In this document: positions 1 through 64,000 of the stretch, piece after piece
How the letters are laid out: each line of letters starts with the position of its first letter
Numbering within the stretch: position 1 is the first letter of the stretch
Origin: Bacteroidota bacterium
GTDB taxonomy: Bacteria; Bacteroidota; Bacteroidia; 2-12-FULL-35-15
DNA: 64,000 nt
NCBI GenBank assembly: GCA_017303895.1
Contig: JAFLBF010000008.1
Span: 8,813 to 72,812 of the forward strand
Direction: 5' to 3'
The notes under the pieces: model-generated
The model's database searches: none
The model's input: only the letters and a program-made list of their open reading frames with translations
What the model was told of the DNA's origin: nothing
Translations under genes and position numbers: made by a program

Positions 1-596
1 TCGCCCATTCCAATGATCCCGCCTGAACATACAGATACTTTTGCTTTTCTTACATTCTTAATGGTATCTAAACGATCATCGTAATTACGGGTCGTAATGA
101 TCTTTTTATAACTTTCTTCAGATGTATCTAAGTTATGATTATAAGCATACAATCCTGCATCTGCAAGCTTTTGAGCCTGACTTTCAGTTAGCATTCCTAA
201 TGTACAGCACACTTCCATCCCTTTGGCATTCACGACCTTCACCATTTCCAACACTCGATCAAAATCACGATTATCACGAACTTCGCGCCATGCTGCACCC
301 ATACATAAACGAGATGCTCCACCCTCTTTGGCTTTATCTGCAGCCTCACTTACTTCGTTTACGGTCATTAATTTATGTACTTCAATTCCGGTATTGTATC
401 TAGCTGCTTGAGGGCAATAACTGCAATCCTCCGCACATCCTCCTGTTTTGATCGATAATAACGAACTTACCTGCACTTCATTTGCATCATTAAATTCACG
501 ATGAATTGATTGTGCTTTGTACACTAGTTCTAATAATGGTGTATTATAAACATCTAAAATTTCTTCTACTGTCCAGTTATTTTTGATCGTTGTCAT
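1..596 (-). CDS. bioB: Biotin synthase BioB, N-terminal about 198 aa. The gene continues past the window start and its start codon is the ATG at 594-596 (revcomp).
   Basis: My own minus-strand translation gives [17 protein letters not shown]...[19 protein letters not shown]...[28 protein letters not shown]. This carries the radical-SAM CxxxCxxC motif and conserved BioB blocks. It is absent from the ORF track because it is truncated by the window edge. Confidence 0.85.
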
Positions 597-680
597 ATCT
601 TTTTCTATTTGATACAAATATAAGGCTTATCTATTGAAAGACAAATTGAACAAACATTGATTTTTGAAAGTAAAAATTGC

Positions 681-1178
681 TTAGGCTCTTGGTCCCAACT
701 CAATAACTTCCAGATCTTTGATCTTATCCGCATCTATCGTGAAACGAACCATTGTTTTAACTTTATGAAAACCATGAATTCCTGCTGCTCCGGGGTTGAT
801 GTGCAAAAGACCATATTTTTTATCGTACATCACCTTTAAAATGTGTGAATGACCGCAAATAAAAAGTTTGGGGGCCGATCTTTTTATCTCAATTAAAGCA
901 TCCTGCGAATAGCGATCGGGATATCCGCCAATATGTGTCATGAACACATCCACTCCTTCGCACATAAATCGCTGATTTTTAGGATGTACCTTTCTTACAT
1001 CTGTTCCATCTATATTCCCATAAACAGCTATAAGTGGCTTTATTTTAGAGAGTTGATCGGTTATGGATATTGTTCCGATATCACCGGCATGCCATATCTG
1101 ATCACAAGACTCAAAATATTTGAACATCTTGGGCTCCAAAAAATTGTGTGTATCTGATAAAAGGGCGATCCGCTGCAT
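681..1178 (-). CDS. Metallophosphoesterase, YfcE/MJ0936-family phosphodiesterase
   Basis: 165-aa ORF with the metallophosphatase motifs LSDTHN (DxH), WHAGDIG (GD), VYGNIDG (GNxD) and ICGHSH (GH). Confidence 0.75.
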   Translation of the reverse strand: MQRIALLSDTHNFLEPKMFKYFESCDQIWHAGDIGTISITDQLSKIKPLIAVYGNIDGTDVRKVHPKNQRFMCEGVDVFMTHIGGYPDRYSQDALIEIKRSAPKLFICGHSHILKVMYDKKYGLLHINPGAAGIHGFHKVKTMVRFTIDADKIKDLEVIELGPRA

Positions 1179-1188
1179 GGTGCAATAA

Positions 1189-1224
1189 TAAAAAAAATGC
1201 CTTTTGTGGAAACAAAAGGCATTT
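1189..1224 (-). terminator. Putative rho-independent terminator after the adhesin gene (minus strand)
   Basis: Inverted repeat ATGCCTTTTG (1197-1206) / CAAAAGGCAT (1213-1222) with a 6-nt loop. The A-run at 1189-1196 on the plus strand becomes a U-tract after the hairpin on the minus-strand transcript. It lies between the adhesin stop (1243) and the phosphoesterase start (1178). Confidence 0.5.
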
Positions 1225-1242
1225 TATAAATACAAACAATCA

Positions 1243-4200
1243 TTATTTGATAATCGTTACATGACCGATATACTGGCGTGTTTCACCGATCACATCTTTT
1301 GTGATGATAATATAAACATATACATCATTTGGACACATCTCCGATTTTCCTTTCGCTTTTCCATCCCAACCTTGATTGATATCCGTGGTCTCAAAAATCT
1401 GTCCACCCCAACGATCGAAAATTCTCATTGAAAATTCTGCAATGTTTTCCCCTTTTGGAGCAAAAACATCGTTTATTCCACCACTACCTGTTGGGCTAAA
1501 TGCATTCGGAATGTAAAGTGTATAATCAGGTTTCACTTCTAAACATTCAGTAATTGTATCGAAACATGTTCCTTGGTTGCTAACCAATAGTGTAACACAA
1601 TATTCTCCTACATCTGAATACGCATGATCCGGAGAAGAGAAAGTAGTTGTATTGGAATTAGGATTGTTTAAATCGTCACCAAAATTCCAGTTCCAGGACG
1701 TAGTATTTGTTGAGGTACTGGTAAATGAAACGGTTGGAGCTGAAATAGAGATTGGATCAGGACTATACACAAAACTAGCCTGTGGAATCGCTATCACTTC
1801 TATCATATCATTCTGAACTGCTGAGCCTACACAGCCGTTAGCATCTGTTGCAGTTAACTGAACATCATAAAAACCAGGAGTTTCAAAACAGTTAGAAGGA
1901 GATTGCACCGAAGCTCCGCCATTCCCAAAGTTCCATGTCCAAGCTATAATACTCGTAGAAGAAGTTGTTTGATCAGTGAAATTCACACACAATGTTGAAC
2001 ATCCGGATGTTGTATTCGCAGAAAATGCAACTACTGGTGATTGATTTACTGTTATTGTTACAGTTTCTGTAGCAGGAGTTGCAGTACATCCATCATTCAC
2101 GGTAACAGTATAAGTAGTAGTTACAGAAGGAGTAACAGTGATCGATGAAGTAGTTAGATTACCAGGCATCCAATTGTATGTGTATGTTCCATCGCCACCA
2201 CCTGCAGTTGCTGAAACTGCGATAGAGCCTCCGGCACATACACTTCCATTTGCACTTGTTACGACAGTTAATGGAGGATTCACCGTAACCGTTACTGTTT
2301 GCTGATTAGATACACATCCATTCGCATCGGTAGCTGTAACCGAATAAGAAGTAGTGGTAGCAGGTGAAACAACGTTTGATTGTCCTGTGAAAGTAGGTGT
2401 CCAATTAAATGTATATGGTGAAGTTCCTCCTACAGCAAAAGCTGTAAGTGTTGCACTTTGACCAACACAAATGGTAACCGGTGGCATTGCATCCACCAAG
2501 AGTGCTTGTGGCTGCGTGATAACGACAGTAGTTGTAACACTACATCCGTTGGTATCAGTAATAATGCAAGTATAAGTTCCTGCACACAAATTACTAATAC
2601 TATCAGTCGTCTGACCATTCGACCATGCATAAGTATATGGAAGTGATCCGCCAGTTACAGTAACAGCTGCTGTTCCATCACAAGCAGCATTACAAGTTAC
2701 ATTGCTAAATGAACTTGTAACAACCATGGATACTGGTTCTGTAACAGTAGCAACTTGCTGTATTGAACAACCAACAACATCTGTTACCGTCAATGAATAT
2801 GTTCCCGCGCATACAGCAGAAATATTTGGTGTATTCGAACCATTCGTCCATGAATAAGTATAAGGTGAAATTCCATCTGTAACGGAAGAGGCAACCGATC
2901 CATTGCAAGCACCGGCACAAGTAACATCTGTTTCAGTAAGTGTTAATGCCATCGGAGTGCTGACAGTTATAGTTAAAGTATCTGCTCCACCACAACCAAT
3001 AGCATCTGAAACATTTACAAAATAGGTTGTTGTTGCTGTTGGATTAACAACTGTACTTGCACTAGTTGCAAACCCTGGATTAGCAGCTGTTCCCCATGAA
3101 TATGAGTATCCGGCACCCAAAGGACTATTTACATTTAGTGTATAACTGGATCCAGAACAGATGCTATCATTCAGTCCTGCATCAACAGCTATACTTGGAG
3201 TAACAGTTACTGTTACAGCTATTCTTGGTCCGATACAACCTGCATTTGTACTTTGAACATAATAAGTAGTTGTTGCAGTTAAAACCGGAGTTGAATATGC
3301 TGCTGTATTAGCCAATAAAGTTCCACCGGTTGGGGCATCGTACCACTCATAATTTGGTCCCGGTGCTGTAGCCGTTAATGTTACAGATGTTCCAAAGCAA
3401 ATGGAAACTCCCGGACAAGTTGGTGCAACAGGCACAGCATTAACAACAATAGAAACTGTTGCCGGATTACTTGTACATCCACCAACGGTAACTGTCAAAG
3501 AGTAAGTGCCACTATTAGCGACAGTAGCATTGGTGATAGCCGGTGGATTTCTAACTCCGGCCGTATAACCGTTAGGTCCAGTCCAAGCATACGTTGCTCC
3601 TGCAATGTTATTTGCTGTAAGTGTTATAGTTCCCCCTTCACAAATTGCAGCAGGTGTAGCGCTTGCATTGATCATTGGAATTGGAGGATTGGGTGTATTA
3701 TTAATAATAGCGGTAGATGTAGCTGCAGGACTTGTACAACCATTGACTGTAACAGTAACGGCATAATTTCCGGTTGCAGCAGTAGTAACTGGAGAAATAG
3801 TTGGATTTTGTTGATTAGATGTAAATCCACCTGGTCCGGTCCAGCTATAAGTAGCTCCGGCAACAAGCGGAGCAGATAAATTCAATGCTGTACCAGAACA
3901 AACCGGTCCGTTATTCGTTGGGGTAACGGCTGAAGGAATAGGATTTACAACAACAGTTGTTGTAGCGGTACAACTTGCACAAGATGCTGCTTGTGTAACT
4001 GTAACAGTGTAAGTTCCTGCTGCAGCAACTGTAGATGATGGAATAGTTGGATTTTGTAATGTTGATGTAAATCCATTCGGTCCGGTCCATGAATATGTTC
4101 CACCTGTAACAGTACCTGCAGTTAAATTAATTGTTGCTCCGGCACAAACAGGTCCATTGTTGGAAGCTGTAGCAGAACAAGGTGTACAGTTATTTTGGTT

Positions 4201-5112
4201 GACCACAACTGTATCAGTTCCAAATCCGGACACACAAGTTCCCGTACTGGAAACCTGAGCGTAATAAGAAGTAGAAGGTTGGCAGCTTGGAGGTGTAACT
4301 GTTATTGAAGTCCCGGTACCAACTAATGTATTACCAGGTAAGATGTACCAATTAACAGTACTAGTAGCAGGACCGCTTGGTGTGAAACGTCTTCCTTCGT
4401 TAGAAGCAGTCCATTGCGTATTATTTCTTCCGGGAACAACAACAGCTATTGTACCTGTTGGATCATGTAAACCATGAACGGCATTCCCACTGTTCCATGT
4501 AGTACATAAAGACTTATTTAGAATATGAGTTTCTATAATATTGGTGCCTTCATAAATTTTTATCTGACTGGAATATAACTGACCGGTACATGAAAACATT
4601 GGTACATTATTCCATGATACCACCAGGCGCCTGTTGGGAGCAGTACCATATACGGCATACGTAACGGTTCCGCCAACTCCCGGATTGATATCCTGCCAAG
4701 CTCCCATAATTGTATTCATTGGTGCTGTACCAGTGTTATTGGGTATTGTTGTTGTTACCCATGTAGAGGTTTGCCCGGCACTAAAACCAATCCAGTTGTT
4801 AGAGCCGATGATAAATTGAGTGTAAGTTTGTCCGAAATAGCAAAAATTGAAGCCTATTGGCAACATTCCGGTTTGAGTATCATCCGTAAGCGAAACAGAT
4901 GTACCTGTAAAAGGATCCGGAGCATAAGGAATCGTACTGATAGAATAATTAGTTGTAGCTGTCACAACAGGGCCCGAATAGGTAGCATTAAGTGTGGCAG
5001 TTGCACCAAAACAAATATTAGAAACCTCAGGGGTTGCGTCAACCGTTTGAGCCTTGAGACTAGTATTCAACAAACCTATGCCCCCAACTATATATATAAC
5101 TATTCTTTTCAT
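1243..5112 (-). CDS. Large secreted SprB-repeat/PKD-domain adhesin-like protein with a gliding-motility (CHU_C / T9SS-type) C-terminal sorting domain
   Basis: 1289 aa. Signal peptide MKRIVIYIVGGIGLLNTSLKAQ. Thr/Val-rich beta-strand repeats (TYTVTVT, TVTVTV). Three Ig-like repeats with an xSWTGPNGFTSxxQNPTI core. SprB-type repeats (TCxxACxGS...PYTYSWTNGS; PYTYAWSNGQTTDSI). Two PKD-like modules (WNFGNGG..., WNWNFGDD...). The C-terminus (...LYIPNAFSPTGSGGINDVFAPKG...RIFDRWGGQIFETTD...) is typical of the gliding-motility C-terminal domain. Confidence 0.8.
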   Translation of the reverse strand: MKRIVIYIVGGIGLLNTSLKAQTVDATPEVSNICFGATATLNATYSGPVVTATTNYSISTIPYAPDPFTGTSVSLTDDTQTGMLPIGFNFCYFGQTYTQFIIGSNNWIGFSAGQTSTWVTTTIPNNTGTAPMNTIMGAWQDINPGVGGTVTYAVYGTAPNRRLVVSWNNVPMFSCTGQLYSSQIKIYEGTNIIETHILNKSLCTTWNSGNAVHGLHDPTGTIAVVVPGRNNTQWTASNEGRRFTPSGPATSTVNWYILPGNTLVGTGTSITVTPPSCQPSTSYYAQVSSTGTCVSGFGTDTVVVNQNNCTPCSATASNNGPVCAGATINLTAGTVTGGTYSWTGPNGFTSTLQNPTIPSSTVAAAGTYTVTVTQAASCASCTATTTVVVNPIPSAVTPTNNGPVCSGTALNLSAPLVAGATYSWTGPGGFTSNQQNPTISPVTTAATGNYAVTVTVNGCTSPAATSTAIINNTPNPPIPMINASATPAAICEGGTITLTANNIAGATYAWTGPNGYTAGVRNPPAITNATVANSGTYSLTVTVGGCTSNPATVSIVVNAVPVAPTCPGVSICFGTSVTLTATAPGPNYEWYDAPTGGTLLANTAAYSTPVLTATTTYYVQSTNAGCIGPRIAVTVTVTPSIAVDAGLNDSICSGSSYTLNVNSPLGAGYSYSWGTAANPGFATSASTVVNPTATTTYFVNVSDAIGCGGADTLTITVSTPMALTLTETDVTCAGACNGSVASSVTDGISPYTYSWTNGSNTPNISAVCAGTYSLTVTDVVGCSIQQVATVTEPVSMVVTSSFSNVTCNAACDGTAAVTVTGGSLPYTYAWSNGQTTDSISNLCAGTYTCIITDTNGCSVTTTVVITQPQALLVDAMPPVTICVGQSATLTAFAVGGTSPYTFNWTPTFTGQSNVVSPATTTSYSVTATDANGCVSNQQTVTVTVNPPLTVVTSANGSVCAGGSIAVSATAGGGDGTYTYNWMPGNLTTSSITVTPSVTTTYTVTVNDGCTATPATETVTITVNQSPVVAFSANTTSGCSTLCVNFTDQTTSSTSIIAWTWNFGNGGASVQSPSNCFETPGFYDVQLTATDANGCVGSAVQNDMIEVIAIPQASFVYSPDPISISAPTVSFTSTSTNTTSWNWNFGDDLNNPNSNTTTFSSPDHAYSDVGEYCVTLLVSNQGTCFDTITECLEVKPDYTLYIPNAFSPTGSGGINDVFAPKGENIAEFSMRIFDRWGGQIFETTDINQGWDGKAKGKSEMCPNDVYVYIIITKDVIGETRQYIGHVTIIK
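3433..4185 (-). repeat. Three tandem about 82-87-aa Ig-like repeats inside the adhesin CDS (aa about 310-560)
   Basis: Repeated cores GTYSWTGPNGFTSTLQNPTI, ATYSWTGPGGFTSNQQNPTI and ATYAWTGPNGYTAGVRNPPAI. Each is preceded by NGPVC.G / AAICEGG and followed by TYTVTVT-type strands. Coordinates are derived from amino-acid positions and are approximate to within 10 nt. Confidence 0.6.
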
Positions 5113-5271
5113 TTACAGCGCTTTAGAGTAGAAAATGTACAAAAATGATATGCACACTATTATAGACACAAAAGTACAACCAAAAGTTGCATTAATTGTT
5201 CACTTTAGTCAAAAAATCAGACGAACTTAAAACCTACCCGACAAACAGGCTATATGGGGAGATGAAACAGA

Positions 5272-6033
5272 TCAAATTTTTTCAATCGTGGAGTACTTTA
5301 ACCAACCGGCATTTCCATTTGCAATTTTTATCTCCAACCAATCATTTTCCTGTTGTTGAAGAATATCCACCTTTGTTCCTTCATGCAATTGAAATAATTT
5401 GGAGGCCTTCTCTGAGGGAGCAGATAAAACAGGAACTGAGGGGGATAAAATGATCGCTTGTGACTGTTGAGTTGATAGCGTGTAACTTACTCGAGAAAAG
5501 TAAAAAGAAAATAGCGTTAAGATCAAAACCAAAGCCGCTCCAAAAAATCCGATCTGTTTAAATGCTCTTTTAGAAGAAATAAAGAACATAAACAAAAGAA
5601 ATAAAAACAGAATAAAAAGAGTGATCGTTAAAATACTCCAAGTCGTTTCAGACATTATATCCACTACTCCCTTTTGCCATTGACTTAAGAACATTTCAGG
5701 GACCTTTTCAATCTTATCCTCTGTTCGCTGATTGGCATATTTTAAATTATATCTCAAATCCTCGTCTTCAGGCTTTATTTTTTTAGCCCGCTCATAATTC
5801 AAAATAGCTTTCCCGAGATCGTTGTTTTTAAAGTAAGCGTTGCCCAAATTAAAATACAATTCAAAGGACGCATTACCCGTTTCCAGAATAGCAACGTAAC
5901 TTTCGATAGATTTTACATAATCTCCTTTAGCATAAGCATCGTTACCCGCCTTAAAAAGCTCATCGTTCGTTAAGGAAAATGCATTTCCAGAAAGAATTGA
6001 AAAAACAATCAAAAATAATTTAACGGATCTCAT
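5272..6033 (-). CDS. batE: BatE-like TPR-repeat membrane protein with C-terminal SH3-like domain (aerotolerance operon)
   Basis: 253 aa. Signal peptide. TPR-like repeats (AYAKGDYVKSIESYVAIL; YFNLGNAYFKNNDLGKAILNYERA). Central TM segment (ILTITLFILFLFLLFMFFI). C-terminal SH3-like end. It is the last gene of the Bat operon and overlaps batD by 14 bp. Confidence 0.65.
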   Translation of the reverse strand: MRSVKLFLIVFSILSGNAFSLTNDELFKAGNDAYAKGDYVKSIESYVAILETGNASFELYFNLGNAYFKNNDLGKAILNYERAKKIKPEDEDLRYNLKYANQRTEDKIEKVPEMFLSQWQKGVVDIMSETTWSILTITLFILFLFLLFMFFISSKRAFKQIGFFGAALVLILTLFSFYFSRVSYTLSTQQSQAIILSPSVPVLSAPSEKASKLFQLHEGTKVDILQQQENDWLEIKIANGNAGWLKYSTIEKI

Positions 6034-7840
6034 CTTCTATCTTTGTTATTAGTTCAACTGTACTTTGATAAACCTGAGGCAGATCGGCTGAAACAGCTGC
6101 CGGAGCATATCTGGCAAACTCACAACTATTGATCAATTCTAACAATTGCACAATGCTTGCCATCGAAACACTTCTTTTTGCCAGCTCTTCTTGTATTCGA
6201 TCTTTATTCAAGGAAGCATGATCAATATTCAATTTATCGCAAACATAGCCCTGAATAGCTTGCAACGTTTCGGCATAGAACAGCTCTTTATTATTTAACT
6301 TCAAATACTTCTCTGCAATAGCTAATTTCTTTTTAGCCAACTTCGTAGCTTTTTTACTTTTTACTGCTACTATATTCTTATTTAATTCCAACTGTTTTTT
6401 ATAATACCACAAAGTTCCAGCAAATAGGGAAAATGGAATGATCAAGCATAAATAAAATATGACTGAGCCAAAAAAATGCGTTTCTAATGGTTTAAATTCT
6501 GAATTATTTATTTTGATGTACTTAATATCTTCACCGAGGATCTTAACGTCATTCTTATCTGTAGGATTAAACACACTGGCTTTGGCAGCTGACGCATCTC
6601 CCTTTTCAACATGTATCAACAATTCGGGAGAAGGAATGCTAACATATTCTTTTTTATCTGCATTAAAATAGGTGAATTGGATCTGGTCGATCTTATAATC
6701 GCCTTCATAACGGGGAATCAAAACATAATCAAACGTTTTTGAACCACTTACTCCTCCTCCATTTACAACAATGTTTTCATTTTCCTTTGGATCGTACACT
6801 TCAAAGTCATCTGGAAATGATAGCTCCGGAGCGTCAACAAGCTTAATATTGCCTTTTCCTGTTAGCGTTATCTTTAAATTAACTGCCTCATTGGCTTTTA
6901 CTTTATCCTTACTCAACTGAACTTTATATGAAAAATCACCAACGGCACCATTAAAACTTTTTGGCTTGTTGGCATCCGGTAAGGCCTGAACATCTATTTG
7001 TACAACTTTACTTTTAACAGAATAAACAGCATCTTCATAACCTCCACCAAAAAATTGCTCAAAAATATCACGCGGCTGGCGATTCGATTTCTTTCTTACT
7101 ACCAACTCTGCCTCCATTGGCGGAATCTCGATCTTTCCTGTTCGTTGAGGAAACAAAAATGAATGTTTTAATTCAGCAACCTGGTAATTTACACCATCTA
7201 AATTTTCATTCGTTACCTGTACCTGCTGATTGTTCATTGGAACATCCATTGAATAGAACCCATTAAAATCAGGGAATTTAATATCCTGAAAACCTCTTAA
7301 CTGATAACGGGTATAAACTTTATAAACAACAGATATTTGCTCTCCAACCACAGCCTTTGTTTTATTTACAGTTGCCCTTATGAACAAATTATCAGAAACA
7401 TTTTCAGATGGAGCCGTGTTATTTGCATTACCTTGATTAGAGGAGTTAGGGTAATTATTGCTCCCTTTTACAACATCAAATGTTAGAGAATTGGATTGGA
7501 TCGTTTTACCATCAACATTAACCGTTGCTGGTCCGATGGTTATTTTCCCTTCCTTTTTGGCTGCAATTACATAGGAAAGGGTTACCGACTGACTCATGGC
7601 GCCATTTACAAAAGACATGCTTGTGCTTTGATTCGGACCCGAATACACATCAAAGTCTTTTAAAGCAGGCACCTTAAAGTTGGAACCGCTTGTATTTAAG
7701 GTATATGAAATTTGAAATGCTTCACCAACAGCTACAGTTGTTTTGCTGGCTTGTGCAACAAACTTCTGGGCCATTACAGAAGTAATAGCTGAAAGTAATA
7801 AAACAAATAGGATCTTGATCTTTTTCATTTGCTTTACCAA
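6020..7840 (-). CDS. batD: BatD-like oxygen-tolerance protein
   Basis: 606 aa. Signal peptide MKKIKILFVLLLSAITSVMAQ, a large extracytoplasmic domain and a single TM near the C-terminus (FFGSVIFYLCLIIPFSLFAGTLWYY). Position in the operon also supports the call. Confidence 0.7.
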   Translation of the reverse strand: MVKQMKKIKILFVLLLSAITSVMAQKFVAQASKTTVAVGEAFQISYTLNTSGSNFKVPALKDFDVYSGPNQSTSMSFVNGAMSQSVTLSYVIAAKKEGKITIGPATVNVDGKTIQSNSLTFDVVKGSNNYPNSSNQGNANNTAPSENVSDNLFIRATVNKTKAVVGEQISVVYKVYTRYQLRGFQDIKFPDFNGFYSMDVPMNNQQVQVTNENLDGVNYQVAELKHSFLFPQRTGKIEIPPMEAELVVRKKSNRQPRDIFEQFFGGGYEDAVYSVKSKVVQIDVQALPDANKPKSFNGAVGDFSYKVQLSKDKVKANEAVNLKITLTGKGNIKLVDAPELSFPDDFEVYDPKENENIVVNGGGVSGSKTFDYVLIPRYEGDYKIDQIQFTYFNADKKEYVSIPSPELLIHVEKGDASAAKASVFNPTDKNDVKILGEDIKYIKINNSEFKPLETHFFGSVIFYLCLIIPFSLFAGTLWYYKKQLELNKNIVAVKSKKATKLAKKKLAIAEKYLKLNNKELFYAETLQAIQGYVCDKLNIDHASLNKDRIQEELAKRSVSMASIVQLLELINSCEFARYAPAAVSADLPQVYQSTVELITKIEDEIR

Positions 7841-8601
7841 TCTTTTTCGACTTCTACTCTTGAACCTTTTACTTTTTTAGCTTTTTTCTTCTCTTGCAAT
7901 TTGCGTTCATCATTCTGCAAAGCTTCTAACAAACGCTCTGCATCCTCCTTGGATATTTGATTCTTCTGCTGATCAGTTTTTTGATCATTTTTCTCCTGAT
8001 CTTTCTTTTTATCGTCCTCTTTCTTGTCTTCCTTCTTATCTTTCTTATCCTTGTTCTCTTTATCGTCTTTATTCTTCTCGTCCTTTTCCTTGTCCTTATT
8101 TTGATCGTTCTTCTTTTGTTGATTTTGCTGTTGCTTTAAATATTGCTGAGCATAGGCCAGGTTGTATCGTGTATCCTCATCCTTCGGATCATTCTTTAAC
8201 GCTTGTTTGTAGGCATCTACAGCTTCCTGATATTTTTTCGCTTTCAAAAATGTATTGCCCAAATTGTGATAGGCCTTTGCCAATGTATCTTTTGAAGTAG
8301 CTTTATGAGTTAATGCTTGAAATTGCCCGGCAGCTTCTTCATACTTTCCTTGTTGATAATACGCATCTCCAAGGTTAAAAGCAGCTTTGTAGGAATCCTT
8401 ATTTTTAGTCAAAGCTGTTGAATATTGCTTTTCGGCTTCGGTATAATTTTTATTTCCATAAAACGTATTGCCGTCATAAATATGCTTCTTCTCCTTTTGT
8501 GCCCACAACGAAAAAGGCATCAATAGAGCCGAAAGCAATGTAATTGCTCCCAATAAAACAAAATTATATTTGCTCACTCTACTTGTCATCTTTATCACCA
8601 A
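7834..8601 (-). CDS. batC: BatC-like TPR-repeat protein with a long K/D/E/Q-rich low-complexity C-terminal tail
   Basis: 255 aa. N-terminal TM/signal. Three or more TPR repeats (YKAAFNLGDAYYQQGKYEEAAGQF; AKAYHNLGNTFLKAKKYQEAVDAYKQAL). Tail ...KKNDQNKDKEKDEKNKDDKENKDKKDKKEDKKEDDKKKDQEKNDQ.... Confidence 0.65.
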   Translation of the reverse strand: MVIKMTSRVSKYNFVLLGAITLLSALLMPFSLWAQKEKKHIYDGNTFYGNKNYTEAEKQYSTALTKNKDSYKAAFNLGDAYYQQGKYEEAAGQFQALTHKATSKDTLAKAYHNLGNTFLKAKKYQEAVDAYKQALKNDPKDEDTRYNLAYAQQYLKQQQNQQKKNDQNKDKEKDEKNKDDKENKDKKDKKEDKKEDDKKKDQEKNDQKTDQQKNQISKEDAERLLEALQNDERKLQEKKKAKKVKGSRVEVEKDW

Positions 8602-9652
8602 ATAAATTCAAACGTTGATACAATTTGCTTTTTCTTTCAGTTAGCAAGGTTTCGATCAAAAGCAACACAAATGCAATGGCAATGAACCATTGAAACCTGT
8701 CTTCATAATCGCTGTACATTTTACTTTCAAATTGCTTTTTCTCCAGCTTATCAATTGCATCCAATACATTTTTTAGACCTGCATCGGAATTAGTTGCTCT
8801 AACATACACTCCACTTCCTGCTGCTGCTAATTGCTGAAGCATTGGTTCATTTAACTTTGTGACTACAGTATTTCCTTCTTTATCCTTTCGGAAACCATCC
8901 TGAATACCATTTTTATACACTGGAATTGGAGCCCCATTTTCTGATCCCATACCAATGGTATGAATACTGATGCCTTTTTCTGCAGCAGCTTCAGCAGCAC
9001 GGATAGCATCATCCTCATGATTCTCGCCATCGGTAATGATCACGATCGCTTTGTTTTTCCCTTCATCTTTCCCAAAGGATTCTAAAGCAAGATCGATCGC
9101 TTTTCCGATGGCTGTTCCTTGAGTAGGAACCATATCTGTATTGATACTCTCTAAAAACAGTTTAGCAGCAGCATAGTCGGTTGTGATTGGCAACTGAACA
9201 TAAGCCTGTCCGCCAAAAACAATGATTCCGATACGATCGCCTTCCAAACCATCGATCAATTTCGATAACGATTGTTTCGACCTTTCCAAACGATTCGGCT
9301 GAAGATCTTCTGCCTTCATACTATTGGATACATCCAAACAGATCATCAGATCAGCCCCTTTCCGTTTCACTTCTTCCAACTTAGTTCCTACTTGCGGATT
9401 TGCCATTCCATATATCAGGAACATAAATGCTACAACGTAGAAGATCCCTTTAAAAGCGCGCTTTGTTTCTGAAACATCGGGCAATAAAATATCAATGATA
9501 CGCTGCTCACCAAAGGCTGAAAGTGCCTTTTTGCGCTTTCGCACAATATACCAATAGCCCAATACCAGAAATGGTATTATGACAAAAGCATACAGCATAT
9601 ATTTATTTTCTAAATGAAACATGTTCTGATCAAGGAATACTTCTAAAAACAA
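8579..9652 (-). CDS. batB: BatB-like von Willebrand factor A domain protein
   Basis: 357 aa. N-terminal TMs. vWA MIDAS motif in LMICLDVSNSM (DxSxS). C-terminal TM. Operon position. Confidence 0.75.
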   Translation of the reverse strand: MFLEVFLDQNMFHLENKYMLYAFVIIPFLVLGYWYIVRKRKKALSAFGEQRIIDILLPDVSETKRAFKGIFYVVAFMFLIYGMANPQVGTKLEEVKRKGADLMICLDVSNSMKAEDLQPNRLERSKQSLSKLIDGLEGDRIGIIVFGGQAYVQLPITTDYAAAKLFLESINTDMVPTQGTAIGKAIDLALESFGKDEGKNKAIVIITDGENHEDDAIRAAEAAAEKGISIHTIGMGSENGAPIPVYKNGIQDGFRKDKEGNTVVTKLNEPMLQQLAAAGSGVYVRATNSDAGLKNVLDAIDKLEKKQFESKMYSDYEDRFQWFIAIAFVLLLIETLLTERKSKLYQRLNLFGDKDDK

Positions 9653-10640
9653 ATGTTCTTAATAAAAATTCTATCAATAGTAAGACAGACGCAGTAATTG
9701 CAAATGGCAAAAAATGCTCTGCTTTATTCGTAAAGTTCTTTTCTTCAAAAATGGTTTTTTCCATCCTGTCGATCTCTTTGTAAATATCTTTTAACTTATC
9801 ATTATCGGTTGCTCTAAAATATTTTCCTCCCGTCATTTCTGCTATCTGCGTCAATGAAGCATCGTCTATATTTACATCTACATAGCCATACTCATAAGAT
9901 CCGTCAGGGTACATGGCTACAGGAGATAATGCTTTACCAATTGTTCCAACACCTATCGTATATACTCTTACTCCAAACGCTTCCGCAATTTCAGCCGCAG
10001 TAAGAGGCGCTACTTGCCCTTGATTATTAACACCATCCGTTAGTAATATCACCACCTTGCTCTTGGCTTTGCTATCCTTTACACGTGTTACAGCTGTTGC
10101 CAGACCATTTCCAATAGCAGTTCCATCTGCAACCATTCCCGTATGGATTCCGGAGAATAAATTCTTTAATACTGCATGATCACTCGTAAGTGGACATTGG
10201 GTAAAGCTTTCACCACTGAATATGACCAGACCGATACGATCATTCGGACGGCTATCAATAAACTCCTGAGCAACTTCTTTAGCTGCTTCCAAACGATCGG
10301 GTTTAAAATCTCTGGCTAACATACTTCCTGAAATATCCAATGCCATTATAATGTCAATCCCTTCCGTTTTTACATCCTTCCAGCTGGAACGTGATTGAGG
10401 ACGAGCTAGAACAACTATCAATAAAGACAAAGCCAACAAACGAAGAACGAGCTGTATATGTCTGAAGTACTGTTTTAAAGATGTTTTTAAGCCTTCAAAA
10501 TTTTGAAAAGAGGAAATCTGCATCTCTGCATGATAGGTCTTACTTCTCCAGATATACCAAACAAGTATGCAAGGAATGAGCAGTAATAACCACAACAATT
10601 CCTTGTTAGCAAAAGTGATATCTGAAAAATAATCCAACAT
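9630..10640 (-). CDS. batA: BatA-like von Willebrand factor A domain membrane protein
   Basis: 336 aa. Two N-terminal TMs. vWA MIDAS in IIMALDISGSM. C-terminal TM (FAITASVLLLIEFLL). Confidence 0.75.
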   Translation of the reverse strand: MLDYFSDITFANKELLWLLLLIPCILVWYIWRSKTYHAEMQISSFQNFEGLKTSLKQYFRHIQLVLRLLALSLLIVVLARPQSRSSWKDVKTEGIDIIMALDISGSMLARDFKPDRLEAAKEVAQEFIDSRPNDRIGLVIFSGESFTQCPLTSDHAVLKNLFSGIHTGMVADGTAIGNGLATAVTRVKDSKAKSKVVILLTDGVNNQGQVAPLTAAEIAEAFGVRVYTIGVGTIGKALSPVAMYPDGSYEYGYVDVNIDDASLTQIAEMTGGKYFRATDNDKLKDIYKEIDRMEKTIFEEKNFTNKAEHFLPFAITASVLLLIEFLLRTFVFRSIP

Positions 10641-10643
10641 CTT

Positions 10644-11606
10644 CTACTTTTTTATTTCTTCTTCTTTTTTAGTCCCATTAATAAAATCAACCGCATTACT
10701 CATACTCAATTCATTCTCGTTTGGCAATGGGTGTTCCTTTGCAAACTTCACGAGATCGGCCAATAATAATACTTGCTTTAACTTACCAATGCTTTCATTA
10801 TCAATAGCCACGTTTCTGAAGCCAAACAAGATCTCGTCTGTAGTCTGCTCCATAGCTGGGATCTTAAATCTATTCTCAATATACTCACGCAAAATACCTG
10901 TTAATTTACTATGATATAGTTTCAGCTTCCCTTCCTGCCATAATTTTTCGCTCTTAAGTTTTTCAATTTTTTCAAGAGCAATGATATGTGCCGGTATTTT
11001 AGGCGCTTCAACAACAATGACCTTTGGTGGTACTTTTCTGAGATACCTGATAAGCAAAATAATGATCACGATCAAAACGATGAGAATCAATCCGCCATAC
11101 ACCACATACATATTGTCTTTCAACCAATCGATCCATGTATAATCAACTTGATAAGGGGCTTTGATCTCTTTTATGGCTTGTGTTGTATCAACGGCAACTG
11201 TAGAAACTTGCAATAAAAGTGGCTCTGTGTACAACGAATTGGTATCATTCAAATGAACATTGAATTTAAATGGAGGAATTGCCCAATAACCACTATCAAA
11301 TGAGGTGATGAGCAGATCCTGATACAAAGTGAATTTAAACGGTGACTTATCAGAAGTAAGTGTATCCACTTTTGATTGTGCGATCACTTCCACTTCTTTA
11401 CGGATTGTATCTTGTACTTCCGGGAAGATCACTTTTACTTTTTTCGGGTCGTTGAATTGCAATTTTAATCGTAAGCGGGTTTGCTGACCAATAACAATAG
11501 AATTGCTATCAATACTTGCTGACACCTTTATTTCTTGGGCAGAAATTCGGCATGCCGATGTGATCAGCAGTAAGAATAAATAAAATATGAATCGTCTCAC
11601 AAACAT
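10644..11606 (-). CDS. Hypothetical membrane protein of the Bat operon, in the position of the DUF4381-like ORF between DUF58 and batA
   Basis: 320 aa. Signal peptide (MFVRRFIFYLFLLLITSACRISAQ) and an internal TM (MYVVYGGLILIVLIVIIILLI). I recognise no catalytic motif. It sits 3 bp downstream of the DUF58 gene and 4 bp upstream of batA. Confidence 0.4.
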   Translation of the reverse strand: MFVRRFIFYLFLLLITSACRISAQEIKVSASIDSNSIVIGQQTRLRLKLQFNDPKKVKVIFPEVQDTIRKEVEVIAQSKVDTLTSDKSPFKFTLYQDLLITSFDSGYWAIPPFKFNVHLNDTNSLYTEPLLLQVSTVAVDTTQAIKEIKAPYQVDYTWIDWLKDNMYVVYGGLILIVLIVIIILLIRYLRKVPPKVIVVEAPKIPAHIIALEKIEKLKSEKLWQEGKLKLYHSKLTGILREYIENRFKIPAMEQTTDEILFGFRNVAIDNESIGKLKQVLLLADLVKFAKEHPLPNENELSMSNAVDFINGTKKEEEIKK

Positions 11607-11609
11607 TCT

Positions 11610-12473
11610 TTATCTGCGTTTAAATAAATTAGTTAGAGGGACAATGTACGACTCCGATGTACTGATATTGGCCGCATCTACCCCACTCTTATTGAACAGA
11701 TCACGAAGCTGTCCTTCTTTTTTTCTGGCATTCAGAGCAAACTGATTTCTTACTTCCTTGTTGGATGTATCTACCCATTTAATCTGACCGTTCTCTGCAT
11801 CGATGAGTTTTACAAGTCCCACATTAGGCAACTCCTGCTCTCTTTTATCATACACTCTAAGTGCAACAATATCATGCTTTCTATTTGCGATCTTTAATGA
11901 TTCAGAAAAATCAGGGCTCATAAAATCGGAGATCACAAAAGCGATACTTCTTTTTTTGATCACACTTGTCAAATATTTTAATGCTACTTTCAGATCAGTA
12001 GCTTTATGCTCCGGCTTAAATTCTATAAGGTCGCGAATGATCCTTAAAACATGGCTTTTGCCTTTTTTAGGAGGAATGAATTTTTCAATTTTATCTGTAA
12101 AAAATATGACCCCGATCTTATCATTATTCTGAATAGATGAAAACGACAATACGGCACAAAGTTCAGTGATCAACTCCTGCTTGAGTTGCTTTTGCGTTCC
12201 AAATTCTCCGGAAGCACTCACATCAACCAAAAGCATGACCGTCATTTCGCGTTCTTCTTCAAACACCTTCACATAAGGATGATTAAAACGAGCCGTAACA
12301 TTCCAGTCGATCGCACGAATATCATCACCTGGCTGGTATTCCCTTACTTCACTAAAGGTCATACCCCTTCCTTTAAAAGCACTGTGATACTCTCCCGAAA
12401 ATATTTGATTGGAGAGTCCGCGAGTTTTTATTTCGATCTTTCTAACTTTCTTTAAAAGTTCAGCCGTTTCCAT
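11610..12473 (-). CDS. DUF58-family protein (MoxR-partner, vWA-like)
   Basis: 287 aa. DUF58-type block HPYVKVFEEEREMTVMLLVDVSASGEFG. Immediately downstream of the MoxR ATPase, as in canonical moxR-DUF58-bat operons. Confidence 0.7.
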   Translation of the reverse strand: METAELLKKVRKIEIKTRGLSNQIFSGEYHSAFKGRGMTFSEVREYQPGDDIRAIDWNVTARFNHPYVKVFEEEREMTVMLLVDVSASGEFGTQKQLKQELITELCAVLSFSSIQNNDKIGVIFFTDKIEKFIPPKKGKSHVLRIIRDLIEFKPEHKATDLKVALKYLTSVIKKRSIAFVISDFMSPDFSESLKIANRKHDIVALRVYDKREQELPNVGLVKLIDAENGQIKWVDTSNKEVRNQFALNARKKEGQLRDLFNKSGVDAANISTSESYIVPLTNLFKRR

Positions 12474-12481
12474 ACGATCAA

Positions 12482-13468
12482 TTAAGGTACCTCAACTGCA
12501 TTTAAGATCTCATTCACAATCATTTCAGAAGTTATATTTTCGGCTTCCGCCTCATAAGTCAAGCCAATACGATGACGAAGCACATCCAGACAAACTGCAC
12601 GAACATCTTCAGGGATCACATATCCTCTTCGTTTGATGAACGCATAGGCTTTAGCGGCCATTGCTAAATTAATACTTGCACGAGGAGAACCACCAAAACT
12701 GATCAAACCTTTAAATTTATCTAGCTTATATTCTTGAGGATAACGGGTTGCAAAAACGATATCTACAATGTATTTCTCGATCTTTTCATCCATATACACA
12801 TCCTTAACCACTTTACGGGCGTTCAGGATATCTTCAGGCTTTAAAACAGTATTCACTGTAGGATACTCACTTGCTAAATTCTGACGAATGATTTTACGTT
12901 CATCTTCTTTGGTAGGATATCCGATCACCAATTTCAACATAAAACGATCCACCTGCGCCTCAGGTAAAGGGTATGTACCTTCCTGCTCAACAGGGTTTTG
13001 AGTTGCTAATACTAAAAAGGGATTGGGTAATTTAAATGTCTGTTCGCCAATGGTCACTTGTTTCTCCTGCATGGCTTCCAGCAAGGCACTCTGTACTTTT
13101 GCCGGAGCACGGTTGATCTCATCGGCTAAAATAAAATTAGCGAAAATTGGACCTTGCTTTATACTGAACTCTTCTTTCTTTTGATTGTAGATCATTGTTC
13201 CTATTAAATCGGCTGGAAGAAGATCGGGAGTAAACTGAATACGACTAAAATCAGCATGAATAGTATTGGCCAACGATTTAATGGCTAATGTTTTTGCCAA
13301 ACCCGGAACCCCTTCCAAAAGAATATGTCCATTTGAAAGCAATCCGATCAATAAGCGTTCAACCATGTATTTTTGCCCAACAATGACTTTGTCCATTTCC
13401 ATTGTTAACAGGTCAACAAAAGCACTTTCACGCTGTATGCGAGCGTTCAATTCCTGAATATCGGTCAT
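12482..13468 (-). CDS. moxR: MoxR-family AAA+ ATPase (first gene of the Bat operon)
   Basis: 328 aa. Walker A LLEGVPGLAKTL. Walker B ILADEINRA. MoxR-type C-terminal region. Confidence 0.85.
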   Translation of the reverse strand: MTDIQELNARIQRESAFVDLLTMEMDKVIVGQKYMVERLLIGLLSNGHILLEGVPGLAKTLAIKSLANTIHADFSRIQFTPDLLPADLIGTMIYNQKKEEFSIKQGPIFANFILADEINRAPAKVQSALLEAMQEKQVTIGEQTFKLPNPFLVLATQNPVEQEGTYPLPEAQVDRFMLKLVIGYPTKEDERKIIRQNLASEYPTVNTVLKPEDILNARKVVKDVYMDEKIEKYIVDIVFATRYPQEYKLDKFKGLISFGGSPRASINLAMAAKAYAFIKRRGYVIPEDVRAVCLDVLRHRIGLTYEAEAENITSEMIVNEILNAVEVP

Positions 13469-13512
13469 TTTAGAGTAATTTTTAAAGGTGATTTTATAGC
13501 ATTTTTACGCCA

Positions 13513-13520
13513 CAAAAATA
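13513..13520 (-). promoter_or_regulatory. Candidate Bacteroidota sigma-A -7 element (TAnnTTTG) for the Bat operon. Speculative.
   Basis: The minus strand reads TATTTTTG about 44 nt upstream of the moxR ATG. I see no convincing -33 TTG at the canonical spacing. Confidence 0.2.
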
Positions 13521-13681
13521 GAATAATCTAATGTTAACAGTAGTTACAGGTTGTTAAAAGTTGTTAAAGCACCACAGGCTCAAATTGTATTTTTTTTCTC
13601 AAAATCTTACTAAACAATGAAAGATTTGTTTTGTTTTTAACCTTACAGTATCTCAAATTTTAATACTTTAGCAACCCACAC

Positions 13682-14134
13682 ATGAATACGCTCGAAAAGA
13701 AAGACATAAAATCGAAAAACAGCCTTTTCTACTCTGTCCAAGTACCTGTCAGGTTCAGTGAAGTAGATGCATTGGGGATCGTTTGGCATGGGCATTATCT
13801 TAAATTCTTTGAAGATGGCCGGGAGGCGTTTGGTCAGCAATATGGGCTAAGCTACCTTGATGTGTACAAATACAAATTTGCAACCCCTTTGGTCAACATC
13901 AATGTTGATTACAAAAAAACGGTGAAGTACGGAGATAGTGTCCGAATTGAAACAACTTTCATCAATTCTCCTGCTGCAAAGATCATTTTTAACTACAAAA
14001 TATTTCGCACATCTGACAATGAATTAGTGGCAACAGGTGAATCAACGCAAGTATTCATTAACATGGACCATGAACTTTTAATAACAATACCTCCATTTTT
14101 TGAAGAATGGAAACGAAAACACGGACTGGCTTAA
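13682..14134 (+). CDS. 4HBT/YbgC-family acyl-CoA or acyl-ACP thioesterase (hotdog fold)
   Basis: 150 aa. YSVQVPVRFSEVDALGIVWHGHYLKFFEDGREAF matches the 4-hydroxybenzoyl-CoA thioesterase family signature. First gene of the plus-strand biosynthetic cluster. Confidence 0.7.
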   Translation: MNTLEKKDIKSKNSLFYSVQVPVRFSEVDALGIVWHGHYLKFFEDGREAFGQQYGLSYLDVYKYKFATPLVNINVDYKKTVKYGDSVRIETTFINSPAAKIIFNYKIFRTSDNELVATGESTQVFINMDHELLITIPPFFEEWKRKHGLA

Positions 14135-14137
14135 CAT

Positions 14138-15289
14138 ATGAAGGTATTCGTTGCTGCAGATAGTATTATTTCACCGCTTGGTTTTAACAGTTCAGAAAAT
14201 TTCTTGAATCTGAAAGAAATGAAGAGTGGCATACAGTTTTTCGAGAAATCTTTTTTCTCCCATGAGCCTGTTCATGCCGCCTATATTGATCCTGCAAAAA
14301 CAGATGAGGCATTTTCCAAGATAGGGGATCCGAAAGCATTCACAAAATTGGAGAAAATAGCCATTCTCTCTATTCATCATGCAATTTCACAGAATCCAAA
14401 AATTGATATAAAAAGTAATAAAACACTTATTATCTTTTCTAGTACCAAAGGAAATGTAGAATTACTAGATCCTTCCAATAAAAGTCAATTTAGCAGAAAT
14501 AAACTTTTTTTATGGGATACTGCGAACACGATCGCTCAGTTTTTTGGAAATCCAAATAAACCTCTTACGGTCTCCAATGCATGTATTTCAGGAGTGGTTG
14601 CTTTAATTATAGGCAAACGATTACTAGTCCAGCAACTCTATGAAAACATTGTTGTTGTAGGTGCAGATGTATTGAGTCACTTTGTTGTTTCTGGCTTTCA
14701 ATCTTTCAAAGCGGTAAGCAATGAGATCGCTAAACCTTATGATGCCAATAGAACAGGTATTTCATTAGGGGAAGCAGCAGGAACCATTATATTAACCTCA
14801 AATCCTGATCTAGCCAGTCAATCGGCTATTGAAGTGAAGGGGGGCGCTAGTTCAAACGATGCAAATCATATTTCAGGTCCTTCCCGTACAGGAGATGGTT
14901 TATTACTTTCAATTGAAAACGCATTGCATGAATCGGCATTAAAACCGGAAGAGATCGATTTTATATCAGGGCATGGAACAGCCACATTATTCAATGATGA
15001 AATGGAATCCCTGGCAATTACAGATGCTCACCTAGAACGTGTTCCAATGAATAGTTTAAAAAGTTATTTCGGACATACTTTAGGAGCAGCTGGTATCATA
15101 GAATCCGTTGTTACACTTGAATCGATGAGAAACAACACTATTATTGGCACCTATAATTATTCAAGTCCGGGAACGTCTAAACCAATACATATTATTGATA
15201 AAACCCAAGCTGCAACATTAGTAAATTGCTTAAAAACAGCAGCCGGCTTCGGTGGTTGTAACGCAGCAATTGCTTTTAGTAAAATATGA
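14138..15289 (+). CDS. Beta-ketoacyl-ACP synthase family protein (KS)
   Basis: 383 aa. Thiolase fold. Cys-containing active-site region TVSNACISGVVAL. His motifs SGHGTATLFND and YFGHTLGAAG. ATG at 14138 is 3 nt after the thioesterase stop. Confidence 0.75.
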   Translation: MKVFVAADSIISPLGFNSSENFLNLKEMKSGIQFFEKSFFSHEPVHAAYIDPAKTDEAFSKIGDPKAFTKLEKIAILSIHHAISQNPKIDIKSNKTLIIFSSTKGNVELLDPSNKSQFSRNKLFLWDTANTIAQFFGNPNKPLTVSNACISGVVALIIGKRLLVQQLYENIVVVGADVLSHFVVSGFQSFKAVSNEIAKPYDANRTGISLGEAAGTIILTSNPDLASQSAIEVKGGASSNDANHISGPSRTGDGLLLSIENALHESALKPEEIDFISGHGTATLFNDEMESLAITDAHLERVPMNSLKSYFGHTLGAAGIIESVVTLESMRNNTIIGTYNYSSPGTSKPIHIIDKTQAATLVNCLKTAAGFGGCNAAIAFSKI

Positions 15290-15921
15290 CAGATAAATTA
15301 TACATATCTGCAGCTTGCTGCATTAAGAATGGAAAAGTGTTCATCAACGGGGAATTGGAACATGAGGACCAATCACATGCATTGTCCATTGATTTCTTAA
15401 AATCGCTCTATAAACACTATGCCATCAACTATCCTAAATTTTACAAGATGGATAGTCTATGTAAATTAGCATTTATTACATCGGAATTGATCTTGAAAAA
15501 TAGGCCAATAGCGCAAGAGTATGAAGGAAAAGACATTGCGATCGTCATTGCCAATAGCTCGTCATCATTAGAAATTGACACCGAACATCAACAAACTATT
15601 AATGACCCGGAAAACTATTTTCCGAGCCCAGCAAACTTTGTGTACACCTTACCGAACATACTCATTGGGGAAATAGCAATAAGAAATCAGATAAAAGGTG
15701 AGAATACTTTCTTTATTTTTGATAAATTTGACACGCATTTCATGGCAACCTACATCGAATCGCTTATTAAAACTCAAAAAGCAAAAGCGTGTATTGTCGG
15801 ATGGGTGGATTATTTCGAGAACAATTACGAAGCCTATTTGTATATTGTAGAAACAAACCCGAAGGGAATGCAATTAACACACGATCAAGAAACTATTAAC
15901 AAATTAACTATAAATAACTAA
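15286..15921 (+). CDS. Small KS-related protein (3-oxoacyl-ACP synthase-like accessory subunit) of the aryl-polyene-type cluster
   Basis: 211 aa. Start overlaps the upstream KS stop (ATGA). No catalytic Cys/His motifs are evident. Its position between KS and ACP matches the small KS-like genes of APE/flexirubin clusters. Confidence 0.4.
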   Translation: MTDKLYISAACCIKNGKVFINGELEHEDQSHALSIDFLKSLYKHYAINYPKFYKMDSLCKLAFITSELILKNRPIAQEYEGKDIAIVIANSSSSLEIDTEHQQTINDPENYFPSPANFVYTLPNILIGEIAIRNQIKGENTFFIFDKFDTHFMATYIESLIKTQKAKACIVGWVDYFENNYEAYLYIVETNPKGMQLTHDQETINKLTINN

Positions 15922-15925
15922 ACGC

Positions 15926-16180
15926 ATGGATGCATTAATCGACAAGTTAAAAGGAGAAATTATTGAGCAATTGAATTTAGAAGATGTAAAAAAAGAGGAT
16001 ATCGACAACGATGCTCCGCTTTTTGGTGATGGATTAGGACTAGATTCGATCGATGCATTAGAATTGATCGTTCTTTTAGAGAAGAACTATGGCATCAAAG
16101 TGTCGAACCCGCAGGATGGAAAGAAGATCTTTCAATCGATTCGCACCATGGCTGAATTCATTGAAGCCAACAAAAAATAA
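15926..16180 (+). CDS. Acyl carrier protein
   Basis: 84 aa. Phosphopantetheine attachment motif GDGLGLDSIDALELIV (DSxD/E). Confidence 0.8.
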   Translation: MDALIDKLKGEIIEQLNLEDVKKEDIDNDAPLFGDGLGLDSIDALELIVLLEKNYGIKVSNPQDGKKIFQSIRTMAEFIEANKK

Positions 16181-16203
16181 TTCTCCTGTCGTCTCTTCTT
16201 ATA

Positions 16204-17408
16204 TGAGCAATAAGGTTTACATCACCGGATTAGGTGTTATTTCCGCCATAGGAAGTAACATTGAAGAAACACTTGATTTTTTAAACAAACAAAAATCAGG
16301 AGTTACTTCATTGGATAATATCGTATCCCGATACCAACATCAGCTTCCTGTAGGTGAAGTAAAAGCTACCAATGCTGAATTAAAAAAATTAGCAGGAGTT
16401 GAACATTTACCTGATAATACCCGGACAACCTATTTGGGCATTATAGCAGCCAAGGAAGCAGTAAAAAATGCAGCTATAAAAGACATTAAAGAATTTCGTA
16501 CAGGGCTTATCTCGGCCACAAGTGTAGGTGGTATGGGAATCACTGAAGATCTATGGCTGGATTATCTCGATACAGGAAAGTCAGGTGAGTGGTTACACTA
16601 CATTGAAACACATGAATGTGGAGACAGTACCGAAAGTATTGCTGATAGCATTGGAGTAAAAGATTATCTTTCAACAATAAGTACTGCCTGCTCCTCTTCT
16701 GCCAACTCTATAATGTATGGAGCCAGATTGATCAAACATGGCATCCTGGATCGTGTCATTGTTGGTGGTACCGACTCCTTATCACGTTTTACCATTAATG
16801 GCTTTATGACATTAATGATCCTTGACAATGAAAATTGTAAACCCTTTGATGCAGAACGAAAAGGCTTAAACCTTGGTGAAGGGGCCGGATTCATTGTTCT
16901 TGAATCGGAAAGAGCTGCTAAAGGGAAAGAAATATTGGCTGAACTAAGCGGATATGGCAACTCCAATGATGCTTACCATCAAACAGCATCATCACCGGAC
17001 GGAGCAGGAGCTTATTTGGCAATGGAAAAAGCATTTAAAGTAAGTGGTTTAAAACCGGAAAACATTGACTACATCAATGCACATGGAACAGGAACCGCTA
17101 TCAACGATCTGTCAGAAGGAACAGCCATTACCAGAATGTTTGGTCAAAAAGTTCCATTGATCAGTTCTACAAAAGCATTTACAGGACATACACTTGGAGC
17201 CTGTGGCGGAATAGAAGCAGTATTTTCTGTTTTAGCAATAAAACACAACACTGTATTCCCTAATTTGAATTATAAGAATCAGATGCCTGAAGTGGAATTT
17301 AAACCCACCACAGAATTACTTCACACACCGATCAACCATGTGTTATCTAATTCATTTGGATTTGGAGGGAATACTTCAGCATTAATTTTTTCAAGACATC
17401 AGGCATAA
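16204..17408 (+). CDS. Beta-ketoacyl-ACP synthase II-like (FabF-type KS)
   Basis: The track ORF starts at 16089 but that frame overlaps the ACP gene. The first plausible start is the ATG at 16204 (MSNKVYITGLGVIS...). Active site STISTACSSSANS. His motifs NAHGTGTAIND and FTGHTLGACG. C-terminal GFGGNTSALIFS. Confidence 0.8.
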
Positions 17409-18473
17409 ATGGAAGCATATATCAACGGGGTTAGTGTCATTTCTCCTCAAAACACATTTAATACTACTGATTTCCTATCAGAACCTGTTGTGCATACAAA
17501 CAACTATTTACAATGTATTGAACCTTCCTATAAAGAATTTTTAAATCCAACGCTTGCGCGTAGAATGGCTCGCTTGATAAAGATGGGAATAGCAGCATCC
17601 AACATTTGTATGAAAGATGCCGGAGTTGAAATGCCGGATGCCATCATCACAGGAAGTGCTTTAGGATGCTTAGAGGATACTGAAAAATTTTTACTGGCTA
17701 TTATTGAAAACCAAGAACAGTTTTTAACTCCAACTTCATTTATTCAGTCGACACACAATACGGTGAGTGCACAAATTGCGCTGCAACTCAAGTGCATGAA
17801 CTATAACTTCACCTATGTTCATAAAGGTTTTTCTTTTGAAAGTGCTTTGCAAGATAGTTTAATGACCATTGCGGAAGGAGAAGCAAAGAATGTTCTTACC
17901 GGTGCACACGATGAAATGACCCCAAAATACTATCGTGTATGCGACAGAATTGGTTATTGGAAAAAAGAAGATATTTCCACTTTTGACTTGATCAAGTCAA
18001 AAACATCCGGCAGTATAGCTGGCGAAGGAGCCGCCTTCTTCATGCTTGGGAAAGAACAAAACGATCATTCCTATGCGAAATTAAGGGGCTTAAAAACCAT
18101 ATACAAGCCTGATAATAATAAGGCTGTTGAGCAAAATATTCATGAATTACTTTCAGAAAAAGGTCTGAGTATAAAAAATATAGATCTGGTTATCTATGGA
18201 ATCAATGGAGATTCCCGTTATGATCATGTTTACTATGATCTGAAAGACGAACTATTCAAAGATGCTACTGCTTGTTATTTCAAACACTTATGTGGCGAAT
18301 ATCAAACAGCATCCAGCTTTGCGATGTGGATCGCTGCGATGATACTAAAAACACAGACTGTGCCTGATGCAGTAGTTATTGGCGAAAACAAACACAAACC
18401 GGTTAAAAATATATTGATCTATAATACATTCCTTAATATTGATCATAGTGTATTTGTGCTTTCACAATGCTAA
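17409..18473 (+). CDS. KS-like chain-length-factor protein (thiolase fold, no active-site Cys)
   Basis: 354 aa. Starts immediately after the FabF-like stop (TAAATG). KS-like N-terminus (MEAYINGVSVISP) but no TACSS-type Cys motif. Typical of type II PKS/APE KS-CLF pairs. Confidence 0.6.
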   Translation: MEAYINGVSVISPQNTFNTTDFLSEPVVHTNNYLQCIEPSYKEFLNPTLARRMARLIKMGIAASNICMKDAGVEMPDAIITGSALGCLEDTEKFLLAIIENQEQFLTPTSFIQSTHNTVSAQIALQLKCMNYNFTYVHKGFSFESALQDSLMTIAEGEAKNVLTGAHDEMTPKYYRVCDRIGYWKKEDISTFDLIKSKTSGSIAGEGAAFFMLGKEQNDHSYAKLRGLKTIYKPDNNKAVEQNIHELLSEKGLSIKNIDLVIYGINGDSRYDHVYYDLKDELFKDATACYFKHLCGEYQTASSFAMWIAAMILKTQTVPDAVVIGENKHKPVKNILIYNTFLNIDHSVFVLSQC

Positions 18474-19240
18474 CATTTCGTTCGTCATTACTACTTTTCA
18501 TTCTTACACTAATCGGGTGTTTTTTTCTGATCTATTTTTATGACATAAGTTGCTGGTGGCTTTCTCTCCCGGTAGTATGTCTTAAATTGCTAATCATTTG
18601 GGGATCAGCAAATATTCAATCTAATTTTTACTTAAAGACACTAAACGGAGCCGATACTCAAAAAAAAGAAATAGCTATCACTTTTGATGATGGTCCAAAT
18701 GCTTTATTTACTCCTAAAATATTGAATGCATTAGCAAGTGAAGAAGCGCAAGCTACTTTTTTTGTGATCGGAAAAAACATCAATGGAAATGAAACACTTT
18801 TGCAAAAAATAAATGAAGCAGGACATACAATTGGCGGACATTCCTTCAGTCATGGGTTTATGATCGACTTTAAAAGCAAAAATGGTTTTATAGAAGAAAT
18901 AGTTCAAACCAATGATCTCATCCATAGAACAATTGGAAAAAGACCACGCTTATTCCGTCCACCCTATGGAGTAACAACCCCTAATATAGCATCAGCTGTT
19001 AAAGCATTAAATCAGGAGGTTATTGGCTGGAATGTAAGGTCGTTGGACACAACAAACGATAGTGCAGAAAAGATCATGGAACGTATTAAAAAAAGCCTTC
19101 AGCCGGGTTCTATCCTACTGTTTCATGATACATCCGATAAAACAGTGGATGTATTAAAACAAACCCTTAATTTTGCAAAAGAAAATGGCTTCAAAGTTGT
19201 AAGTATTGAGCAGCTATTAAATATCAAAGCGTATGAATAA
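18467..19240 (+). CDS. Polysaccharide deacetylase (NodB-homology domain), membrane anchored
   Basis: 257 aa. N-terminal TMs. NodB motifs ITFDDGPN and HSFSHG. Confidence 0.7.
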   Translation: MLTFRSSLLLFILTLIGCFFLIYFYDISCWWLSLPVVCLKLLIIWGSANIQSNFYLKTLNGADTQKKEIAITFDDGPNALFTPKILNALASEEAQATFFVIGKNINGNETLLQKINEAGHTIGGHSFSHGFMIDFKSKNGFIEEIVQTNDLIHRTIGKRPRLFRPPYGVTTPNIASAVKALNQEVIGWNVRSLDTTNDSAEKIMERIKKSLQPGSILLFHDTSDKTVDVLKQTLNFAKENGFKVVSIEQLLNIKAYE

Positions 19241-19871
19241 GTTTTTATTTGTTATTATATTTTTCCTTCTGTCTATTAGCATTTCCGCTCAAGTCCCTGC
19301 CGGATATAAACCGGTAAAAGATACGGCCGCTTTCAAGCAACAAATGCAAGCGCAATCCAAATTGGTGAATACCATTGAAAGTGATTTTACACAAGAAAAA
19401 TATTTAAGTGTTATGTCCGAAAAGATCATCACCAAAGGACATTTCCTTTTCAAAAAAGTGAACATGTTGCGTTGGGAATACACAGACCCATTGAAATATT
19501 TGATCGCTATCAATAAAGACAAGATGTTTATTAAAGACAATGGGAAAGTGAGTAAGTATGATATTAACTCAAATAAAATGTTCAAATCCATCAATGAAAT
19601 GATGGTAAATACAGTTCAAGGAAACCTACTGAATAACAAAGATTACAAAGCAAAATATTATGAAAATGAGAAATTCTATTTGCTGGAATTATCTCCGCTT
19701 CAAAAAGGAGCAAAAGACTTTTTAAAAGTGATCCAACTTTACATCGATAAAAAGGATTATGCTGTAGTGAAAGTTAAAATGATCGAGCCAAGTGACGATT
19801 ATACAATGATCGACTTTAGCAACCGTAAAACGAACCAACCAATAGGTGATGAAAAATTTATTGTTAAGTAG
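19233..19871 (+). CDS. LolA-like outer-membrane lipoprotein carrier protein
   Basis: 212 aa. Signal peptide MNKFLFVIIFFLLSISISAQ. LolA-like size and context (FTQEKYLSVMSEKIITKGHFLF...). Flexirubin/APE clusters characteristically encode LolA/LolB-like pairs. Confidence 0.6.
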   Translation: MNKFLFVIIFFLLSISISAQVPAGYKPVKDTAAFKQQMQAQSKLVNTIESDFTQEKYLSVMSEKIITKGHFLFKKVNMLRWEYTDPLKYLIAINKDKMFIKDNGKVSKYDINSNKMFKSINEMMVNTVQGNLLNNKDYKAKYYENEKFYLLELSPLQKGAKDFLKVIQLYIDKKDYAVVKVKMIEPSDDYTMIDFSNRKTNQPIGDEKFIVK

Positions 19872-20481
19872 TTTTATTGTTCTCTTTCTCTACGGATGCT
19901 CATTGGGGCATTATGAGAAACTTAAAAGTACTTTAAAGCCTGAATCCGTTGCTCTGCATTCTCTCTTTGGGGAGAATTTCAACTCATTCTTATTCAAAAC
20001 AAATATTCGCGTTTATGGCAAAGACTTTAGCGGCTTGTTGGTAACAAAACAAATGCAACCAAATGACTATCGGGTTATTTTCACAACTGAATTAGGGATG
20101 AAATTATTCGATTTCGAATTTAAAGACACTTCATTTACATTGCATTATTGTGTTCCCCAATTTAACAGACCTGCACTCTTAAAAACTATCCAAAAGGATA
20201 TAGAGATCCTTCTCATGAACGAAACAAAGAATAAAACAGCGGAGGTATTCATCAATCCAAAAGACAGCGCTTTTGTTTACAAATTCAAAGACAGCAAACT
20301 TGACAATTATTACTTTCTAGATAAATTATCAAGACAAATTTACCGGATTGAACACGCAAAAAAGAACACTAAAAAAATCACCTTTGATCTGAACAATTAT
20401 TCAGATCAATTTCCAAGCAATATCATGATCAAACATCATGATATCAAATTAAAGATCGAATTAAATCTTTTAAAGAAATAA
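19849..20481 (+). CDS. Predicted lipoprotein, possible LolB-like partner
   Basis: The track starts at the GTG at 19846. The ATG at 19849 gives MKNLLLSSFIVLFLYGCSLG, a lipoprotein-type signal with Cys. No other motif recognised. Confidence 0.4.
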   Translation: MKNLLLSSFIVLFLYGCSLGHYEKLKSTLKPESVALHSLFGENFNSFLFKTNIRVYGKDFSGLLVTKQMQPNDYRVIFTTELGMKLFDFEFKDTSFTLHYCVPQFNRPALLKTIQKDIEILLMNETKNKTAEVFINPKDSAFVYKFKDSKLDNYYFLDKLSRQIYRIEHAKKNTKKITFDLNNYSDQFPSNIMIKHHDIKLKIELNLLKK

Positions 20482-20483
20482 GC

Positions 20484-21245
20484 ATGCAATCTGCCTCTCC
20501 AACATATAGCTTACCGGTTCTACTTTATCATCGTATTGTCAACAAACAGTCGATAATAGGAAAACATAAAGTATATGTATGGGAAAAGGATTTTGAAAAA
20601 CAAATGCAATACTTGAAGGATAATGGATACCAGACCATTACTTTTTATGACCTTCAAAAAGAGCCCAAAATGGATCTTTACAAAAAGGTCATGATCACCT
20701 TTGATGATGGTTATCTGGACAACTATGAATTACTATTTCCTATTCTAAAGAAACATGGATTCAAGGCAATCATTTACCTTGTAACCCGCATCGATCATAA
20801 TGCATGGGGCGTGAAAGAAGGGGAACCGAGGATCAATATGATGTCGGCTGCACAAGTAAAAGAAATGAGTGATTATGGTGTTGAAATGGGGGGACATACA
20901 CAACATCATGTTGATCTGTTACGTCACAATGCAACAGAACAACTTTCTGAGATCAAAGGCTCCAAAGAGGATGTAGAAAAACTTACAGGCAAACCAGCTA
21001 TTAGTTTTGCATACCCTTTTGGCGGGATCAATGAAGACATTAAACAGATTACAAAAGAAGCAGGTTTTACCTATGCAGTTTCAACAAACACAGGACCTAA
21101 AGAATTTGGAAAAGATTGGTTCCAGATAAGACGCATTGAGGTAACACCTAAAACAAATATGCTCAGCTTTAAAAACAAGGTAAGCGGACGTTACTTCTAC
21201 CCTTCTTTCCTAAAATCGCTTTTTACGGGCAAACAAACTAAATAA
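20484..21245 (+). CDS. Polysaccharide deacetylase family protein (NodB-homology)
   Basis: 253 aa. MITFDDGYLDNY (NodB motif 1) and GGHTQHH (His motif). Confidence 0.7.
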   Translation: MQSASPTYSLPVLLYHRIVNKQSIIGKHKVYVWEKDFEKQMQYLKDNGYQTITFYDLQKEPKMDLYKKVMITFDDGYLDNYELLFPILKKHGFKAIIYLVTRIDHNAWGVKEGEPRINMMSAAQVKEMSDYGVEMGGHTQHHVDLLRHNATEQLSEIKGSKEDVEKLTGKPAISFAYPFGGINEDIKQITKEAGFTYAVSTNTGPKEFGKDWFQIRRIEVTPKTNMLSFKNKVSGRYFYPSFLKSLFTGKQTK

Positions 21246-21280
21246 TCTTTTATCTTCGCATAACGAAAAAAGCAGAATAG

Positions 21281-22162
21281 ATGAAAGTATCCGGTTTTTC
21301 CTTCATTAAGAACGCCATAAAATTTGATTACCCAATTATTGAGGCCATTACCTCTATTCTTCCAGTTTGCGATGAATTTGTTGTAGCAGTTGGCAAATCG
21401 GATGATGATACCCTCAACTATATCAAATCGATCAATTCTCCAAAAATAAAGATCATTGAAACGGTTTGGGACGAAACATTACGCGAAGGCGGAAGAGTGT
21501 TGGCAGATGAAACCAATAAAGCATTTAGAGCCATTTCACCAGATAGCGACTGGGCATTTTATATTCAAGGAGATGAAGTCATTCATGAAAAATACCTGAA
21601 TAACATTAAGAATGCTATGATCAAGTACAAGAATGATAAAGAAGTAGATGGCTTGGTATTCGACCACCTGAATTTTTATGGTTCATACGATTATATAGCA
21701 GATTCCAGACATTGGCAAAAAAAGGAGATCAGGATCGTTCGAAATAAAAAGAACATCTACTCTTACAAAGACGCCATGAGTTTCAGGAAAGATAATGATG
21801 ACAAGCTGAATGTAGCTTATGTTGATGCGTGCATTTATCATTACGGATGGGTTAAACCCCCCGCTGCTATGCAACAAAAACAATTAGAGTTTCAAAAACT
21901 ATGGCACGATGACAATTGGATCAAAGAGAATGTACCACAAGTAGATGAGTTTGATTTTTCAAATGTTGACTCAGTAGCTTTATTCAAAGAAACGCATCCC
22001 AAAGTGATGGAACAACGGCTAAAGCGATTGACATGGAAATTTAGTTTCGATCCAACTAAAGCTAAAAAAGAATCACTCAGAAGACGATTCTTAAATCTGA
22101 TCTATAAAAAAACAGGAGTTCATATTGGGGAGTTCAAAAATTATAATCTAATTAGAAAGTAA
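21281..22162 (+). CDS. GT-A-fold glycosyltransferase-like protein (family 2-like), cluster-associated
   Basis: 293 aa, FSFIKNAIKFDYPIIEAITSILPVCDEFVVAVGKSDDDT. This pattern is commonly annotated as glycosyltransferase family 2 in flexirubin-type clusters. I cannot confirm a DxD motif. Confidence 0.45.
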   Translation: MKVSGFSFIKNAIKFDYPIIEAITSILPVCDEFVVAVGKSDDDTLNYIKSINSPKIKIIETVWDETLREGGRVLADETNKAFRAISPDSDWAFYIQGDEVIHEKYLNNIKNAMIKYKNDKEVDGLVFDHLNFYGSYDYIADSRHWQKKEIRIVRNKKNIYSYKDAMSFRKDNDDKLNVAYVDACIYHYGWVKPPAAMQQKQLEFQKLWHDDNWIKENVPQVDEFDFSNVDSVALFKETHPKVMEQRLKRLTWKFSFDPTKAKKESLRRRFLNLIYKKTGVHIGEFKNYNLIRK

Positions 22163-22166
22163 AAAC

Positions 22167-22532
22167 ATGCTTATCAACGACTTTTTCAAAATAAAGGACA
22201 TTCAACAAGGCGAAAAATACAATATTCAAATTGAATTGAATCCAAAGCACAAAGTATATCAAGGTCATTTTCCCGGAAATCCTGTAGCGCCTGGTGTGTG
22301 TTTAACCCAAATGGTAAAGGAAACTGTGGAGCATATCACAGGTAAGAAATTGACAATGGTTACCGGTGACAATCTTAAATTCACAGCCGTTCTGAACCCG
22401 GAGATCAATCCGGAAGTAATAATGACCCTTGCCATCAAAACAAAAGAAAATGGTCATCTTCAAGCTGATAGTAATGTGTCTGCAGGTGACAGTAGCTTCT
22501 TCTCAATTAAAGCCAGTTTTAGAGAGAGCTAG
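22167..22532 (+). CDS. FabA/FabZ-like 3-hydroxyacyl-ACP dehydratase (hotdog)
   Basis: 121 aa. YQGHFPGNPVAPGVCLTQM is the FabZ-type catalytic-His region (HFPxxPVxPG). Confidence 0.65.
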   Translation: MLINDFFKIKDIQQGEKYNIQIELNPKHKVYQGHFPGNPVAPGVCLTQMVKETVEHITGKKLTMVTGDNLKFTAVLNPEINPEVIMTLAIKTKENGHLQADSNVSAGDSSFFSIKASFRES

Positions 22533-22620
22533 CACTTCAGCTGAATTGCTGGTTTCCCTTCAATTTTAAGCTCATTTTATACTAAAAAATCAGGCGAAAA
22601 ATGTTATTTTTGTCTGCCTT

Positions 22621-22650
22621 AAAAGTTGCCAATGGCAACCTTTTTTGTTT
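22621..22650 (+). terminator. Putative intrinsic terminator inside the biosynthetic cluster
   Basis: AAAAGTTGCC-AAT-GGCAACC followed by TTTTTTGTTT. This is a GC-containing stem (GTTGCC/GGCAAC, extendable with a one-base bulge) plus T-tract. It lies between the dehydratase stop (22532) and the next ATG (22668). Confidence 0.5.
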
Positions 22651-22667
22651 AGGAATGTTAAGTTAAT

Positions 22668-23891
22668 ATGAGCAACGTGGACAAGGAATTGTATAGAAAT
22701 AAAATGAGCACACTAAAATGCTGTGTGATCATTCCTACCTACAATAACGAAAAAACGATCGTTGCAGTGATCAATAGCGTATTGGAGTTTACATCTGATG
22801 TAATTGTGGTGAACGATGGGGCTACGGATTCAACGGCAGAGCTTTTAAAACAATTTGCAAAAAGCATTACCATTTTATCCTATCTTCCTAACAAAGGAAA
22901 GGGGGTCGCATTACGCACAGGCATAAAATATGCTCAAGAAAAAGGCTTTCGTTATGCCATAACGATTGATAGTGATGGCCAACATTTTGCCGATGACATT
23001 CCCGTTTTCATTGATAAAATAGAATTAGAGCCCGACTCACTCCTTGTTGGAGCACGCAACTTAAATCAGGAGAATATGCCAAAGAAAAACACCTTTGGTA
23101 ATAAATTCTCTAATTTTTGGTTCAAGCTTTTTACGCATATTGATCTGCCTGATACACAATCAGGTTACCGCCTATATCCAATCGAGAAAATGAAGGGTAG
23201 CAGATATTTCACAACCAAATATGAATTTGAAGTAGAAGTAATGGTAAAGGCTGCATGGAAGGGAATTCATGTAACATCTGTACCGATAAGAGTTTTCTAT
23301 GCCGAAGGGAAAGAGCGAGTTACACATTTCAGACCAGGAAAGGATTTTACACGTATCAGTTTATTGAACACGTATTTGTTTTTTCTGGCTTTTTTATGGT
23401 ACAAACCAAAGTTTATCATTCAAAATTTTACCTGGTCCAATATCAAAAAATTTCTTTCAAAACATTTTTTAGATGCCAATGAATCGGTATTAAAAAAATC
23501 AATGGGTGTTGCTTTTGGAGTGTTTATGGGCATCATTCCGATTTGGGGTTATCAATTTGTCAGTGCTCTGATATTAGCTCATTTTCTAAAACTAAACAAA
23601 GCTATTGTTGGATTAGCTGCTCAAATAAGTGTTCCTCCAATGATCCCTGTTCTTATCTACGGAAGTTTAAAAACCGGACAGTTCACTTTAGGAAAAGATA
23701 TACATGAAAGTATTTTCAATTCTGAAATAAATTCTGTTCAGGAGATCTGGGAGGCCATGAAACTTCATTTGGTTGAGTATCTCGTAGGGAGTGTTGTATT
23801 TGCTATTGTTATGGCCATCATATTCGGGCTGATCACATTTATCACATTAAAAATAGTAGGGAAAAAAGTTCTTATCAAAATCGATCAATAA
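22668..23891 (+). CDS. Family 2 glycosyltransferase fused to a C-terminal DUF2062-like membrane domain
   Basis: 407 aa. GT2 signature CCVIIPTYNNEKTI...VVNDGATDST...ITIDSDGQH (DxD-like). C-terminal hydrophobic segments (MGVAFGVFMGIIPIWGYQFVSALILAHFL...). Confidence 0.7.
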   Translation: MSNVDKELYRNKMSTLKCCVIIPTYNNEKTIVAVINSVLEFTSDVIVVNDGATDSTAELLKQFAKSITILSYLPNKGKGVALRTGIKYAQEKGFRYAITIDSDGQHFADDIPVFIDKIELEPDSLLVGARNLNQENMPKKNTFGNKFSNFWFKLFTHIDLPDTQSGYRLYPIEKMKGSRYFTTKYEFEVEVMVKAAWKGIHVTSVPIRVFYAEGKERVTHFRPGKDFTRISLLNTYLFFLAFLWYKPKFIIQNFTWSNIKKFLSKHFLDANESVLKKSMGVAFGVFMGIIPIWGYQFVSALILAHFLKLNKAIVGLAAQISVPPMIPVLIYGSLKTGQFTLGKDIHESIFNSEINSVQEIWEAMKLHLVEYLVGSVVFAIVMAIIFGLITFITLKIVGKKVLIKIDQ

Positions 23892-23896
23892 ATTAA

Positions 23897-26800
23897 GTGC
23901 ATTTATTTTTTACATCCATATACCGATTTTTAGCAAAAAGAAGGATCCTCTTTTTTGTCCTTTTCCTTGCCTCTATCGCATTCTCCGTTTTCTTTGCCAG
24001 CAAATTGTCGCTGGAAGAGGATATTACCAAGATGATGCCGACCGATGCAAAGGTAGAGAGACTGAATAAGGTATTCAAAAACTCTAAATTCCTCGACCGC
24101 TTAGTTGTTACTATTTCCCCATCAGATACCACAAAAACGTCTGAACCGGATCAATTGATTGCATTTGCAGACAGTTTGGTTGCTAAAATCAGTCTGATCG
24201 ATACCTCACTCGTAAAAAATATCACCTATAAGGTGAATGATGAGGTGATGTATGACGTGTACAATACATTTATAGAAAACTTACCTGTTTTTTTAGAGGA
24301 AAAAGACTACTCTATTTTATCGGATTTGATAAAACCCGAACGTATCGACTCCACCATGGAGAAGAATTACAAAACCCTTCTTTCTCCTGCCAGTATGGTG
24401 CTAAAGAAGAATATTCTTCGCGACCCGATCGGGATAACACCTTATGCTTTGAAGAGAATGCAAAGTCTTCAATTTGATGATAATTTTGAATTAGATAATG
24501 GATACATCTTTACAAAAGATAAAAAACACCTCTTGTTCTTTATCACTCCAAAGCCTGTTTCATCGGAAACCGCAAAAAACACCGAACTGCTTACTCAATT
24601 AGACACTGCTATTCATCAATGCAGTCGATTAAACCCGAAAATACATGCAGAATATTTTGGTGGTTTAGCTGTTGCTGTTGGCAATGCAAAGCAGATCAAA
24701 CAAGATGTGATCCTCACACTTTCTATCACTGTAATCGGATTATTTTTATTCATCAGTTTGTTCTTTAAACGCCTAGAAGTATTCTTTATCATTTTTATCC
24801 CGGTAGTATTTGGAGGCTTATTCTCTCTCTCTATGCTCTATCTTCTTAAAGGCGAAATATCTGCTATTGCATTAGGAGCGGGCTCTATTATCCTGGGGAT
24901 AGCCATGGATTACACCATCCATTTTTATACGCATTTCAAACATTTAAATTCAGCAGAAGGCACCATTAAAGATCTTTCATTCCCTTTAACTCTTGGAAGC
25001 ACCACAACCATAGGAGCTTTATTAAGCTTGGTATTTGTAAAATCGGAAGCACTCCAGGACTTTGGGATGTTTGCAGCCTTTGCATTAATGGGTGCTGCAC
25101 TTTTTACACTCATCTTATTCCCACATTTATTAAGAAAAAGGAAACAGGCAGCCAGTACCCCGGTTGAACACAAAACAAATATCATTGAAAAGATCGCTGC
25201 TTATCCATTTGAAAAAAATAAATACCTGATCATTTCGATCATATTATTGTGTGGAATATCATTATTCACCTCTCAAAAAGTAGGTTTTGAAGGCGATATG
25301 ATGAATTTTAATTACATGAGCAAAGAATTAGCCCAGGCAGAAAGTAATTTGAATGCGATCAGCAATGTTTCATTAAAAAGTGTTTATCTGGTTTCAAGTG
25401 GAAAAAACTTGGACGAAGCCTTGGCTAATAATGAAAAGAATCTTCCTAAACTGGAAGAACTTCAACAAAAAAATATTATTAGAAAATATTCAACGATCAA
25501 TACATTATTACTATCAAAGGCGGAGCAACAAAAAAGAATAGAGCGCTGGAATAGCTTTTGGGCAGAAGAGAAAAAGGCTGAATTAAAGCAGTCATTGATT
25601 GAAAAAAGCAGTAAGTATAAATTTAAAGAAAATGCATTTGATCAGTTCTACGCTCTTTTAGAAAAAGACTTTACACCAATTGATGCCAATGTATTCAGTG
25701 GTCTTCGCTCCACATTATTAGACAATTATATTTCTGAGAATATAGATGAAACCACTGTCGTAACCGTTATCAAAACAACTGCTGAAAACGAGGACAGAGT
25801 CTTTAACTCATTTACAGAGAATGAACATTTAGTAGTATTTGATAAAAAATTTCTGACCAACCGTTTTGTTGAGATCATCAAAAATAATTTCAACCTGATC
25901 CTTACTATCTCCTCTATGCTGGTATTGATCATGCTGATCATTTCCTATGGCAGATTTGAACTGGCACTGATCACCTACATTCCTATGGTATTAAGCTGGC
26001 TCTGTATTTTAGGATTAATGGGACTTTTCGGCATTAAGTTTAACATCATCAACATCATCATTTCCACATTCATTTTTGGATTAGGTGATGATTACAGCAT
26101 CTTCATTACGGATGCGATGTTGAACGAATATAAAACCGGACAAAAGAATCTGGCATCTTACAAAACAGGAATTTTCATTTCAGCGATCACCACCATGATA
26201 GGAATTGGTGTTCTCATTTTTGCATCACATCCGGCATTAAAGTCTATTGGCTTGATCACCATAATAGGAATGTTCTCGGTATTGCTCATTTCAAATACCA
26301 TCCAACCTGCATTGTTCCGTTTCTTTATTACAAACAGAACAGATAAAAAAAGAGTTCCTCTAACATTATTGAGCATACTGCAATCAATATTGGCTTTCGG
26401 GTGGTTTACCTTCGGCTGTTTTACATTAATACCAATGGGGTTTGTGATCGTAAAACTGTTACCTATCCCTAAAAAAATTCGTCTAAGAATATTTCATCAG
26501 ATCCGGCACTATTATACTAAGTCGATGATCCATATTCACGCACATGTGAGGAGAAAGTTCATCAACGAACAAAACGAACGATTCGACAAGCCAGCTGTTG
26601 TTGTAGCCAATCATCACTCTGTAATTGATTCTTTGTTAATGCAATCGTTGAATCCTAAACTCATTTTAATGGTAAACGATTGGGTATGGGACTCTCCTTT
26701 TATGGGACCAATTGTCCGTTTAGGAGGTTTTATTCCGAAGTCGGCCGGATATGAGGAGAACTTAGATAAGATCCGTGAACTCATCAATGACGGTTATTCT

Positions 26801-27745
26801 CTTGCCATTTTCCCGGAAGGATCCCGATCTGAAACACCGAAAATTGGCCGATTCCACAAAGGAGCATTTTACATTGCCGAAAAATTAAATGTTGATATTG
26901 TACCTATCATTTTCCATGGAACAGCTTTTATTCAAGGAAAAGATGACAGTGCTCTTTTAAAGAATGGTAGTGTAACTGTAAAATATCTTCCGAGAATTCC
27001 TGCTTCAGACACAAACTTTGGAAAAGATTACAATGAAAAAACAAAGAACATCAGCAAATATTTCAAGCAGGAGTATGCCTTGATGCGTCAGGAAATAGAA
27101 ACGGTAGATTATTACTTTAACCGCCTATCCAAAAATTATATTTACAAAGGACCGGTTTTAGAATGGTACATGCGCATAAAAGTAGGATTGGAAGATAATT
27201 ACAGGCTGTTTGAATCACTTTTACCTAAAAAGGGAACCATTACAGATATTGGTTGTGGATATGGATTTTTACCATATATGCTCAGCTTTATGAGTGAGGA
27301 CAGGATAGTTATTGGCACCGATTACGATGAAGAAAAAATAGCAGTGGCAGATCACTGCTTTTCCAAGACCGATAAATTATCCTTCTTTGCGGCAGATGCA
27401 ACAAAATGTGAATTACCGAAGAGTGATGCATTTATCATGAGTGATATATTACACTATCTTCCAAAGCAGGAACAAGAGAAGCTGATCGTGAAGTGCATGA
27501 ACAGCTTAAATGATGGAGGAATGATACTTTTAAGGGATGCGGATGCCAGTTTGACAAACAGACATTGGGGAACGCGTTATACAGAATTTATTTCTACTAA
27601 CTTTGGATTCAATAAAACACAAAATAAACTTGAATTTGTATCATCAAGCTTCATTGAAGATGTTGTAAAAAAGAATAATTACAAGATCCAAAAGATTGAC
27701 AATACAAAACTTACTTCTAACATTACATACGTTATAAAAAAATAG
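23897..27745 (+). CDS. Trifunctional fusion: MMPL/RND-like exporter, 1-acyl-sn-glycerol-3-phosphate (PlsC-type) acyltransferase and class I SAM-dependent methyltransferase
   Basis: 1282 aa. Track start is a GTG, so the true start is uncertain. About aa 1-860: two sets of TM helices with large loops (MMPL-like). About aa 906: acyltransferase HX4D motif VVVANHHSVIDSLL, nt about 26609-26630, with FPEGSRS downstream. About aa 1117: methyltransferase motif I ITDIGCGYGFLPY, nt about 27245-27270. Confidence 0.75.
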   Translation: MHLFFTSIYRFLAKRRILFFVLFLASIAFSVFFASKLSLEEDITKMMPTDAKVERLNKVFKNSKFLDRLVVTISPSDTTKTSEPDQLIAFADSLVAKISLIDTSLVKNITYKVNDEVMYDVYNTFIENLPVFLEEKDYSILSDLIKPERIDSTMEKNYKTLLSPASMVLKKNILRDPIGITPYALKRMQSLQFDDNFELDNGYIFTKDKKHLLFFITPKPVSSETAKNTELLTQLDTAIHQCSRLNPKIHAEYFGGLAVAVGNAKQIKQDVILTLSITVIGLFLFISLFFKRLEVFFIIFIPVVFGGLFSLSMLYLLKGEISAIALGAGSIILGIAMDYTIHFYTHFKHLNSAEGTIKDLSFPLTLGSTTTIGALLSLVFVKSEALQDFGMFAAFALMGAALFTLILFPHLLRKRKQAASTPVEHKTNIIEKIAAYPFEKNKYLIISIILLCGISLFTSQKVGFEGDMMNFNYMSKELAQAESNLNAISNVSLKSVYLVSSGKNLDEALANNEKNLPKLEELQQKNIIRKYSTINTLLLSKAEQQKRIERWNSFWAEEKKAELKQSLIEKSSKYKFKENAFDQFYALLEKDFTPIDANVFSGLRSTLLDNYISENIDETTVVTVIKTTAENEDRVFNSFTENEHLVVFDKKFLTNRFVEIIKNNFNLILTISSMLVLIMLIISYGRFELALITYIPMVLSWLCILGLMGLFGIKFNIINIIISTFIFGLGDDYSIFITDAMLNEYKTGQKNLASYKTGIFISAITTMIGIGVLIFASHPALKSIGLITIIGMFSVLLISNTIQPALFRFFITNRTDKKRVPLTLLSILQSILAFGWFTFGCFTLIPMGFVIVKLLPIPKKIRLRIFHQIRHYYTKSMIHIHAHVRRKFINEQNERFDKPAVVVANHHSVIDSLLMQSLNPKLILMVNDWVWDSPFMGPIVRLGGFIPKSAGYEENLDKIRELINDGYSLAIFPEGSRSETPKIGRFHKGAFYIAEKLNVDIVPIIFHGTAFIQGKDDSALLKNGSVTVKYLPRIPASDTNFGKDYNEKTKNISKYFKQEYALMRQEIETVDYYFNRLSKNYIYKGPVLEWYMRIKVGLEDNYRLFESLLPKKGTITDIGCGYGFLPYMLSFMSEDRIVIGTDYDEEKIAVADHCFSKTDKLSFFAADATKCELPKSDAFIMSDILHYLPKQEQEKLIVKCMNSLNDGGMILLRDADASLTNRHWGTRYTEFISTNFGFNKTQNKLEFVSSSFIEDVVKKNNYKIQKIDNTKLTSNITYVIKK

Positions 27746-27750
27746 TTGCT

Positions 27751-29265
27751 ATGTCAAAATATGATATCGTCATTATAGGAAGCGGTCTGGGGGGATTAGA
27801 GTCTGCATACATTCTTAGTAAAGAAGGATACAAGGTATTAGTTCTTGAAAAGAACAGACAATTAGGAGGCAGCTTACAAATATTTGTTAGAGATAAAGCT
27901 ATTTTTGATACCGGAATTCATTATTTGGGAGGCTTGGATGAAGGACAAAACCTTAACCAGAGTTTCAAATATTTTAATATAATGGATAAATTACATCTTC
28001 AAAAGATGGATATGGATGGATTCGACCGTATCTCTTTTGATGGTGATGAGAAAGAATACAAGCATGCTCAAGGCTACGATAATTTTGTGGAGCAGTTGGC
28101 TAAAGACTTTCCAAAAGAGCGTGAAAATCTAAAACTTTATGCTCAAAGAATTCAGGAAGTATGTGACTATTTCCCATTATATCAGTTGAAAGAAGACGAT
28201 GCTCCAATTATTGGAACAAAATACTTAGATATAAATGCTAAGGATTTTATTGCATCCATTACATCCGATGTCCGTTTGCAAAATGTACTAGCAGGCTCCA
28301 ACCCTTTGTATGCAGGCGATGGAAGCAAAACACCTTTGTATGTTCACGCTTTAGTAGTCAACACCTATATTGAAAGTTCTTATAAATGTATCGATGGAGG
28401 CGCTCAAATTGAAAAGCATTTAACAAAAAACATCAAAGCGCTTGGAGGAGAAATCCGAAACTACTGTGAAGTAACAAAGATCGTTGAAAAAGATGGCTTG
28501 ATTACACATGTCGAATTATCGACTGGTGAGATCATTGAAGGGAAAAACTTTATTAGCAACATTCATCCTGCAACGACTATGCATATGCTGGAAAGCACTA
28601 AAATAAAAAAAGCATACAGTAATCGTTTACAAGGACTACAAAACTCTGTTTCCGCATTCATTATCGACATTGTTCTTAAACCGAACACATTCAAATATAT
28701 CAACCATAATCATTATCATTTCAGACGAAACGATGTGTGGTCAAGTGTGGATGTTGCAGGAGATCAATGGCCGGATGGTTATTGTGTTTTTGTTCCGAAA
28801 TCATCCCGTTCTGGTGAATATGCCGACAGCATGACCATTTTAAGTTACATGAAATACGATGAAGTAAAAAAATGGGAAGATACATTTGCAACGATCCCCA
28901 AACACAATGAAAGCAGAGGCCAGGAATATGAAGATTTCAAAATTGAAAGAGCCGAAAGAGTGATCGATGAGGTTGTAAAAAAATTCCCTGATCTACGAAG
29001 TAAGATCAAATCATACACTACCTCTACTCCACTCACCTATAGGGATTACATTGGAGCAAAAGATGGCGGGTTATATGGTATTGCAAAAGATTACCGTGAT
29101 CCGCTAAAAACGTTTATTTCACCAACAACTAAGATCCCTAATTTATTCTTTACCGGTCAGAATTTAAACATGCACGGTGTGTTGGGAGTAACTGTTGGTG
29201 CTATCAGAACTTGTGGTGTGTTTGTTGGGCAGAATTATTTGATCCAGAAGATCAATCAGGCTTAA
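27751..29265 (+). CDS. FAD/NAD(P)-dependent oxidoreductase, phytoene-desaturase (CrtI)-like
   Basis: 504 aa. N-terminal Rossmann motif YDIVIIGSGLGGLESAYILSKEGYKVLVLEKN. Confidence 0.75.
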   Translation: MSKYDIVIIGSGLGGLESAYILSKEGYKVLVLEKNRQLGGSLQIFVRDKAIFDTGIHYLGGLDEGQNLNQSFKYFNIMDKLHLQKMDMDGFDRISFDGDEKEYKHAQGYDNFVEQLAKDFPKERENLKLYAQRIQEVCDYFPLYQLKEDDAPIIGTKYLDINAKDFIASITSDVRLQNVLAGSNPLYAGDGSKTPLYVHALVVNTYIESSYKCIDGGAQIEKHLTKNIKALGGEIRNYCEVTKIVEKDGLITHVELSTGEIIEGKNFISNIHPATTMHMLESTKIKKAYSNRLQGLQNSVSAFIIDIVLKPNTFKYINHNHYHFRRNDVWSSVDVAGDQWPDGYCVFVPKSSRSGEYADSMTILSYMKYDEVKKWEDTFATIPKHNESRGQEYEDFKIERAERVIDEVVKKFPDLRSKIKSYTTSTPLTYRDYIGAKDGGLYGIAKDYRDPLKTFISPTTKIPNLFFTGQNLNMHGVLGVTVGAIRTCGVFVGQNYLIQKINQA

Positions 29266-30254
29266 TTGATACCATGTTTTTTATCGGGCAATAGATTTTC
29301 GAGTGTCCATTCCAATTTTTTTATTGAGTCGGATTTTCTATATGCACAATCTTTAATGGTACATATTGGGCAGGATGTTGGCAAACATGGATCTGCATGA
29401 ATAAAAAATTCAACCTCACCTTCCAATTTCTCCTTAATAAGCATTTCAACAGCTGTTACTTCTGAATGAGAATCCTCTAATTTATCATACCATGGAAGTG
29501 TAATATGTGCATCGATGTGCAGGTGGGCACCATATTTTATAACTCTCAGGTTATGCATATCTATCCACTTAACACGTCTATTCGAATTCAGGATCTCTAT
29601 CACTTGGTCTAGTTTTTCATAATCAGCCTCATCCAAAAGGTTGTTCACCGATTCTTTCAAAAGTTTAAGTCCGGTATAAAAAATGAATGCTCCGAAAATG
29701 ATCGCAACAATATTGTCGAGCCACAAAATTCCTGTAAAATAGATCACGATCAAACCAACCACTAAGCCAATACTGGAAACGGTATCACTCAAAAGATGTT
29801 TACCGTCAGCAATCATAAGGCTGGAGTTATGCGCCTTCCCTTTTCTAACAAGATAGATTCCCATGAAATAATTGCAGATACCCGCAAAAACAGAGATATA
29901 AAGCCCGATATCCAATGAATGGATCTCTGATGGATGAAAAAAGCCCTGAATGGATTTGACAATGATCGCACCACCGGCAATCAGGATCAATCCACCTTCT
30001 ATTCCAACCGACAAAAACTCAATCTTACCGTGTCCATAAGGATGATTTTCATCCTTAGGCAAAGAAGAAAAGTAGACGCTGAACAATGCAAAACCACCTG
30101 CAACAACATTGATGATACTTTCTAATGCATCAGTAAGAATAGCATTGGAATGTGTAATAATATACGCTGCAAATTTTACAACCATTATAATAACGCTAAA
30201 CACGAGCATCATTCGCATGGTTTTGATCTTCATCTTATTTTGTTCACTGATCAT
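29262..30254 (-). CDS. Cation diffusion facilitator (CDF) family divalent-metal efflux transporter
   Basis: 330 aa. Six TM helices plus a C-terminal cytoplasmic domain. CDF blocks ILTDALESIINVVAG and LLSDTVSSIGLVVGL. Stop overlaps the convergent oxidoreductase by 4 bp. Confidence 0.8.
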   Translation of the reverse strand: MISEQNKMKIKTMRMMLVFSVIIMVVKFAAYIITHSNAILTDALESIINVVAGGFALFSVYFSSLPKDENHPYGHGKIEFLSVGIEGGLILIAGGAIIVKSIQGFFHPSEIHSLDIGLYISVFAGICNYFMGIYLVRKGKAHNSSLMIADGKHLLSDTVSSIGLVVGLIVIYFTGILWLDNIVAIIFGAFIFYTGLKLLKESVNNLLDEADYEKLDQVIEILNSNRRVKWIDMHNLRVIKYGAHLHIDAHITLPWYDKLEDSHSEVTAVEMLIKEKLEGEVEFFIHADPCLPTSCPICTIKDCAYRKSDSIKKLEWTLENLLPDKKHGIN

Positions 30255-30328
30255 ACTGTAAACTTAAAATTAATTCCTGTTTATTCGCATTTTAACTTCA
30301 AAAAATTAACTTTGAGAAAAAACTGAAA

Positions 30329-31402
30329 ATGAAAGAATTTTTCAAAGATCTAAAAGTGGTTGAATTGGCAAATGTTTTGGCAGGACCTGCAGTAGGAATG
30401 TTCTTTGCGGAACTTGGCGCAGAAGTCATAAAGATAGAAAACAAGAACACGAATGGCGATGTAACCCGTTCGTGGAAACTAAAAACAGAAGATCCATCGA
30501 TCAATTATTCTGCATATTACGCATCTGTCAATTGGAATAAAAAAGTTCGACTGTTTGACCTGCGGAGCGAAGAAGACAAAAGCAATGTCATTGAACTTAT
30601 TAAAGAAGTCGATATTGTGATTTCCAACTACAAGCCTGGGGATGACAAAAAATTGGGATTAGATTATGACACGATAAAACAAATAAAACCCGATATCATC
30701 TATGCTCATCTCACCGGCTTTGGAGATTCAATCAAAAGAACAGCCTATGATCTAATACTTCAAGCTGAAACGGGTTTTATGCACATGAATGGAGATCGGA
30801 ATTCATCTCCACTAAAAATGCCGGTTGCAATGATTGATATTTTGGCTGCACATCAAATGAAAGAAGCCATATTAGTTGCACTCATAAGAAGATTAAAAAC
30901 AAATGAAGGCTCACATATAACAGTTTCTTTGTATGATTCCGCAGTAACAGCACTTGCTAATCAGGCTAGTAATTGGCTTATGGCCGGTCATGATCCGCAG
31001 CCAATAGGATCATTGCATCCTAATATTGCCCCTTATGGTGAATTATTCACATGTTCTGACAATAAAAAAATTGTATTGGCTATTGGAAACGACAAGCAAT
31101 TTATCAATTTGTGCAGGATCCTGAACTTAGACAATTTGGGAACTCATCCGGATTATGCAACAAATGTCCAACGAGTGATTCATCGATCTGAGCTTTATGA
31201 ACTTTTGCAAATGAAAATATCTACTTTCATTTCAGAACAACTTATGAATCTTGCCATTCAACAAGATATTCCTATTGGTATTATTAAATCCGTTAGAGAA
31301 GTATTTGAAATCCCTTCAAATGGACAACTCATTTTAGAGGAAAAGATTGATGATAAAATCCTATCAAAACGGGTTAGAACAGTCGCTTTCAACCTTAAAT
31401 AA
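30329..31402 (+). CDS. Family III CoA-transferase (CaiB/BaiF)
   Basis: 357 aa. LKVVELANVLAGPAVGMFFAELGAEVIKIE matches the CoA-transferase III N-terminal signature. Confidence 0.75.
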   Translation: MKEFFKDLKVVELANVLAGPAVGMFFAELGAEVIKIENKNTNGDVTRSWKLKTEDPSINYSAYYASVNWNKKVRLFDLRSEEDKSNVIELIKEVDIVISNYKPGDDKKLGLDYDTIKQIKPDIIYAHLTGFGDSIKRTAYDLILQAETGFMHMNGDRNSSPLKMPVAMIDILAAHQMKEAILVALIRRLKTNEGSHITVSLYDSAVTALANQASNWLMAGHDPQPIGSLHPNIAPYGELFTCSDNKKIVLAIGNDKQFINLCRILNLDNLGTHPDYATNVQRVIHRSELYELLQMKISTFISEQLMNLAIQQDIPIGIIKSVREVFEIPSNGQLILEEKIDDKILSKRVRTVAFNLK

Positions 31403-31496
31403 GTGTTATTAACACGTTAATTTTCAAAACCTTATCACACATTTGGCTTTTTAGCATTTTTTTTTATATTTTTGTAGCAAAACAGCATAGAAACAA

Positions 31497-32468
31497 ATGC
31501 ATAAACGCTTATTAATTGTCCTACTCTTAATATTACCAATTGTTGCTTCTGCCCAATACAGAGGTACCAAAAGAAAAGGCTTAAGAACTAACAGTAAATT
31601 CGCCAATAAAAGAAATAAACCTAAAAAAGAATATATTTTAGGGATTGGTGCTAGTAACTTTTTAGGAGAATTGGGGGGAGCCAATCAAATTGGAACCAAC
31701 TTCGTAAAAGATCTTGAGTTTACAGCAACAAGGCCTTCAATTGCTTTGGGAATGCGTTATAAATTCCACAAAAGATGGGCTGTAAAAGGAGGTCTGCACT
31801 ACCTATTGCTTAGCGGAAACGATAAACTTACTCAGGAGCCATTCAGAAAGAATAGAAATTTGCATTTCAGATCACATACATTTGAGTTATCGGTTCAGGG
31901 AGAATTCTATTTTACCAAAGAGCAATCCGGACATATCTACAAGATCAAGAATGCTAAAGGAATGAAGAGTTACGACTATCAAGGTTATATCTTTGTTGGT
32001 GTGGGAGCCTTTTATTATAATCCACAAGCAAAATTCAATGGTAATTGGGTTAATCTTCAACCTTTATCAACTGAGGGGCAAGGATTGGCCGGTGGTCCAA
32101 AAAAATACTCAAGAGTGAGCATTTGCATCCCATATGGAATTGGTGGTAAATATGCAATCAATAAAGAATGGGCTGTTGGTTTAGAAGCCGGTATCAGAAA
32201 AACTTTTACAGACTATATTGATGATGTGAGTGGTGTTTATTATGACAATAGTGCTATTTTTCAAGCAAAAGGTGCTACTGCAGCCTATTTAGCCGATCCA
32301 TCTCTAATGAATTTTCCTGAAGAATTGGGAGGTAATGCAACTCCTTATAACCAATCAGCTGTTGGACAGCAGCGTGGCGACCCGTCAGACAAAGATTCTT
32401 ACATGTTTTTGAATGTGACTGTTAGTTACAAAATGCCGAACAAACGCAAAACCAGATCTAAGTTCTAG
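31497..32468 (+). CDS. Outer-membrane beta-barrel protein (hypothetical)
   Basis: 323 aa. Signal peptide MHKRLLIVLLLILPIVASAQ. Alternating amphipathic strands. C-terminal aromatic residue (...SKF). Confidence 0.5.
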   Translation: MHKRLLIVLLLILPIVASAQYRGTKRKGLRTNSKFANKRNKPKKEYILGIGASNFLGELGGANQIGTNFVKDLEFTATRPSIALGMRYKFHKRWAVKGGLHYLLLSGNDKLTQEPFRKNRNLHFRSHTFELSVQGEFYFTKEQSGHIYKIKNAKGMKSYDYQGYIFVGVGAFYYNPQAKFNGNWVNLQPLSTEGQGLAGGPKKYSRVSICIPYGIGGKYAINKEWAVGLEAGIRKTFTDYIDDVSGVYYDNSAIFQAKGATAAYLADPSLMNFPEELGGNATPYNQSAVGQQRGDPSDKDSYMFLNVTVSYKMPNKRKTRSKF

Positions 32469-32480
32469 TATAAATATTAC

Positions 32481-32924
32481 ATGAACCATAGTGTAAAAAT
32501 TATAGAGCCTCAAACCCCAAAAGAGTTTGAGGCTTATTATTTAGTACGATTCAATACACTTAGAAAACCCTGGAACCAGCCATTAGGTAGTGAAAAAGAT
32601 CAATTCGAAGAAAACAGTATTCATGCAATGGCAACAGATAGTACTGGAAGTGTTTTGGGAGTATGCAGGCTTCAGTATAATTCACCAACTGAAGGACAAT
32701 TACGATTCATGGGAGTAGTTGAAGACGCAAGAGGAATGGGAATTGGGAAACTGCTCTTAGACTATCTTGAAAAAAAGGCTAAATATTCCGGAGCAAAAAC
32801 AATGATCTTACAGGCTCGCGAAAATGCGCTTCCATTTTATCTTAAATGCGGATACTCCACTAAAGAAAAAACTCATCTCCTTTGGGGAGAGATACAACAC
32901 TACTTAATGACAAAAGAATTATAA
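32481..32924 (+). CDS. GNAT-family N-acetyltransferase
   Basis: 147 aa. Acetyl-CoA binding motif RGMGIGKLLLDYLE. Confidence 0.7.
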   Translation: MNHSVKIIEPQTPKEFEAYYLVRFNTLRKPWNQPLGSEKDQFEENSIHAMATDSTGSVLGVCRLQYNSPTEGQLRFMGVVEDARGMGIGKLLLDYLEKKAKYSGAKTMILQARENALPFYLKCGYSTKEKTHLLWGEIQHYLMTKEL

Positions 32925-34196
32925 AGCAGGCAGGGCTTTGGATCTGCTTTCTCCGAATCCAATTCGAACACCATTCTTTTCACAATACCCTCTGATGATC
33001 ACCGAGTCGTTATCATTAATGAATTTACGCTCACTTCCATCTTTCATCTTTACAGGTTTTGTTCCTCTCCAGGTAATTTCTAACATTGAACCAAAAGAGT
33101 CGGGAGTTGGTCCGCTTATCGTTCCAGAAGCAAGCATATCACCAATATTCATGTTGCAACCATTAACAGTATGATGAGCCAATTGCTGCTCCATGGTCCA
33201 ATACATAAATTTATAATTAGAATGAGATACTAAGGTTTCTTCTCCACCTTCAGGCTGAATAAAAACATCCAAATGAATATCAATATTCTTATCTCCTGAA
33301 TATTCTAAATAGGACAATACTTTTGGATCCTGTTTGTATCCGGGAACACGGAACGGCTCAAGTGCCTCTAAAGTCACCACCCAAGGGGATACTGTGGATG
33401 CGAAGTTCTTTGCTAAGAATGGTCCTAATGGAACATATTCCCATGTTTGGATATCACGTGCACTCCAATCATTAAAAAGCACCATCCCAAAAATATGTTC
33501 ATCGGCATTATCCGTAGTAATACTCTCGCCTAATTGAGTTGATTTTCCAATAATAAACGCTGTTTCCAACTCAAAATCGAGCAAGCGGCAAGGACCAAAA
33601 ACGGGAGGTTCATTCTCATTGGGTTTTGTCTGCCCTTTTGGACGATGAAAATTAGTCCCTGAAATCGTTATTGAAGAGGCTCTTCCATGGTAGCCTACCG
33701 GCAGATGCTTCCAATTTGGCAACAATGCATTATTAGGATCACGGAACATGGTGCCTACATTGGTAGCATGATCAATACTGGAATAAAAATCGGTATAATC
33801 GCCTACTTTAACAGGCATCTGCATTTGAACATTGCTAATATATTGCAATACTTTCACTCTGGCTTCTTTATTGTCTCTAAGGTCTGATGTATTGACATTC
33901 AGTAAATGAGAAATCCTTTCTCTCAAGGCATTGGTGGTCTGTTTCCCCAAAGCAATAAAATCATTCAAATATTGATTCGTAAATACAGAATTATCAATTT
34001 TTAGATCATCTAAATAGCCCAATTTATTTAAAATTGCCAGATCCAACACTTGATCTCCAATAGCAACGCCTACTCGTGGACTTGAACTTTGAGTTTTAAA
34101 AATTCCAAAAGGTAAATTCTGAATTGGAAAATCGGATCCTGCCGCTACTTCTACCCAGGATCTTAATGATGGATCGTTTGCTTTACTCATATTCAC
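32919..34196 (-). CDS. Fumarylacetoacetase (FAH; tyrosine catabolism)
   Basis: 425 aa. FAH N-terminal domain signature SWVEVAAGSDFPIQNLPFGIFK. C-terminal FAH-fold metal-binding region. Confidence 0.8.
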   Translation of the reverse strand: MNMSKANDPSLRSWVEVAAGSDFPIQNLPFGIFKTQSSSPRVGVAIGDQVLDLAILNKLGYLDDLKIDNSVFTNQYLNDFIALGKQTTNALRERISHLLNVNTSDLRDNKEARVKVLQYISNVQMQMPVKVGDYTDFYSSIDHATNVGTMFRDPNNALLPNWKHLPVGYHGRASSITISGTNFHRPKGQTKPNENEPPVFGPCRLLDFELETAFIIGKSTQLGESITTDNADEHIFGMVLFNDWSARDIQTWEYVPLGPFLAKNFASTVSPWVVTLEALEPFRVPGYKQDPKVLSYLEYSGDKNIDIHLDVFIQPEGGEETLVSHSNYKFMYWTMEQQLAHHTVNGCNMNIGDMLASGTISGPTPDSFGSMLEITWRGTKPVKMKDGSERKFINDNDSVIIRGYCEKNGVRIGFGESRSKALPAL

Positions 34197-34366
34197 TAAT
34201 GTTTAGAATACAAATGTAATAAAAAGGCCATTCCATGGTTAATTATATCCAAATATTCACAAACGATTATTAGCAACTTTCCTGCTAAATTCAATAAAAT
34301 ATTCTGATTCTCTGTATCTTTTTGAAAAGTTTACGTTATAAAGGAGGAACACTGTAAAATTGGTAT

Positions 34367-34930
34367 ATGCTACAACCATCAAAATATCATGCAACAACTA
34401 CTGATCTAAACAATGAGAATGCATTGGTAGAAGCTGCAAAAAAGGATCCTCATCAATTTGCAGCGCTCTACAGTAAGTATTATGAACGAATTTTTAGATT
34501 CATTTATCAACGATTGGATGACAAAGAACAGGCATTTGACTCTACTCAACAGGTTTTTATCAAAGCATTGGAAAAGTTACCCAAATATGAATTTAAAGGT
34601 GTTCCTTTTGCTTCATGGCTTTACAGGATCGCCTCCAACGAAGTTGTTGATCTTTTCAGAACTCAGAAAGCTCAACGAACTGTAAACATTGATTCGATAT
34701 CTGTGTATAATATTATTGAAGAGATCCAGGAATCTAAGATCGATGAATATCACGACAAAATAGTAAATATCATAGCTGATCTACCGGAAGATGAATTGCA
34801 ATTAATTGAAATGCGTTTTTTTGAAAAAAGAGCTTTCAAAGAAATAGCTGAGATCTTAAATCTGACAGAAAATAATGCGAAAGTTAAAACCTATCGAATA
34901 CTGGAAAAATTAAAAAAGACAATTAAATAA
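34367..34930 (+). CDS. RNA polymerase ECF-type sigma-70 factor
   Basis: 187 aa. Region 2 (FASWLYRIASNEVVDLFR) and region 4 HTH (RAFKEIAEILNLTENNAKVKTYRILEKL). Confidence 0.75.
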   Translation: MLQPSKYHATTTDLNNENALVEAAKKDPHQFAALYSKYYERIFRFIYQRLDDKEQAFDSTQQVFIKALEKLPKYEFKGVPFASWLYRIASNEVVDLFRTQKAQRTVNIDSISVYNIIEEIQESKIDEYHDKIVNIIADLPEDELQLIEMRFFEKRAFKEIAEILNLTENNAKVKTYRILEKLKKTIK

Positions 34931-34957
34931 GATACTATTGATACTACCAATACTCAC

Positions 34958-36664
34958 ATGAAACGAAAAATAAATTTAAACCGTCCAAAGATCAGTGCTG
35001 ATGAAATTGCTCAGCGACAGAATTTTGATTCGGTTTTAAAAGGAAATGCAACAGCCGGTAAACCCTTTTTTAAAAAGCCATGGTTCTTATCCGGTATTGT
35101 TGTGGCTACGGTTGCAGTTGTTACCACAGTTGCTCTATTGAACAAATCACAGAACATCCCCAATAGCGACCAAGCAAGCCTTGAGCAACAAAACGATAGT
35201 TTGGCGCTTGAAAAAGTTTATGCATTGGAACAGGCCAAACCCTGCATTGCTCCACCTATTGATGGCTTGAATATTCCTTATACAACATATAAAGTACTGG
35301 CTGAAAATGGAGGAAAATTTGAATTTAAAACGGGTTCAATATTTACTGTTCCTAAAAATGCCTTTATTGACAGCGATGGAAACATTGTAAAAGGAGAAGT
35401 CGAAATTAGATATCGTGAATTTCATGATATGGTAGATGTATTTGTAGCAGGTATTCCGATGACCTATGATAGTGCCGGAACACGCTATCATTTTGAATCA
35501 GCAGGAATGATGGAAATGCGGGCTTATCAGAATGGGAAAGAAGTAGCGATTGCAAAAGATAGATCAATAAATATTGAGATGAGCTCTAATGATGCTGATC
35601 CTAAACACAATTTATACTTGCTTGATACGGTTCAGAACAATTGGGCTTGTTTGGGGAAGGATAAAATTGTAAAAGCGACTGAACCTGAAAAAAGTGAAGC
35701 AAAGACGATTCTATCGCTAAATGAAACGCCAGAATACAAGACAATAGAAGCAAAAAAAGCGGAAGCAAAAACAATAAAAGAAGAGAAGATCGCTGCATTG
35801 CCTAAAGTTCCTGCCGAACCTAAAAAACCAGCTAAAGTAAATACAGCAAAATACACATTCGATATAGATGTCAATACAAAAGAATTCCCCGAACTATCTG
35901 TATACAAAGGCGTTTTATTTGAAGTTGGCGATGAAAACAAGAATTTTGATAAATCGATGTACGATGTAATTTATGACAATGCATCTATAAAAAATGGCAC
36001 GAAAAAAAATGAAAACTATTTATTGACTTTATTGAAAGGAAGTAAAAAAATTGACTTGGTCGTTTATCCTGTGTTCGAGGGGAAAAATTATGAAACCGCT
36101 ATAAAATCCTTTCAAGAGAAATTTGAGAAATATACTGCTGTTTTGGAGAATCGAAAAGCCGAAGAGAAAAAGATAGAGGCTGAATATTTAGCAAAAGTAG
36201 CCGAGTATCAAAAAAGACAAGATGAAATGGCCAGACAATGGAAAGAGAAACAAGACGAAGCCTTTAAAGCATTGGATACTGAGCAAAAAGTAAAAAGGGT
36301 ATTTGCCATCAATAATTTTGGTGTGTATAACTGCGATAATCCCAACGCCTACCCTACAGGTGTAGCTTGTACTGCAGAGCTGAAAAATGATCTGAATAAA
36401 AAGTTACATGTCTATGATGTTTTCTTGGTTGAGAAAGGTAGAAATGCGATGTTTTCTTTCTCAAGGAATCCTGTTACCAATTTTTCATTCGATCCTGCTG
36501 CTAAAAATATTCTATGGACAGTGGAACATGGTGTATTATACTACTTAAAGCCGGAAGATTTTAATGCTATCAAGAATGGAAATGGTACTAGAGATATTCG
36601 ACTGAATAAGGTTTCGGAAAAATTCAGCAATGCAGAGGAAATGAAAACATTCTTCGGAATTTAA
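34958..36664 (+). CDS. Membrane-anchored hypothetical protein (single TM, large extracytoplasmic domain), downstream of the ECF sigma gene
   Basis: 568 aa. Cytoplasmic N-terminus, TM LSGIVVATVAVVTTVALL, then a long domain with a charged coiled-coil-like stretch (KAEEKKIEAEYLAKVAEYQKRQDEMARQWKEKQDEAFKALD). I see no recognisable anti-sigma (zinc-finger/FecR) motif. Confidence 0.4.
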   Translation: MKRKINLNRPKISADEIAQRQNFDSVLKGNATAGKPFFKKPWFLSGIVVATVAVVTTVALLNKSQNIPNSDQASLEQQNDSLALEKVYALEQAKPCIAPPIDGLNIPYTTYKVLAENGGKFEFKTGSIFTVPKNAFIDSDGNIVKGEVEIRYREFHDMVDVFVAGIPMTYDSAGTRYHFESAGMMEMRAYQNGKEVAIAKDRSINIEMSSNDADPKHNLYLLDTVQNNWACLGKDKIVKATEPEKSEAKTILSLNETPEYKTIEAKKAEAKTIKEEKIAALPKVPAEPKKPAKVNTAKYTFDIDVNTKEFPELSVYKGVLFEVGDENKNFDKSMYDVIYDNASIKNGTKKNENYLLTLLKGSKKIDLVVYPVFEGKNYETAIKSFQEKFEKYTAVLENRKAEEKKIEAEYLAKVAEYQKRQDEMARQWKEKQDEAFKALDTEQKVKRVFAINNFGVYNCDNPNAYPTGVACTAELKNDLNKKLHVYDVFLVEKGRNAMFSFSRNPVTNFSFDPAAKNILWTVEHGVLYYLKPEDFNAIKNGNGTRDIRLNKVSEKFSNAEEMKTFFGI

Positions 36665-36697
36665 GATCTCAAATTTTACACGTAACGAAAGTTCTAT

Positions 36698-37348
36698 ATG
36701 AAGAATATCCTGCTTCTATTCTTTATACTCCTATCGCTTTTGCTTCAGGCACAAAACGATAGCGTCCCTAAACACGGTACGATCAAGATCGGCAAAAAGA
36801 AGGATACCACATATATTAAAGCTTCCGTTAAATTTCAGGTTTATGAAACAAAAGGGCGAAAAAATTATAAAAGCTATGCTGAATTAAAAAATAGCTTTAT
36901 TGGGCGACCAATACTTAGGTCGTCTGCTGTGATTGAACCACTTCCCTTAGTTGAAGGCTACACTATTCCTTTTGATTACAACAGTTATTACAACAAAGTG
37001 GTCAAACAATATATGATCGACCTAATGGATAAAGAAACAGATACGGTGAAAATCGAGATCTGCATCAGCTCCAAAGGGAAAGTATATTTCAAAGACCTGG
37101 CAAAACTTCAACGAATTGGAAAGGATATTGTTTTTTATGACCCTGAATTAAAACGATACGGAACAGAAAAGAACCATACAAATTCAATGGCTGCGCTAAT
37201 GAAAATACAAGCCTGGGAGCCGGCTTATCAAATTACTCCTTATAAGGATTCTTTTAAAGGCACAACAGTTATTAAACCAAAAAAGACTAAACTGGATGCG
37301 ATAGGAATTTTAACTATTGTTTTCTCTTCTACTCCATTTATTGAATAG
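36698..37348 (+). CDS. Secreted hypothetical protein
   Basis: 216 aa. Signal peptide MKNILLLFFILLSLLLQAQ. No recognisable motif. Confidence 0.4.
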   Translation: MKNILLLFFILLSLLLQAQNDSVPKHGTIKIGKKKDTTYIKASVKFQVYETKGRKNYKSYAELKNSFIGRPILRSSAVIEPLPLVEGYTIPFDYNSYYNKVVKQYMIDLMDKETDTVKIEICISSKGKVYFKDLAKLQRIGKDIVFYDPELKRYGTEKNHTNSMAALMKIQAWEPAYQITPYKDSFKGTTVIKPKKTKLDAIGILTIVFSSTPFIE

Positions 37349-37365
37349 CAATTATTCAAAAAATC

Positions 37366-38928
37366 TTGGCTATATTTAGCACTTCAAAGTTTGTTATGTC
37401 TATTCTCAAAAACAGAAAATTATTTTTCACACTATCTTTTGTTGAAGGTGGGTCTGTTATGGCTGCCGAATTATTAGGAGCCAAAATGCTGGCACCCTAT
37501 TTCGGGTCTTCTCTTTACGTTTGGGCAACGGTACTAGCAATTACATTAGGAGGATTGGCATTGGGTTATTTTGCGGGTGGGATCCTTTCTTACAAAAGCA
37601 AAAATCCATTTACTTTATTTTATGTATTGCTTGCGGCAGCAATATTTACAGTTTTGATGCCTTTTAGTTCAAAGATCATTTTATGGTTGGTTGGCTCTCA
37701 TAGCTTGATTCCCTCTGTTATTGTTTCGGCCACATGTATTTTGTTTCCGCCTGTATTTATGATGGGTATGGTATCTCCTCTCATCATAAAAGCGATCACA
37801 ACCGACCTGGAACAGTCAGGAAAAATAGCAGGTGCTATTTATGCTATTTCAACATTAGGAGGAATCATTGCAACTTTTGCTTTCGGTTTTTGGGTCATAC
37901 CAACATTCGGATTAACAGTACCTTCCATTGTAACAGGAATCGTATTAGGTTCAATTCCGGCACTGCTGATCATTCAAAAAAAGAAGCTAATGCAAGGTGC
38001 CGGTTTTTTTTTGCTTTGTATTTGGGCACTTTCTACTTCTTCCTCTAATATCAATTCATCAGATATAAAAGTTATTTATAACGAAGAGGGCTTGCTTGGT
38101 CAAGTAATGGTCTTAGATTACCCTCGCTATAAAGACACGAGCATAGTAGGTACCAGTCGCTGGTTGTTCGTTAACAGGATCTCACAAACCATGTATGATT
38201 CTTTGGCAGATGAGAATAATGACGAAGAAAAATATTTCACCTACGTTTACAGGATCGGTGAATTTGCCGACTCTATGCCTAAAAATTCTAAGATTTTACT
38301 TCTTGGCTTGGGTGGAGGAAGTGTTGCTAAAACACTCTCTGAAAAAGGTTTTAAAATTGATGTATGCGAGCTTGATGAACGAATTGCTTTTGTAGCAAAA
38401 AAATACTTTTACTTAACGGATAAAGTTAAGATTACTGTAGATGATGCCAGACACTACATCAAGACTTGCAATAAAAAATACGATCTGATCATTTTTGATA
38501 CATTCAAAGGCGAAGATCCTCCTAATCATGTATTCACGAAAGAATCACTGGAAGAAACTAAAAAAATTCTTCAGCCCGATGGAACTATTTTTGTGAATAG
38601 TTTAGGATACATTGATGGTAAGATCGGCAAATCGATGCGATCTATCTATAAAACATTCCTCGCTGCTGGATTTAATGTAGAAGTATTACCTACTGATCCT
38701 AACCCCAATCAGCGTAACCTATTGTATTATGCATCATTAAACAGCGTAAAACCCAATGAGTTCTTTATTCCTCGAACGAAAATCGACTTGGAAGATGCTG
38801 TCGTTCTGTCTGACGAATATCCTGTTCTCGATATTTTAAATGCAGAAGCGGCAAAAAGATGGAGAGTATTAGCAATAAACAGCTTTAATACTGACTACAA
38901 TCAACAAAGACTGCCTCTATTCAAATAG
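37366..38928 (+). CDS. Fused MFS-like membrane domain / spermidine-synthase-like (aminopropyltransferase-fold) protein
   Basis: 520 aa. N-terminal half has about 6-7 TM helices. C-terminal half has the spermidine-synthase-family SAM fold (ILLLGLGGGSVAKTL...DLIIFDTFKGEDPPNHVFTKE). Confidence 0.65.
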   Translation: MAIFSTSKFVMSILKNRKLFFTLSFVEGGSVMAAELLGAKMLAPYFGSSLYVWATVLAITLGGLALGYFAGGILSYKSKNPFTLFYVLLAAAIFTVLMPFSSKIILWLVGSHSLIPSVIVSATCILFPPVFMMGMVSPLIIKAITTDLEQSGKIAGAIYAISTLGGIIATFAFGFWVIPTFGLTVPSIVTGIVLGSIPALLIIQKKKLMQGAGFFLLCIWALSTSSSNINSSDIKVIYNEEGLLGQVMVLDYPRYKDTSIVGTSRWLFVNRISQTMYDSLADENNDEEKYFTYVYRIGEFADSMPKNSKILLLGLGGGSVAKTLSEKGFKIDVCELDERIAFVAKKYFYLTDKVKITVDDARHYIKTCNKKYDLIIFDTFKGEDPPNHVFTKESLEETKKILQPDGTIFVNSLGYIDGKIGKSMRSIYKTFLAAGFNVEVLPTDPNPNQRNLLYYASLNSVKPNEFFIPRTKIDLEDAVVLSDEYPVLDILNAEAAKRWRVLAINSFNTDYNQQRLPLFK

Positions 38929-38933
38929 AGGTA

Positions 38934-39752
38934 TTAGACAATTCGTTTTAGCAAACGAAGTTGATGAGAATAATCGCGTTTCTCATGATTAAAGATCCCG
39001 TGATGATCAAAACCATCGATCCTCACTTTTCCGGATGCGTGAATGATCTGATTGTTATCCATCACAATTCCCACATGAATAATTCGCCCTTCTTCATTAT
39101 CAAAGAAGGCAAGATCACCAGGTTCGGCCTCTTCTACAAAACTTAAGGTTTCTCCTTGTTCAGCTTGCTGGTAAGCATCTCTAAACAATTTAATTCCATT
39201 CAATTTGTAAACGGATTGAGTAAACCCGCTACAATCAATACCAAAAGGGGATTTCCCTCCCCATAGATAAGGACTGTTCAAATAAAGCATGGCCGTTTCC
39301 AGAATACCGCTCTTGGTAAATGGTAAATAACCATTAATAAAAGCACCATCATAGACATAGGATGAATTCTCTACCACACACTCGCCATCATCAAAATTGG
39401 GAAGAGTAGCGCCAATGGTAATTGGGAAATGTTGCTTGGTTTTTGAATCCGAAATGATCTGGATCAATTCATTACAGTGATAGGGTTCCACTGTATTTAT
39501 TATATCGAAGGTATGCTGCTGAATTGGTAAAAATTGTTTTTTATCGATCCAGCATTCGTAACCGTCAAACGTGATCTTTATGTGCACCCAACTGCCTTGT
39601 ATTTCAATAATTTCAAATGTTTCCCCAAACAACAATTGAGTAACCATCTCACTTCTATCAGATGGCTCCTTTCGACAAGGGACAACACTTAAATTACAGA
39701 TTCCGTACATATCAGGCCGAATATATAAATGAGGTATGAGAAATGAGTTCAT
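38934..39752 (-). CDS. NlpC/P60 (C40) family peptidase with N-terminal SH3b-like domain
   Basis: 272 aa. Catalytic Cys block YLWGGKSPFGIDCSGFTQSVY and downstream His (IIHVGIV). Confidence 0.75.
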   Translation of the reverse strand: MNSFLIPHLYIRPDMYGICNLSVVPCRKEPSDRSEMVTQLLFGETFEIIEIQGSWVHIKITFDGYECWIDKKQFLPIQQHTFDIINTVEPYHCNELIQIISDSKTKQHFPITIGATLPNFDDGECVVENSSYVYDGAFINGYLPFTKSGILETAMLYLNSPYLWGGKSPFGIDCSGFTQSVYKLNGIKLFRDAYQQAEQGETLSFVEEAEPGDLAFFDNEEGRIIHVGIVMDNNQIIHASGKVRIDGFDHHGIFNHEKRDYSHQLRLLKRIV

Positions 39753-39775
39753 TTCTCATACCCCAATTTTACTAT

Positions 39776-40954
39776 CTATATATTTTCGATCACTACAGCT
39801 GATGCACCACCACCACCATTGCAAATACCTGCAGCACCATATTTTGCTTTATTCTGTTTCAACACATGGATCAATGTAACAATGATTCGCGCTCCGGAAC
39901 AACCCAAAGGATGTCCTAATGATACAGCACCACCATTTACATTCACTTTTGATGCATCCAATTTCATTTTTTGCATATTAACGATACCAACTGTTGAGAA
40001 CGCTTCGTTCAACTCAAAATAATTGATATCTCCTAATGTCAATCCTGCTTTAGAAACAGCTTTAGGTACAGCTAAGGAAGGAGCTGTTGTGAACCATTCC
40101 GGTGCATGTTCAGCATCGGCATATCCTTTTAATACTGCTATTGGTTTCAAACCTAATTTCTCAGCTTTTTCTTTGCTCATTAAAACCACTGCCGCAGCTC
40201 CATCATTCATTGTTGATGAATTAGCAGCTGTTGCTGTACCATCTTTTGAAAATGCCGCCTTCAACTCAGGGATCTTGTCAAAACGCACATTTTTGTACTC
40301 CTCATCTTCTTTCATTAAGATAGGATCTCCTTTACGTTGTGGAATTTCAACCGGAACGATCTCCTCATTAAATTTACCTGCAGCCCAGGCTGCCTGAGAA
40401 CGTTTATACGATTCAATTGCAAAAGCATCTTGATCTTCACGGGAAATATTACATTCTTTGGCACACATATCAGCCGCATTTCCCATAGCATAGTTATGGT
40501 ATACATCTGTCAAGCCATCTTTTGCTAAACCATCGATCATGGTCACATTGCCGTATTTATTCCCCCAACGCATATTTTCTGAGTAAAATGGAACCTGACT
40601 CATATTCTCCATACCACCGGCAACTACCACATCCGCATCACCGCACATGATACTTTGTGCTCCGATCATGATCGCTTTCATACCTGATGCACACACTTTA
40701 TTAATGGTCGTACATTGTACTGTATTCGGCAAACCGGCAAACATAGCTGCCTGACGAGCCGGAGCCTGACCTAAATTAGCTTGTAATACACTTCCCATAT
40801 ACACTTCCTGAACTTCTTTTCCATCCACACCGGCCTTTGCCAATGCACCTTTAATAGCTGTTGCACCTAATTTTGTTGCAGGAACCCCTGCTAATGCTCC
40901 ACCAAAACTTCCCATTGGCGTACGCACAGCTGAAATAATGTAAACTTCTTTCAT
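39776..40954 (-). CDS. Acetyl-CoA C-acetyltransferase (thiolase II)
   Basis: 392 aa. ISAVRTPMGSFGG, active-site Cys region (NKVCASGMKA) and C-terminal GHPLGCSGARI / CNGGGGASA thiolase signatures. Confidence 0.85.
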   Translation of the reverse strand: MKEVYIISAVRTPMGSFGGALAGVPATKLGATAIKGALAKAGVDGKEVQEVYMGSVLQANLGQAPARQAAMFAGLPNTVQCTTINKVCASGMKAIMIGAQSIMCGDADVVVAGGMENMSQVPFYSENMRWGNKYGNVTMIDGLAKDGLTDVYHNYAMGNAADMCAKECNISREDQDAFAIESYKRSQAAWAAGKFNEEIVPVEIPQRKGDPILMKEDEEYKNVRFDKIPELKAAFSKDGTATAANSSTMNDGAAAVVLMSKEKAEKLGLKPIAVLKGYADAEHAPEWFTTAPSLAVPKAVSKAGLTLGDINYFELNEAFSTVGIVNMQKMKLDASKVNVNGGAVSLGHPLGCSGARIIVTLIHVLKQNKAKYGAAGICNGGGGASAVVIENI

Positions 40955-41145
40955 AATTTATTGTTTGATTAATTGTTATCCGGATTAGTTATTTGCCCTC
41001 AAATTTAACTTTATTACTCAAATTCAGGAACGAATTAGAGCGTTTTTTATCAAATTTTGTGAATAAACCTGTGAACAATTGAAAAGCGGAATAACGATTT
41101 TAGGAGCTAAATAGTTTTATTTTCGCTATATCCAATCAAAATCAT

Positions 41146-43209
41146 GTGAAAAAGTTCGTTTCATTCATTCGTCATAGCCATCCCGAGATCTACAAAGGAA
41201 TACTGTTTATGATCGCAATAGGGATCATTGTTGCTATTTTCCCAAAACAAGGAAAATTTAAATATGAATTTCAGAATTTAAAAGGGAAACCATGGCACCA
41301 TGAGGATCTGATCGCTCCATTCGACTTTGCGATCAAAAAAACAAAACAAGAATTAGCCCTTGAAAAATTAGAGACCATTAAACAAGCCAAACTCTACTTC
41401 AAAGAAAAAACAGATGAGCTAACAAAAAGAAAAGAGCTGCTTCGTTCAAACTTTGAAAAGAATTGGTCTTCCAAAAGCACTAAAACAAAAGAAAACACTC
41501 TAAAAATTGCGAATAAGATCCTGGATTCAATTTACTCCAAAGGGATCATTGAATACAATGATGTTATCAGCAATAAACCTCAAGATTACACAATACTTGT
41601 TTTAAACAATAATGTTGCAGAAGAGCATGAATTGAAAAATTTTCATACTGTAAAAACGGCTTATGCCTATATTCAATCCACACTCGAGCAAGAAAAGGCG
41701 GATATTGACAGGGCATTTATTTTGCCTTTACTCGAAAATGCGATCAGCCATTCTATCTTCTTTGATAAAGCAACCACCGATAAGGTGCTTCAACAATCGA
41801 TCAACGAAATAGCACCATCGCGGGATATTATTTTAAAGAATCAGCGTATCATTTCAAAAGGTGAGATCCTTGATCCTGTTAAATATCAGATACTCGAATC
41901 ATTAAAAGATGAATTTGAACAACAAGCCGGTGGTGATGGAAATTATTACTTTATTCTACTTGGACAGATCATCATTATTACCCTTTGTTTTGCAGTATTG
42001 ATCATCTTTTTATTCTTTTTTAGGAATGAAATATTTTTAGATAATACAAAGATCACCTTCATATTGATGCTGATCATTCTGCAAGTATTAATGGCTGATC
42101 TAGCGATCGACAGTCAATCTTTCAGCATCTATCTTCTCCCATTTTGTATTCTTCCAGTCATCATTCGTGCATTTTACGATACACGCATCGCTTTGTTCGT
42201 TCATTTAGTAACCGTTCTCATTATATCTTTCATTGCACCTAATCGATTCGAATACGCTTTTATCCAGCTTTTAGGCGGGATGGTTGCTATATTCAGCATC
42301 GTAAATATGAGAAACCGTTCTCAGATATTTTTATCCTCTATTATCATTTTTGTAACCTACAGCATTTCATACATAGGAATCACAATTATTCAAGAAGGTG
42401 GAATTGATGTGATATCAGGATATGATTTCGCATGGTTTGGCATCAGTGCACTACTTACACTATTCTCCTACCCATTGATCTTCATCTTCGAAAAACTCTT
42501 CGGTTTTATTTCCGATGTTTCCCTTTTAGAATTATCGGACACCAATGGTAAACTCTTACGTGAACTGGCTTCCAAAGCACCGGGGACATTTCAACATTCA
42601 CTTCAAGTTGCTAATCTTGCCGAGGAAGCAATTTATACAATTGGTGGCAATTCGCTTTTAGTAAGAGCCGGAGCTTTGTACCATGACATCGGGAAAATGG
42701 ATATGCCCATGTATTTTATCGAAAATCAAGCACATGGAATAAATCCACATGAAGACTTAAATTTTGATGAAAGTGCAGCTATCATTATTGACCATGTCAT
42801 CAAAGGAATTGAGATCGCCAAAAAGAATAAATTACCGGAGCAGATCATTGATTTCATCAGAACACACCATGGAACAACGATCACTGCTTATTTTTACCGC
42901 TCATTTCAGAATGCTTTTCCGGGGGAAAAGATTGATGAGTCGAAGTTTCACTACCCAGGCCCAATTCCATTTTCAAAAGAAACAGCCGTTCTGATGATGG
43001 CAGATTCAGTAGAAGCAGCTTCACGAAGTTTAAAAAAGTATGATGCTGAAGCGATCGATAACCTGGTGGAAATGATCATCAATAAACAAATTGAGCAAGA
43101 ACAATTTGTGAATGCCGACATCACGTTTAAGGACATCAATGCATTAAAGAAAATATTCAAAAAGAAATTAATGAACATTTATCATGTTCGTGTGGAGTAT
43201 CCTCGATAA
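41146..43209 (+). CDS. 7TM-receptor/HDIG-domain phosphohydrolase (PgpH/YqfF-like)
   Basis: 687 aa. N-terminal extracellular region, then a 7-TM block (aa about 265-450), then an HD domain with HDIGK (GALYHDIGKMDMP) and downstream HHG. Confidence 0.8.
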   Translation: MKKFVSFIRHSHPEIYKGILFMIAIGIIVAIFPKQGKFKYEFQNLKGKPWHHEDLIAPFDFAIKKTKQELALEKLETIKQAKLYFKEKTDELTKRKELLRSNFEKNWSSKSTKTKENTLKIANKILDSIYSKGIIEYNDVISNKPQDYTILVLNNNVAEEHELKNFHTVKTAYAYIQSTLEQEKADIDRAFILPLLENAISHSIFFDKATTDKVLQQSINEIAPSRDIILKNQRIISKGEILDPVKYQILESLKDEFEQQAGGDGNYYFILLGQIIIITLCFAVLIIFLFFFRNEIFLDNTKITFILMLIILQVLMADLAIDSQSFSIYLLPFCILPVIIRAFYDTRIALFVHLVTVLIISFIAPNRFEYAFIQLLGGMVAIFSIVNMRNRSQIFLSSIIIFVTYSISYIGITIIQEGGIDVISGYDFAWFGISALLTLFSYPLIFIFEKLFGFISDVSLLELSDTNGKLLRELASKAPGTFQHSLQVANLAEEAIYTIGGNSLLVRAGALYHDIGKMDMPMYFIENQAHGINPHEDLNFDESAAIIIDHVIKGIEIAKKNKLPEQIIDFIRTHHGTTITAYFYRSFQNAFPGEKIDESKFHYPGPIPFSKETAVLMMADSVEAASRSLKKYDAEAIDNLVEMIINKQIEQEQFVNADITFKDINALKKIFKKKLMNIYHVRVEYPR

Positions 43210-43247
43210 GAAAGAATAACTTAAGCAGTTATTCTTTCTTTTTTCTT
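43209..43247 (+). terminator. Putative intrinsic terminator between convergent genes
   Basis: AGAAAGAATAAC (43209-43220), loop TTAAGCA, GTTATTCTTTCT (43228-43239), followed by TTTTTTCTTG. The hairpin spans both stop codons (PgpH-like stop 43207-09; minus-strand gene stop 43221-23). Confidence 0.5.
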
Positions 43248-45908
43248 GAATCCAAAGTCTAATATACGGTCAATAAAATCGTATGGTTTATAGCCATTAA
43301 TGGCAGTTTGGTGAAAAATACATGTAGCGGGTGTCATCCCCGGTAAAGAATTCACTTCCACAAATATCACTTCTACTCTATTTACATCGTAAATACGAAC
43401 AAAAGCGTCAATTCTGCAATAACCATTCACAAAAAGCACTTTTGCAGCATCACCCAATGTTTTCTTAACGATATCAGAAATTTTCTGACGTTCGATTGGA
43501 TCAGCCGAATAACGGGCTGGAGTAATATTTTGGCCTTGTCCCGCTAAAAACTTCTCTTCTAAAGACAATACTTCCCCTTCACTTAATGCCTCTGACGCTT
43601 CAAATACCTCATAACTCACTTCTCCTTTCGCATTATATGTTGTGAGCATTCCTCCTGTTATTTCCAGGAAATGTTTGGAATCGCGTTTGCTGATCAACTC
43701 CTCTACCAGGATCACCACTTTTTGAGGAAACTCTTCTTTATCCTTAATATGCAATAGATTAGCCGCTAATTCGTCCAATGCCTCTTGTTTTCTAAAGATC
43801 AAAGTAGCAAATGCATCAAACTCTTCGGGTGTTTTTATTTTTTTTACAGCAGAAGAACAACCATCATCAACCGGTTTGGCAATAAATGGATAGTGTATTT
43901 TTTCTTTAATGATCGACAACACAGCTGATTTATCTTTTTTCCAATCGCCCTCAGTAACCAACATGTGTTCAGCCACCAAAAAGCCATTTTGTTTTAAGAT
44001 CTCATTTGTACGGTATTTATCGATGGTGATCTGCGAACTTTCTACTCCTGAACCATTATAGGGCAATCCAACTCTTTCCAGCTGTGCCTGAACAGCACCA
44101 TCCTCACCCGGCCTGCCGTGCAATGCAATAAACACAGCGTCAACGGTATTTGCTAACTCTTCATACGTAAAGCGTTTCGGCTTAGCCAAATTATCTGAAT
44201 TACAATATTTTTGAGTAATGGAAGACGCTTCATGAATGATCTCTTTTACCAATTCATGTATCTTATAATGATCAATTTTCTCTTTTATATCATCCGCATT
44301 ATCTTTTAACAAAATATTGATTGGGATCTGATATAGAATATGTTCATCTGCACTACCTGTCAAGAAAACAGGAATAGGCTCATATTTAGTAGAAGAAGCT
44401 AGTTTTTCATATATATTTCTTCCACTCTCAACTGAAATATGTCGCTCAGAAGAATAGCCACCTAAAATTACAGCCACTTTTGTTTTATTCGTTGTCGCCT
44501 CCTGATCCTTTTGAATAGAAGCATCCAAAGCCGCCAATAGTTTACTTGTTTGTAAAGAATGACTATTCGCCTTTATCCGTTGTGCAATAGATGTTCGAAT
44601 AATGTACGTGAGGAACTGAGAAGGATTTAAACCAATTTCTGCTGCCTGATGAAAGAAAAACGAGGAGGGCATCATCCCGGAAGTTGTATTAGGATCATTC
44701 AAGAAGATCTTTCCATCTTTCGATAGAAAACCATCAATCCGTGCGTACACATCGAAATTAAGGGCATAAAATAAACGTTCACACTCCTTACGAATAGATT
44801 GGATCTGATCATTTGGCAGATCGATCGGTGTGATCTTACGTGATAAACCCGGTAAATACTTTGATCGATAATCGAACAGCTCTTTGCCTTTTCGTATTTC
44901 GGTTGGTGGTAATGCAATCGCTTTCCCATCCTCCATTTGTGCTACTATGCAGGAGAATTCTTTCCCTTCAATAAACCCTTCGATAAGAACGGTTGACTCG
45001 CCATCTATGGCTTCCAGCACAACTCCTTCTTTCTCCGTTTTAAAACAGTCATCTAAAAATGTGATCAGGTCAGCAGGATGATATACCGTTCTTCCATTTA
45101 CCATAACAGGCATTCCTATTCCTTCACGAATATCAGCCAGCACACGAATAAAAGCATTTTTTTCCTGAGCTGTCTTTTTAAGCCATTCAGACGCATCTAT
45201 CCATTTAGTAAAAAAAGCTTTCTCTACAGCCTCCATAAACGAATGATCATCGTCTTTTGAAAGAATAGTAACTCCTATGGAAGAGCCCTGGTTGGCAGGT
45301 TTTATTACCAGTGGAAAACCGATCTCCTTTTTGGCATTTTCAAAAACATTTTTACAATTTCCCTTGATATAATCATCGCGTTTGATGGTCATAAATTTCG
45401 GACTGTTAAATCCGGCATCAACCATCATTCTTTTTTGAATACTTTTATCAATACCAATTGCAGAAGGCAATATGCCGGAGCCGGAATAAGGAATGCCAAG
45501 ATATTCAAACATCCCTTGGATCTTTCCATCTTCACCATAAGGGCCATGCAAACATAAAAATGCGAAATCAAAATGACACTTAAGTTCCTCCGGATGTAAA
45601 CGTTTTCCGATCTTATTGATCATTTGAACTTGCGCTTCAGCAGAAACATCACCAATTTGTTCTGCATACACCTGAAAATCACCTTCTTTTGAAGGAATAA
45701 ATTCCACAGGAGGATAGAAATCCCTGATGCTTCCTTTGTAAATAAACTCCCAGTTCAACAGCACAAAATTGCCAAAGCTATCCACAAAAACAGGGACCGC
45801 CTCAAAAAGAGATTTATTAAGATTATCGTAAACAGTTCTTCCTCCAGCGAATGAGATCTCGCGTTCTTTAGAAAAACCTCCGAAAATGATACCGATTTTG
45901 ATTTTCAT
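43221..45908 (-). CDS. Tandem-duplicated D-alanine-D-alanine ligase-like protein (two complete Ddl_N + ATP-grasp modules in one 895-aa polypeptide)
   Basis: Module 1 begins MKIKIGIIFGGFSKEREISFAGGRTV...FLCLHGPYGEDGKIQGMFEYLGIPYSGSG...IKPANQGSSIGV. Module 2 begins at aa about 458: KTKVAVILGGYSSERHISVESGRNIY...FIALHGRPGEDGAVQAQLERVGLPYNGSG...AKPVDDGCSSAV. Both carry the Ddl N-domain and ATP-grasp signature order. Confidence 0.6.
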   Translation of the reverse strand: MKIKIGIIFGGFSKEREISFAGGRTVYDNLNKSLFEAVPVFVDSFGNFVLLNWEFIYKGSIRDFYPPVEFIPSKEGDFQVYAEQIGDVSAEAQVQMINKIGKRLHPEELKCHFDFAFLCLHGPYGEDGKIQGMFEYLGIPYSGSGILPSAIGIDKSIQKRMMVDAGFNSPKFMTIKRDDYIKGNCKNVFENAKKEIGFPLVIKPANQGSSIGVTILSKDDDHSFMEAVEKAFFTKWIDASEWLKKTAQEKNAFIRVLADIREGIGMPVMVNGRTVYHPADLITFLDDCFKTEKEGVVLEAIDGESTVLIEGFIEGKEFSCIVAQMEDGKAIALPPTEIRKGKELFDYRSKYLPGLSRKITPIDLPNDQIQSIRKECERLFYALNFDVYARIDGFLSKDGKIFLNDPNTTSGMMPSSFFFHQAAEIGLNPSQFLTYIIRTSIAQRIKANSHSLQTSKLLAALDASIQKDQEATTNKTKVAVILGGYSSERHISVESGRNIYEKLASSTKYEPIPVFLTGSADEHILYQIPINILLKDNADDIKEKIDHYKIHELVKEIIHEASSITQKYCNSDNLAKPKRFTYEELANTVDAVFIALHGRPGEDGAVQAQLERVGLPYNGSGVESSQITIDKYRTNEILKQNGFLVAEHMLVTEGDWKKDKSAVLSIIKEKIHYPFIAKPVDDGCSSAVKKIKTPEEFDAFATLIFRKQEALDELAANLLHIKDKEEFPQKVVILVEELISKRDSKHFLEITGGMLTTYNAKGEVSYEVFEASEALSEGEVLSLEEKFLAGQGQNITPARYSADPIERQKISDIVKKTLGDAAKVLFVNGYCRIDAFVRIYDVNRVEVIFVEVNSLPGMTPATCIFHQTAINGYKPYDFIDRILDFGFKKKERITA

Positions 45909-46056
45909 CTATAGCTATAATTATTACAGCTACAAATTTAAAACTATGGCAAGGGGATTTTAAGCAATATGCTTTAAGTATTCAACAAGTTTATTAACCA
46001 ATTACATCAGAATTTAGTTAGTGAATTTAGATACATAATCAATAATTAAACTACTT

Positions 46057-46893
46057 TTGGTCTGCTATACATCTTATATGAATTTAAATTTCCTTAGAGC
46101 AATTCCTTTATTAAGAAGATTCAGGTATAATTACCTGAGAAATTGGATCGAACAGCATCCAAAGTCGGATGTTGTGTCGCACATAAGAGGTGGCTTAAAA
46201 ATGAAATTAAGAGTTGAAGATTGGGTTCAACAAAACATCTTTTTACATGGCTATTATGAAGAAAATGAGACGAACTACTTACTTAACAGAAGTAAAAATG
46301 TAAATACATTCATTGACATTGGAGCGAATGTTGGCTATTTCAGCCTTTTAACATCTGCAAACATTTGCAAAAACAACGGAAAGATCTTTGCTTTCGAGCC
46401 TATTACCCGAACCTTTGAACGTCTTCAAGAGAATATTTATCTGAACAATATGACTTGTATCAACAATTATAGAATTGCTATTTCTGATTCTAATACCAAT
46501 CTTGAAATTAATATCGGCAATGATCAAAATTGGGGAATGTCAAGCATCAACAAACATGACCAATTATCCTCACTGTCGGAAACTGTGAAATGTCAGACCT
46601 TAGACTCTTTCTGTGAAGAGCATCATATTACAGCAATCGACCTTGTAAAGATCGATGTGGAAGGTGCTGAATTTAAAGTATTAAAGGGAATGGAAAATGT
46701 TATACAATTGTACAAACCTGAGATTCTAATTGAAATAATTGACACCCACCTTAATCAACAAGGAGTAAACTCTTCCGACATTTTCAATTACTTATGGGGT
46801 AAAGGATATAGATCGTATGAGATCGGTAAAAGGGGAACTCTAAAAGAGATCACAAAAACAGGAACCTATAGAGGGTTGGTTTGCTTTAAGTAG
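46057..46893 (+). CDS. FkbM-family methyltransferase
   Basis: 278 aa (the start could be the ATG at 46078). FkbM signature FIDIGANVGYFSL...IDLVKIDVEGAEFKVLKG. Confidence 0.7.
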   Translation: MVCYTSYMNLNFLRAIPLLRRFRYNYLRNWIEQHPKSDVVSHIRGGLKMKLRVEDWVQQNIFLHGYYEENETNYLLNRSKNVNTFIDIGANVGYFSLLTSANICKNNGKIFAFEPITRTFERLQENIYLNNMTCINNYRIAISDSNTNLEINIGNDQNWGMSSINKHDQLSSLSETVKCQTLDSFCEEHHITAIDLVKIDVEGAEFKVLKGMENVIQLYKPEILIEIIDTHLNQQGVNSSDIFNYLWGKGYRSYEIGKRGTLKEITKTGTYRGLVCFK

Positions 46894-47462
46894 GTGATCA
46901 GCTTATTAACAGCAATTGCCCTGTGAGAAACTAAATTCTTTTCTTCAATGCTAAGCTCTGCAAACGTTTTATCATAACCATCGGGCACAAATATCGGATC
47001 ATATCCAAAACCTTTTTCTCCTATCTTATTATGCAAGATCCTGCCATTCACAATCCCTTCAAACAAAACCTCTTTGTTATCAATTACCAATGAAATAACA
47101 GTCTTAAATCTAGCTTTCCTGTTTTCCACTCCACTTAATTCGGCTAACACTTTATTCATATTGGCATTCGCATCTTTAGCATCACCGGCATATCTGGCAG
47201 ATAATACCCCAGGTCTTCCATCCAAAGCTTCGATTTCAAGACCAGTATCATCAGCAAAACAATTGACCTGATACTTTTTATGTACATAAAATGCTTTCTG
47301 AGAAGCATTCCCTTCAATTGTAGCTTGTGTTTCAGGAATTTCTTCTGCACAATGAATATCTGATAGACTACGAATTTTAATATTGTCCGGTATCAAATTT
47401 TGAATTTCTTTCGCCTTGTTAGGGTTGGCTGTAGCAAATACTAATTCCATGTTATCGACCAA
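46866..47462 (-). CDS. Non-canonical purine NTP pyrophosphatase (RdgB/HAM1, dITP/XTP)
   Basis: 198 aa. LVFATANPNKAKEI, FADDTGLEIEALDGRPGV, GFGYDPIF. Confidence 0.8.
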   Translation of the reverse strand: MVDNMELVFATANPNKAKEIQNLIPDNIKIRSLSDIHCAEEIPETQATIEGNASQKAFYVHKKYQVNCFADDTGLEIEALDGRPGVLSARYAGDAKDANANMNKVLAELSGVENRKARFKTVISLVIDNKEVLFEGIVNGRILHNKIGEKGFGYDPIFVPDGYDKTFAELSIEEKNLVSHRAIAVNKLITYLKQTNPL

Positions 47463-48531
47463 TGATTTTATTAAAAAGATCTAAATATTTTTGTTTATTC
47501 GCTTCTACCGAATACTTTTCTAGCACCGTTGTTCTTCCTGCTTTCCCGATTCTTTCTCTTAATTCTTTAGATTCGATAAGCAAGGATAATTTATCGAACC
47601 ATTCCTGTTCAGTTGTAGCTAAATATCCATTTACTCCATCCTGAATTATTTCTGTATTAACCCCGACCGGTGACATGATCGTAGGTATCTCTAATGCCAT
47701 GTATTGCAAACCTTTTAATCCACACTTCCCTTTTGCCCATTCATCATCAGGAAGTGGCATAATCCCTATGTCAAACGAAGAAAGATCTTGCAACTCCGTT
47801 TTTTTATTCCAAGCCATACCCTTAACTCCTAAATCTAAATTAACATAATTGGAATCTCCGATTACTTTTATTTCAACTTTTTCTTTAAACTTATCTTTTA
47901 TCTTCTTTAACACCGATACAGCATATTCAAAATGCTGAATGGTAGTTATGCTTCCACTCCAGCCAACAATAACCTTATCTGAACCGGGAAGTTCAACTCT
48001 TCTATATTCAACTGTATCAATAGTTGTTGGAATGATCTCTACATTCGAATTATACTTAAGTGCATAGTCTTTTAAATACTGATTTCCTGCAAACACAAGA
48101 TGAGCACATGAAGTGATTTCTGCAGTTTTTTTAGCATTTTTAAGCCAAACAAAAGATTTGTTTGCATCAGAAACATTTTGAAGCCAAATTGAATCATCAA
48201 AATCAAAAATCATTTTTGCATACTTGGAAAAACGTTTTTCAAAAAAACTTGATCCCAACATAAAACATTCTCTCTGCACAAATATGATATCATAATCCTT
48301 TGCACTGGATAATTCGGTAAATCTTTGTAAAAAACCTCTAATCACAATAATGGCTTTAGAAAACAAATGTCCCTTTTGATAAAAAACACGATCATCTTTT
48401 TCATCTAACAAATATGAAAAAGTATAATCATAGCCTGATGCTTTCAGAAAAGTAAGGTATTGCTCAAATCGAAAACGCTGACTTGGAGATCTATCCGGAC
48501 GATGAAGTGTAAGAAACAGAACTTTGGGCAT
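47452..48531 (-). CDS. Glycosyltransferase (GT-B fold, family 4-like)
   Basis: 359 aa. C-terminal GT-B block MPLPDDEWAKGKCGLKGLQYMALEIPTIMSPVGVNTEIIQDGVNGYL (E-x7-E-like). Confidence 0.6.
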   Translation of the reverse strand: MPKVLFLTLHRPDRSPSQRFRFEQYLTFLKASGYDYTFSYLLDEKDDRVFYQKGHLFSKAIIVIRGFLQRFTELSSAKDYDIIFVQRECFMLGSSFFEKRFSKYAKMIFDFDDSIWLQNVSDANKSFVWLKNAKKTAEITSCAHLVFAGNQYLKDYALKYNSNVEIIPTTIDTVEYRRVELPGSDKVIVGWSGSITTIQHFEYAVSVLKKIKDKFKEKVEIKVIGDSNYVNLDLGVKGMAWNKKTELQDLSSFDIGIMPLPDDEWAKGKCGLKGLQYMALEIPTIMSPVGVNTEIIQDGVNGYLATTEQEWFDKLSLLIESKELRERIGKAGRTTVLEKYSVEANKQKYLDLFNKIIGR

Positions 48532-48532
48532 A

Positions 48533-49558
48533 TTATTCTTCCAACCAAACTTTTGGTAAGTTTTCTGTTATTTCAATTCCATTAAATTTATCACTGCTTT
48601 TAACGCCTGTCATTTTTGCCCAATCAGCCATTTTCCGGAGCCCCTCAGATAAATCAGTATAACTGTCATTACTGATATTAAATACCTTCTTCATCTTTGA
48701 ATGATCGGAATAGGCATGCTGTACCTCATTTCGCGCTTCTAAGTGTCGTAATGGCTGATGGCTCCCCATTGCATTCATGACCTCTATAGCTAACTCATTT
48801 ACTGAATAATCCTGATCCCCGCCAATATTGAAAACCTCATTATAAGCCTGTGGCACATTTACTGAATTAGCGATATGTGGTGCAACATCACCAATATAAC
48901 TAAAAGCACGGGTTTGAGTACCATCTCCAAAAACTGTCAAAGGTTTACCTTGCATTAGTTGATTCATAAAAATTCCAACAACATTTCTATAACGATCACC
49001 GATATTCTGATACTCACCGTAAACATTGTGTGGACGGAAGATGACATAATTAAGCCCAAACATCTCATGAGTTGTTTTAAGATCCATTTCTACTGAATAT
49101 TTAGCTATACCATAAGGATCTTCGGGCATTGGCACCATATCCTCTCTCATTGGAAGTTGACCTTTACCATAAACAGCTATAGAAGAAGTAAATACAAAAC
49201 ATTTGATCTTGTGTAATACTGCTTGGTTAATCAAATTAATGCTACCTATGACGTTATTATTGTAATTAAAACGTTTTATAAAATGACTCAATCCTTCTGC
49301 CGCATATGCAGCTAAATGATATACATAATCAAACTTTTCCTCTGCGAACAATTTCTCCAAAAGCGCATAATCATTGATCGAGCCTTCAACAAATACAGCT
49401 TTAGCATTAACATTTTCCTTAAACCCTCCACTAAGATCATCTAACACAACTACGCTATGTCCTAATTCAATCAAATGATTGGTAACATGAGCTCCTATGA
49501 ATCCGGCACCACCGGTAACTAACGATTTAGGCATCTTGAATAATAAATATTTATGCAA
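48533..49558 (-). CDS. NAD-dependent sugar epimerase/dehydratase (SDR family)
   Basis: 341 aa. VTGGAGFIGAHV Rossmann motif. YxxxK (YGIAKYSVE). Confidence 0.8.
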   Translation of the reverse strand: MHKYLLFKMPKSLVTGGAGFIGAHVTNHLIELGHSVVVLDDLSGGFKENVNAKAVFVEGSINDYALLEKLFAEEKFDYVYHLAAYAAEGLSHFIKRFNYNNNVIGSINLINQAVLHKIKCFVFTSSIAVYGKGQLPMREDMVPMPEDPYGIAKYSVEMDLKTTHEMFGLNYVIFRPHNVYGEYQNIGDRYRNVVGIFMNQLMQGKPLTVFGDGTQTRAFSYIGDVAPHIANSVNVPQAYNEVFNIGGDQDYSVNELAIEVMNAMGSHQPLRHLEARNEVQHAYSDHSKMKKVFNISNDSYTDLSEGLRKMADWAKMTGVKSSDKFNGIEITENLPKVWLEE

Positions 49559-49627
49559 ATGTAACCAAAAGGGCTAATTTAACCTACCCCTTCAATAAAT
49601 TCAATACATTATTCCATCTTTTTTCAC

Positions 49628-49635
49628 TATTTTTG
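49628..49635 (+). promoter_or_regulatory. Candidate Bacteroidota -7 promoter element (TATTTTTG) upstream of the plus-strand glycan gene block. Speculative.
   Basis: Matches TAnnTTTG about 65 nt upstream of the ATG at 49700, in the 141-bp divergent intergenic region. No clear -33 TTG. Confidence 0.2.
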
Positions 49636-49699
49636 GGGAACATGAACACAGACCATTTCAGGTAGAAATTAGCTGAGGAGATATGCAATTATTCGAGAT

Positions 49700-50317
49700 A
49701 TGATGCAAAAGATATTGACACGTTTAAAATATTCATTTTTTAACAAGCAGCCGTCAAGTATTTTTACCAAGGATCTTATTTCCGGTGAGAATTTTCAGAT
49801 AGGAGAATATACCTATGGAAAACCCATTGTACTTTATCAAGAATCCGGTGCATCACTCATTATTGGCAAATTTTGTTCATTCGCAGAAAACACCACCATA
49901 TTTCTGGGAGGTAATCATCGAACAGATTGGGTATCAACCTATCCCTTTCGAGAAATATTTACCCAAGAATCATCATTAAATACAATAAGTGGTCACCCTT
50001 CAACAAATGGTGATGTAATTATTAAAAACGATGTCTGGATAGGAAGAAATGCAACGATCCTTTCAGGAGTAAAAATAGAAAACGGTGCTGTTATCGGGGC
50101 TGGATCTTTAGTTACTAAAGACATTGGCCCATATGAAATTTGGGGCGGCAACCCAGCTAAACTAATTCGAAAACGCTTTGACGAAGAGACAATAAAAGCA
50201 TTGCTTGATATAAAATGGTGGGATTGGGAATACAACAAAATAATAAGCCATGCGCCATCTTTGTGTAACAACAATATTTTTGATTTTATAAGCCAACATC
50301 GTTCAACAAATAAATGA
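49700..50317 (+). CDS. Hexapeptide-repeat O-acetyltransferase (CatB/XAT-like sugar O-acetyltransferase)
   Basis: 205 aa. Left-handed beta-helix repeats (IGKFCSFAENTTIFLGGNHRTDWVSTYPF; VWIGRNATILSGVKIENGAVIGAGSLV). Confidence 0.75.
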   Translation: MMQKILTRLKYSFFNKQPSSIFTKDLISGENFQIGEYTYGKPIVLYQESGASLIIGKFCSFAENTTIFLGGNHRTDWVSTYPFREIFTQESSLNTISGHPSTNGDVIIKNDVWIGRNATILSGVKIENGAVIGAGSLVTKDIGPYEIWGGNPAKLIRKRFDEETIKALLDIKWWDWEYNKIISHAPSLCNNNIFDFISQHRSTNK

Positions 50318-50323
50318 GATAAA

Positions 50324-51082
50324 ATGCTGAGGGCTATTAATAATATAAGGAGAAAATTATATATAGGGAGCTTAATAGAAAGCGACCCTGTATTTCTTTA
50401 TGCGGAGAAGCTAACTAAATTAGAAGAAAAGAAAACGATCCTACGAACAGATGTTTTAAACTATTTATTATCACAACAAAAAAAAGCAGCTCCAATTTAC
50501 CTTGAGATAGGTGTTAGGAATCCTAACGAAAATTTCAATAAGATCATATGCACAACTAAATATAGTGTCGATCCAGGTATAGAATACAAACCCAATCCTG
50601 TAGATTTTAAAATGACAAGTGATGAGTTTTTTTTAAAATTAAAAGAGGGCAAAATATTAAATCCAGACATTAAATTCAACATCGTATTTATTGATGGGTT
50701 GCACACTGCTGAACAAGTTGAAAAAGATGTTGAGAACGCCCTCACATTCTTGGCAGAAGATGGATACTTAGTATTACATGATTGCAATCCGCCTACAGAA
50801 TATCATGCACGTGAGGATCATTCTTTCAACCTATCTCCAGCGAGAAATAATTGGAATGGATCGGTTTGGAAGACATTTTATAAACTCCGCTTGAACCCAG
50901 AAATTTCATGTTGCTGTATTGACAGTGATTGGGGAGTTGGTGTCATCAGCAAAAAAAAACATTTTGACCATTTAAAAGAAAATTTTAATCCATATTTCGA
51001 ATATCGAATTTTCAACAACAGAAGAAAAGACAGTTTGAATCTGATTGATTTTGAAGAGTTTAAAAAAATAATACGAGAATAA
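50324..51082 (+). CDS. Class I SAM-dependent methyltransferase-like (Methyltransf_24 / TylF-CmcI-like)
   Basis: 252 aa. YLEIGVRNPNENF (motif I-like) and IVFIDGLHTAEQVEKDVENAL (FIDGDH-type block). Confidence 0.45.
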   Translation: MLRAINNIRRKLYIGSLIESDPVFLYAEKLTKLEEKKTILRTDVLNYLLSQQKKAAPIYLEIGVRNPNENFNKIICTTKYSVDPGIEYKPNPVDFKMTSDEFFLKLKEGKILNPDIKFNIVFIDGLHTAEQVEKDVENALTFLAEDGYLVLHDCNPPTEYHAREDHSFNLSPARNNWNGSVWKTFYKLRLNPEISCCCIDSDWGVGVISKKKHFDHLKENFNPYFEYRIFNNRRKDSLNLIDFEEFKKIIRE

Positions 51083-51084
51083 TC

Positions 51085-51972
51085 ATGGCATCTATAACAA
51101 TTGGGATGCCTGTGTACAACGATAAAAATTTTATAGAAGCATCCATCAAAAGTATTTTAGCTCAAACATTTACTGATTTTAATTTAATCATTGCCGATGA
51201 CTGCTCTTCAGATGGAAGTGCAGATATTTGTTTAAAATATGCTGCAATAGACTCCAGAATAACATACATTAAACATAAAAACAATATTGGTATATCACAA
51301 AACATGAAATTCCTGCTCATGCAGGCTAGAACCGACTTTTTTATGTGGGCGGCTGACGATGATCTATGGAGTACCGATTATGTTGAAACGCTATTGAATA
51401 ACTTAAAACAATCGAAAACAGGAATTGTATCTTTTTGCACTTTTGCTACAATAGATGAGGCAAACAACATCATCAAAGATCAAATCGATTTTGATTACCA
51501 TAACGAAAATGTAAGGAAAAGATTGACAGGATTTATCCGTAATGCCAATGATGCATTTGGATACGGAATTTTCAGAACAGATCAAATTCAGAATGTTGAA
51601 TTTCCTATTTGGTGGTGGCCCAACAGAAAATGTGCGTACAATAACATATACCCAACATTATGCTATTACTTAGCTAAAGGAGACTATATCCATTGTGCCG
51701 GTGTACCTCGTTTTTTTAACAGAATAAAATCTACCAATAATATAAATCATATACTTCCATACAAAAAAGATGGAATTAAGGAACTTTTAGCATACATACT
51801 ACGGAAAATGAATCTGGTTTGTTTTTCATTTTTACTAATATATAAAACAGGCAAATATGGTTTAGCAATAATAACATTACCTACATTGCTCTACTATTGG
51901 TTTTTAGCTCCATCACTACAAAAGATCAAACATTTTTTCAAGAAGGCTAAAGGAGATAAAACCTCCTATTAA
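51085..51972 (+). CDS. Family 2 glycosyltransferase
   Basis: 295 aa. ITIGMPVYNDKNFIEASIKSILAQTFTDFNLIIADDCSSDGS. DDD (WAADDDLW). Confidence 0.7.
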   Translation: MASITIGMPVYNDKNFIEASIKSILAQTFTDFNLIIADDCSSDGSADICLKYAAIDSRITYIKHKNNIGISQNMKFLLMQARTDFFMWAADDDLWSTDYVETLLNNLKQSKTGIVSFCTFATIDEANNIIKDQIDFDYHNENVRKRLTGFIRNANDAFGYGIFRTDQIQNVEFPIWWWPNRKCAYNNIYPTLCYYLAKGDYIHCAGVPRFFNRIKSTNNINHILPYKKDGIKELLAYILRKMNLVCFSFLLIYKTGKYGLAIITLPTLLYYWFLAPSLQKIKHFFKKAKGDKTSY

Positions 51973-51996
51973 AAAAGATTATTTATAATAAACAAT

Positions 51997-53340
51997 TTGT
52001 CAGTAAATAGAAACATATTATACACATTCTTAACGCAAGGTCCAACCATTTTTCTTGGGCTGTTTATTAATTTCTTTATAACAAGAATTTTAATGGCAGA
52101 AGGAAAAGGGATCTATTCCATTTTTCAATCCGACATTGACTTACTAACTCTCTTCCTTGGCTTTACAATTTCATCAGCAATTGTTTTTTATGTATCTAAT
52201 AACAAAATAAATCTTGAAAAATTGGTTGGGATCGGGATATCATTCATTGCTATTGGCGCACTTATTCTCACATTTTTATTTTTTATAATCCCTTTATTTT
52301 TTAACAACAATTTTTTATTCCCGAAAAATCATAACAGTCTATTTCACCATATATACCTTTTGATAACTTTTTGTGTGGTAATGAGCATAACAGTCTTATC
52401 ATCTGTCTTTCAAGGTAAATCGCAATTTAAAGTTCTAAACTTCATTACAATTTTCAATAGCATTATTAATTTAATTGTATATGGCATTCTCTTCTACTTA
52501 AAAGAGTTTAAAAACTATAATATTAGCATCAACTTCATTCTAATAGTAACAGCCTCCGTACACACATTAAACTTGACACTATGGCTGCTTTTCTATAAAA
52601 AATACATAAACATTGTACCTCGTTTTAATTTCAGTTACGAGTCGGAGATAAAGCCACTCTTTATTTTCATCACTATTGGTCACATTGCCCACATGGTTAA
52701 TTTCCTGACTTACAAAATGGATTTTTGGATAGTAGAACATTATAACGGATCGAAAGAGCTCGGTTATTATTCACAAGCGGTAGGCTTTTCACAAATGTTT
52801 TGGTCAATTACAAATCCAATAATTATTGTCTTAACCCCCTATTTAACTTCAAAGACAAACGAAAATGCTATTGAATCATTTAAATTCTTCTCAAGAGTAA
52901 ATTTTACGCTGATCTTCATACTTGTACTAATTGCTTTTAGTATATGCGGCTTCATATTCCCTCTTTATGGACAAGAATTTGAACATTCAGTAATTCCATT
53001 TCGAATATTGTCACTATCAATAATAATGTCATGCATCACAAAAATATTTGCCGTGTATATTTATGCAAACAATAAAATTGTATACAATTTAATTGCTGCT
53101 TCTGTTGCGTTTGTTACCACTCTGGCTGCTGACCTTATTCTAATACCCAGATATGGTATGATGGGAGCAAGTATTGCAACAACGATATCTTATACAACAT
53201 TAACTGCAATGGTCTCCTATTTTCTTTTTTTTAAAATGAAAGTTGACCATAAAAATTTATTTTTTTTAAAAACATCCGATTATTCGGCAATTTTTAACCG
53301 TTTAAAAACAAGTTTAGTTCAATCAAAAAATGAAAAATAA
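51997..53340 (+). CDS. Oligosaccharide flippase (Wzx / polysaccharide biosynthesis protein family)
   Basis: 447 aa with about 12-14 TM helices, in a glycan locus. Confidence 0.65.
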   Translation: MSVNRNILYTFLTQGPTIFLGLFINFFITRILMAEGKGIYSIFQSDIDLLTLFLGFTISSAIVFYVSNNKINLEKLVGIGISFIAIGALILTFLFFIIPLFFNNNFLFPKNHNSLFHHIYLLITFCVVMSITVLSSVFQGKSQFKVLNFITIFNSIINLIVYGILFYLKEFKNYNISINFILIVTASVHTLNLTLWLLFYKKYINIVPRFNFSYESEIKPLFIFITIGHIAHMVNFLTYKMDFWIVEHYNGSKELGYYSQAVGFSQMFWSITNPIIIVLTPYLTSKTNENAIESFKFFSRVNFTLIFILVLIAFSICGFIFPLYGQEFEHSVIPFRILSLSIIMSCITKIFAVYIYANNKIVYNLIAASVAFVTTLAADLILIPRYGMMGASIATTISYTTLTAMVSYFLFFKMKVDHKNLFFLKTSDYSAIFNRLKTSLVQSKNEK

Positions 53341-54052
53341 GAAAAACATCTCTGATTTTTATGATGCTTACTCTGAGCAACAACAAAAAATGTGGCACAA
53401 TGAACGCCATTATTTTTTGATTGAGCAATTAAAGAAACTAGGACTCAAGAAAAACTCTATAATCCTAGAGATTGGATGTGGAATAGGCACGGTATCAAAT
53501 CTTATTGTACCTCTTATTCCGAAAGGAAAATTATATGCTACAGATATTAGTCCGAAAAGCATAGAAATTGCGAAAGAGCACAACAAAAAATATTCGAATG
53601 CTATATTTTTTACAGCAGATTCAACAGAAAATCCTATCCCCGATCATAATTATGATTTTATTGTTCTTTTTGATGTATTGGAACATATTGAAAAAAATGA
53701 TCGCATACAATTTCTAGAGAACATTTCGAAGTTAATGAATGAAAAAACACTTTTATTGATAAATGTTCCGGCACCTAACGCACATATACATGCAATTGAA
53801 AAAACACCTGAACTTATGCAGATTATAGAAGTCCCCGTTTTCATTGAAGATATAGTTCCCATATTAAAAAAATGCAAATTGGAAATACGGTCTTTCTTTA
53901 CATATGATATGTGGCAGAAAGATGAATATCAGTTTTATCTCATTGAAAAACATAAAGAGTATGTTTTTCACAAAACACAACCACACAATAAGCATAATCC
54001 TCAATCTATTAAAAATAGAATCAAAAAGAAAATAAACAACATTACATCATAG
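53330..54052 (+). CDS. Class I SAM-dependent methyltransferase
   Basis: 240 aa. Motif I ILEIGCGIGTVSN. Motif II-like FIVLFDVLEHI. Confidence 0.65.
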   Translation: MKNKKNISDFYDAYSEQQQKMWHNERHYFLIEQLKKLGLKKNSIILEIGCGIGTVSNLIVPLIPKGKLYATDISPKSIEIAKEHNKKYSNAIFFTADSTENPIPDHNYDFIVLFDVLEHIEKNDRIQFLENISKLMNEKTLLLINVPAPNAHIHAIEKTPELMQIIEVPVFIEDIVPILKKCKLEIRSFFTYDMWQKDEYQFYLIEKHKEYVFHKTQPHNKHNPQSIKNRIKKKINNITS

Positions 54053-54057
54053 ACACT

Positions 54058-55224
54058 ATGAAAATTGCTTTTTTCGCAGATATAAACGATAATCATAACC
54101 AAAAGTGGTTTAAGATTCTTGCCCAAAAGCATGAGTTATTTGTATTTACAGAAAAAAGTAATCAATTAAAAAATAAAAATATTTTTCTTAATTCCACGGA
54201 AAACATCAGGATATACCCTATTCTGGAAGACAGGTATTCAATAAAAAACTTATTCTTTAAGCATCCTTTAATTAACGAAATAAACCTCCTTTTACTTACA
54301 AATGAAATAGAATTTGTACATAGTATCTATGCGGTCCCCTATTCATTTTGGGCATTCGACACATGTATCAATAAACATATCATTACAACTTACGGGTCTG
54401 ATATGCTTGTTGACTATAACCAGATATTCAAAAAACCTGTATCGCTAAAGAATGGCATCTCTTTTTATTTATTAAAAACAAGATTAGAAAGGATATTCAA
54501 CAACGCAGCCTTTATAACCTCTACATCTTTCGAGCAACAAAAAGTAATAAAAACTTTCACAAAAGACCATAAAAAACTTTCTATCATCAGAACTGGAGTT
54601 GATTGCAATTTTTTTATTGAAAATATTGAAAAGTATAGTAATAAAAAAAATCATCTGACAATTTTATCGAACAGAGCAATGAGACCCTTGTATAATATTG
54701 ATCTCATTGTAGATGCATTCAAACTTTTAACAGATAGCAACCCAAAAATGTCAGGAACCCAACTGGTTCTTTTGAATTACTATACAGATGAAGAATATTA
54801 CCGATCAATTTTGAATAAAATAAAGCAATATAATTTACAAAAAAACATAACAATACTTACGGATCTTAAATTTCTCGATCTAATAGAACAGTATGCATGT
54901 GCGGATCTAGTAATAATGATCCCATCCTCTGATGGAACACCTGTTTCCGGAGTAGAAACATTACTATCAAAAAAACCATTAATTTTAGGGGACTTAAACT
55001 ATGATATTGATCTGTTTAATAAAGATACAACCTGGAGAACATCAAATTTTAGTATTGAATCCGTTTGTAATGCAATAGAAGAGGTTTTATCGACCTCAAA
55101 AGATGTAATAGATAGTAAAACAGAAAAAGGACGTACGCAAGCATTAAACAACGCAGACGTATATAAAGAAATAAAAAAAATAGAACATTTGTATCATCAA
55201 ATTAAGTCAAATAATGGAATATAG
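54058..55224 (+). CDS. Glycosyltransferase (GT-B, family 4-like)
   Basis: 388 aa. C-terminal GT-B block DLVIMIPSSDGTPVSGVETLLSKKPLILGD. Confidence 0.55.
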   Translation: MKIAFFADINDNHNQKWFKILAQKHELFVFTEKSNQLKNKNIFLNSTENIRIYPILEDRYSIKNLFFKHPLINEINLLLLTNEIEFVHSIYAVPYSFWAFDTCINKHIITTYGSDMLVDYNQIFKKPVSLKNGISFYLLKTRLERIFNNAAFITSTSFEQQKVIKTFTKDHKKLSIIRTGVDCNFFIENIEKYSNKKNHLTILSNRAMRPLYNIDLIVDAFKLLTDSNPKMSGTQLVLLNYYTDEEYYRSILNKIKQYNLQKNITILTDLKFLDLIEQYACADLVIMIPSSDGTPVSGVETLLSKKPLILGDLNYDIDLFNKDTTWRTSNFSIESVCNAIEEVLSTSKDVIDSKTEKGRTQALNNADVYKEIKKIEHLYHQIKSNNGI

Positions 55225-56344
55225 GGTTTGTAATAGATGTGTATTAGATACGAATGACGACCCTGAAATAACGTTCAATAAAGATGGGGTTTGCAGCTAT
55301 TGCCTTGAATACGATGCAACTATTCAAGAAAATAAACTGAATGATAGGGCACAGACAGAAATTAAACTTAATGAGCTATTAACAACAATAAAATCTAAAG
55401 GGCAAAAAAATAAATACGATTGTATTATAGGTGTTAGTGGTGGTGTTGACAGTACTTATCTGGTATTAAAAGCCAAAGAATTGGGATTGCGTCCTCTTAT
55501 TGTTCACTATGACAATGGCTGGGACTCAGAATTAGCGGTCATGAATATCGAGAACCTAATTAAAAAACTTGACCTTGACCTAATAACATATGTTAATGAC
55601 TGGAACGAATTCAGAAAAATACAGTTGGCATTTTTTAAAGCATCCGTAATTGATATTGAACTTATTACAGATCAGGCAATTTTAGCAACGATATATAAAA
55701 TTGCTCAAAAGTATAAGATCAAGTACATTCTATATGGATCGAACTTATCAACCGAAGCAATTCTTCCAAAAAACTGGTATCATTGGAAAATAGATGTATT
55801 GAACATACTAGCTATACATAAATTATTCAGTAACAAAAAACTAATCTCCTATCCTACTTTAAGTTTTTTTAAACATATATATGTAACAAGAATATTAAAG
55901 ATAAAGAGCATTAATCTCTTGAATTATTTAAGCTATTCAAAAGATGAGGCTAAAAGAACGATCATAGAGAAATTAGACTGGAAAGACTACGGAGGTAAAC
56001 ACCATGAGTCAATATTTACTAGATTTTATCAATCTTACATTCTTCCGCATAAATTTAATGTTGATAAAAGGAAAGCACATCTTTCCACTCTTATTTGCTC
56101 ATCACAGATAACTCGATCAGAAGCCTTAGAAGAGTTAAAAAAGCCCATATATGACCAGGAAAAATTTAAAGATGACTACGAGTATGTATTAAAAAAAATG
56201 GGTTTGACAGAAAAAGAATTCACAGAATTAATGAATTTGCCGATAAAAAAACATACGGATTACCCGTCATATTTAACAAAACACTACAAGTACCAATTGA
56301 AAGTATCACAATTTTTAAAACCCATAACCCAATTATTTAAATAG
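55214..56344 (+). CDS. N-acetyl-sugar amidotransferase (WbpG/LPS-biosynthesis PP-loop ATPase family)
   Basis: 376 aa. N-terminal Cys cluster (CNRCVLD...CSYC). PP-loop IGVSGGVDSTY. Confidence 0.75.
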   Translation: MEYRVCNRCVLDTNDDPEITFNKDGVCSYCLEYDATIQENKLNDRAQTEIKLNELLTTIKSKGQKNKYDCIIGVSGGVDSTYLVLKAKELGLRPLIVHYDNGWDSELAVMNIENLIKKLDLDLITYVNDWNEFRKIQLAFFKASVIDIELITDQAILATIYKIAQKYKIKYILYGSNLSTEAILPKNWYHWKIDVLNILAIHKLFSNKKLISYPTLSFFKHIYVTRILKIKSINLLNYLSYSKDEAKRTIIEKLDWKDYGGKHHESIFTRFYQSYILPHKFNVDKRKAHLSTLICSSQITRSEALEELKKPIYDQEKFKDDYEYVLKKMGLTEKEFTELMNLPIKKHTDYPSYLTKHYKYQLKVSQFLKPITQLFK

Positions 56345-56348
56345 CAGT

Positions 56349-56963
56349 ATGATAACAATTATAGACTATGGAATAGGGAATGTTGGTTCTATAAAGAACA
56401 TGCTAAAGAAAGTGGGATCTAAATCTCAAATTACCAGCGATTTAAATGAAATAAAAAAGGCAGATAAATTGATACTTCCTGGAGTTGGTTCCTTTGATTT
56501 TGGGATGACACAACTAAAAAACAGTAACTTGATAAGTATATTAAATCAAAAAGTATTAGTTGAAAAGAAACCCATTTTAGGAATTTGTTTGGGTATGCAG
56601 TTACTAACAAAAAGCAGTGAGGAAGGAAAAGAAGCTGGGTTAGGATGGGTAGATGCCAGGACATTAAAATTCAAATTTGAAGACGACATCAACTTAAAAG
56701 TTCCACACATGGGGTGGAATGATATACAGATAAAAAAAGACAGTAAATTATTAAGAGACCTTCCAATTCCGTCTAAATTTTATTTTGTTCATAGTTACTA
56801 TGTAAAATGTGAAGATGTATCTAATACCATTCTATCATCAACTTATGGTCATGAATTTACATGTGGGATTGAAAAAGAGAACATCTTGGGCGTACAATTT
56901 CATCCAGAGAAAAGTCATAAATTTGGCATGAAAATATTAAAAAATTTTTCGGAGCTATACTAA
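56349..56963 (+). CDS. HisH-like glutamine amidotransferase (imidazole-glycerol-phosphate-synthase subunit paralog, O-antigen-type)
   Basis: 204 aa. MITIIDYGIGNVGSI, GICLGMQLL (catalytic Cys), FHPEKS. Confidence 0.8.
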   Translation: MITIIDYGIGNVGSIKNMLKKVGSKSQITSDLNEIKKADKLILPGVGSFDFGMTQLKNSNLISILNQKVLVEKKPILGICLGMQLLTKSSEEGKEAGLGWVDARTLKFKFEDDINLKVPHMGWNDIQIKKDSKLLRDLPIPSKFYFVHSYYVKCEDVSNTILSSTYGHEFTCGIEKENILGVQFHPEKSHKFGMKILKNFSELY

Positions 56964-56970
56964 ATAAAGA

Positions 56971-58908
56971 ATGGAACAATTCAGAATTATTCCTACGTTG
57001 TTGATTGAAAATGATTATTTAGTCAAGAGCGAAAAGTTCAAGAACAACCGCTATATTGGTGATCCTATAAATGCGATTAAAATATTAAATGAAAAAGAAA
57101 TTGACGAATTAGTCGTTTTAGACATTTCTGCATCAAAGACAAATTCAGAGCCTAATTATAAATTAATAGAAGAGCTTGCGTCAGAATGTTTTATGCCACT
57201 TTCGTATGGAGGTGGAATAACCTCTATTGAATGTGCACAAAAGCTATTTCGTAGCGGGGTTGAAAAAATAATAATAAATAGTGCATGTTTTTCCAACCCT
57301 AATCTAATAGCAGAGATCACTCAAAAATTCGGTAATCAAAGTGTCACTATATCTATTGATGTCAAAAAAAATATTTGGGGTTCATACTATGTATATAGTC
57401 ACACCCAAAGAGATTCAAAACAATACGACCCGGTTAGCTTTGCAATTGAAATGGAAAAATTGGGAGCGGGAGAGATCATTTTGAATTCTGTTGATAACGA
57501 TGGTACATACAAAGGATATGATACCGAACTGATTCGTTTGGTATCACTTGCTGTTTCTATTCCTGTAATTGCGCTAGGAGGAGCAGGGAATATCAATGAC
57601 TTTAAAAAGGCTATACAAGCTGGTGCATCTGCAGTTGCTGCAGGGAGTTTATTTTGTTTCTATGGTCGCCTTAAAGCAGTTTTGATAAATTACCCTTCAC
57701 AAGAAGAGATAAAAAGAATATTCTCAGATACCCAATCGACAAAGAAAAACCTAAATATCCTTCACGTAACAGCCTGGTATCCAAATAAAAAAGACAGCCA
57801 CAAAGCATTATTCATAAAGGAACATTTTGAATCAATAGACTTAATATGCAACAATCATTTACTACATATCGATACCAATCCTAATGAAAAAAACTTTGTT
57901 AACGAGAAATTTAAATTATCCGAAAATGAAGAAACTATAATTTTTAAATTCCCATTTAAAATATGGTTCCTTGTTGAACTTATATCGTTCTTTATTTTAT
58001 TAAGATATTCTATAAAGAATAAAGTACAAACAAGATATGATATTGTAAATTTTCATATTGCCTATCCTTTAGGAGTTTATCTTCATATATATCAAAAACT
58101 ATTCAAAAAGCCAATTATCATATCTGAACATTGGACAGCCTATCATTATGATTTTTATATAAAAAAGCAAAAAAGAGGGATCAACAGAATCAAAAATATT
58201 TTCAAGAGAGAGATTCCTGTAATAGTAGTTTCTGAGGCCTTAGCAAATGATATAAAAAAATTTTCCGGAAATGATCACACGAGATTCCATATATTAAACA
58301 ATATTGTCGACTCTACTATATTTAATTGCAAGAACGAAAGCCCCCCTGAGCATCCCACATTCTTCATGCTAAATATGTGGTCGAAAATAAAGCAACCGTT
58401 TGTTGGTATAGATGCATTCGAGTTATTTGTAGAAAAACACCCGGAAGCCAAACTTAAAATTGGCGGATTCGGACCTATTTGGAAAGATATTGAAGATTAT
58501 GTAAAGTTAAAAAAATTAGAGCATTCCATAGAACTGCTGGGGAGAATGAATAAAAATCAAATAGCAGAGCATTTAAATAGTTGCACAGCATTATTACACA
58601 CTTCAAAATATGAAACTTTTTCAGTAATTTCGGCAGAAGCAGCAAGCTGTGGCGCTCCGGTTATTGCAATGAATCTTGGTGGAATACCGAGCTTTATAAA
58701 TCAAACAAATGGTTATTTACACAATAATGATACTATTGAAGGTTGGTTAAAAGGAATGGAATATGTGTATGAGAACAAAAATACGTTTGACAGAAAGGCT
58801 ATTGCATTAGAGGCCAATAGAATATTCTCAAAACAAAATGTAGGAAAACGATATTATAAAATTTTAAAACAAGAGTTTAGAACATACTTTGAAAATAAAA
58901 GACAATAG
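56971..58908 (+). CDS. HisF-like cyclase (acetamidino-modification family) fused to a C-terminal GT-B family 4-like glycosyltransferase
   Basis: 645 aa. aa 1-about 250 HisF fold (RIIPTLLIENDYLVKSEKF...GDPINAIK...IDELVVLDISAS...GGGI...LGGAG). aa about 260-645 GT4-like (LNILHVTAWYP..., ...ETFSVISAEAASCGAPVIAMNLGGIPSFINQTNGYL). Confidence 0.7.
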   Translation: MEQFRIIPTLLIENDYLVKSEKFKNNRYIGDPINAIKILNEKEIDELVVLDISASKTNSEPNYKLIEELASECFMPLSYGGGITSIECAQKLFRSGVEKIIINSACFSNPNLIAEITQKFGNQSVTISIDVKKNIWGSYYVYSHTQRDSKQYDPVSFAIEMEKLGAGEIILNSVDNDGTYKGYDTELIRLVSLAVSIPVIALGGAGNINDFKKAIQAGASAVAAGSLFCFYGRLKAVLINYPSQEEIKRIFSDTQSTKKNLNILHVTAWYPNKKDSHKALFIKEHFESIDLICNNHLLHIDTNPNEKNFVNEKFKLSENEETIIFKFPFKIWFLVELISFFILLRYSIKNKVQTRYDIVNFHIAYPLGVYLHIYQKLFKKPIIISEHWTAYHYDFYIKKQKRGINRIKNIFKREIPVIVVSEALANDIKKFSGNDHTRFHILNNIVDSTIFNCKNESPPEHPTFFMLNMWSKIKQPFVGIDAFELFVEKHPEAKLKIGGFGPIWKDIEDYVKLKKLEHSIELLGRMNKNQIAEHLNSCTALLHTSKYETFSVISAEAASCGAPVIAMNLGGIPSFINQTNGYLHNNDTIEGWLKGMEYVYENKNTFDRKAIALEANRIFSKQNVGKRYYKILKQEFRTYFENKRQ

Positions 58909-59996
58909 TGCCTAGTAATAAAAACATAATAATTATTTCTAACGAACCCTGGGGAGATGTCTGGTATTCCAAGCACAACTATGCTTATGAATTATCCAAA
59001 AAAAACAAAGTTATCTTTCTTAATCCACCTAAAAAGTGGAAGCTTGGTAACTTATTTAAAAAAATAGAAATTTCTGCAATAAGCGATAATTTATTTCAAC
59101 TAACATATACAAACATATTACCATCTGTTAATACAATCTTCTTTAAATTAAACAACTTACTTGTCTCTCTCAAACTTAAACGTTTTTTTAAGGAAAATAA
59201 TTTTGCAGATTATATTTGTTGGACATTTGATCCCTACAGGTTATATTCTCCCCAAAAACTCGGTGCGAGTAAAAGTCTGTTCCACATTGTAGATAACTAT
59301 CAATTCAATCACCGTGGAGAAAAAGAAACATGTAACAATAGTGATTACTTTGTTTGTGTATCAGAAAATATTGCAAAGAATTACAAATCATTTAACAAAA
59401 GAATGCTTGTTATTCCTCACGCTCTTTCATCAGACGAGTTTATTTCCACTCAAAGACCCACAGAAATCCCCGAGAAACAATATGCATTGTATATAGGTAA
59501 TATTGACAAAAGATTAGACTACGATCAAATCGAAAGAATTATCATTGCTTTTCCCACTATAGAATTTGTATTTATAGGAAAACTTCATTTCGCTCCTAAT
59601 AATATTGCAGCAGATGCTATCTTCAACAAAAAAAAATATTCGAATGTTAAATATCTAGGGATAAAGAACTTTAAAGAACTTAAGAATTATATAAAACATG
59701 CGAAATTCTGTTTTGCCTGGATGGATGAAAAATTTCATGGGAACAGAATTGCACACCATAAAATATTCCAATACCTTGCATTTGGGAAACCTGTATTCTG
59801 TTCTGTTTTTTCTGATTACATTCCAATTAAAAGCTATCTTTATATGGAGGATGATACAGACAATATGATTCAAATAATAGATAATTATATGAAAAATGGA
59901 GAAGATCCACATTTAGTAGACCAAAGGATCAATATGGCCAAAGAGCATACTTTTGAAAAAGCATTGGCAAAAATTGACTTATTTATCAATGAATAG
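58908..59996 (+). CDS. Glycosyltransferase-like hypothetical protein (GT-B-like)
   Basis: 362 aa. Start overlaps the upstream stop (TAGTGCCTAG region; ATG at 58908). I recognise no diagnostic motif. Embedded in the GT-rich locus. Confidence 0.4.
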   Translation: MPSNKNIIIISNEPWGDVWYSKHNYAYELSKKNKVIFLNPPKKWKLGNLFKKIEISAISDNLFQLTYTNILPSVNTIFFKLNNLLVSLKLKRFFKENNFADYICWTFDPYRLYSPQKLGASKSLFHIVDNYQFNHRGEKETCNNSDYFVCVSENIAKNYKSFNKRMLVIPHALSSDEFISTQRPTEIPEKQYALYIGNIDKRLDYDQIERIIIAFPTIEFVFIGKLHFAPNNIAADAIFNKKKYSNVKYLGIKNFKELKNYIKHAKFCFAWMDEKFHGNRIAHHKIFQYLAFGKPVFCSVFSDYIPIKSYLYMEDDTDNMIQIIDNYMKNGEDPHLVDQRINMAKEHTFEKALAKIDLFINE

Positions 59997-61128
59997 AGAT
60001 TTAAAACATATAGTATTCATAATTGCGAATAATAGCTCTGTCCCTTATTTTTTATGGTTTGCCGAGCAGAATTACAAAACTCCGGTATTCAAATTTTCAT
60101 TTATTTGTCTCCATCATTCTCAACCTGCACTAATTGAAGAGGTCAAAAAGTTTAATTGTGATTGCTATTGGATCCCTTTCTCTTCTGAAAATAGAAAAGT
60201 ATCCATGATAAAGGCGATCCCAAAACTGGTCAGTCTTTTCAAAAAGATAAAACCTGATATCGTACATTCTCATCTGTTTGATGATTCTCTACCAACCGTC
60301 ATAGCATCAAAAATTGCCGGCATAAAACATCGTATTGTAACCAAACAAGACACCACCTTTCACTGGTATTATGCACCGAAAGCAGTAAAATACGATCGAT
60401 TAGTAAACAAAATTGCCACAAAACTGATCGCTGTATCCAATGAATGCAAAGACTTTATAATCAATTGCGAAAAAGCTGATCCAAAAAAAATTGTGCTTAT
60501 TCATCATGGGATACCATTAGATAAACTTTCTAATGCTACTGAAAAAAACAAAACCCAATTAATATCTCGTTACCATCTGGAACAAAAAATAGTAATTGGC
60601 ACAGTTGCACGATTGATTGAATGGAAAGGGCACCGTATATTATTAAAGGTTCTGGAGAAATTAGTAAATAAATATCCTAATATCGTATTCCTTTTTGCTG
60701 GCGAAGGAGAACTTAAAGAGGAGATCATTGAGATCGTTCGAAAAAAGAATCTTGAAAAACACGTTGTTCTCACCGGCTGGATAGACCGAGAACAAATTCC
60801 ATCTCTGTATGCGATCATGGATATTTATATTCATGCTGCAAAATATGAACCTTTTGGATTTGTAATTGCTGAAGCGATGTTGAATGGAGCACCAGTCCTT
60901 TCAGCAAAGACTGGTTCCGCTATGGATGCTATCCAAACTGGTAAAAATGGATACTTGGTTGATTATGATAATGTTGACCAATTTGTTGATGGTGTAAATT
61001 TTTTACTCAACCAACCGGATCGCACAATTGGCTTAAAAGGAAAAGAAACGGCAGCAAACATGTATAGCTTCCAAAGAATGTGGGACGCTCATATTTCGCT
61101 TTATCATAAATGCTTAAATAAAAACTGA
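59989..61128 (+). CDS. Family 4 glycosyltransferase
   Basis: The track start at 59953 overlaps the upstream gene by 44 nt. The ATG at 59989 (MNRDLKHIVF...) gives an 8-nt ATGAATAG overlap. GT4 C-terminal signature EPFGFVIAEAMLNGAPVLSAKTGSAMDAIQTGKNGYLV. Confidence 0.7.
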   Translation: MNRDLKHIVFIIANNSSVPYFLWFAEQNYKTPVFKFSFICLHHSQPALIEEVKKFNCDCYWIPFSSENRKVSMIKAIPKLVSLFKKIKPDIVHSHLFDDSLPTVIASKIAGIKHRIVTKQDTTFHWYYAPKAVKYDRLVNKIATKLIAVSNECKDFIINCEKADPKKIVLIHHGIPLDKLSNATEKNKTQLISRYHLEQKIVIGTVARLIEWKGHRILLKVLEKLVNKYPNIVFLFAGEGELKEEIIEIVRKKNLEKHVVLTGWIDREQIPSLYAIMDIYIHAAKYEPFGFVIAEAMLNGAPVLSAKTGSAMDAIQTGKNGYLVDYDNVDQFVDGVNFLLNQPDRTIGLKGKETAANMYSFQRMWDAHISLYHKCLNKN

Positions 61129-61841
61129 TGGGATTAAAACTAGATAGACATAAAAGAAGAAGTTTAATATTAAGTATCATTTATAGGGCTGCTAAACTTT
61201 TCAGAATACTTTCTCCCAAAAAAAGGTTTGAACTTTTTCTTGACTTGGAATGGATCTTCGACCGCCTAGCACATGAGGAGTCATTCAAATATTATGACCA
61301 ACAGAAGCACCCAATAAGGATCCAAACAATAAAGTTTCTTAAAAAGCACCTAAAAGAAAACCATAATGTACTTGATATAGGATGTAACAACGGAGACATT
61401 ACACTTCAAATAGCTCCATTTGTAAACAAAATAACAGGCGTTGATTACAATCAAAATATCATTGAAAATGCTAAGAAAAAAAATGTTAATCCAAAAGTAG
61501 AATTTATACACTGTGATGCATTTGAATTTCTTCAAGACCAAAAAAATAAAGTAGATGTGGTTATATTGTCTCATCTATTAGAACATATTGATGATCCGAA
61601 AGCATTTTTAAATAAATGCCTAAACCATACCTCATACATTTATATTGAGGTTCCCGATTTTGAGAAAATATATTTAAACAACTACAGGAAAGATATTGGC
61701 AGCTCTCTAAACTACACCGACTCTGACCATGTATGGGAGTTTGACAGAGAAGAATTAGAAAATTTATTGATTGAATTAAAACTAAAGATAATAGACAGAG
61801 AATTCAGACATGGGATAATTAAATTGTGGTGCAGCATTTAA
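61128..61841 (+). CDS. Class I SAM-dependent methyltransferase
   Basis: 237 aa. Motif I VLDIGCNNGDITL. DVVILSHLLEHI. Confidence 0.65.
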   Translation: MGLKLDRHKRRSLILSIIYRAAKLFRILSPKKRFELFLDLEWIFDRLAHEESFKYYDQQKHPIRIQTIKFLKKHLKENHNVLDIGCNNGDITLQIAPFVNKITGVDYNQNIIENAKKKNVNPKVEFIHCDAFEFLQDQKNKVDVVILSHLLEHIDDPKAFLNKCLNHTSYIYIEVPDFEKIYLNNYRKDIGSSLNYTDSDHVWEFDREELENLLIELKLKIIDREFRHGIIKLWCSI

Positions 61842-61845
61842 ATAT

Positions 61846-62727
61846 ATGAAACAGTATCTTAAAAAAATATATGATCTCCTCCCATTTAAACCATTCGTTT
61901 TTGGTTTAATAAAATCCTGTGTTTCACTCCCTCCTACTATATATCAACATTTACATTTCAAAGGTGTATTCAAAGTTAAAATCGACAAAGAACACTCTTT
62001 CTTGATCTATCACCATGGAGGCATTGAAGAAAATGAGATATTCTGGAAAGGCTTAGAGGGAGGTTGGGAAAAGCGCTCAACGGCAATTTGGACACAATTG
62101 GTGAATAAAAAAAAGACGATCCTTGATATTGGAGCTAATACCGGTCTATATGCAATGATTGCAAAAACAATAAACCCCTCTTCAGTAGTACACGCATTTG
62201 AACCAATACCAGCCGTATTTCAGCTCTTGAATAAAAATAAGAGCCTAAATCATTTTGACATTCACAATCACGAAGTTGCACTATCTGATTTTAATGGAAC
62301 AGCAAAAATATACTTGCCGGAAAATACTGATTTTGCTTATTCCGTCACTGTAAATCAAAACAGACTGACAAAAAGTATAAAGACTAGAGAACTTACTATA
62401 CAAACCAAAACCTTAAGCCGATTTATTGAAGAACATAAAATTCAATCAATTGACCTTATGAAAATAGATGTAGAAACTCATGAGCCGGAAGTATTGCTAG
62501 GAATGGGAAAATATTTAAATGAATTCAGGCCTACAATGATAATAGAGGTATTAGACGAACATATTGCTCAAAAACTAGATGCTATTTTAAAGGATATGAA
62601 CTATCTTTATTTTAACATTGATGATAAAAAGAATAGCATTCGTCAAATACAAAAAGTAGAAAAAAGCGACTATTGGAATCTCTTAATATGCAATGAAAGC
62701 ACCGCAAAAGAATTGAACCTCATCTGA
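61846..62727 (+). CDS. FkbM-family methyltransferase
   Basis: 293 aa. ILDIGANTGLYAM...IDLMKIDVETHEPEVLLG. Confidence 0.7.
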   Translation: MKQYLKKIYDLLPFKPFVFGLIKSCVSLPPTIYQHLHFKGVFKVKIDKEHSFLIYHHGGIEENEIFWKGLEGGWEKRSTAIWTQLVNKKKTILDIGANTGLYAMIAKTINPSSVVHAFEPIPAVFQLLNKNKSLNHFDIHNHEVALSDFNGTAKIYLPENTDFAYSVTVNQNRLTKSIKTRELTIQTKTLSRFIEEHKIQSIDLMKIDVETHEPEVLLGMGKYLNEFRPTMIIEVLDEHIAQKLDAILKDMNYLYFNIDDKKNSIRQIQKVEKSDYWNLLICNESTAKELNLI

Positions 62728-63593
62728 TGCAAAAACTGATCTCTATTATAATTCCCGCTTATAATGCCGGCCAATTTATTTCAGAAACAATTAAGTCTGT
62801 AGTAAAACAGTCGTATACCAATTGGGAACTGATCGTGATTGATGATGGATCGCATGATAACACTTCAGATATCGTTCAGAAGTATGCAAAAAATGATTCC
62901 CGGATACATATTTTTAAGCAAACAAATTCTGGTGTTTCTATTGCAAGAAACAAGGGTTTAGAAAACTGCAATGGTGATCATGTCTGTTTTCTTGATGCTG
63001 ATGACCTATTAGAGACTGAAAATCTGGAAGCAAAACTTCATGCATTGGAAAAAAATGAGTGGGATGCAGTTTATTCTGCCTGTGAACTAATTGATAAAGA
63101 TAGCAGACCGCTAGACCGTGAACTTGGTGGGCAGCTAAATCCAACACTAAACGATATTCTTGAACTCAAGGGGAATTATATTACGGCTCCATCAGGGTTT
63201 CTTTATAAAAGAGCAATATTCAAAGTAACCGGTGGATATGATCCAGAATTATCCAATAATGCCGACCAAGAACTATTTGCTAGAATTTTGTATAAGAATT
63301 TCAAAATAGGATACATTCCTTCTACTTTATGGAAATACCGCATTCATGCTTCTAACATGTCAGGAAACATAAAATTATTGGAAAAAGATTCAATTTATAT
63401 GTTTAATAAATTTAAACAGCTGAACGTTTTTAAGACAAAAAAGTATGAGAAGAAATGCTATGCTAAATTATACTATATGTTAGGAGGAAGTTGGTGGAAA
63501 CAAGGAAATAATAGATTACGAGGAGGTCTATTTTTCATCCGCTCATTCTTCAGCTATCCTTCTATCATTTTGAATAACTTATTCAACAAGTGA
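62727..63593 (+). CDS. Family 2 glycosyltransferase
   Basis: 288 aa. ISIIIPAYNAGQFISETIKSVVKQSYTNWELIVIDDGSHDNT. DAD (FLDADDLL). Confidence 0.75.
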   Translation: MQKLISIIIPAYNAGQFISETIKSVVKQSYTNWELIVIDDGSHDNTSDIVQKYAKNDSRIHIFKQTNSGVSIARNKGLENCNGDHVCFLDADDLLETENLEAKLHALEKNEWDAVYSACELIDKDSRPLDRELGGQLNPTLNDILELKGNYITAPSGFLYKRAIFKVTGGYDPELSNNADQELFARILYKNFKIGYIPSTLWKYRIHASNMSGNIKLLEKDSIYMFNKFKQLNVFKTKKYEKKCYAKLYYMLGGSWWKQGNNRLRGGLFFIRSFFSYPSIILNNLFNK

Positions 63594-64000
63594 ACAAGAA
63601 GCAACACAATATACTTGTAATTACATACTGGCAATTTCAGGATGCCTTGGTGCAAACCTATACCCTACCCTATCTGGAACTCATTTCAAAAGAGATCTCC
63701 AGTGACAGCAAAATTTTCCTACTAACACTCGATAAAAAAGAGGTATCCAGTAGTGAGCTTCGAACAAACATTAACAACATCAGTTTCCCACTTCATCCAT
63801 TTGGATTAAGAAGTATGTTCAATTGGCTTAAGATCATATTGAAACTTCTGATCCTGATCAGAAAAGAAAAAATAACTACTATACACGCTTGGTGTACACC
63901 AGCTGGAATGATTGGATATATTCTATCTGTTTTAACAGGAAAACGGTTAATCATTGACAGCTATGAGCCACATGCTGAAGCTATGGTAGAAAATGGAACC
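63590..64000 (+). CDS. Glycosyltransferase (GT-B/GT4-like), N-terminal fragment continuing past the window end. Start uncertain: GTG at 63590 overlaps the upstream stop.
   Basis: Open frame from 63590 to the window end: NKKQHNILVITYWQFQDALVQTYTLPYLELI...TTIHAWCTPAGMIGYILSVLTGKRLIIDSYEP. This N-terminal architecture is typical of GT4 family members. The first in-frame ATG is only at about 63815. Confidence 0.45.
   Translation, partial: MNKKQHNILVITYWQFQDALVQTYTLPYLELISKEISSDSKIFLLTLDKKEVSSSELRTNINNISFPLHPFGLRSMFNWLKIILKLLILIRKEKITTIHAWCTPAGMIGYILSVLTGKRLIIDSYEPHAEAMVENGT

Follow-up and report, generated by a model that had tools for sequence, protein, structure and literature searches.

A trimmed flexirubin/aryl-polyene core gene cluster in an uncultured lineage of Bacteroidota

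Introduction

A flexirubin is by definition a dialkylresorcinol (DAR) ester. Related biosynthetic genes are found in the ape cluster of Escherichia coli CFT073 and Xenorhabdus doucetiae, which served here as the proteobacterial comparison system (Cimermancic 2014; Grammbitter 2019, 2020; Johnston 2021). The aryl-polyene (APE) core comprises a ketosynthase (KS; apeO/R), an acyl carrier protein (ACP), a chain-length factor (CLF; apeC), dehydratases (DH; apeI/P), a ketoreductase (KR; apeQ) and a transporter (apeM) (Grammbitter 2020). ApeO and the small ApeC form the working heterodimer (6QSP), and ApeB methylates the aryl ring. The ape product is an outer-membrane lipid; in X. doucetiae it carries a glycerol-phosphate-GalNAc anchor, with involvement of ApeD and ApeJ, and its export via ApeM, ApeL and ApeN has been proposed. 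The Xenorhabdus ape genes also yield a non-aryl conjugated C26:5 acyl chain.

Two flexirubin clusters of Bacteroidota are closest to the locus described here. The genes flxA-flxY of Chitinophaga pinensis DSM 2588 (MIBiG BGC0000839; Schoner 2014) include a stretch, flxH to flxV, for a thioesterase (TE), a KS, a small condensing-enzyme-like protein, an ACP, a KS, a KS-like protein, NodB, LolA, a hypothetical protein (LolB2), a DH-like protein, a GT2 glycosyltransferase, a fusion of exporter, acyltransferase and methyltransferase (FlxU) and the retinol-reductase-like FlxV. The flx (Cpin_1853-1877) and dar (Cpin_6843-6852) loci of this organism lie far apart. In Flavobacterium johnsoniae UW101 (Fjoh_1075-1110; MIBiG BGC0000838; McBride 2009), the core is flanked on one side by genes for an ABC transporter, DarH/G, DarB/A, an acyltransferase, an ACP, a KS, a KR, HAL and a halogenase and on the other side by those for a C45 acyltransferase and a CoA ligase. 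LolA2 and LolB2 have been found only in flexirubin-type loci (De Smet 2025), and in Flavobacteriia it is common to find APE genes unaccompanied by darA/darB (Kumagai 2018).

Results

In the window (the whole 64-kb stretch of DNA analyzed), positions 13682-29265 of the plus strand form one unbroken run of co-oriented open reading frames (ORFs), with exactly the limits proposed in a preliminary description of this DNA. The single co-oriented block of that description was retained, while its count of 16 genes had to be corrected to 15, all with intact ORFs. Pfam and NCBIfam scans returned the same domains that had been listed before, and the proposed flexirubin/APE-family content and order were borne out by one-to-one colinearity with flxH-flxV of C. 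pinensis and, inverted, with Fjoh_1094 to Fjoh_1077 of F. johnsoniae, as judged against Tables S4 and S5 of Schoner 2014. The shared core runs TE, KS, CLF-like protein, ACP, KS, KS-like protein, NodB, LolA2, LolB2, DH, GT2, exporter-acyltransferase and CrtI-like protein; the assignment was also backed by the scores of the two Lol proteins and by the structural relative of the first KS, both given below. The block represents the conserved core of the flexirubin/aryl-polyene pigment-lipid cluster of Bacteroidota, in a trimmed arrangement of the ordinary family; the family is already known and is itself no novelty. The arrangement is not due to chance: over 15 independent metagenome-assembled genomes (MAGs) have the same gene order. 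Its sole sizeable intergenic gap contains a terminator-like hairpin with a T-run (22625..22639, +), likely marking the boundary between two transcription units, and relatives break the cluster at the same boundary. The block probably consists of one unit from TE to DH and another from GT2 to the CrtI-like gene.

As in all relatives, the block opens with a 4HBT/YbgC-type thioesterase (4HBT_2; 13682..14134, +; PF13279, 7e-20; TIGR00051) at the FlxH/ApeK position. KS1 (14138..15289, +), at the FlxI position, has N- and C-terminal Ketoacyl-synt domains. The Cys-His-His columns of the active-site alignment were intact, and its nearest PDB relative was ApeO (6QSP_A, 4e-34); we predict KS1 to be catalytically active and of the aryl-polyene (ApeO) type. 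Directly downstream, with a start that overlaps the KS1 stop, lies a 211-aa half-ketosynthase (15286..15921, +) at the FlxL/ApeC position, for which Pfam and NCBIfam scans gave no match. Its alignment with the KSs of the block was confined to their N-terminal half and showed no catalytic Cys, and it weakly matched a CLF chain (6kxd_B, E value of 0.47). This protein is probably a CLF-like partner; the APE-core combination of an ApeO-type KS with a small CLF partner is present, and the two would probably pair as ApeO and ApeC do. The next gene encodes a dedicated ACP (15926..16180, +; PP-binding; NF006617, 88 bits with a cutoff of 70) at the FlxM position with a readable DSI phosphopantetheine motif. 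It is the one ACP of the block, not one of two; the dedicated ACP and the RND/MMPL transporter of the APE core are both present. KS2 (16203..17408, +; N- and C-terminal Ketoacyl-synt domains), whose start was adopted from a 401-aa gene call in locus L045, occupies the FlxN/DarD-like position. With Cys-His-His intact and FabF (4e-67) and ApeO (3e-55) as its best PDB relatives, it appears to be an active FabF-like ketosynthase. The 354-aa KS3 (17409..18473, +; PF13723, 2e-10), at the FlxO/DarE-like position, has Gly in the Cys column and no counterpart of the first His, in line with the Cys-less CLF of the preliminary description. KS3 weakly matched ApeC (6qsp_B, 0.047) and is the probable partner of KS2. 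The ketosynthase active sites thus sum to two active and two inactive.

NodB/CE4 deacetylase 1 (18467..19240, +; PF01522, 2e-32), at the FlxP position, displayed TFDD, HSFSH and RPPY motifs; its N terminus includes a hydrophobic segment, and the protein is read as membrane anchored. It is followed by the periplasmic carrier LolA2 (19233..19871, +; FlxQ/ApeL-like), with a signal peptide readable in the sequence, and by the outer-membrane lipoprotein LolB2 (19849..20481, +; FlxR/ApeN-like), with the lipobox LYGC. Both scored above the curated cutoffs of the NCBI equivalog models for the flexirubin-specific paralogues (NF053544 LolA2_flexi, 225 bits with a cutoff of 125; NF053540 LolB2_flexi, 158 bits with a cutoff of 60). 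NodB/CE4 deacetylase 2 (20484..21245, +; PF01522, 2e-26) has no signal peptide, and its gene is accessory, most relatives being without it; the first set of loci compared showed it in the window, L036 and L043 only, and copies in L051 and L054 were added later. The adjacent gene (21281..22162, +) encodes a 293-aa protein without a Pfam, NCBIfam or PDB sequence match. Its AlphaFold (AF2) model adopted a GT-A fold (pLDDT of 85), the best Foldseek matches of the model were the GT2 enzymes SunS (E value of 1.8e-11), TarS/TarP and SpsA, and NCBI names its homologues "glycosyltransferase family 2 protein." Judged by this model, the product is a GT2-like GT-A glycosyltransferase; the fold supports the second GT2-like protein that had been suggested earlier, although the sequence searches had no match. 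The GT-A gene is likewise accessory and moves together with NodB2 and the dehydratase.

Downstream of the hairpin, the FlxT/ApeJ-like gene encodes a membrane GT2 glycosyltransferase with DUF2062 (22704..23891, +; PF00535, 1e-24; PF09835, 6e-19), whose nearest families are the polyprenyl-phosphate hexose or HexNAc transferases AglJ, PpgS and GtrB sll0501. The 1282-aa FlxU-like protein (23897..27745, +; MMPL, Acyltransferase, Methyltransf_25) fuses an RND/MMPL exporter, whose first transmembrane helix lies within the first 45 residues, with a PlsC-type acyltransferase and a class I S-adenosylmethionine (SAM) methyltransferase. The acyltransferase motifs NHHSVID and FPEGSRS and the SAM motif DIGCGYG are intact, and the protein is predicted to combine the functions of ApeM, ApeD and ApeB. 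Such a fusion is not new, having been described as FlxU. The last gene encodes a CrtI/carotenoid-isomerase/retinol-saturase-like FAD oxidoreductase (FlxV; 27751..29265, +; NAD_binding_8, Amino_oxidase), which scored 106 bits with TIGR02730, under the cutoff, matched a carotene desaturase (PDB 4rep, 1e-07) and was 81-93% identical in relatives.

The dehydratase at the FlxS position (22167..22532, +; PF07977, 3e-06; PF22818) is FabA/ApeI-like, with a hot-dog fold. Since it keeps the His motif (HFPGNPVAPGV) but has Gln at the position of the catalytic Glu of FabZ, while the Glu motif is present in the ApeP-like proteins of relatives, it seems to need a partner; tblastn found no ApeP-like gene in the window. 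Pfam scans of every window ORF of at least 100 aa detected no adh_short ketoreductase, aromatic ammonia-lyase, AMP-binding ligase or DarA/DarB. A dedicated ketoreductase (ApeQ/FlxB) of the SDR/adh_short type was thus missing from the whole window, as were Lyase_aromatic and AMP-binding proteins for a tyrosine-derived starter (the tyrosine ammonia-lyase [TAL] FlxA and the 4-coumarate-CoA ligase FlxY); FlxY of L028 (NF053551, 718 bits) gave no window match as a tblastn query. Searches of the 64 kb by tblastn were also negative for DarG, DarH, DarB, ABC, FlxE, FlxF, FlxK and FlxW. The DAR module (DarA/DarB, DarG/DarH) was found there neither by Pfam/NCBIfam nor by tblastn, and the same models recovered DarB, DarG and DarH in sister locus L049. 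These scans confirm the absences noted earlier (ketoreductase, second dehydratase, aryl starter and dialkylresorcinol genes). The accompanying caveat, that such genes lie elsewhere or that the product differs, holds at the level of the lineage: the trimmed loci of close relatives also lack TAL, FlxY, KR, ApeP-like, FlxW, ABC and Dar genes. As the locus has no ketoreductase or ApeP-like partner, these steps must come from genes elsewhere.

All related MAGs retrieved belong to uncultured Bacteroidia, and the closest deposited MAG is assigned to GTDB order AKYH767, family 2-12-FULL-35-15. In a sister group, DarG-DarH-DarB-ApeP-ABC lies directly upstream of the thioesterase. The subgroup of the window has unrelated genes there, and its clusters are frequently broken into modules. 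The Dar/ApeP/ABC block is gone at the TE end in three genomic contexts (Bat operon, Sua5 and YHYH), and the SprB-Bat operon-TE junction is retained in a genome with a KS1 of just 71% identity. In MAG GCA_021155045.1, TE-KS3 and GT2-MMPL-CrtI are on different contigs, and the NodB2-GT-A-DH module stands alone in another genome (L054). With pathway genes at separate loci in related genomes, clustering is not required in this lineage. In one genome, the GT-A protein was far better conserved than the KS genes (92% versus 71%). Among the best 120 matches of a DarB homologue search (at least 77% identity), none was on a contig with a trimmed or GT-A-containing cluster and many were on contigs with sister-group clusters. 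FlxW and FlxY were not found within 10 kb of the core, even in the sister group. Compared with an 89%-identical relative, the block genes showed dN/dS ratios of 0.004-0.04, with synonymous sites near saturation, and even relatives at only about 70% identity retain intact ORFs. The block genes are under strong purifying selection.

Discussion

Gene identities, active-site states, colinearity, lineage-wide trimming and purifying selection are direct observations and, in our reading, describe a core that is functional but not self-sufficient. The enzyme pairings, step order, anchor chemistry and product proposed here are modeled on homologues, the lineage having no cultured member. With the dedicated ACP as carrier, the two active ketosynthases would add malonyl units to a growing chain. 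Each probably forms a pair with its inactive neighbor, KS1 with the 211-aa half-KS and KS2 with the Cys-less KS3. Reduction and dehydration of the beta-keto groups would lead to a polyene-type acyl chain, with ketoreduction and the partner dehydration supplied from elsewhere by dedicated paralogues or by FabG/FabZ of fatty-acid synthesis. The PlsC-type acyltransferase domain and the membrane GT2/DUF2062 protein may place the chain on a phospholipid-sugar anchor, which the extra GT-A glycosyltransferase and the two NodB deacetylases may also modify. The methyltransferase and the CrtI-like flavoprotein would tailor the product, and the RND/MMPL domain, LolA2 and LolB2 would move the lipid to the outer membrane.

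We tentatively propose, at a probability of roughly 0.4, an aryl-polyene-type outer-membrane lipid as the product, with starter genes assumed to be dispersed elsewhere in the genome; a DAR ester (flexirubin proper) is not expected from the locus. Counted for this proposal were the colinearity, the LolA2_flexi and LolB2_flexi scores, the likeness of KS1 to ApeO, the two active and two inactive KSs, the intact acyltransferase and SAM motifs, the likeness of the GT2 protein to lipid-phosphate HexNAc/hexose transferases together with the GalNAc anchor of the X. doucetiae lipid, the low dN/dS ratios and intact ORFs of relatives, the need for a dehydratase partner, the split loci of relatives and the restriction of LolA2/LolB2 to flexirubin-type loci (De Smet 2025). 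Counted against it were the starter, KR, ApeP-like, FlxW, ABC and Dar genes missing from the window and from the trimmed loci of relatives, as well as the lack of trimmed-cluster contigs among the best 120 DarB matches (at least 77% identity).

The same absences can be read as the outcome of pathway reduction, the product then being non-aryl. The upstream DarG, DarH, DarB, ApeP-like, ABC and starter genes would have been deleted in the sublineage, and the core would take an ordinary acyl starter and use FabG/FabZ to produce a conjugated or hydroxylated fatty-acyl aminoglycolipid of the outer membrane, comparable to the C26:5 chain of Xenorhabdus. We consider this rather doubtful. The loss at the TE end in three contexts, with such genes in no trimmed locus, points toward it, as do the capacity of APE machinery for non-aryl conjugated chains and the solitary, well-conserved NodB2-GT-A-DH module, which fits a role in an envelope glycolipid. 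However, the methyltransferase motifs are intact and the counterpart ApeB acts on an aryl ring, the dehydratase seems to need an off-locus partner, so that other pathway genes are expected elsewhere anyway, and the roughly 200 kb of sampled flanks cannot stand for a 3.3-Mb genome. Dispersal could also extend to canonical flexirubin, with the DAR module (DarA/B/G/H), ABC, KR and tyrosine-derived starter at separate loci. The dar and flx loci of C. pinensis are likewise split, DarB, DarG and DarH are found beside the core in other members of the GTDB family (L049 and L008), and, with FlxW and FlxY not found within 10 kb of the core even in the sister group, such distance is normal here. The DarB search argues weakly against this, and so does the frequency of APE genes without darA/darB in Flavobacteriia; we regard canonical flexirubin as unlikely. 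Finally, the missing genes, several of them essential in characterized systems, and the fragmentation of relatives into modules would suit a decaying remnant with no present function. Given 15 of 15 intact ORFs, intact catalytic motifs, the low dN/dS ratios with synonymous sites near saturation and the junction with SprB and the Bat operon kept at 71% KS1 identity, decay is highly improbable.

Comparison with known systems

Compared with C. pinensis, the window lacks flxA (TAL), flxB (an SDR ketoreductase), flxC (KS), flxD (a second ACP), flxE (an LpxL-like acyltransferase), flxF (DH-like), flxJ (a methyltransferase), flxK (halogenase), flxW, flxX and flxY, and no dar locus was seen in its 64 kb, whereas a second NodB and the GT-A glycosyltransferase are added between LolB2 and DH. 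In F. johnsoniae, the counterparts of LolA2, LolB2 and the exporter-acyltransferase fusion are Fjoh_1085, Fjoh_1084 (De Smet 2025) and Fjoh_1078. Where that cluster continues, the window has an inverted Bat (aerotolerance) operon and a cation-efflux gene, and the KR (FlxB) of both organisms falls in the missing part. The sister clusters (MAG RYN_274, contig JAOQAE010000002.1, L049/L007; RIFCSPLOWO2_12_FULL_35_15, L008) have the same order from TE to the CrtI-like gene, at 58-90% protein identity. They lack the NodB2 and GT-A insertion and carry, co-oriented directly upstream of TE, genes for DarG, DarH, three hypothetical proteins, DarB, an ApeP-like DH, an ABC ATPase and an ABC-2 permease.

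Compared with ape, the window lacks ApeH (starter adenylation), ApeQ (KR), ApeP (the DH partner) and a second ACP, and its NodB deacetylases, PF13723 KS-like protein and CrtI-like flavoprotein lie outside the ape gene set (apeA-R) described in the papers cited above. ApeM, ApeD and ApeB correspond to a single fused protein in the window. Common to both systems are a KS with a small CLF (ApeO:ApeC), the ACP, an ApeI-like DH, the ApeK thioesterase, the ApeD acyltransferase, the ApeJ glycosyltransferase, the ApeB methyltransferase, the ApeM RND exporter, the LolA-like ApeL and the LolB-like ApeN.

Organization of the block

The flexirubin-type gene cluster forms a single unbroken, co-oriented run on the plus strand (13682 to 29265 in the ORF listing), flanked upstream by an inverted operon ending at 13468 and downstream by a convergent gene (29262-30254). 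The run holds 15 genes and not 16, as the preliminary description had counted; Pfam and NCBIfam scans recovered the domains named there. Genes 1 to 6 encode a 4HBT_2 thioesterase (TE), the ketosynthase KS1, a 211-aa half-KS without any family match, an ACP with a DSI motif, the FabF-like KS2 and the 354-aa KS-like protein KS3 (PF13723). These are followed by NodB deacetylase 1 (gene 7), LolA2 (gene 8; NCBIfam LolA2_flexi), the lipoprotein LolB2 (gene 9; LolB2_flexi), NodB deacetylase 2 (gene 10), a 293-aa protein without family match whose structure model has a GT-A fold (gene 11; 21281-22162) and a FabA/ApeI-like dehydratase (DH; gene 12). A GT2 glycosyltransferase with a DUF2062 domain (gene 13), a 1,282-aa MMPL-acyltransferase-methyltransferase fusion (gene 14; from 23897) and a CrtI/amine-oxidase-like flavoprotein (gene 15) complete the block. 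A terminator-like hairpin (22625-22639) lies within its sole sizeable intergenic gap; this DH/GT2 boundary is exactly where relatives split the cluster.

When the four KS-like proteins were aligned, KS1 and KS2 showed Cys-His-His. KS3 carries Gly in the Cys column and misses the first His, and the 211-aa protein covers only the N-terminal half of the KS fold. The earlier reading of these proteins as a KS, a small KS-like protein, a FabF-like KS and a Cys-less CLF was thus accurate. The best solved relative of KS1 was ApeO from the Xenorhabdus aryl-polyene (APE) system (6QSP_A, 4e-34), and KS3 weakly matched ApeC, the partner of ApeO (6qsp_B, 0.047); KS2 was nearer to FabF (4e-67) than to ApeO (3e-55). 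The fusion displays the acyltransferase motifs NHHSVID and FPEGSRS and the SAM motif DIGCGYG, and the NodB motifs TFDD, HxxxH and RPPY were found. Automated calls of the fusion in the related loci L043 (6282) and L044 (727) begin 45 codons downstream (23897-24031 in the window), and the resulting 1,237-aa protein loses the first transmembrane helix; orthologs align with the GTG-initiated 1,282-aa form from residue 1.

Sequence searches of Pfam, NCBIfam and PDB found no match for the 293-aa protein. Its AlphaFold model (pLDDT 85) adopts a GT-A fold, with GT2 enzymes as nearest Foldseek neighbors (SunS, 1.8e-11; TarS/TarP; SpsA), and its homologs are named "glycosyltransferase family 2 protein" at NCBI, so that the presence of two GT2-like proteins, as first described, was right. 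This protein is far more conserved than its neighbors (92% identity in a genome in which KS1 has 71%), and more than 120 homolog clusters share at least 64% identity with it. It also occurs outside a KS or exporter context: alone in locus L053, and as NodB2-hypothetical-GT-A-ApeI-like DH in L054. The high conservation and this independent occurrence suggest a conserved envelope-glycolipid role of its own.

At 0.34-0.39, the GC content of the block is no different from that of its flanks (0.35-0.39), and recent horizontal acquisition was therefore rejected. A role for RNA elements was likewise rejected, since the window contains no Rfam or tRNA match. A promoter scan with a sigma-70 model, which is uninformative for Bacteroidota, showed no enrichment.

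Absent genes and neighboring loci

The initial reading of the window had found no ketoreductase (KR), aryl-starter module or dialkylresorcinol (DAR) module, and both ORF scans and tblastn bore this out. All window ORFs of at least 100 aa were scanned over the 64 kb, and none encoded an SDR ketoreductase, aromatic ammonia-lyase, AMP-binding ligase, C45 acyltransferase or KAS III/DarB. Queries drawn entirely from related loci (DarG, DarH, DarB, ApeP-like DH, ABC ATPase, ABC-2 permease, FlxE, FlxF, FlxK, FlxW and FlxY) gave no tblastn match in the window; the result with the ApeP-like DH agrees with the earlier statement that a second dehydratase is missing.

Upstream, on the opposite strand, we found a MoxR-DUF58-BatA-BatB-TPR-BatD-TPR/SH3 operon and then an SprB-type type IX secretion adhesin. 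This Bat/aerotolerance-type operon (5272-13468, minus strand) is complete and divergent from the cluster, and encodes a MoxR AAA protein, DUF58, a 320-aa unknown protein, BatA, BatB, TPR, BatD and TPR-SH3. Its junction with the cluster also occurs in loci L045, L046 and L056. MoxR, DUF58 and BatA-E were considered as cluster members and rejected, as they belong to this separate inverted operon. Downstream lie genes for a cation-diffusion facilitator, a family III CoA-transferase, a DUF6089 outer-membrane protein, a GNAT protein and fumarylacetoacetase. An ECF-type sigma factor, two proteins without Pfam match (568 and 216 aa) and a 520-aa protein with a spermidine-synthase-like domain are encoded at 34367-38928, in a gene order kept in L043 and L044. 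At 43221-45908 (minus strand), an 895-aa protein matches the D-Ala-D-Ala ligase N-terminal domain twice and the C-terminal domain four times, and includes an ATP-grasp stretch; two Ddl-like units appear to be fused in tandem here. The region from 46057 to 63593 is a low-GC (0.30-0.34) polysaccharide or O-antigen-type cluster with FkbM and class I methyltransferases, GT1, GT2 and GT4 enzymes, a Wzx-like flippase and an HisH-like amidotransferase; it includes a 645-aa HisF-like/GT4 fusion (56971-58908).

Cluster states in related genomes

Searching with the fusion protein returned 42 loci, all in metagenome-assembled genomes (MAGs) of uncultured Bacteroidota, with a best identity of 83%. Exact copies of window proteins, including the CrtI-like protein, were found on two short Logan metagenome contigs only, and an exact-sequence look-up with LolA2 gave no match. 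The closest deposited MAG with the same arrangement is Damh_18-Q3-R51-60_MAXAC.126_sub (GCA_016707685.1; GTDB o__AKYH767, f__2-12-FULL-35-15; SILVA Sphingobacteriales KD3-93; 3.28 Mb, 91.5% completeness).

Cluster states were read from synteny mapping and the gene neighborhoods of related loci. In a sister group (state A, e.g., L049/L007 and L008, the latter named for the RIFCSPLOWO2_12_FULL_35_15 genome), with KS1 about 60 to 65% identical, TE is directly adjoined upstream by co-oriented genes for DarG, DarH, three hypothetical proteins, DarB, an ApeP-like DH, an ABC ATPase and an ABC-2 permease. NCBIfam scores of these genes were 189 bits for flexirubin_DarG (cutoff, 170), 408 for DarH_acyl (300) and 583 for resorcinol_DarB (550); among the matches listed for the DarB of L049, all had at least 77% identity and lay on sister-group contigs. 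L049 also carries a small UPF0175 (antitoxin-like) gene between KS3 and NodB1 (14423-14659). In the more distant loci L028 (Arcticibacterium) and L023, a halogenase, a C45 acyltransferase (FlxW) and the 4-coumarate-CoA ligase FlxY (718 bits; NCBIfam cutoff, 520) follow the CrtI-like gene, and in L028 an LpxL-like acyltransferase and an ApeP-like DH precede TE. State B comprises the window, L045/L046 (KS1, 89%) and L056 (KS1, 71%; Damh MAG), which share the SprB-Bat operon-TE junction and have no Dar, ABC or ApeP genes. State C (L047, L048 and L052) consists of TE-KS1-half-KS-ACP-KS2-KS3 alone, with unrelated genes on both sides; the same six genes follow Sua5 in L055, whose contig ends past KS3. 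In the MAG of L047, GT2-fusion-CrtI stands by itself on a separate contig (L031). L051, on a 770-kb JGI contig, runs from TE through DH with NodB2 and GT-A and then into unrelated genes (state D), and L054 retains NodB2-hypothetical-GT-A-ApeI-like DH and nothing else of the cluster (state E). Several further loci (L004, L014, L016, L017, L027 and L030) have only GT2-fusion-CrtI. Judged by these partial gene sets, the cluster behaves as four modules: TE-KS3, NodB1-LolA2-LolB2, NodB2-GT-A-DH and GT2-FlxU-FlxV. In L037, two tandem CrtI-like copies and a third, divergent one follow the fusion gene (4325-10677).

All ORFs of the block are intact, with catalytic motifs present. From TE through KS3, dN/dS relative to L045 (89% identical) was 0.004 to 0.04, ratios that are approximate with synonymous sites near saturation and that are similar to those of the adjoining housekeeping genes MoxR and DUF58. 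A genome with a KS1 of just 71% identity has this Bat-TE junction as well; the trimmed arrangement is thus of long standing and has been maintained. The half-KS, ACP and KS2 of that genome (L056, 11155-12901; a long-read MAG) were called short or split (186, 82, 78 and 209 aa), most likely reflecting homopolymer frameshift errors of the assembly and not pseudogenes.

Dehydratase and candidate product

In the dehydratase, the FabZ His motif (HFPGNPVAPGV) is accompanied by a Gln at the position of the catalytic Glu of FabZ. This Gln is conserved in all ApeI-like orthologs; in L049 and L028, the ApeP-like proteins have an E-N-I-A-Q motif at this position. In FabZ-type hot-dog dimers, the active site combines the His of one subunit with the Glu of the other. 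The APE dehydratase genes listed for Xenorhabdus include both apeI and apeP (Grammbitter 2020). Therefore, we infer that the lone ApeI-like enzyme probably depends on a partner, ApeP-like or FabZ, whose gene lies elsewhere. Having no KR and a dehydratase without its probable partner, the locus is not self-sufficient.

In the characterized proteobacterial APE system, ApeO:ApeC and ApeR, with ApeQ and ApeI/P, make the polyene on an ACP, ApeD and ApeJ link polyene chains to a glycerol-phosphate-GalNAc anchor, and ApeM, ApeL and ApeN are proposed to bring the finished lipid to the outer membrane. A conjugated C26:5 acyl chain without an aryl group is a further product of the ape genes (Grammbitter 2020; Johnston 2021). 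By analogy, KS1 with the half-KS, KS2 with KS3, ACP and DH would build the chain, TE would be the counterpart of the APE thioesterase, the PlsC-type and methyltransferase (MT) domains of the fusion and the GT2-DUF2062 protein would serve anchoring and tailoring, and the RND domain, LolA2 and LolB2 would mediate export. The nearest families of GT2-DUF2062 are lipid-phosphate hexose/HexNAc transferases (PpgS, AglJ and GtrB). Judging from family membership, the NodB enzymes may de-N-acetylate an amino-sugar head group, the extra GT-A protein may add a second sugar, and the CrtI-like enzyme may act on conjugated double bonds, as its family does.

We favor, at a probability of about 0.4, a dispersed aryl-polyene lipid pathway without DAR. 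Location of the tyrosine ammonia-lyase, FlxY, KR, ApeP and Dar genes elsewhere in the genome is suggested by the dispersed pathway in relatives, the partner need of the dehydratase and the retained MT domain. The DAR-containing sister group also lacks FlxW and FlxY within 10 kb, and the separate flx and dar loci of Chitinophaga pinensis would, by analogy, point the same way. Synthesis of full flexirubin is unlikely. True loss of these genes is suggested, on the other side, by the three different unrelated contexts upstream of TE and by the fact that none of the missing genes occurs in any trimmed locus; a non-aryl product made by the core is possible, if rather doubtful. That the block is a mere remnant is highly improbable, given its intact ORFs, its motifs and its dN/dS of 0.004 to 0.04.

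As a tentative extension, the core of this sublineage (AKYH767, 2-12-FULL-35-15 for the closest deposited MAG) might have been freed from the aryl-starter and DAR genes to become an autonomous maker of a non-aryl polyketide-type aminoglycolipid, delivered to the outer membrane by a dedicated RND-LolA2-LolB2 route. In that case, the "export/unknown" part of the cluster would be a self-standing Lol pathway for a lipid (not a lipoprotein) with its own KS set, and each of the four modules (TE-KS3, NodB1-LolA2-LolB2, NodB2-GT-A-DH and GT2-FlxU-FlxV) would be a functional unit separable from the others.

Comparison with known systems

Flexirubin/APE clusters are among the commonest Gram-negative biosynthetic gene clusters (BGCs), and one more is no news by itself: 268 flexirubin BGCs were reported in 252 Bacteroidetes strains (Brinkmann 2022), Flavobacteriia carry APE genes with or without darA/darB (Kumagai 2018), and aryl polyenes ranked third in frequency among the antiSMASH BGC types of activated-sludge MAGs. 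The value of the locus is comparative. Within one uncultured family, the core takes three forms, all under purifying selection: one has the DAR/ABC/ApeP genes attached, another lacks them, and a third is split into four recurring modules. This natural dissection tells which genes form functional units, and offers a way to test the role of the poorly understood half (NodB, GT2, FlxU, FlxV and LolA2/LolB2) and whether it can act on a non-aryl chain. The modular break-up under purifying selection is thus a modestly useful comparative lead; the cluster itself would not surprise a specialist.

Membership in the flexirubin family is supported by two flexirubin-specific NCBI equivalog models, LolA2_flexi (225 bits; curated cutoff, 125) and LolB2_flexi (158 bits; cutoff, 60), and, as reported by De Smet et al. 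(2025), loci for flexirubin-like pigments are invariably where lolA2 and lolB2 occur. The match in gene content and order proposed from the sequence alone held: flxH-flxV of C. pinensis is colinear with the window (supplementary tables of Schoner et al. 2014), sharing TE, KS, condensing-enzyme-like protein, ACP, KS, KS-like protein, NodB, LolA, a hypothetical protein (LolB2), DH-like protein, GT2, FlxU and the retinol-reductase-like FlxV, and Fjoh_1094 to Fjoh_1077 of Flavobacterium johnsoniae is likewise colinear. Novelty of the three-domain fusion was rejected, as it corresponds to FlxU, already described (Schoner et al. 2014). C. pinensis, in contrast, has an MT and a halogenase between the KS and condensing-enzyme-like genes, both absent from the window. 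The family is well known, and to it the locus adds a member from an uncultured order with a trimmed arrangement and an extra NodB/GT-A pair.

Follow-up and report, generated by a model that had tools for sequence, protein, structure and literature searches.

Does an open reading frame that joins a transporter, an acyltransferase (AT) and a methyltransferase (MT) represent a genuine protein, is such a protein new, and what might it do? These questions are raised by a single gene in the 64-kb window (the whole stretch of Bacteroidota DNA that we analysed, 64,000 nucleotides). A reading made from the sequence alone had contrasted it with Proteobacterial aryl-polyene (APE) clusters, where the three functions reside on separate genes, and this is indeed the case in E. 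coli CFT073 (exporter, 772 aa; acyltransferase, 273 aa; methyltransferase, 352 aa). The fusion is an already known, ordinary member of the FlxU family, and its exact sequence is already in GenBank. We believe, with somewhat better than even confidence in the account as a whole, that the gene is an orthologue of FlxU (Cpin_1873 / Fjoh_1078), the protein for late ‘assembly and export’ in the flexirubin-type clusters of Bacteroidota, and that it acts through the late acylation and export mechanism proposed below.

The window's translation yields one intact ORF of 1282 aa (Table 1), and a Pfam scan, which the sequence-only reading had recommended, places all three families above their gathering cutoffs: MMPL (PF03176; 47.9 bits versus 20.5), Acyltransferase (PF01553; 76.6 versus 23, E 2e-21, aa 887-1006) and Methyltransf_25 (40.4 versus 27, aa 1115-1208). 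The three-part composition proposed earlier is therefore correct, as are the positions given for NHHSVID (aa 905-911) and DIGCGYG (aa 1117-1123); FPEGSRS lies at aa 972-978. Doubt about the start codon can likewise be considered settled on sequence grounds in favor of the GTG, because an in-frame TAA (23894-23896) lies immediately 5' of it, use of the next candidate (TTG, codon 37) would remove TM1, and the GTG lines up with Met-1 in about 30 homologues. The same three observations rule out alternative start codons.

Hydropathy and the helices of an AlphaFold2 model (1200 aa; pLDDT 84.3, pTM 0.70) agree with the twelve transmembrane (TM) helices counted earlier, which fall into two sets of 1+5, and two large loops (aa 36-266 and 463-660) face the periplasm. 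The transporter does not, however, extend to about aa 860 as had been thought, but ends near aa 813. We assign the hydrophobic residues of aa 820-880 to a PlsC-type anchor because residues 10-226 of Thermotoga maritima PlsC (PDB 5KYM) align to aa 832-1044 (E 5e-23). The model has anchor helices at aa 824-854 and 859-880, and an alignment with E. coli ApeD (hhalign 98.9%) starts at aa 834 and so includes the anchor. The acyltransferase begins fifteen residues past TM12 and is placed at the cytoplasmic leaflet by this two-helix anchor of its own; the methyltransferase joins it without a flexible linker. Segments rich in K/R precede TM1 and follow TM12, which fits an N-in/C-in topology with both enzymatic domains in the cytoplasm.

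Table 1. Positions in the window of the fusion gene, its parts and its operon neighbours
Feature	Position	Strand	Basis or remark
Same-operon genes upstream of the fusion	13682..23891	+	flxH onward, order as in the rows below
Upstream gene 1: thioesterase, FlxH/ApeK-like	within 13682..23891	+	
Upstream gene 2: KS, FlxI	within 13682..23891	+	
Upstream gene 3: FlxL-like, 211 aa	within 13682..23891	+	
Upstream gene 4: ACP, FlxM, 49% identical to ApeE	within 13682..23891	+	
Upstream gene 5: KS, FlxN/ApeO-like	within 13682..23891	+	
Upstream gene 6: KS-like/CLF, FlxO/ApeC-like	within 13682..23891	+	
Upstream gene 7: polysaccharide deacetylase, FlxP	within 13682..23891	+	
Upstream genes 8, 9: LolA2, then LolB2	within 13682..23891	+	
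Upstream genes 10, 11: second deacetylase and unknown 293-aa ORF, lineage-specific	within 13682..23891	+	
Upstream gene 12: FabA-like dehydratase, FlxS/ApeI-like	within 13682..23891	+	
Upstream gene 13: GT2+DUF2062, FlxT/ApeJ-like	within 13682..23891	+	
FlxU-type trifunctional protein, whole gene	23897..27745	+	GenBank MBN8696757.1, 100% identical, 1282 aa
RND/MMPL transporter module, aa 1-813	23897..26335	+	Pfam MMPL, hhalign to ApeM, PDB, Foldseek, TM segments
TM4 D338-Y339, putative proton-relay pair	24908..24913	+	homologue alignment
TM10 D732-Y733 inside GLGDDY, putative proton-relay pair as in MmpL/HpnN	26090..26095	+	homologue alignment
PlsC-type N-terminal two-helix membrane anchor, aa 820-880, directly after TM12	26354..26536	+	5KYM alignment, model helices, ApeD alignment
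PlsC/LPLAT acyltransferase catalytic core, aa 881-1044	26537..27028	+	PF01553, 5KYM, ApeD hhalign
HX4D catalytic motif, H906...D911	26612..26629	+	homologue alignment
FPEGSR motif, aa 972-977	26810..26827	+	homologue alignment
Class I SAM-dependent methyltransferase, aa 1045-1282	27029..27742	+	conserved helical cap 1045-1109, then Rossmann core
SAM-binding motif I DIGCGYG, aa 1117-1123	27245..27265	+	homologue alignment
FlxV-type FAD oxidoreductase, CrtI/carotenoid-isomerase-like	27751..29265	+	5 nt past the fusion gene; near-universal downstream partner

That a sequencing error merged three adjacent genes into this ORF has a negligible chance of being true, and we found nothing in its support. 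An identical 1282-aa protein is present in at least six independent assemblies, and one stop-free frame runs through all three domains in 76 of the best 80 species-level genomes. The remaining four are cut by contig ends (two) or broken within the pump (two), never at a domain border. The linkers are short and conserved and GC content is even along the whole gene, which also speaks against an artefact. Frameshift or misassembly, the cause of concern in the sequence-only reading, is thus ruled out by the identical assemblies and the stop-free frames. As for orthologues that might be split, short AT-MT homologues are mostly contig-end fragments. One apparent stand-alone AT-MT protein (P0228) arises from a 1-nt frameshift in a T-run at the exact TM12/AT junction on a 2.4-kb scaffold, and this case shows that errors tend to split the gene, not merge it. 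A single example (P0196) seems to be a genuine stand-alone AT-MT gene, with in-frame stops upstream, a FlxV-like gene after it and a presence on two independent contigs, both of which end upstream of the AT-MT.

The suggestion that the fusion is a new or unusual object, in contrast, does not survive comparison with known proteins. FlxU was described in 2014 as an exporter with acyl- and methyltransferase domains, and both RefSeq and a 2026 paper name the FlxU protein ‘trifunctional ...’. A representative search with the AT-MT part as query returned 509 clusters at E<1e-30, and among the best 150 of these, 114 are at least 1200 aa long with a C-terminal AT-MT. Relatives are encoded in at least 436 species genomes, where the trifunctional form is the dominant architecture. 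Full-length collinear homologues (aa 1-1282) from Chitinophaga, Sporocytophaga, Mucilaginibacter, Niabella and other genomes are 40-86% identical and carry the same three Pfam domains; identity to the Chitinophaga loci is 44-47% over this entire length. The architecture that marks the FlxU family, MMPL followed by a PlsC-type AT and a class I MT in about 1280 aa, is thus present from end to end, and so is the FlxU neighbourhood of a GT2-DUF2062 gene upstream and a CrtI-like FAD oxidoreductase gene downstream. In the searchable literature we found no experiments on any FlxU protein, and FlxU/Fjoh_1078 appears only in the 2014 annotation and the 2026 gene table.

The pump aligns with E. coli ApeM (hhalign 99.7%, aa 22-813 against 10-765 of 772), and we regard the pump and acyltransferase, on sequence evidence, as homologues of ApeM and ApeD. 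Across the 36 family sequences aligned, the catalytic motifs HX4D and FPEGxR, motif I and D732 are invariant. D732 in TM10 and H342 do not vary among these homologues, whereas at position 338 in TM4, 22 sequences have D and 13 have N; because of these 13, our assignment of the TM4 and TM10 pairs to a proton relay is tentative. In the acyltransferase, H906 and D911 of the PlsC/LPLAT motif and P973, E974 and R977 of the FPEGTR-type motif are likewise invariant. The methyltransferase has motif I of the form (D/E)xGxGxG with D1117, G1119, G1121 and G1123 invariant, an acidic residue after beta-2 and a seven-stranded Rossmann fold, and it is conserved to the same degree as the AT core (mean identity to the query 54.7-59.3% versus 54.3%).

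The surrounding genes are collinear with flxH-flxV. Chitinophaga loci show the flx gene order, and the succession of glycosyltransferase, fusion and FAD oxidoreductase genes is nearly universal. LolA2 and LolB2 pass their flexirubin equivalog models (LolA2_flexi NF053544, 225.4 bits versus a cutoff of 125; LolB2_flexi NF053540, 157.7 versus 60), and lolA2/lolB2 have been tied to flexirubin loci (De Smet et al., 2025). These scores and the gene order support the aryl-polyene or flexirubin-type context proposed earlier. By tblastn, the window holds homologues of ApeO/R, C, E, I, J, K, M and D and none of ApeG, ApeH, ApeP or ApeQ. The 64 kb also lack TAL (FlxA), 4-coumarate-CoA ligase (FlxY), ketoreductase, a second dehydratase, FlxW, DarA/DarB, a halogenase and the ring methylase (ApeB/FlxJ). 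Aryl-polyene production by this organism therefore stays putative.

From these observations we infer a likely function in late acylation at the membrane side, together with a methylation, coupled to export towards LolA2/LolB2; given the conserved fusion, it is reasonable to suppose that the coupling is obligate. The acyltransferase would accept what the type II PKS of the cluster has built on its single, ApeE-like ACP and would join it by an ester bond to a hydroxyl acceptor embedded in the membrane. If ApeD is a guide, this acceptor may be a lyso-glycerophospholipid-type anchor that is also a substrate of the neighbouring GT2-DUF2062 enzyme and deacetylase(s). Because such an acceptor would be esterified by a domain on the pump polypeptide, the product would arise in the inner leaflet beside the pump. 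The proton-driven RND module, using D338-Y339 and D732-Y733, would then extract the lipid and deliver it to periplasmic LolA2 and onward to outer-membrane LolB2. The methyltransferase may act on the same membrane-bound substrate or on a precursor, and would not be the ring methylase. Known flexirubin is a simple ester with a dialkylresorcinol, a bond for which FlxW rather than FlxU was put forward by Schöner et al., and hence no product of the acyltransferase has ever been observed in Bacteroidota.

Other functions can be proposed for individual parts of this protein. The RND module might work inward or as a flippase, bringing an outer-leaflet lyso-lipid acceptor to the tethered acyltransferase for re-acylation, as in LplT-Aas lysophospholipid repair. 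Transporter-acyltransferase fusions of such logic do exist; the AT matches model positions 418-553 of NCBIfam NF006386/PRK08633 (1147 aa, acyl-[ACP]--phospholipid O-acyltransferase), which we take to be a fusion of an MFS LplT, PlsC and an acyl-ACP synthetase. Nevertheless, this direction of transport is highly improbable, given that all characterised members of the ApeM/HpnN/MmpL-type RND group transport lipids outward, that the operon has its own LolA2 for the periplasm and its own LolB2 for the outer membrane, and that flexirubin is an outer-membrane pigment. The sequence-only reading had further taken the methyltransferase as the counterpart of the Proteobacterial APE enzyme, which would have it C-methylate the ring of the aryl head group and would make the fusion a bundle of ApeM, ApeD and ApeB functions. 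The flexirubin aryl ring does bear one methionine-derived methyl, and the window cluster has no other methyltransferase or ApeB/FlxJ homologue, so the domain could take that role. Resemblance to ApeB is generic, however: the hhalign match (85.5%) is confined to the Rossmann core, similarity does not extend over the full 352 aa of ApeB with its N-terminal helical domain, and BLASTP against FlxJ gives E 0.002 over 118 aa. The true Bacteroidota orthologue of ApeB is the separate FlxJ (47% identity in Chitinophaga over the full 352 aa, E 4e-127). Moreover, Chitinophaga has both FlxJ and the FlxU methyltransferase domain, yet only one labelled methyl is found in its flexirubin, and the domain is universal in the FlxU family whereas F. 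johnsoniae lacks FlxJ. Judged by these sequence comparisons, the domain is not the ApeB equivalent, a role that falls to FlxJ, and we consider ring methylation by the fusion a doubtful proposition.

A broader objection is that the cluster makes no aryl polyene, and that the flxH-V module and the fusion build and export some other polyketide-type or fatty-acyl membrane lipid. The pathway genes missing from the window favor this idea, as does L008, which at 78% identity is the closest relative on a long contig and also lacks FlxW/FlxY downstream, unlike two other loci where they are present (L023 and L052). The fusion also occurs in MAGs of Bacteroidales, Rikenellaceae and Marinilabiliaceae, anaerobes that are not known as flexirubin producers. 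However, the C. pinensis pathway is itself already divided between two loci with darAB elsewhere, the ACP is 49% identical to ApeE, the chromophore carrier, and LolA2/LolB2 exceed flexirubin-specific cutoffs; a product of another kind is thus unlikely. Returning to late acylation and export of a flexirubin-type product, the methyltransferase lacks a Proteobacterial APE counterpart and coexists with FlxJ in Chitinophaga, whose flexirubin has one methionine-derived methyl. For these reasons we speculate, without giving the idea much weight, that the domain carries out a cryptic methylation whose substrate is a conjugate of pigment and lipid, anchored in the membrane as an APEL-like glycolipid and undescribed from Bacteroidota, and that this step on the pump could license RND export. 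If true, what has been isolated as ‘flexirubin’ would have come from a larger lipid, by its hydrolysis or as a by-product, which is what was eventually found for Proteobacterial APEs. Although one more orthologue of a named family matters little in itself, conservation of the GT-FlxU-FlxV trio hints that flexirubin-type pigments, as is true of Proteobacterial aryl polyenes, are built as larger lipids with an anchor, and a fused methyltransferase distinct from the ApeB/FlxJ ring methylase sharpens the question for flexirubin export work in F. johnsoniae and C. pinensis.

Among known systems, the closest is FlxU of Chitinophaga pinensis (Cpin_1873) and Flavobacterium johnsoniae (Fjoh_1078), which matches the fusion in its three domains, their order and its length (about 1280 aa), with FlxT (GT2-DUF2062) upstream, FlxV downstream and a 13-gene flxH-flxV order in common. 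The window cluster differs by the absence of flxJ (ApeB-type MT), flxK (halogenase) and the flanking flxA-G and flxW-Y, and by two further genes, the second deacetylase and the 293-aa ORF. The APE/APEL clusters of E. coli and Xenorhabdus share KS/CLF, an ApeE-like ACP, TE, DH, GT2-DUF2062 and LolA/LolB-like genes with the window. There, ApeD adds an acyl chain to a lysophospholipid, ApeJ acts as both glycosyl- and acyltransferase, and export falls to ApeM with ApeL/ApeN. The pump and AT match ApeM and ApeD, the former end to end, but these are encoded separately in Proteobacteria, and ApeB, a different, FlxJ-type enzyme, leaves the fused MT without an equivalent domain.

PlsC (1-acyl-sn-glycerol-3-phosphate acyltransferase) of T. 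maritima shares HX4D, FPEGxR, the two-helix anchor and the alpha/beta core with aa 832-1044. The AT nonetheless scores below the TIGR00530 cutoff (60.8 versus 103 bits); it is not a housekeeping PlsC, and GenBank over-annotates it as ‘1-acyl-sn-glycerol-3-phosphate acyltransferase’. Finally, the hopanoid RND transporter HpnN (PDB 5KHN/6WU0) and mycobacterial MmpL3/4/5 resemble the pump in having 12 TM helices, two periplasmic domains and TM4/TM10 Asp-Tyr pairs. The best solved-structure matches of the pump are HpnN by sequence (3e-28) and HpnN and MmpL4/5 by fold (Foldseek, E 5e-15), although identity is only 11-15% and the pump stays below the NCBIfam equivalog cutoffs for HpnN (110.5 versus 751.85 bits; 49.2 versus 1100) and HAE3 (110 versus 352). 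Neither HpnN nor MmpL carries a fused AT or MT domain. On the cytoplasmic side, MmpL4/5 bind AcpM, an acyl carrier protein, which amounts to a non-covalent coupling of a lipid pump with acyl-carrier chemistry.

The protein that combines an RND/MMPL pump, a PlsC-type acyltransferase (AT) and a SAM methyltransferase (MT) is encoded by a single ORF within a co-directional operon whose genes are separated, or overlap, by only a few bases (see table). The gene order is the same as that of flxH-flxV in C. pinensis, minus the second deacetylase and the 293-aa ORF found in the window. In the C. pinensis flexirubin cluster, FlxU was described in 2014 as an exporter that also carries acyl- and methyltransferase domains; it lies between FlxT (GT2) and FlxV (a reductase) and corresponds to Fjoh_1078 of F. 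johnsoniae (Schöner et al.). RefSeq likewise gives the protein a trifunctional name. The entry ‘U (78)’ appears under the full, trifunctional name of FlxU in a 2026 taxonomic paper (PMC12968099). Both LolA2 and LolB2 of the window pass the NCBIfam flexirubin equivalog cutoffs, and flexirubin-type loci are the constant home of lolA2/lolB2 (De Smet et al. 2025, PMC11885536). Furthermore, Chitinophaga, Bacteroides sp. GM023, Bacteroidales and other genomes share the 13-gene order TE-KS-FlxL-ACP-KS-KS-deacetylase-LolA2-LolB2-DH-GT-FlxU-FlxV, and the GT-FlxU-FlxV trio is near-universal among related loci. Because the family is already named and its gene order recurs, we conclude from these comparisons that the fusion is a known protein within a known kind of cluster, and is not new.

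Features of the window, the fusion protein and related loci
Feature	Position	Strand	Detail
Pigment operon	13682-29265
Gene 1			thioesterase (TE)
Gene 2			KS
Gene 3			FlxL-like, 211 aa
Gene 4	15926-16180		ACP
Gene 5	16089-17408	+	second KS, mechanical ORF
Gene 6			KS-like/CLF
Gene 7			polysaccharide deacetylase
Gene 8			LolA2
Gene 9			LolB2
Gene 10	20484-21245	+	second polysaccharide deacetylase
Gene 11	21281-22162	+	293-aa ORF, without Pfam or NCBIfam match
Gene 12			FabA-like dehydratase (DH)
Gene 13			GT2+DUF2062
Gene 14	23897-27745	+	fusion (FlxU-type), 1282 aa
Gene 15			CrtI-like FAD oxidoreductase
Lineage-specific insertion	20484-22162	+	between LolB2 and DH
Stop codon of upstream GT gene	23889-23891
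TAA in frame with fusion	23894-23896		directly 5′ of GTG
Pump TM layout (hydropathy)			TM1, loop 36-266, TM2-6, TM7, loop 463-660, TM8-12
MMPL (Pfam)			two stretches of fusion, 47.9 bits
Acyltransferase PF01553 (Pfam)	aa 887-1006		E 2e-21
NHHSVID	aa 905-911
FPEGSRS	aa 972-978
Methyltransf_25/11/12 (Pfam)	aa 1115-1211
DIGCGYG	aa 1117-1123
Surface protein	1243-5112	-	1288 aa
Aerotolerance-type operon	5272-13468	-
Doubled Ddl-like ORF	43221-45908	-	894 aa
Polysaccharide cluster	46000-64000
Glutamine amidotransferase	56349-56963
HisF-like + GT4/GT1 fusion	56971-58908		645 aa
P0228, apparent split gene	L083:1-1721
P0196, AT-MT gene	L084:78-1493; L085:76-1491
FlxJ-type gene, Chitinophaga sp. YR627	L009:897-1961
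apeB, E. coli CFT073	L002:14239-15294

For the second deacetylase and the 293-aa ORF, none of the 80 related loci gave a homologue at E<1e-5, not even the 78%-identical close relative L008; together they form a lineage-specific insertion into a conserved operon. The mechanical ORF of the second KS overlaps the ACP gene by 92 nt. Because its homologues and Pfam alignments begin only at residue ~34-41, translation probably starts near 16190.

Within the 64-kb window, we found no TAL, CoA ligase, ketoreductase, FlxW/Y, DarA/B, halogenase or FlxJ, and no homologue of the ApeQ/FlxB ketoreductase, the ApeH/FlxY adenylating/CoA-ligase, ApeG or ApeP. By gene content, the cluster represents the flxH-V ‘half’ only. 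FlxV is followed by FlxW- and FlxY-like genes in related loci L023 and L052, and these are absent at that place in the window and in L008. Schöner et al. proposed FlxW as the enzyme for the resorcinol ester of flexirubin.

Divergent from the pigment operon is a BatA-BatD / MoxR AAA / DUF58 / VWA / TPR operon of the Bacteroides aerotolerance type. A protein that combines Ig-like, SprB and PKD repeats with a CHU_C type IX secretion signal probably serves as a surface adhesin secreted through the T9SS. In another ORF, two D-Ala-D-Ala ligase modules stand in tandem, together with an ATP-grasp match. The N-terminal Ddl domain is matched twice and the C-terminal domain in four stretches, and the product is an unusual doubled Ddl-like protein. 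The polysaccharide gene cluster (O-antigen/capsule-type) has a clearly lower GC content (0.30-0.34 versus ~0.36-0.38 elsewhere) and includes a HisF-like + GT4/GT1 fusion that adjoins a glutamine amidotransferase gene.

The sequence-only reading regarded the GTG start of the fusion as doubtful and raised the prospect of a frameshift-merged artefact. The start codon is now settled in favor of GTG, which sequence comparison identifies as correct because a TAA precedes it in frame, because use of the next candidate start (TTG, codon 37) would delete TM1, and because the GTG pairs with Met-1 in ~30 of the 36 members of a family alignment (identity down to 32%), within a conserved M..lF..iY.f motif. 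An assembly or frameshift artefact is ruled out by the identical protein (GenBank MBN8696757.1) in at least six independent assemblies, and by one stop-free frame through the three domains in 76 of the 80 best loci. Two of the remaining four are truncated by contig ends and two are interrupted within the pump; no break falls at a domain border among these 80.

All three domain assignments made from sequence alone were upheld, since the MMPL, Acyltransferase and Methyltransf families pass Pfam gathering scores and the characteristic motifs are in place. Hydropathy gives 12 TM helices in an RND pattern, and an AlphaFold2 model of aa 83-1282 (mean pLDDT 84.3, pTM 0.70) agrees with this layout. 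The transporter had been placed at aa ~1-860; its 12-TM nature stands, but its end moves to near aa 813. The hydrophobic stretch at aa 820-880 is a PlsC-type two-helix anchor, because the matches to T. maritima PlsC (residues 10-226 of 5KYM) and to E. coli ApeD (its residues 12-206) start at aa 832-834 of the fusion. K/R-rich segments precede TM1 and follow TM12, which fits a cytoplasmic location of the N-terminus and of the C-terminal enzymes.

Residues invariant in the 36 sequences include H906, D911, P973, E974 and R977 of the AT; D1117, G1119, G1121, G1123, D1142, D1144, D1183, H1186 and Y1187 of the MT; and H342 (TM4), G728, G730 and D732 (TM10) of the pump. TM4 position 338 (D338 in the fusion) is Asp in 22 sequences and Asn in 13. 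Conservation of the MT domain equals that of the AT core and exceeds that of the periplasmic loops, which indicates that the MT is under selection as an enzyme.

Relatives of the fusion occur in at least 436 genomes (scanned at one genome per species). When the AT-MT part alone served as the query, 509 matches at E<1e-30 were recovered among 1.8 billion cluster representatives; 114 of the 150 best are ≥1200 aa with a C-terminal AT-MT, and the shorter ones are mostly fragments. The apparent split in P0228 stems from a T6 run exactly at the TM12/AT junction, where the frame shifts by 1 nt, and is probably a sequencing error. In P0196, in-frame stops lie upstream of an AT-MT gene that is followed by a FlxV-like gene. 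This arrangement is present on two independent contigs, both ending ~76 nt upstream of the AT-MT gene, and P0196 seems to be a genuine stand-alone AT-MT.

Our literature search found no experiment on any FlxU protein. By analogy with the APE literature, the AT would take the product bound to ACP (the only one in the window, 49% identical to ApeE) and attach it, next to the pump, to a lipid acceptor in the cytoplasmic leaflet of the membrane. This anchor would also be acted on by the GT2-DUF2062 enzyme and the deacetylase(s), and the MT would methylate the same substrate or a precursor. The RND module would extract the product and pass it to LolA2 and LolB2 for outer-membrane insertion. Coupling of acylation and methylation to export is plausible, and the residual interest of the fusion is biochemical, namely the role of the MT domain and the putative acylated product of the AT.

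As the sequence-only reading held for Proteobacterial APE clusters, the MMPL transporter (772 aa), lysophospholipid acyltransferase (273 aa) and methyltransferase (352 aa) of the E. coli CFT073 ape cluster are separate genes. Profile comparison matches the pump to ApeM end to end (99.7%, aa 22-813 versus 10-765) and the AT to ApeD with its anchor included (98.9%), and shows both to be homologues. The MT matches ApeB only generically, in the Rossmann core (85.5%), and its equation with the Proteobacterial APE methyltransferase does not hold. The separate FlxJ-type protein of Chitinophaga is 47% identical to ApeB over the full 352 aa (E 4e-127) and has marginal similarity to the MT of the fusion (E 0.002), which identifies FlxJ as the Bacteroidota equivalent of ApeB and the fused MT as an extra module that is specific to the family. 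Strains that lack apeB make desmethyl APE lipids (bioRxiv 10.1101/2020.12.19.423268), and therefore ApeB is the ring methylase. By these comparisons, the ring methylase is conserved between Bacteroidota and Proteobacteria, with the FlxU MT a separate addition. The window cluster carries neither a FlxJ-type gene nor its neighbour halogenase. C. pinensis flexirubin incorporates one labelled methyl only, despite the presence of both FlxJ and the FlxU MT in this species, which speaks for a target of the fused MT other than the ring of the isolated pigment.

Among solved structures, the nearest by sequence are HpnN (3e-28), PlsC 5KYM (5e-23) and generic class I methyltransferases (~1e-11). The nearest solved folds for the pump are HpnN and MmpL4/5, and in several of the MmpL4/5 entries the acyl carrier protein AcpM is bound to the transporter, a non-covalent parallel to the fusion.

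Follow-up and report, generated by a model that had tools for sequence, protein, structure and literature searches.

A fused two-module ligase gene

We analysed a 64-kb stretch of DNA, referred to as the window, and found on its minus strand a fused two-module Ddl-family open reading frame (43221..45908 (-)), identified from the list of ORFs and from Pfam and NCBIfam matches. It has an intact frame and an ATG start and encodes 895 amino acids followed by a stop codon, and all peptide strings that an earlier note on this DNA had quoted are found within its translation. Across the full-length protein, Pfam reports Dala_Dala_lig_N twice and Dala_Dala_lig_C as four stretches spread over both modules. 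When each half is scanned alone, residues 1-472 match the N domain with 90.8 bits and the C domain with 124.3 bits, and residues 473-895 match them with 84.3 and 69.8 bits, respectively, all above the gathering scores. Both domains are thus found in each half, which bears out the claim of the earlier note that two complete Ddl modules lie in one ORF. Aligned to each other, the halves are 26% identical over 450 columns (E = 6e-32), within the 25-30% that had been estimated by eye.

On the basis of alignment to E. coli DdlB and of the Pfam matches to each half alone, the N-type module occupies 44574..45908 (-) (residues 1-445) and the C-type module 43224..44483 (-) (residues 476-895). They are joined by a linker (44484..44573 (-), residues about 446-475) that is weakly conserved and predicted to be helical, with helices at 429-447 and 452-474 in the AlphaFold2 model. 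A split-gene version of the family breaks at this same linker, where the protein P0177 of locus L003 ends. Besides this ORF, tblastn found no second Ddl-like sequence in the 64-kb window. The neighbouring genes encode a 7TM-HD receptor, a thiolase, an FkbM methyltransferase, a glycosyltransferase, an epimerase and a Ham1/RdgB-like NTP pyrophosphatase (46866..47462 (-); Pfam Ham1p_like, 1.2e-64), the latter being a neighbour and not a part of the enzyme. The window gene is an ordinary housekeeping-type gene and its generic annotation is correct.

Active-site residues of the two modules

We compared both modules with E. coli DdlB, using a reference sequence whose numbering agrees with the match coordinates of PDB 1iov. 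DdlB residues K97, K144, E180, E187, K215, R255, D257, E270 and N272 have counterparts in both halves, the sole change among these ATP, Mg and transition-state residues being an Asp for E270 in the N half, and they are invariant or nearly so among relatives down to about 30% identity. The N module carries the canonical Ddl set (E15, H121, E126, K155, K203, S209, E310, E317, K350, Y351, R390, D392, D405, N407, S416 and F417), which is invariant in families A1 and A2 and kept in about 40 of 43 representatives of the class of about 900 aa and in 26-27 of 27 representatives of the class of about 800 aa. The C module carries the ATP, Mg and transition-state set as E488, H597, E602, K631, K678, E736, E749, K786, R832, D834, E851 and N853.

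The two sites differ in three positions, with Cys684, Phe787 and Thr862 of the C module replacing Ser150, Tyr216 and Ser281 of DdlB. These substitutions are fixed across phyla, whereas the N module retains the DdlB residues Ser, Tyr and Ser, and the C-module signature string EHEKKCEEKFRDENT is identical in relatives as distant as 31% identity. Accordingly, the Glu15-Ser150-Tyr216 triad reads E15, S209 and Y351 in the N half and E488, C684 and F787 in the C half. Of the catalytic residues that the earlier note had singled out for comparison, those for ATP, Mg and the transition state are present in both halves and the triad is complete in the N half, but the C half is without Ser150 and Tyr216.

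Mean identity in the class of about 900 aa is 46.6% for the N half and 46.1% for the C half, compared to 14% for the linker, and this equal conservation indicates that both halves are under selection. We therefore reject a degenerate pseudo-domain for the window protein, as both halves are conserved with full residue sets; the earlier note had allowed that one half might lack the ATP-binding or catalytic residues, and neither half is degenerate in this way. Judged from these residues, each module is a complete, self-contained Ddl (ATP-grasp ligase) active site.

Insertions and predicted structure

Compared to the 306-aa E. coli DdlB, both halves contain long insertions, as had been claimed, and these lie at matching places. 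In the N module, the first insertion (45573..45785 (-), residues about 42-112, a gap relative to DdlB) lies in the N-terminal domain, contains invariant D63 and F64 and is modelled at a pLDDT of about 77-95. The second (45009..45212 (-), residues 233-300, a 68-residue gap relative to DdlB) is modelled by AlphaFold2 as a folded alpha/beta sub-domain before the central ATP-grasp domain, with helices and strands over 234-288 and a pLDDT of 81-94. The first insertion of the C module (44145..44366 (-), residues about 515-588) is helical, with helices over 530-574, and matches the first N-module insertion in position; it holds a KDNADD motif, and in A2 D540 is invariant and 535-539 are nearly so. 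The second C-module insertion (43722..43796 (-), residues about 705-729), whose approximate boundaries come from the spacing between the AF motif and E736 relative to DdlB, has a lower pLDDT of 56-77.

The AlphaFold2 model of the 895-aa chain has a mean pLDDT of 84.6 and a pTM of 0.85, and pLDDT falls below 50 in two segments only, the omega (lid) loops. The N-module loop (44838..44891 (-), residues 340-357) contains K350 and Y351 and aligns to the K215/Y216 loop of DdlB; the C-module loop (43524..43586 (-), residues 775-795, also below 50) contains K786 and F787 within the family-invariant lid motif LSLEEKF. The top 50 Foldseek matches consist solely of Ddl or Van ligase chains (target-normalised TM-scores 0.74-0.92); solved Ddl chains, 2dln and 1iow among them, reach 0.8-0.92. 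The entry 1iow is the solved structure of the E. coli DdlB Y216F variant. In the model, the three-domain Ddl fold is present. The pTM of 0.85 is consistent with a defined packing of the two halves and is the one measure that suggests they may pack as a pseudo-dimer. As the matching solved chains reach at most 386 aa, there is no solved structure of a double Ddl among them.

Distribution, split and degenerate forms

A database protein of equal length is 98% identical to the window protein, and matches extend to more than 120 protein clusters of about 900 aa. Relatives are encoded in at least 577 species genomes, mostly from Bacteroidota and including the cultured genera Pontibacter, Hymenobacter and Rufibacter. 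A class of shorter members, about 800 aa in length, is found in Peregrinibacteria and Bdellovibrionota, and small Peregrinibacteria genomes carry members of the family. Furthermore, all of the 80 best genome loci, isolate genomes included, carry the fused frame, with tblastn matches that run continuously over residues 1-895. In a neighbour-joining tree, which is indicative only as it uses a single outgroup and has 62% bootstrap, the N modules fall into one clade and the C modules into another, across classes that share only about 31% identity. Together, the number of clusters and species genomes and the separate clades agree with the earlier view that this is an old fusion and not an assembly duplication.

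The modules are also found apart. N and C modules occur as adjacent separate genes in one lineage (L003), and lone single-module genes occur in the AT-rich reduced genomes of L006, L096 and Cardinium, suggesting from gene content that the modules can work unlinked. Intact lone C-type genes persist in Cardinium genomes of 0.9-1.3 Mb, and an 887-kb Cardinium genome, which is said to make peptidoglycan, retains an intact lone C-type module as a pair with a PASTA gene. Apart from this lone module, no Ddl homologue was visible to us in Cardinium, and the published Cardinium peptidoglycan gene table lists murA-murG and mraY and no ddl. For these reasons, the existence of a separate canonical ddl is an unsafe assumption. 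No family locus that we fetched contains a second Ddl within ±8 kb.

The orthologue at the corresponding position in Haliscomenobacter is retained and fused to PASTA even though almost none of its catalytic residues survive, and degenerate but retained orthologues of Haliscomenobacter-like lineages have the Ddl-Ddl-TM-PASTA form. With catalysis lost, this lineage must have another Ddl, and the retention of the degenerate orthologue implies that the protein has some role beyond catalysis.

Genomic context of the family

Across the family we found a recurring arrangement, Ham1 - ddl - PASTA - rluD. In 26 of 69 related genome loci, a Ham1 gene on the same strand precedes ddl by no more than 900 bp, and in 43 of 71 loci the next gene downstream is a PASTA gene. 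The gene order of the modules is always N - C - PASTA, and Ddl-Ddl-TM-PASTA triple fusions occur, in which the two modules are fused to the downstream PASTA-domain protein. Neither in the window nor at the loci from Peregrinibacteria and Bdellovibrionota was the gene seen in a mur/fts cluster, and partners typical of van operons (a dehydrogenase or racemase, a D,D-dipeptidase, a two-component system; vanH- or vanX-like genes) are absent among the window neighbours. In the literature that we searched, we found nothing on a bacterial double Ddl or on a link between ddl and PASTA.

Comparison with known ligases

Canonical Ddl (E. coli DdlB and DdlA; PDB 2dln and 3i12) has the same fold, with target-normalised TM-scores of up to 0.92, and shares its ATP-grasp catalytic residues with both halves of the window protein and its Glu-Ser-Tyr triad with the N half. 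It is a single module, whereas the window protein has two, each with insertions of about 60-70 residues. Relative to the canonical enzyme, Glu270 is replaced by Asp and Leu282 by Phe in the N type, and the C type has the Cys, Phe and Thr described above. Scored against the NCBIfam Ddl models, the N half alone reaches 227-232 bits (best 231.8) for cut-offs of 243-262, and the C half alone 150-158 bits for a cut-off of 245.65. The whole protein scores 378.8 with TIGR01205, above the cut-off of 245.65 only because the two half scores add up.

In lactic acid bacteria, a Phe or Tyr at the lid position decides between depsipeptide and dipeptide, Phe going with D-Ala-D-lactate (PMC5996685). The C module shares this Phe with the Phe-type depsipeptide ligases (Leuconostoc LmDdl2, Lactobacillus Ddl), while the N half has Tyr351. 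In contrast to the Van and LmDdl2-type ligases, the C module has in addition Cys for Ser150, there is no van operon context, and the host of the window is Gram-negative. The whole protein scores at best 270.9 for a VanG cut-off of 495 and 218.4 for a D_ala_D_lac cut-off of 550, with the halves lower. Being far under these cut-offs and without van context, a Van-type resistance ligase (D-Ala-D-Lac or D-Ala-D-Ser) was rejected. The MurC-Ddl of Chlamydia (NCBIfam PRK14573) likewise joins Ddl to a second peptidoglycan ligase in one chain, but the partner there is a Mur ligase and in the window protein it is a second Ddl. We rejected such a MurC-Ddl fusion on the PRK14573 score (178.5 bits for a cut-off of 1015), on the absence of any match to a Mur ligase Pfam domain in the window protein and on gene context.

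The closest parallel is found in plants. The earlier note knew of no characterised double Ddl, which is out of date, as plant DDL is described as a fusion of two DDLs (PMC9954125) and this two-module protein is included among the functionally characterised D-Ala-D-Ala ligases, EC 6.3.2.4 (PMC7432710). As in the window protein, plant DDL (Arabidopsis At3g08840, Physcomitrella PpDdl BAE45860, rice BAF22630) has two complete Ddl units in one polypeptide (architecture from PMC9954125). A moss knockout has a plastid-division defect, and the roles of the plant halves are debated, given that the second half of DDL is still expressed in Arabidopsis T-DNA lines (PMC9954125). The plant gene is nuclear-encoded, and representative plant pathway proteins have predicted chloroplast transit peptides (PMC4815162), whereas the window protein begins directly at the first Ddl strand. 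Published work places the origin of plant DDL in Chlamydiae/CFB or FCB-group bacteria (PMC3493653; PMC9434261), and the CFB/FCB group is where the bacterial family of the window protein abounds.

Function of the fused protein

The gene encodes an intact representative of a large family whose members consist of two Ddl paralogues, long diverged and joined head to tail. We propose that the product is probably a single-chain heterodimer that supplies D-Ala-D-Ala to MurF and serves as the Ddl of its lineage. Architecture, residue conservation, fold and distribution are directly supported. Ordinary Ddl is a homodimer, and the two halves would be packed in a similar way. Each module would bind ATP-Mg and phosphorylate D-Ala to D-alanyl phosphate, which a second D-amino (or D-hydroxy) acid would then attack. 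Both sites would turn over, and the product would be D-Ala-D-Ala, which the single-chain heterodimer, presumably the main or only cellular Ddl, would pass to MurF as this Bacteroidota lineage builds its peptidoglycan. In favour of this reading we count the Pfam matches and fold of both halves, the kept residues, the equal conservation, the confident placement of the halves in the model, the modules that occur unlinked, the Cardinium genomes, the plant counterpart and the PASTA context, together with the conserved cell-wall context of the family as a whole (Ham1 - ddl - PASTA - rluD). Counted against it are the scores of the halves, a C site without Ser150 and Tyr216 and the dead Haliscomenobacter orthologue. 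Processive synthesis of a dipeptide and then a tripeptide, as the earlier note had envisaged, is unsupported, since the sites are self-contained and the modules also occur as separate or lone genes.

More tentatively, the N and C modules may form an obligate, functionally differentiated pair, in which the C site differs in specificity or regulation and the always-adjacent gene couples the enzyme to a protein that spans the membrane once and carries PASTA domains in the periplasm, the same fusion being perhaps the direct ancestor of plant DDL. This possibility, to which we give a minor share of our confidence, fits the N - C - PASTA order, the Ddl-Ddl-TM-PASTA fusions, the retained dead fusions and the pair of C-type module and PASTA gene in Cardinium. 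If true, the supply of D-Ala-D-X precursor would be tied to periplasmic peptidoglycan sensing in many Bacteroidota.

A less likely alternative to the proposed function is that the sites divide the labour and yield two precursors, the N site making D-Ala-D-Ala and the C site, with its Cys, Phe and Thr, making D-Ala-D-lactate or another D-Ala-D-X dipeptide or depsipeptide. The contrast between Cys684/Phe787/Thr862 and the Ser, Tyr and Ser of the N module, fixed across phyla, consists of distinct pockets that have long been maintained, suggesting different jobs. However, the C half stays far under all NCBIfam cut-offs for D-Ala-D-Lac and D-Ala-D-Ser ligases, for example with 101 bits for a cut-off of 550 and 111 bits for a cut-off of 495, and the window neighbours include no vanH- or vanX-like genes. 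Moreover, E. coli DdlB Y216F reportedly still makes D-Ala-D-Ala, and Cardinium, which keeps MurF, seems dependent on its lone C-type module, a point in favour of the C type being able to provide the usual dipeptide.

It is improbable, in our judgement, that a canonical ddl elsewhere makes D-Ala-D-Ala while the fused protein acts in another pathway or in regulation, for example in a membrane-associated complex with the PASTA protein. The degenerate Ddl-Ddl-TM-PASTA forms of Haliscomenobacter-like lineages, with their non-catalytic role and another Ddl, point that way, as do the half scores under the curated Ddl cut-offs and the lack of a mur/fts cluster at the loci named above. Opposed to this are the strong conservation of the full catalytic set in both halves and in both length classes, the presence of the family in small Peregrinibacteria genomes, the Cardinium gene table without ddl and a plant counterpart that is a D-Ala-D-Ala ligase.

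We consider it very unlikely that one half, most plausibly C, binds ATP or substrate without turnover, serving the N half structurally or allosterically. The lower scores of the C half with all Ddl models, its missing Ser-Tyr hydrogen-bond triad and the one clade with fully degenerate versions would fit such a role, but its phosphoryl-transfer and Mg ligands are all invariant, it is as conserved as the N half, and intact lone C-type genes are kept in the reduced Cardinium genomes. Finally, that sequencing or assembly error merged adjacent ddl genes or collapsed a duplication has a negligible chance and is ruled out in practice, for although truly split N and C genes are known in L003, the fused frame of about 895 aa recurs across the independent clusters and all of the best loci, and the halves are just 26% identical.

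Significance

Ddl performs an essential step of cell-wall synthesis; D-cycloserine targets it, and vancomycin resistance involves its reprogramming. A fused two-site form of this enzyme seems to serve much of Bacteroidota as well as Peregrinibacteria and Bdellovibrionota. The family is very large and already annotated, and its plant counterpart is a known cell-wall enzyme; the point of interest is the differing make-up of the two active sites, and we found no bacterial assay of the fixed Cys/Phe second site in the literature searched. With cultured hosts available, among them Pontibacter and Hymenobacter, the question of the second site would be tractable, and answers on the bacterial two-site Ddl would bear on the roles of the plant DDL halves too. 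As a separate observation on annotation, JGI wrongly labels many members of the family 'UDP-N-acetylmuramate--alanine ligase'.

An intact ligase with two modules

An uninterrupted ORF at 43221-45908 (minus strand) codes for 895 residues, and every peptide string quoted from it in the earlier note is found in its translation. Pfam places two Dala_Dala_lig_N domains on the protein together with Dala_Dala_lig_C matches covering both halves. When the halves are separated at residue 472, each alone exceeds the gathering scores of both domains, which bears out the claim of two complete Ddl modules in one ORF. The halves are 26% identical over 450 aligned columns (E = 6e-32), within the range of about 25-30% that had been judged by eye. 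Each half alone falls short of the Ddl cut-offs curated by NCBIfam, and only their summed scores carry the whole protein over them, a caveat for its naming. Using E. coli DdlB and the window protein as tblastn queries, we found no second Ddl-like sequence in the 64-kb window. The observation on this ORF is confirmed as first described.

An AlphaFold2 model built on a 93-sequence alignment has a mean pLDDT of 84.6 and a pTM of 0.85, with pLDDT below 50 only in the two lid (omega) loops (residues 340-357 and 775-795). Foldseek against the PDB returned Ddl/Van ligase chains only, with target-normalised TM-scores up to 0.92 (best 1iow and 2dln). All PDB sequence matches are of 386 residues or fewer; no two-module Ddl has therefore been solved.

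A widespread family with two module types

A database protein of the same length is 98% identical, and more than 120 further clusters (76-86% identity, all about 895-920 aa), named 'D-alanine--D-alanine ligase' by NCBI, come from Bacteroidota/Bacteroidia MAGs. When 50%-identity representatives were searched exhaustively, 723 matched at E <= 1e-30, and the best 150 of these include three length classes: about 900 aa (43 representatives, the class to which the window protein belongs, about 40-60% identity to it), about 800 aa (27, about 31-36%, the named matches being Peregrinibacteria/Patescibacteria, Bdellovibrionota and 'Deltaproteobacteria', frequently labelled 'hypothetical protein') and about 1200 aa (11, 28-56%, in which the double Ddl is extended by PASTA domains and a transmembrane helix). 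The distribution search for long Ddl homologues that had been proposed, run on one genome per GTDB species, found relatives in at least 577 genomes, the best 80 of which include the cultured Pontibacter (nine species or strains), Nibribacter, Rufibacter, Hymenobacter metallicola and Rhodocytophaga. The gene is thus widespread and conserved by vertical descent, not a peculiarity of the window.

Some members depart from these descriptions. Proteins of about 570-630 aa recur (P0193, 569 aa; P0178, 629 aa), with one full N-type module and a tail, about 130-180 residues long at the C-terminus, that matches the start of the C module and has no second Pfam Ddl match; this tail could be a truncated second module. 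P0261, a 987-aa high-GC protein of the 800-aa class, has about 200 extra, acetyltransferase-like N-terminal residues before its double Ddl. Many members bear the JGI label 'UDP-N-acetylmuramate--alanine ligase', which was probably carried over from MurC-Ddl fusions, since no Mur ligase domain is present. Bacteroidota-like double Ddls (65-71% identity) also occur in MAGs labelled Saccharibacteria, Akkermansia and Synechococcus (loci L017, L033 and L039), contigs that are probably mis-binned or mislabelled.

We aligned each half separately to DdlB, with 17 of 17 literature residues on the expected letters and a numbering consistent with the PDB 1iov match coordinates. The N half retains E15, H63, K97, K144, S150, E180, E187, K215, Y216, R255, D257, N272, G276 and S281, while Asp stands at the E270 position and Phe at that of L282. 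The C half retains E15, H63, K97, K144, K215, R255, D257, E270, N272 and G276, fills the E180 and E187 positions with E736 and E749, and replaces S150, Y216, S281 and L282 by Cys684, Phe787, Thr862 and Cys863. Both halves thus have full sets of ATP-binding and catalytic residues, and neither is the degenerate module that the earlier note had considered. The long insertions noticed relative to a canonical Ddl lie at corresponding sites in both halves, the first of about 60-70 residues in the N-terminal domain and the second, ahead of the central ATP-grasp domain, with a length of 68 residues (N half) or about 25 (C half).

Throughout the 900-aa and 800-aa classes, the residues at fifteen key positions are EHEKKSEEKYRDDNS (N module) and EHEKKCEEKFRDENT (C module), unchanged even in proteins with only 31% overall identity. 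Compared with the window protein, N and C modules average 46.6% and 46.1% identity, and the linker 14%. Even so, the modules are of distinct types that differ consistently in the substrate pocket, Ser/Tyr/Ser-Phe versus Cys/Phe/Thr-Cys or Val.

When the separated modules are placed in a neighbour-joining tree, each of the two types forms a clade of its own (31 of 50 bootstraps, one outgroup), and both clades divide alike into the 800-aa and 900-aa classes. This repeated split places the duplication before the two classes with modest support, in agreement with the proposal of an old fusion. Split, lone-module and triple-fusion variants are nested within the 900-aa class and are secondary. They comprise adjacent separate N-type and C-type genes followed by a PASTA gene (L003, 8001-11671), lone N types in very AT-rich genomes, adjoining mnmA at 21% GC (L006, 5613-6911) and ftsZ at 29% GC (L096, 4222-5493), lone C types in Cardinium, Amoebophilus and Amoebophilaceae, and Ddl-Ddl-TM-PASTA triple fusions (P0124-P0126; L093, 6310-10044). 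A lone C type with Ser replacing Cys was also seen on a 31% GC contig (L095, 3526-4707).

PASTA coupling and putative retained pseudoenzymes

At 43 of 71 assessable loci, a single-pass PASTA-domain protein is encoded on the same strand within 900 bp downstream. Ham1 is found upstream at 26 of 69 loci, and rluD further downstream at 15 of 55. The window retains the Ham1 neighbour (46866-47462, minus strand); downstream of its ddl ORF is a convergent 7TM-HD receptor gene, and there is no PASTA gene anywhere in the 64 kb.

In some Saprospiraceae-like lineages, double Ddl, transmembrane helix and downstream PASTA domains form one protein of about 1200-1285 aa. Nearly every catalytic residue is gone from both Ddl halves of the Haliscomenobacter fusion (P0228/P0274; L092, 10001-13618), and the loss recurs, again in both halves, in about six further clusters at 50% identity. 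The fusion occupies a syntenic position equivalent to that of an intact double Ddl and PASTA pair (L094, 10001-13607), with An_peroxidase, Reprolysin/Por_Secre_tail, Rhodanese and SPOR as shared markers. The Haliscomenobacter-type fusion looks like a retained pseudoenzyme, implying that the lineage has a further Ddl and that the scaffold serves a role outside catalysis.

Predicted function and the plant precedent

The simplest reading is that the window protein would be the D-Ala-D-Ala ligase of its lineage, its single chain predicted to join covalently the two partners that usually form a Ddl dimer, with both active sites at work. The complete catalytic sets, equally selected in both halves, the high pTM, the viable split and lone-module forms, the presence of the family in small Peregrinibacteria genomes and the plant precedent all argue for this reading.

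Cardinium, with an 887-kb genome, is reported to be capable of generating peptidoglycan (PMC3486910), and its published gene table has murA-murG, mraY and PBPs, with no ddl and no racemase. Cardinium hertigii cEper1 (HE983995.1; L097, 8001-10051) carries a lone C-type Ddl of 439 aa with intact catalytic residues, annotated 'putative uncharacterized protein' and followed 56 bp downstream by a PASTA gene. This may be the Ddl that has gone unrecognised in Cardinium and Amoebophilus. The Cardinium findings suggest that the Cys/Phe type may be able to provide MurF with the dipeptide by itself.

A purely canonical role is disfavoured on two counts: in lactic acid bacteria, Phe replacing this Tyr accompanies D-Ala-D-lactate synthesis (PMC5996685), and the Haliscomenobacter orthologue is catalytically degenerate yet kept as a PASTA fusion. 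For processive synthesis of a dipeptide and then a tripeptide, as proposed earlier, we found nothing in support.

The earlier note, which knew of no characterised double Ddl, is out of date on this point. In plants (Arabidopsis, Physcomitrella, rice), DDL is described as two putative DDL enzymes fused into one, a form that occurs across the whole plant lineage (PMC9954125); it is catalogued among characterised enzymes under EC 6.3.2.4 and has a moss knockout with a phenotype (PMC7432710). It is reported as closest to FCB-group homologues (PMC9434261), and its origin has been ascribed to transfer from Chlamydiae/CFB bacteria (PMC3493653). The plant and bacterial fusions may share ancestry. Our literature searches returned no paper on a bacterial two-module Ddl and none on a ddl-PASTA link. 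The feature is real, but the window protein is an ordinary representative of its large family, which carries generic annotations and an architecture already known from plants; the remaining interest lies in the fixed N-/C-type differentiation, the recurrent PASTA coupling and the dead but retained fusions, none of them peculiar to the window.

Other features of the window

Directly upstream of ddl, a divergent FkbM-type methyltransferase gene (PF05050; 46057-46893, plus strand) overlaps Ham1 by 28 bp. A gene of this type is also directly upstream of the double Ddl, on the same strand, in a distant 68% GC relative (L094, 8986-9936), and it is possibly a recurrent neighbour. An NlpC/P60 peptidase with SH3 domains, a dipeptidyl-peptidase VI-like cell-wall hydrolase, is encoded 3.5 kb from ddl (38934-39752, minus strand). 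The region from about 50000 to 64000 has 30-34% GC, versus 35-42% elsewhere, and a run of plus-strand ORFs that follows glycosyltransferase, epimerase, hexapeptide acyltransferase and methyltransferase genes; it resembles a cluster of genes for surface polysaccharide.
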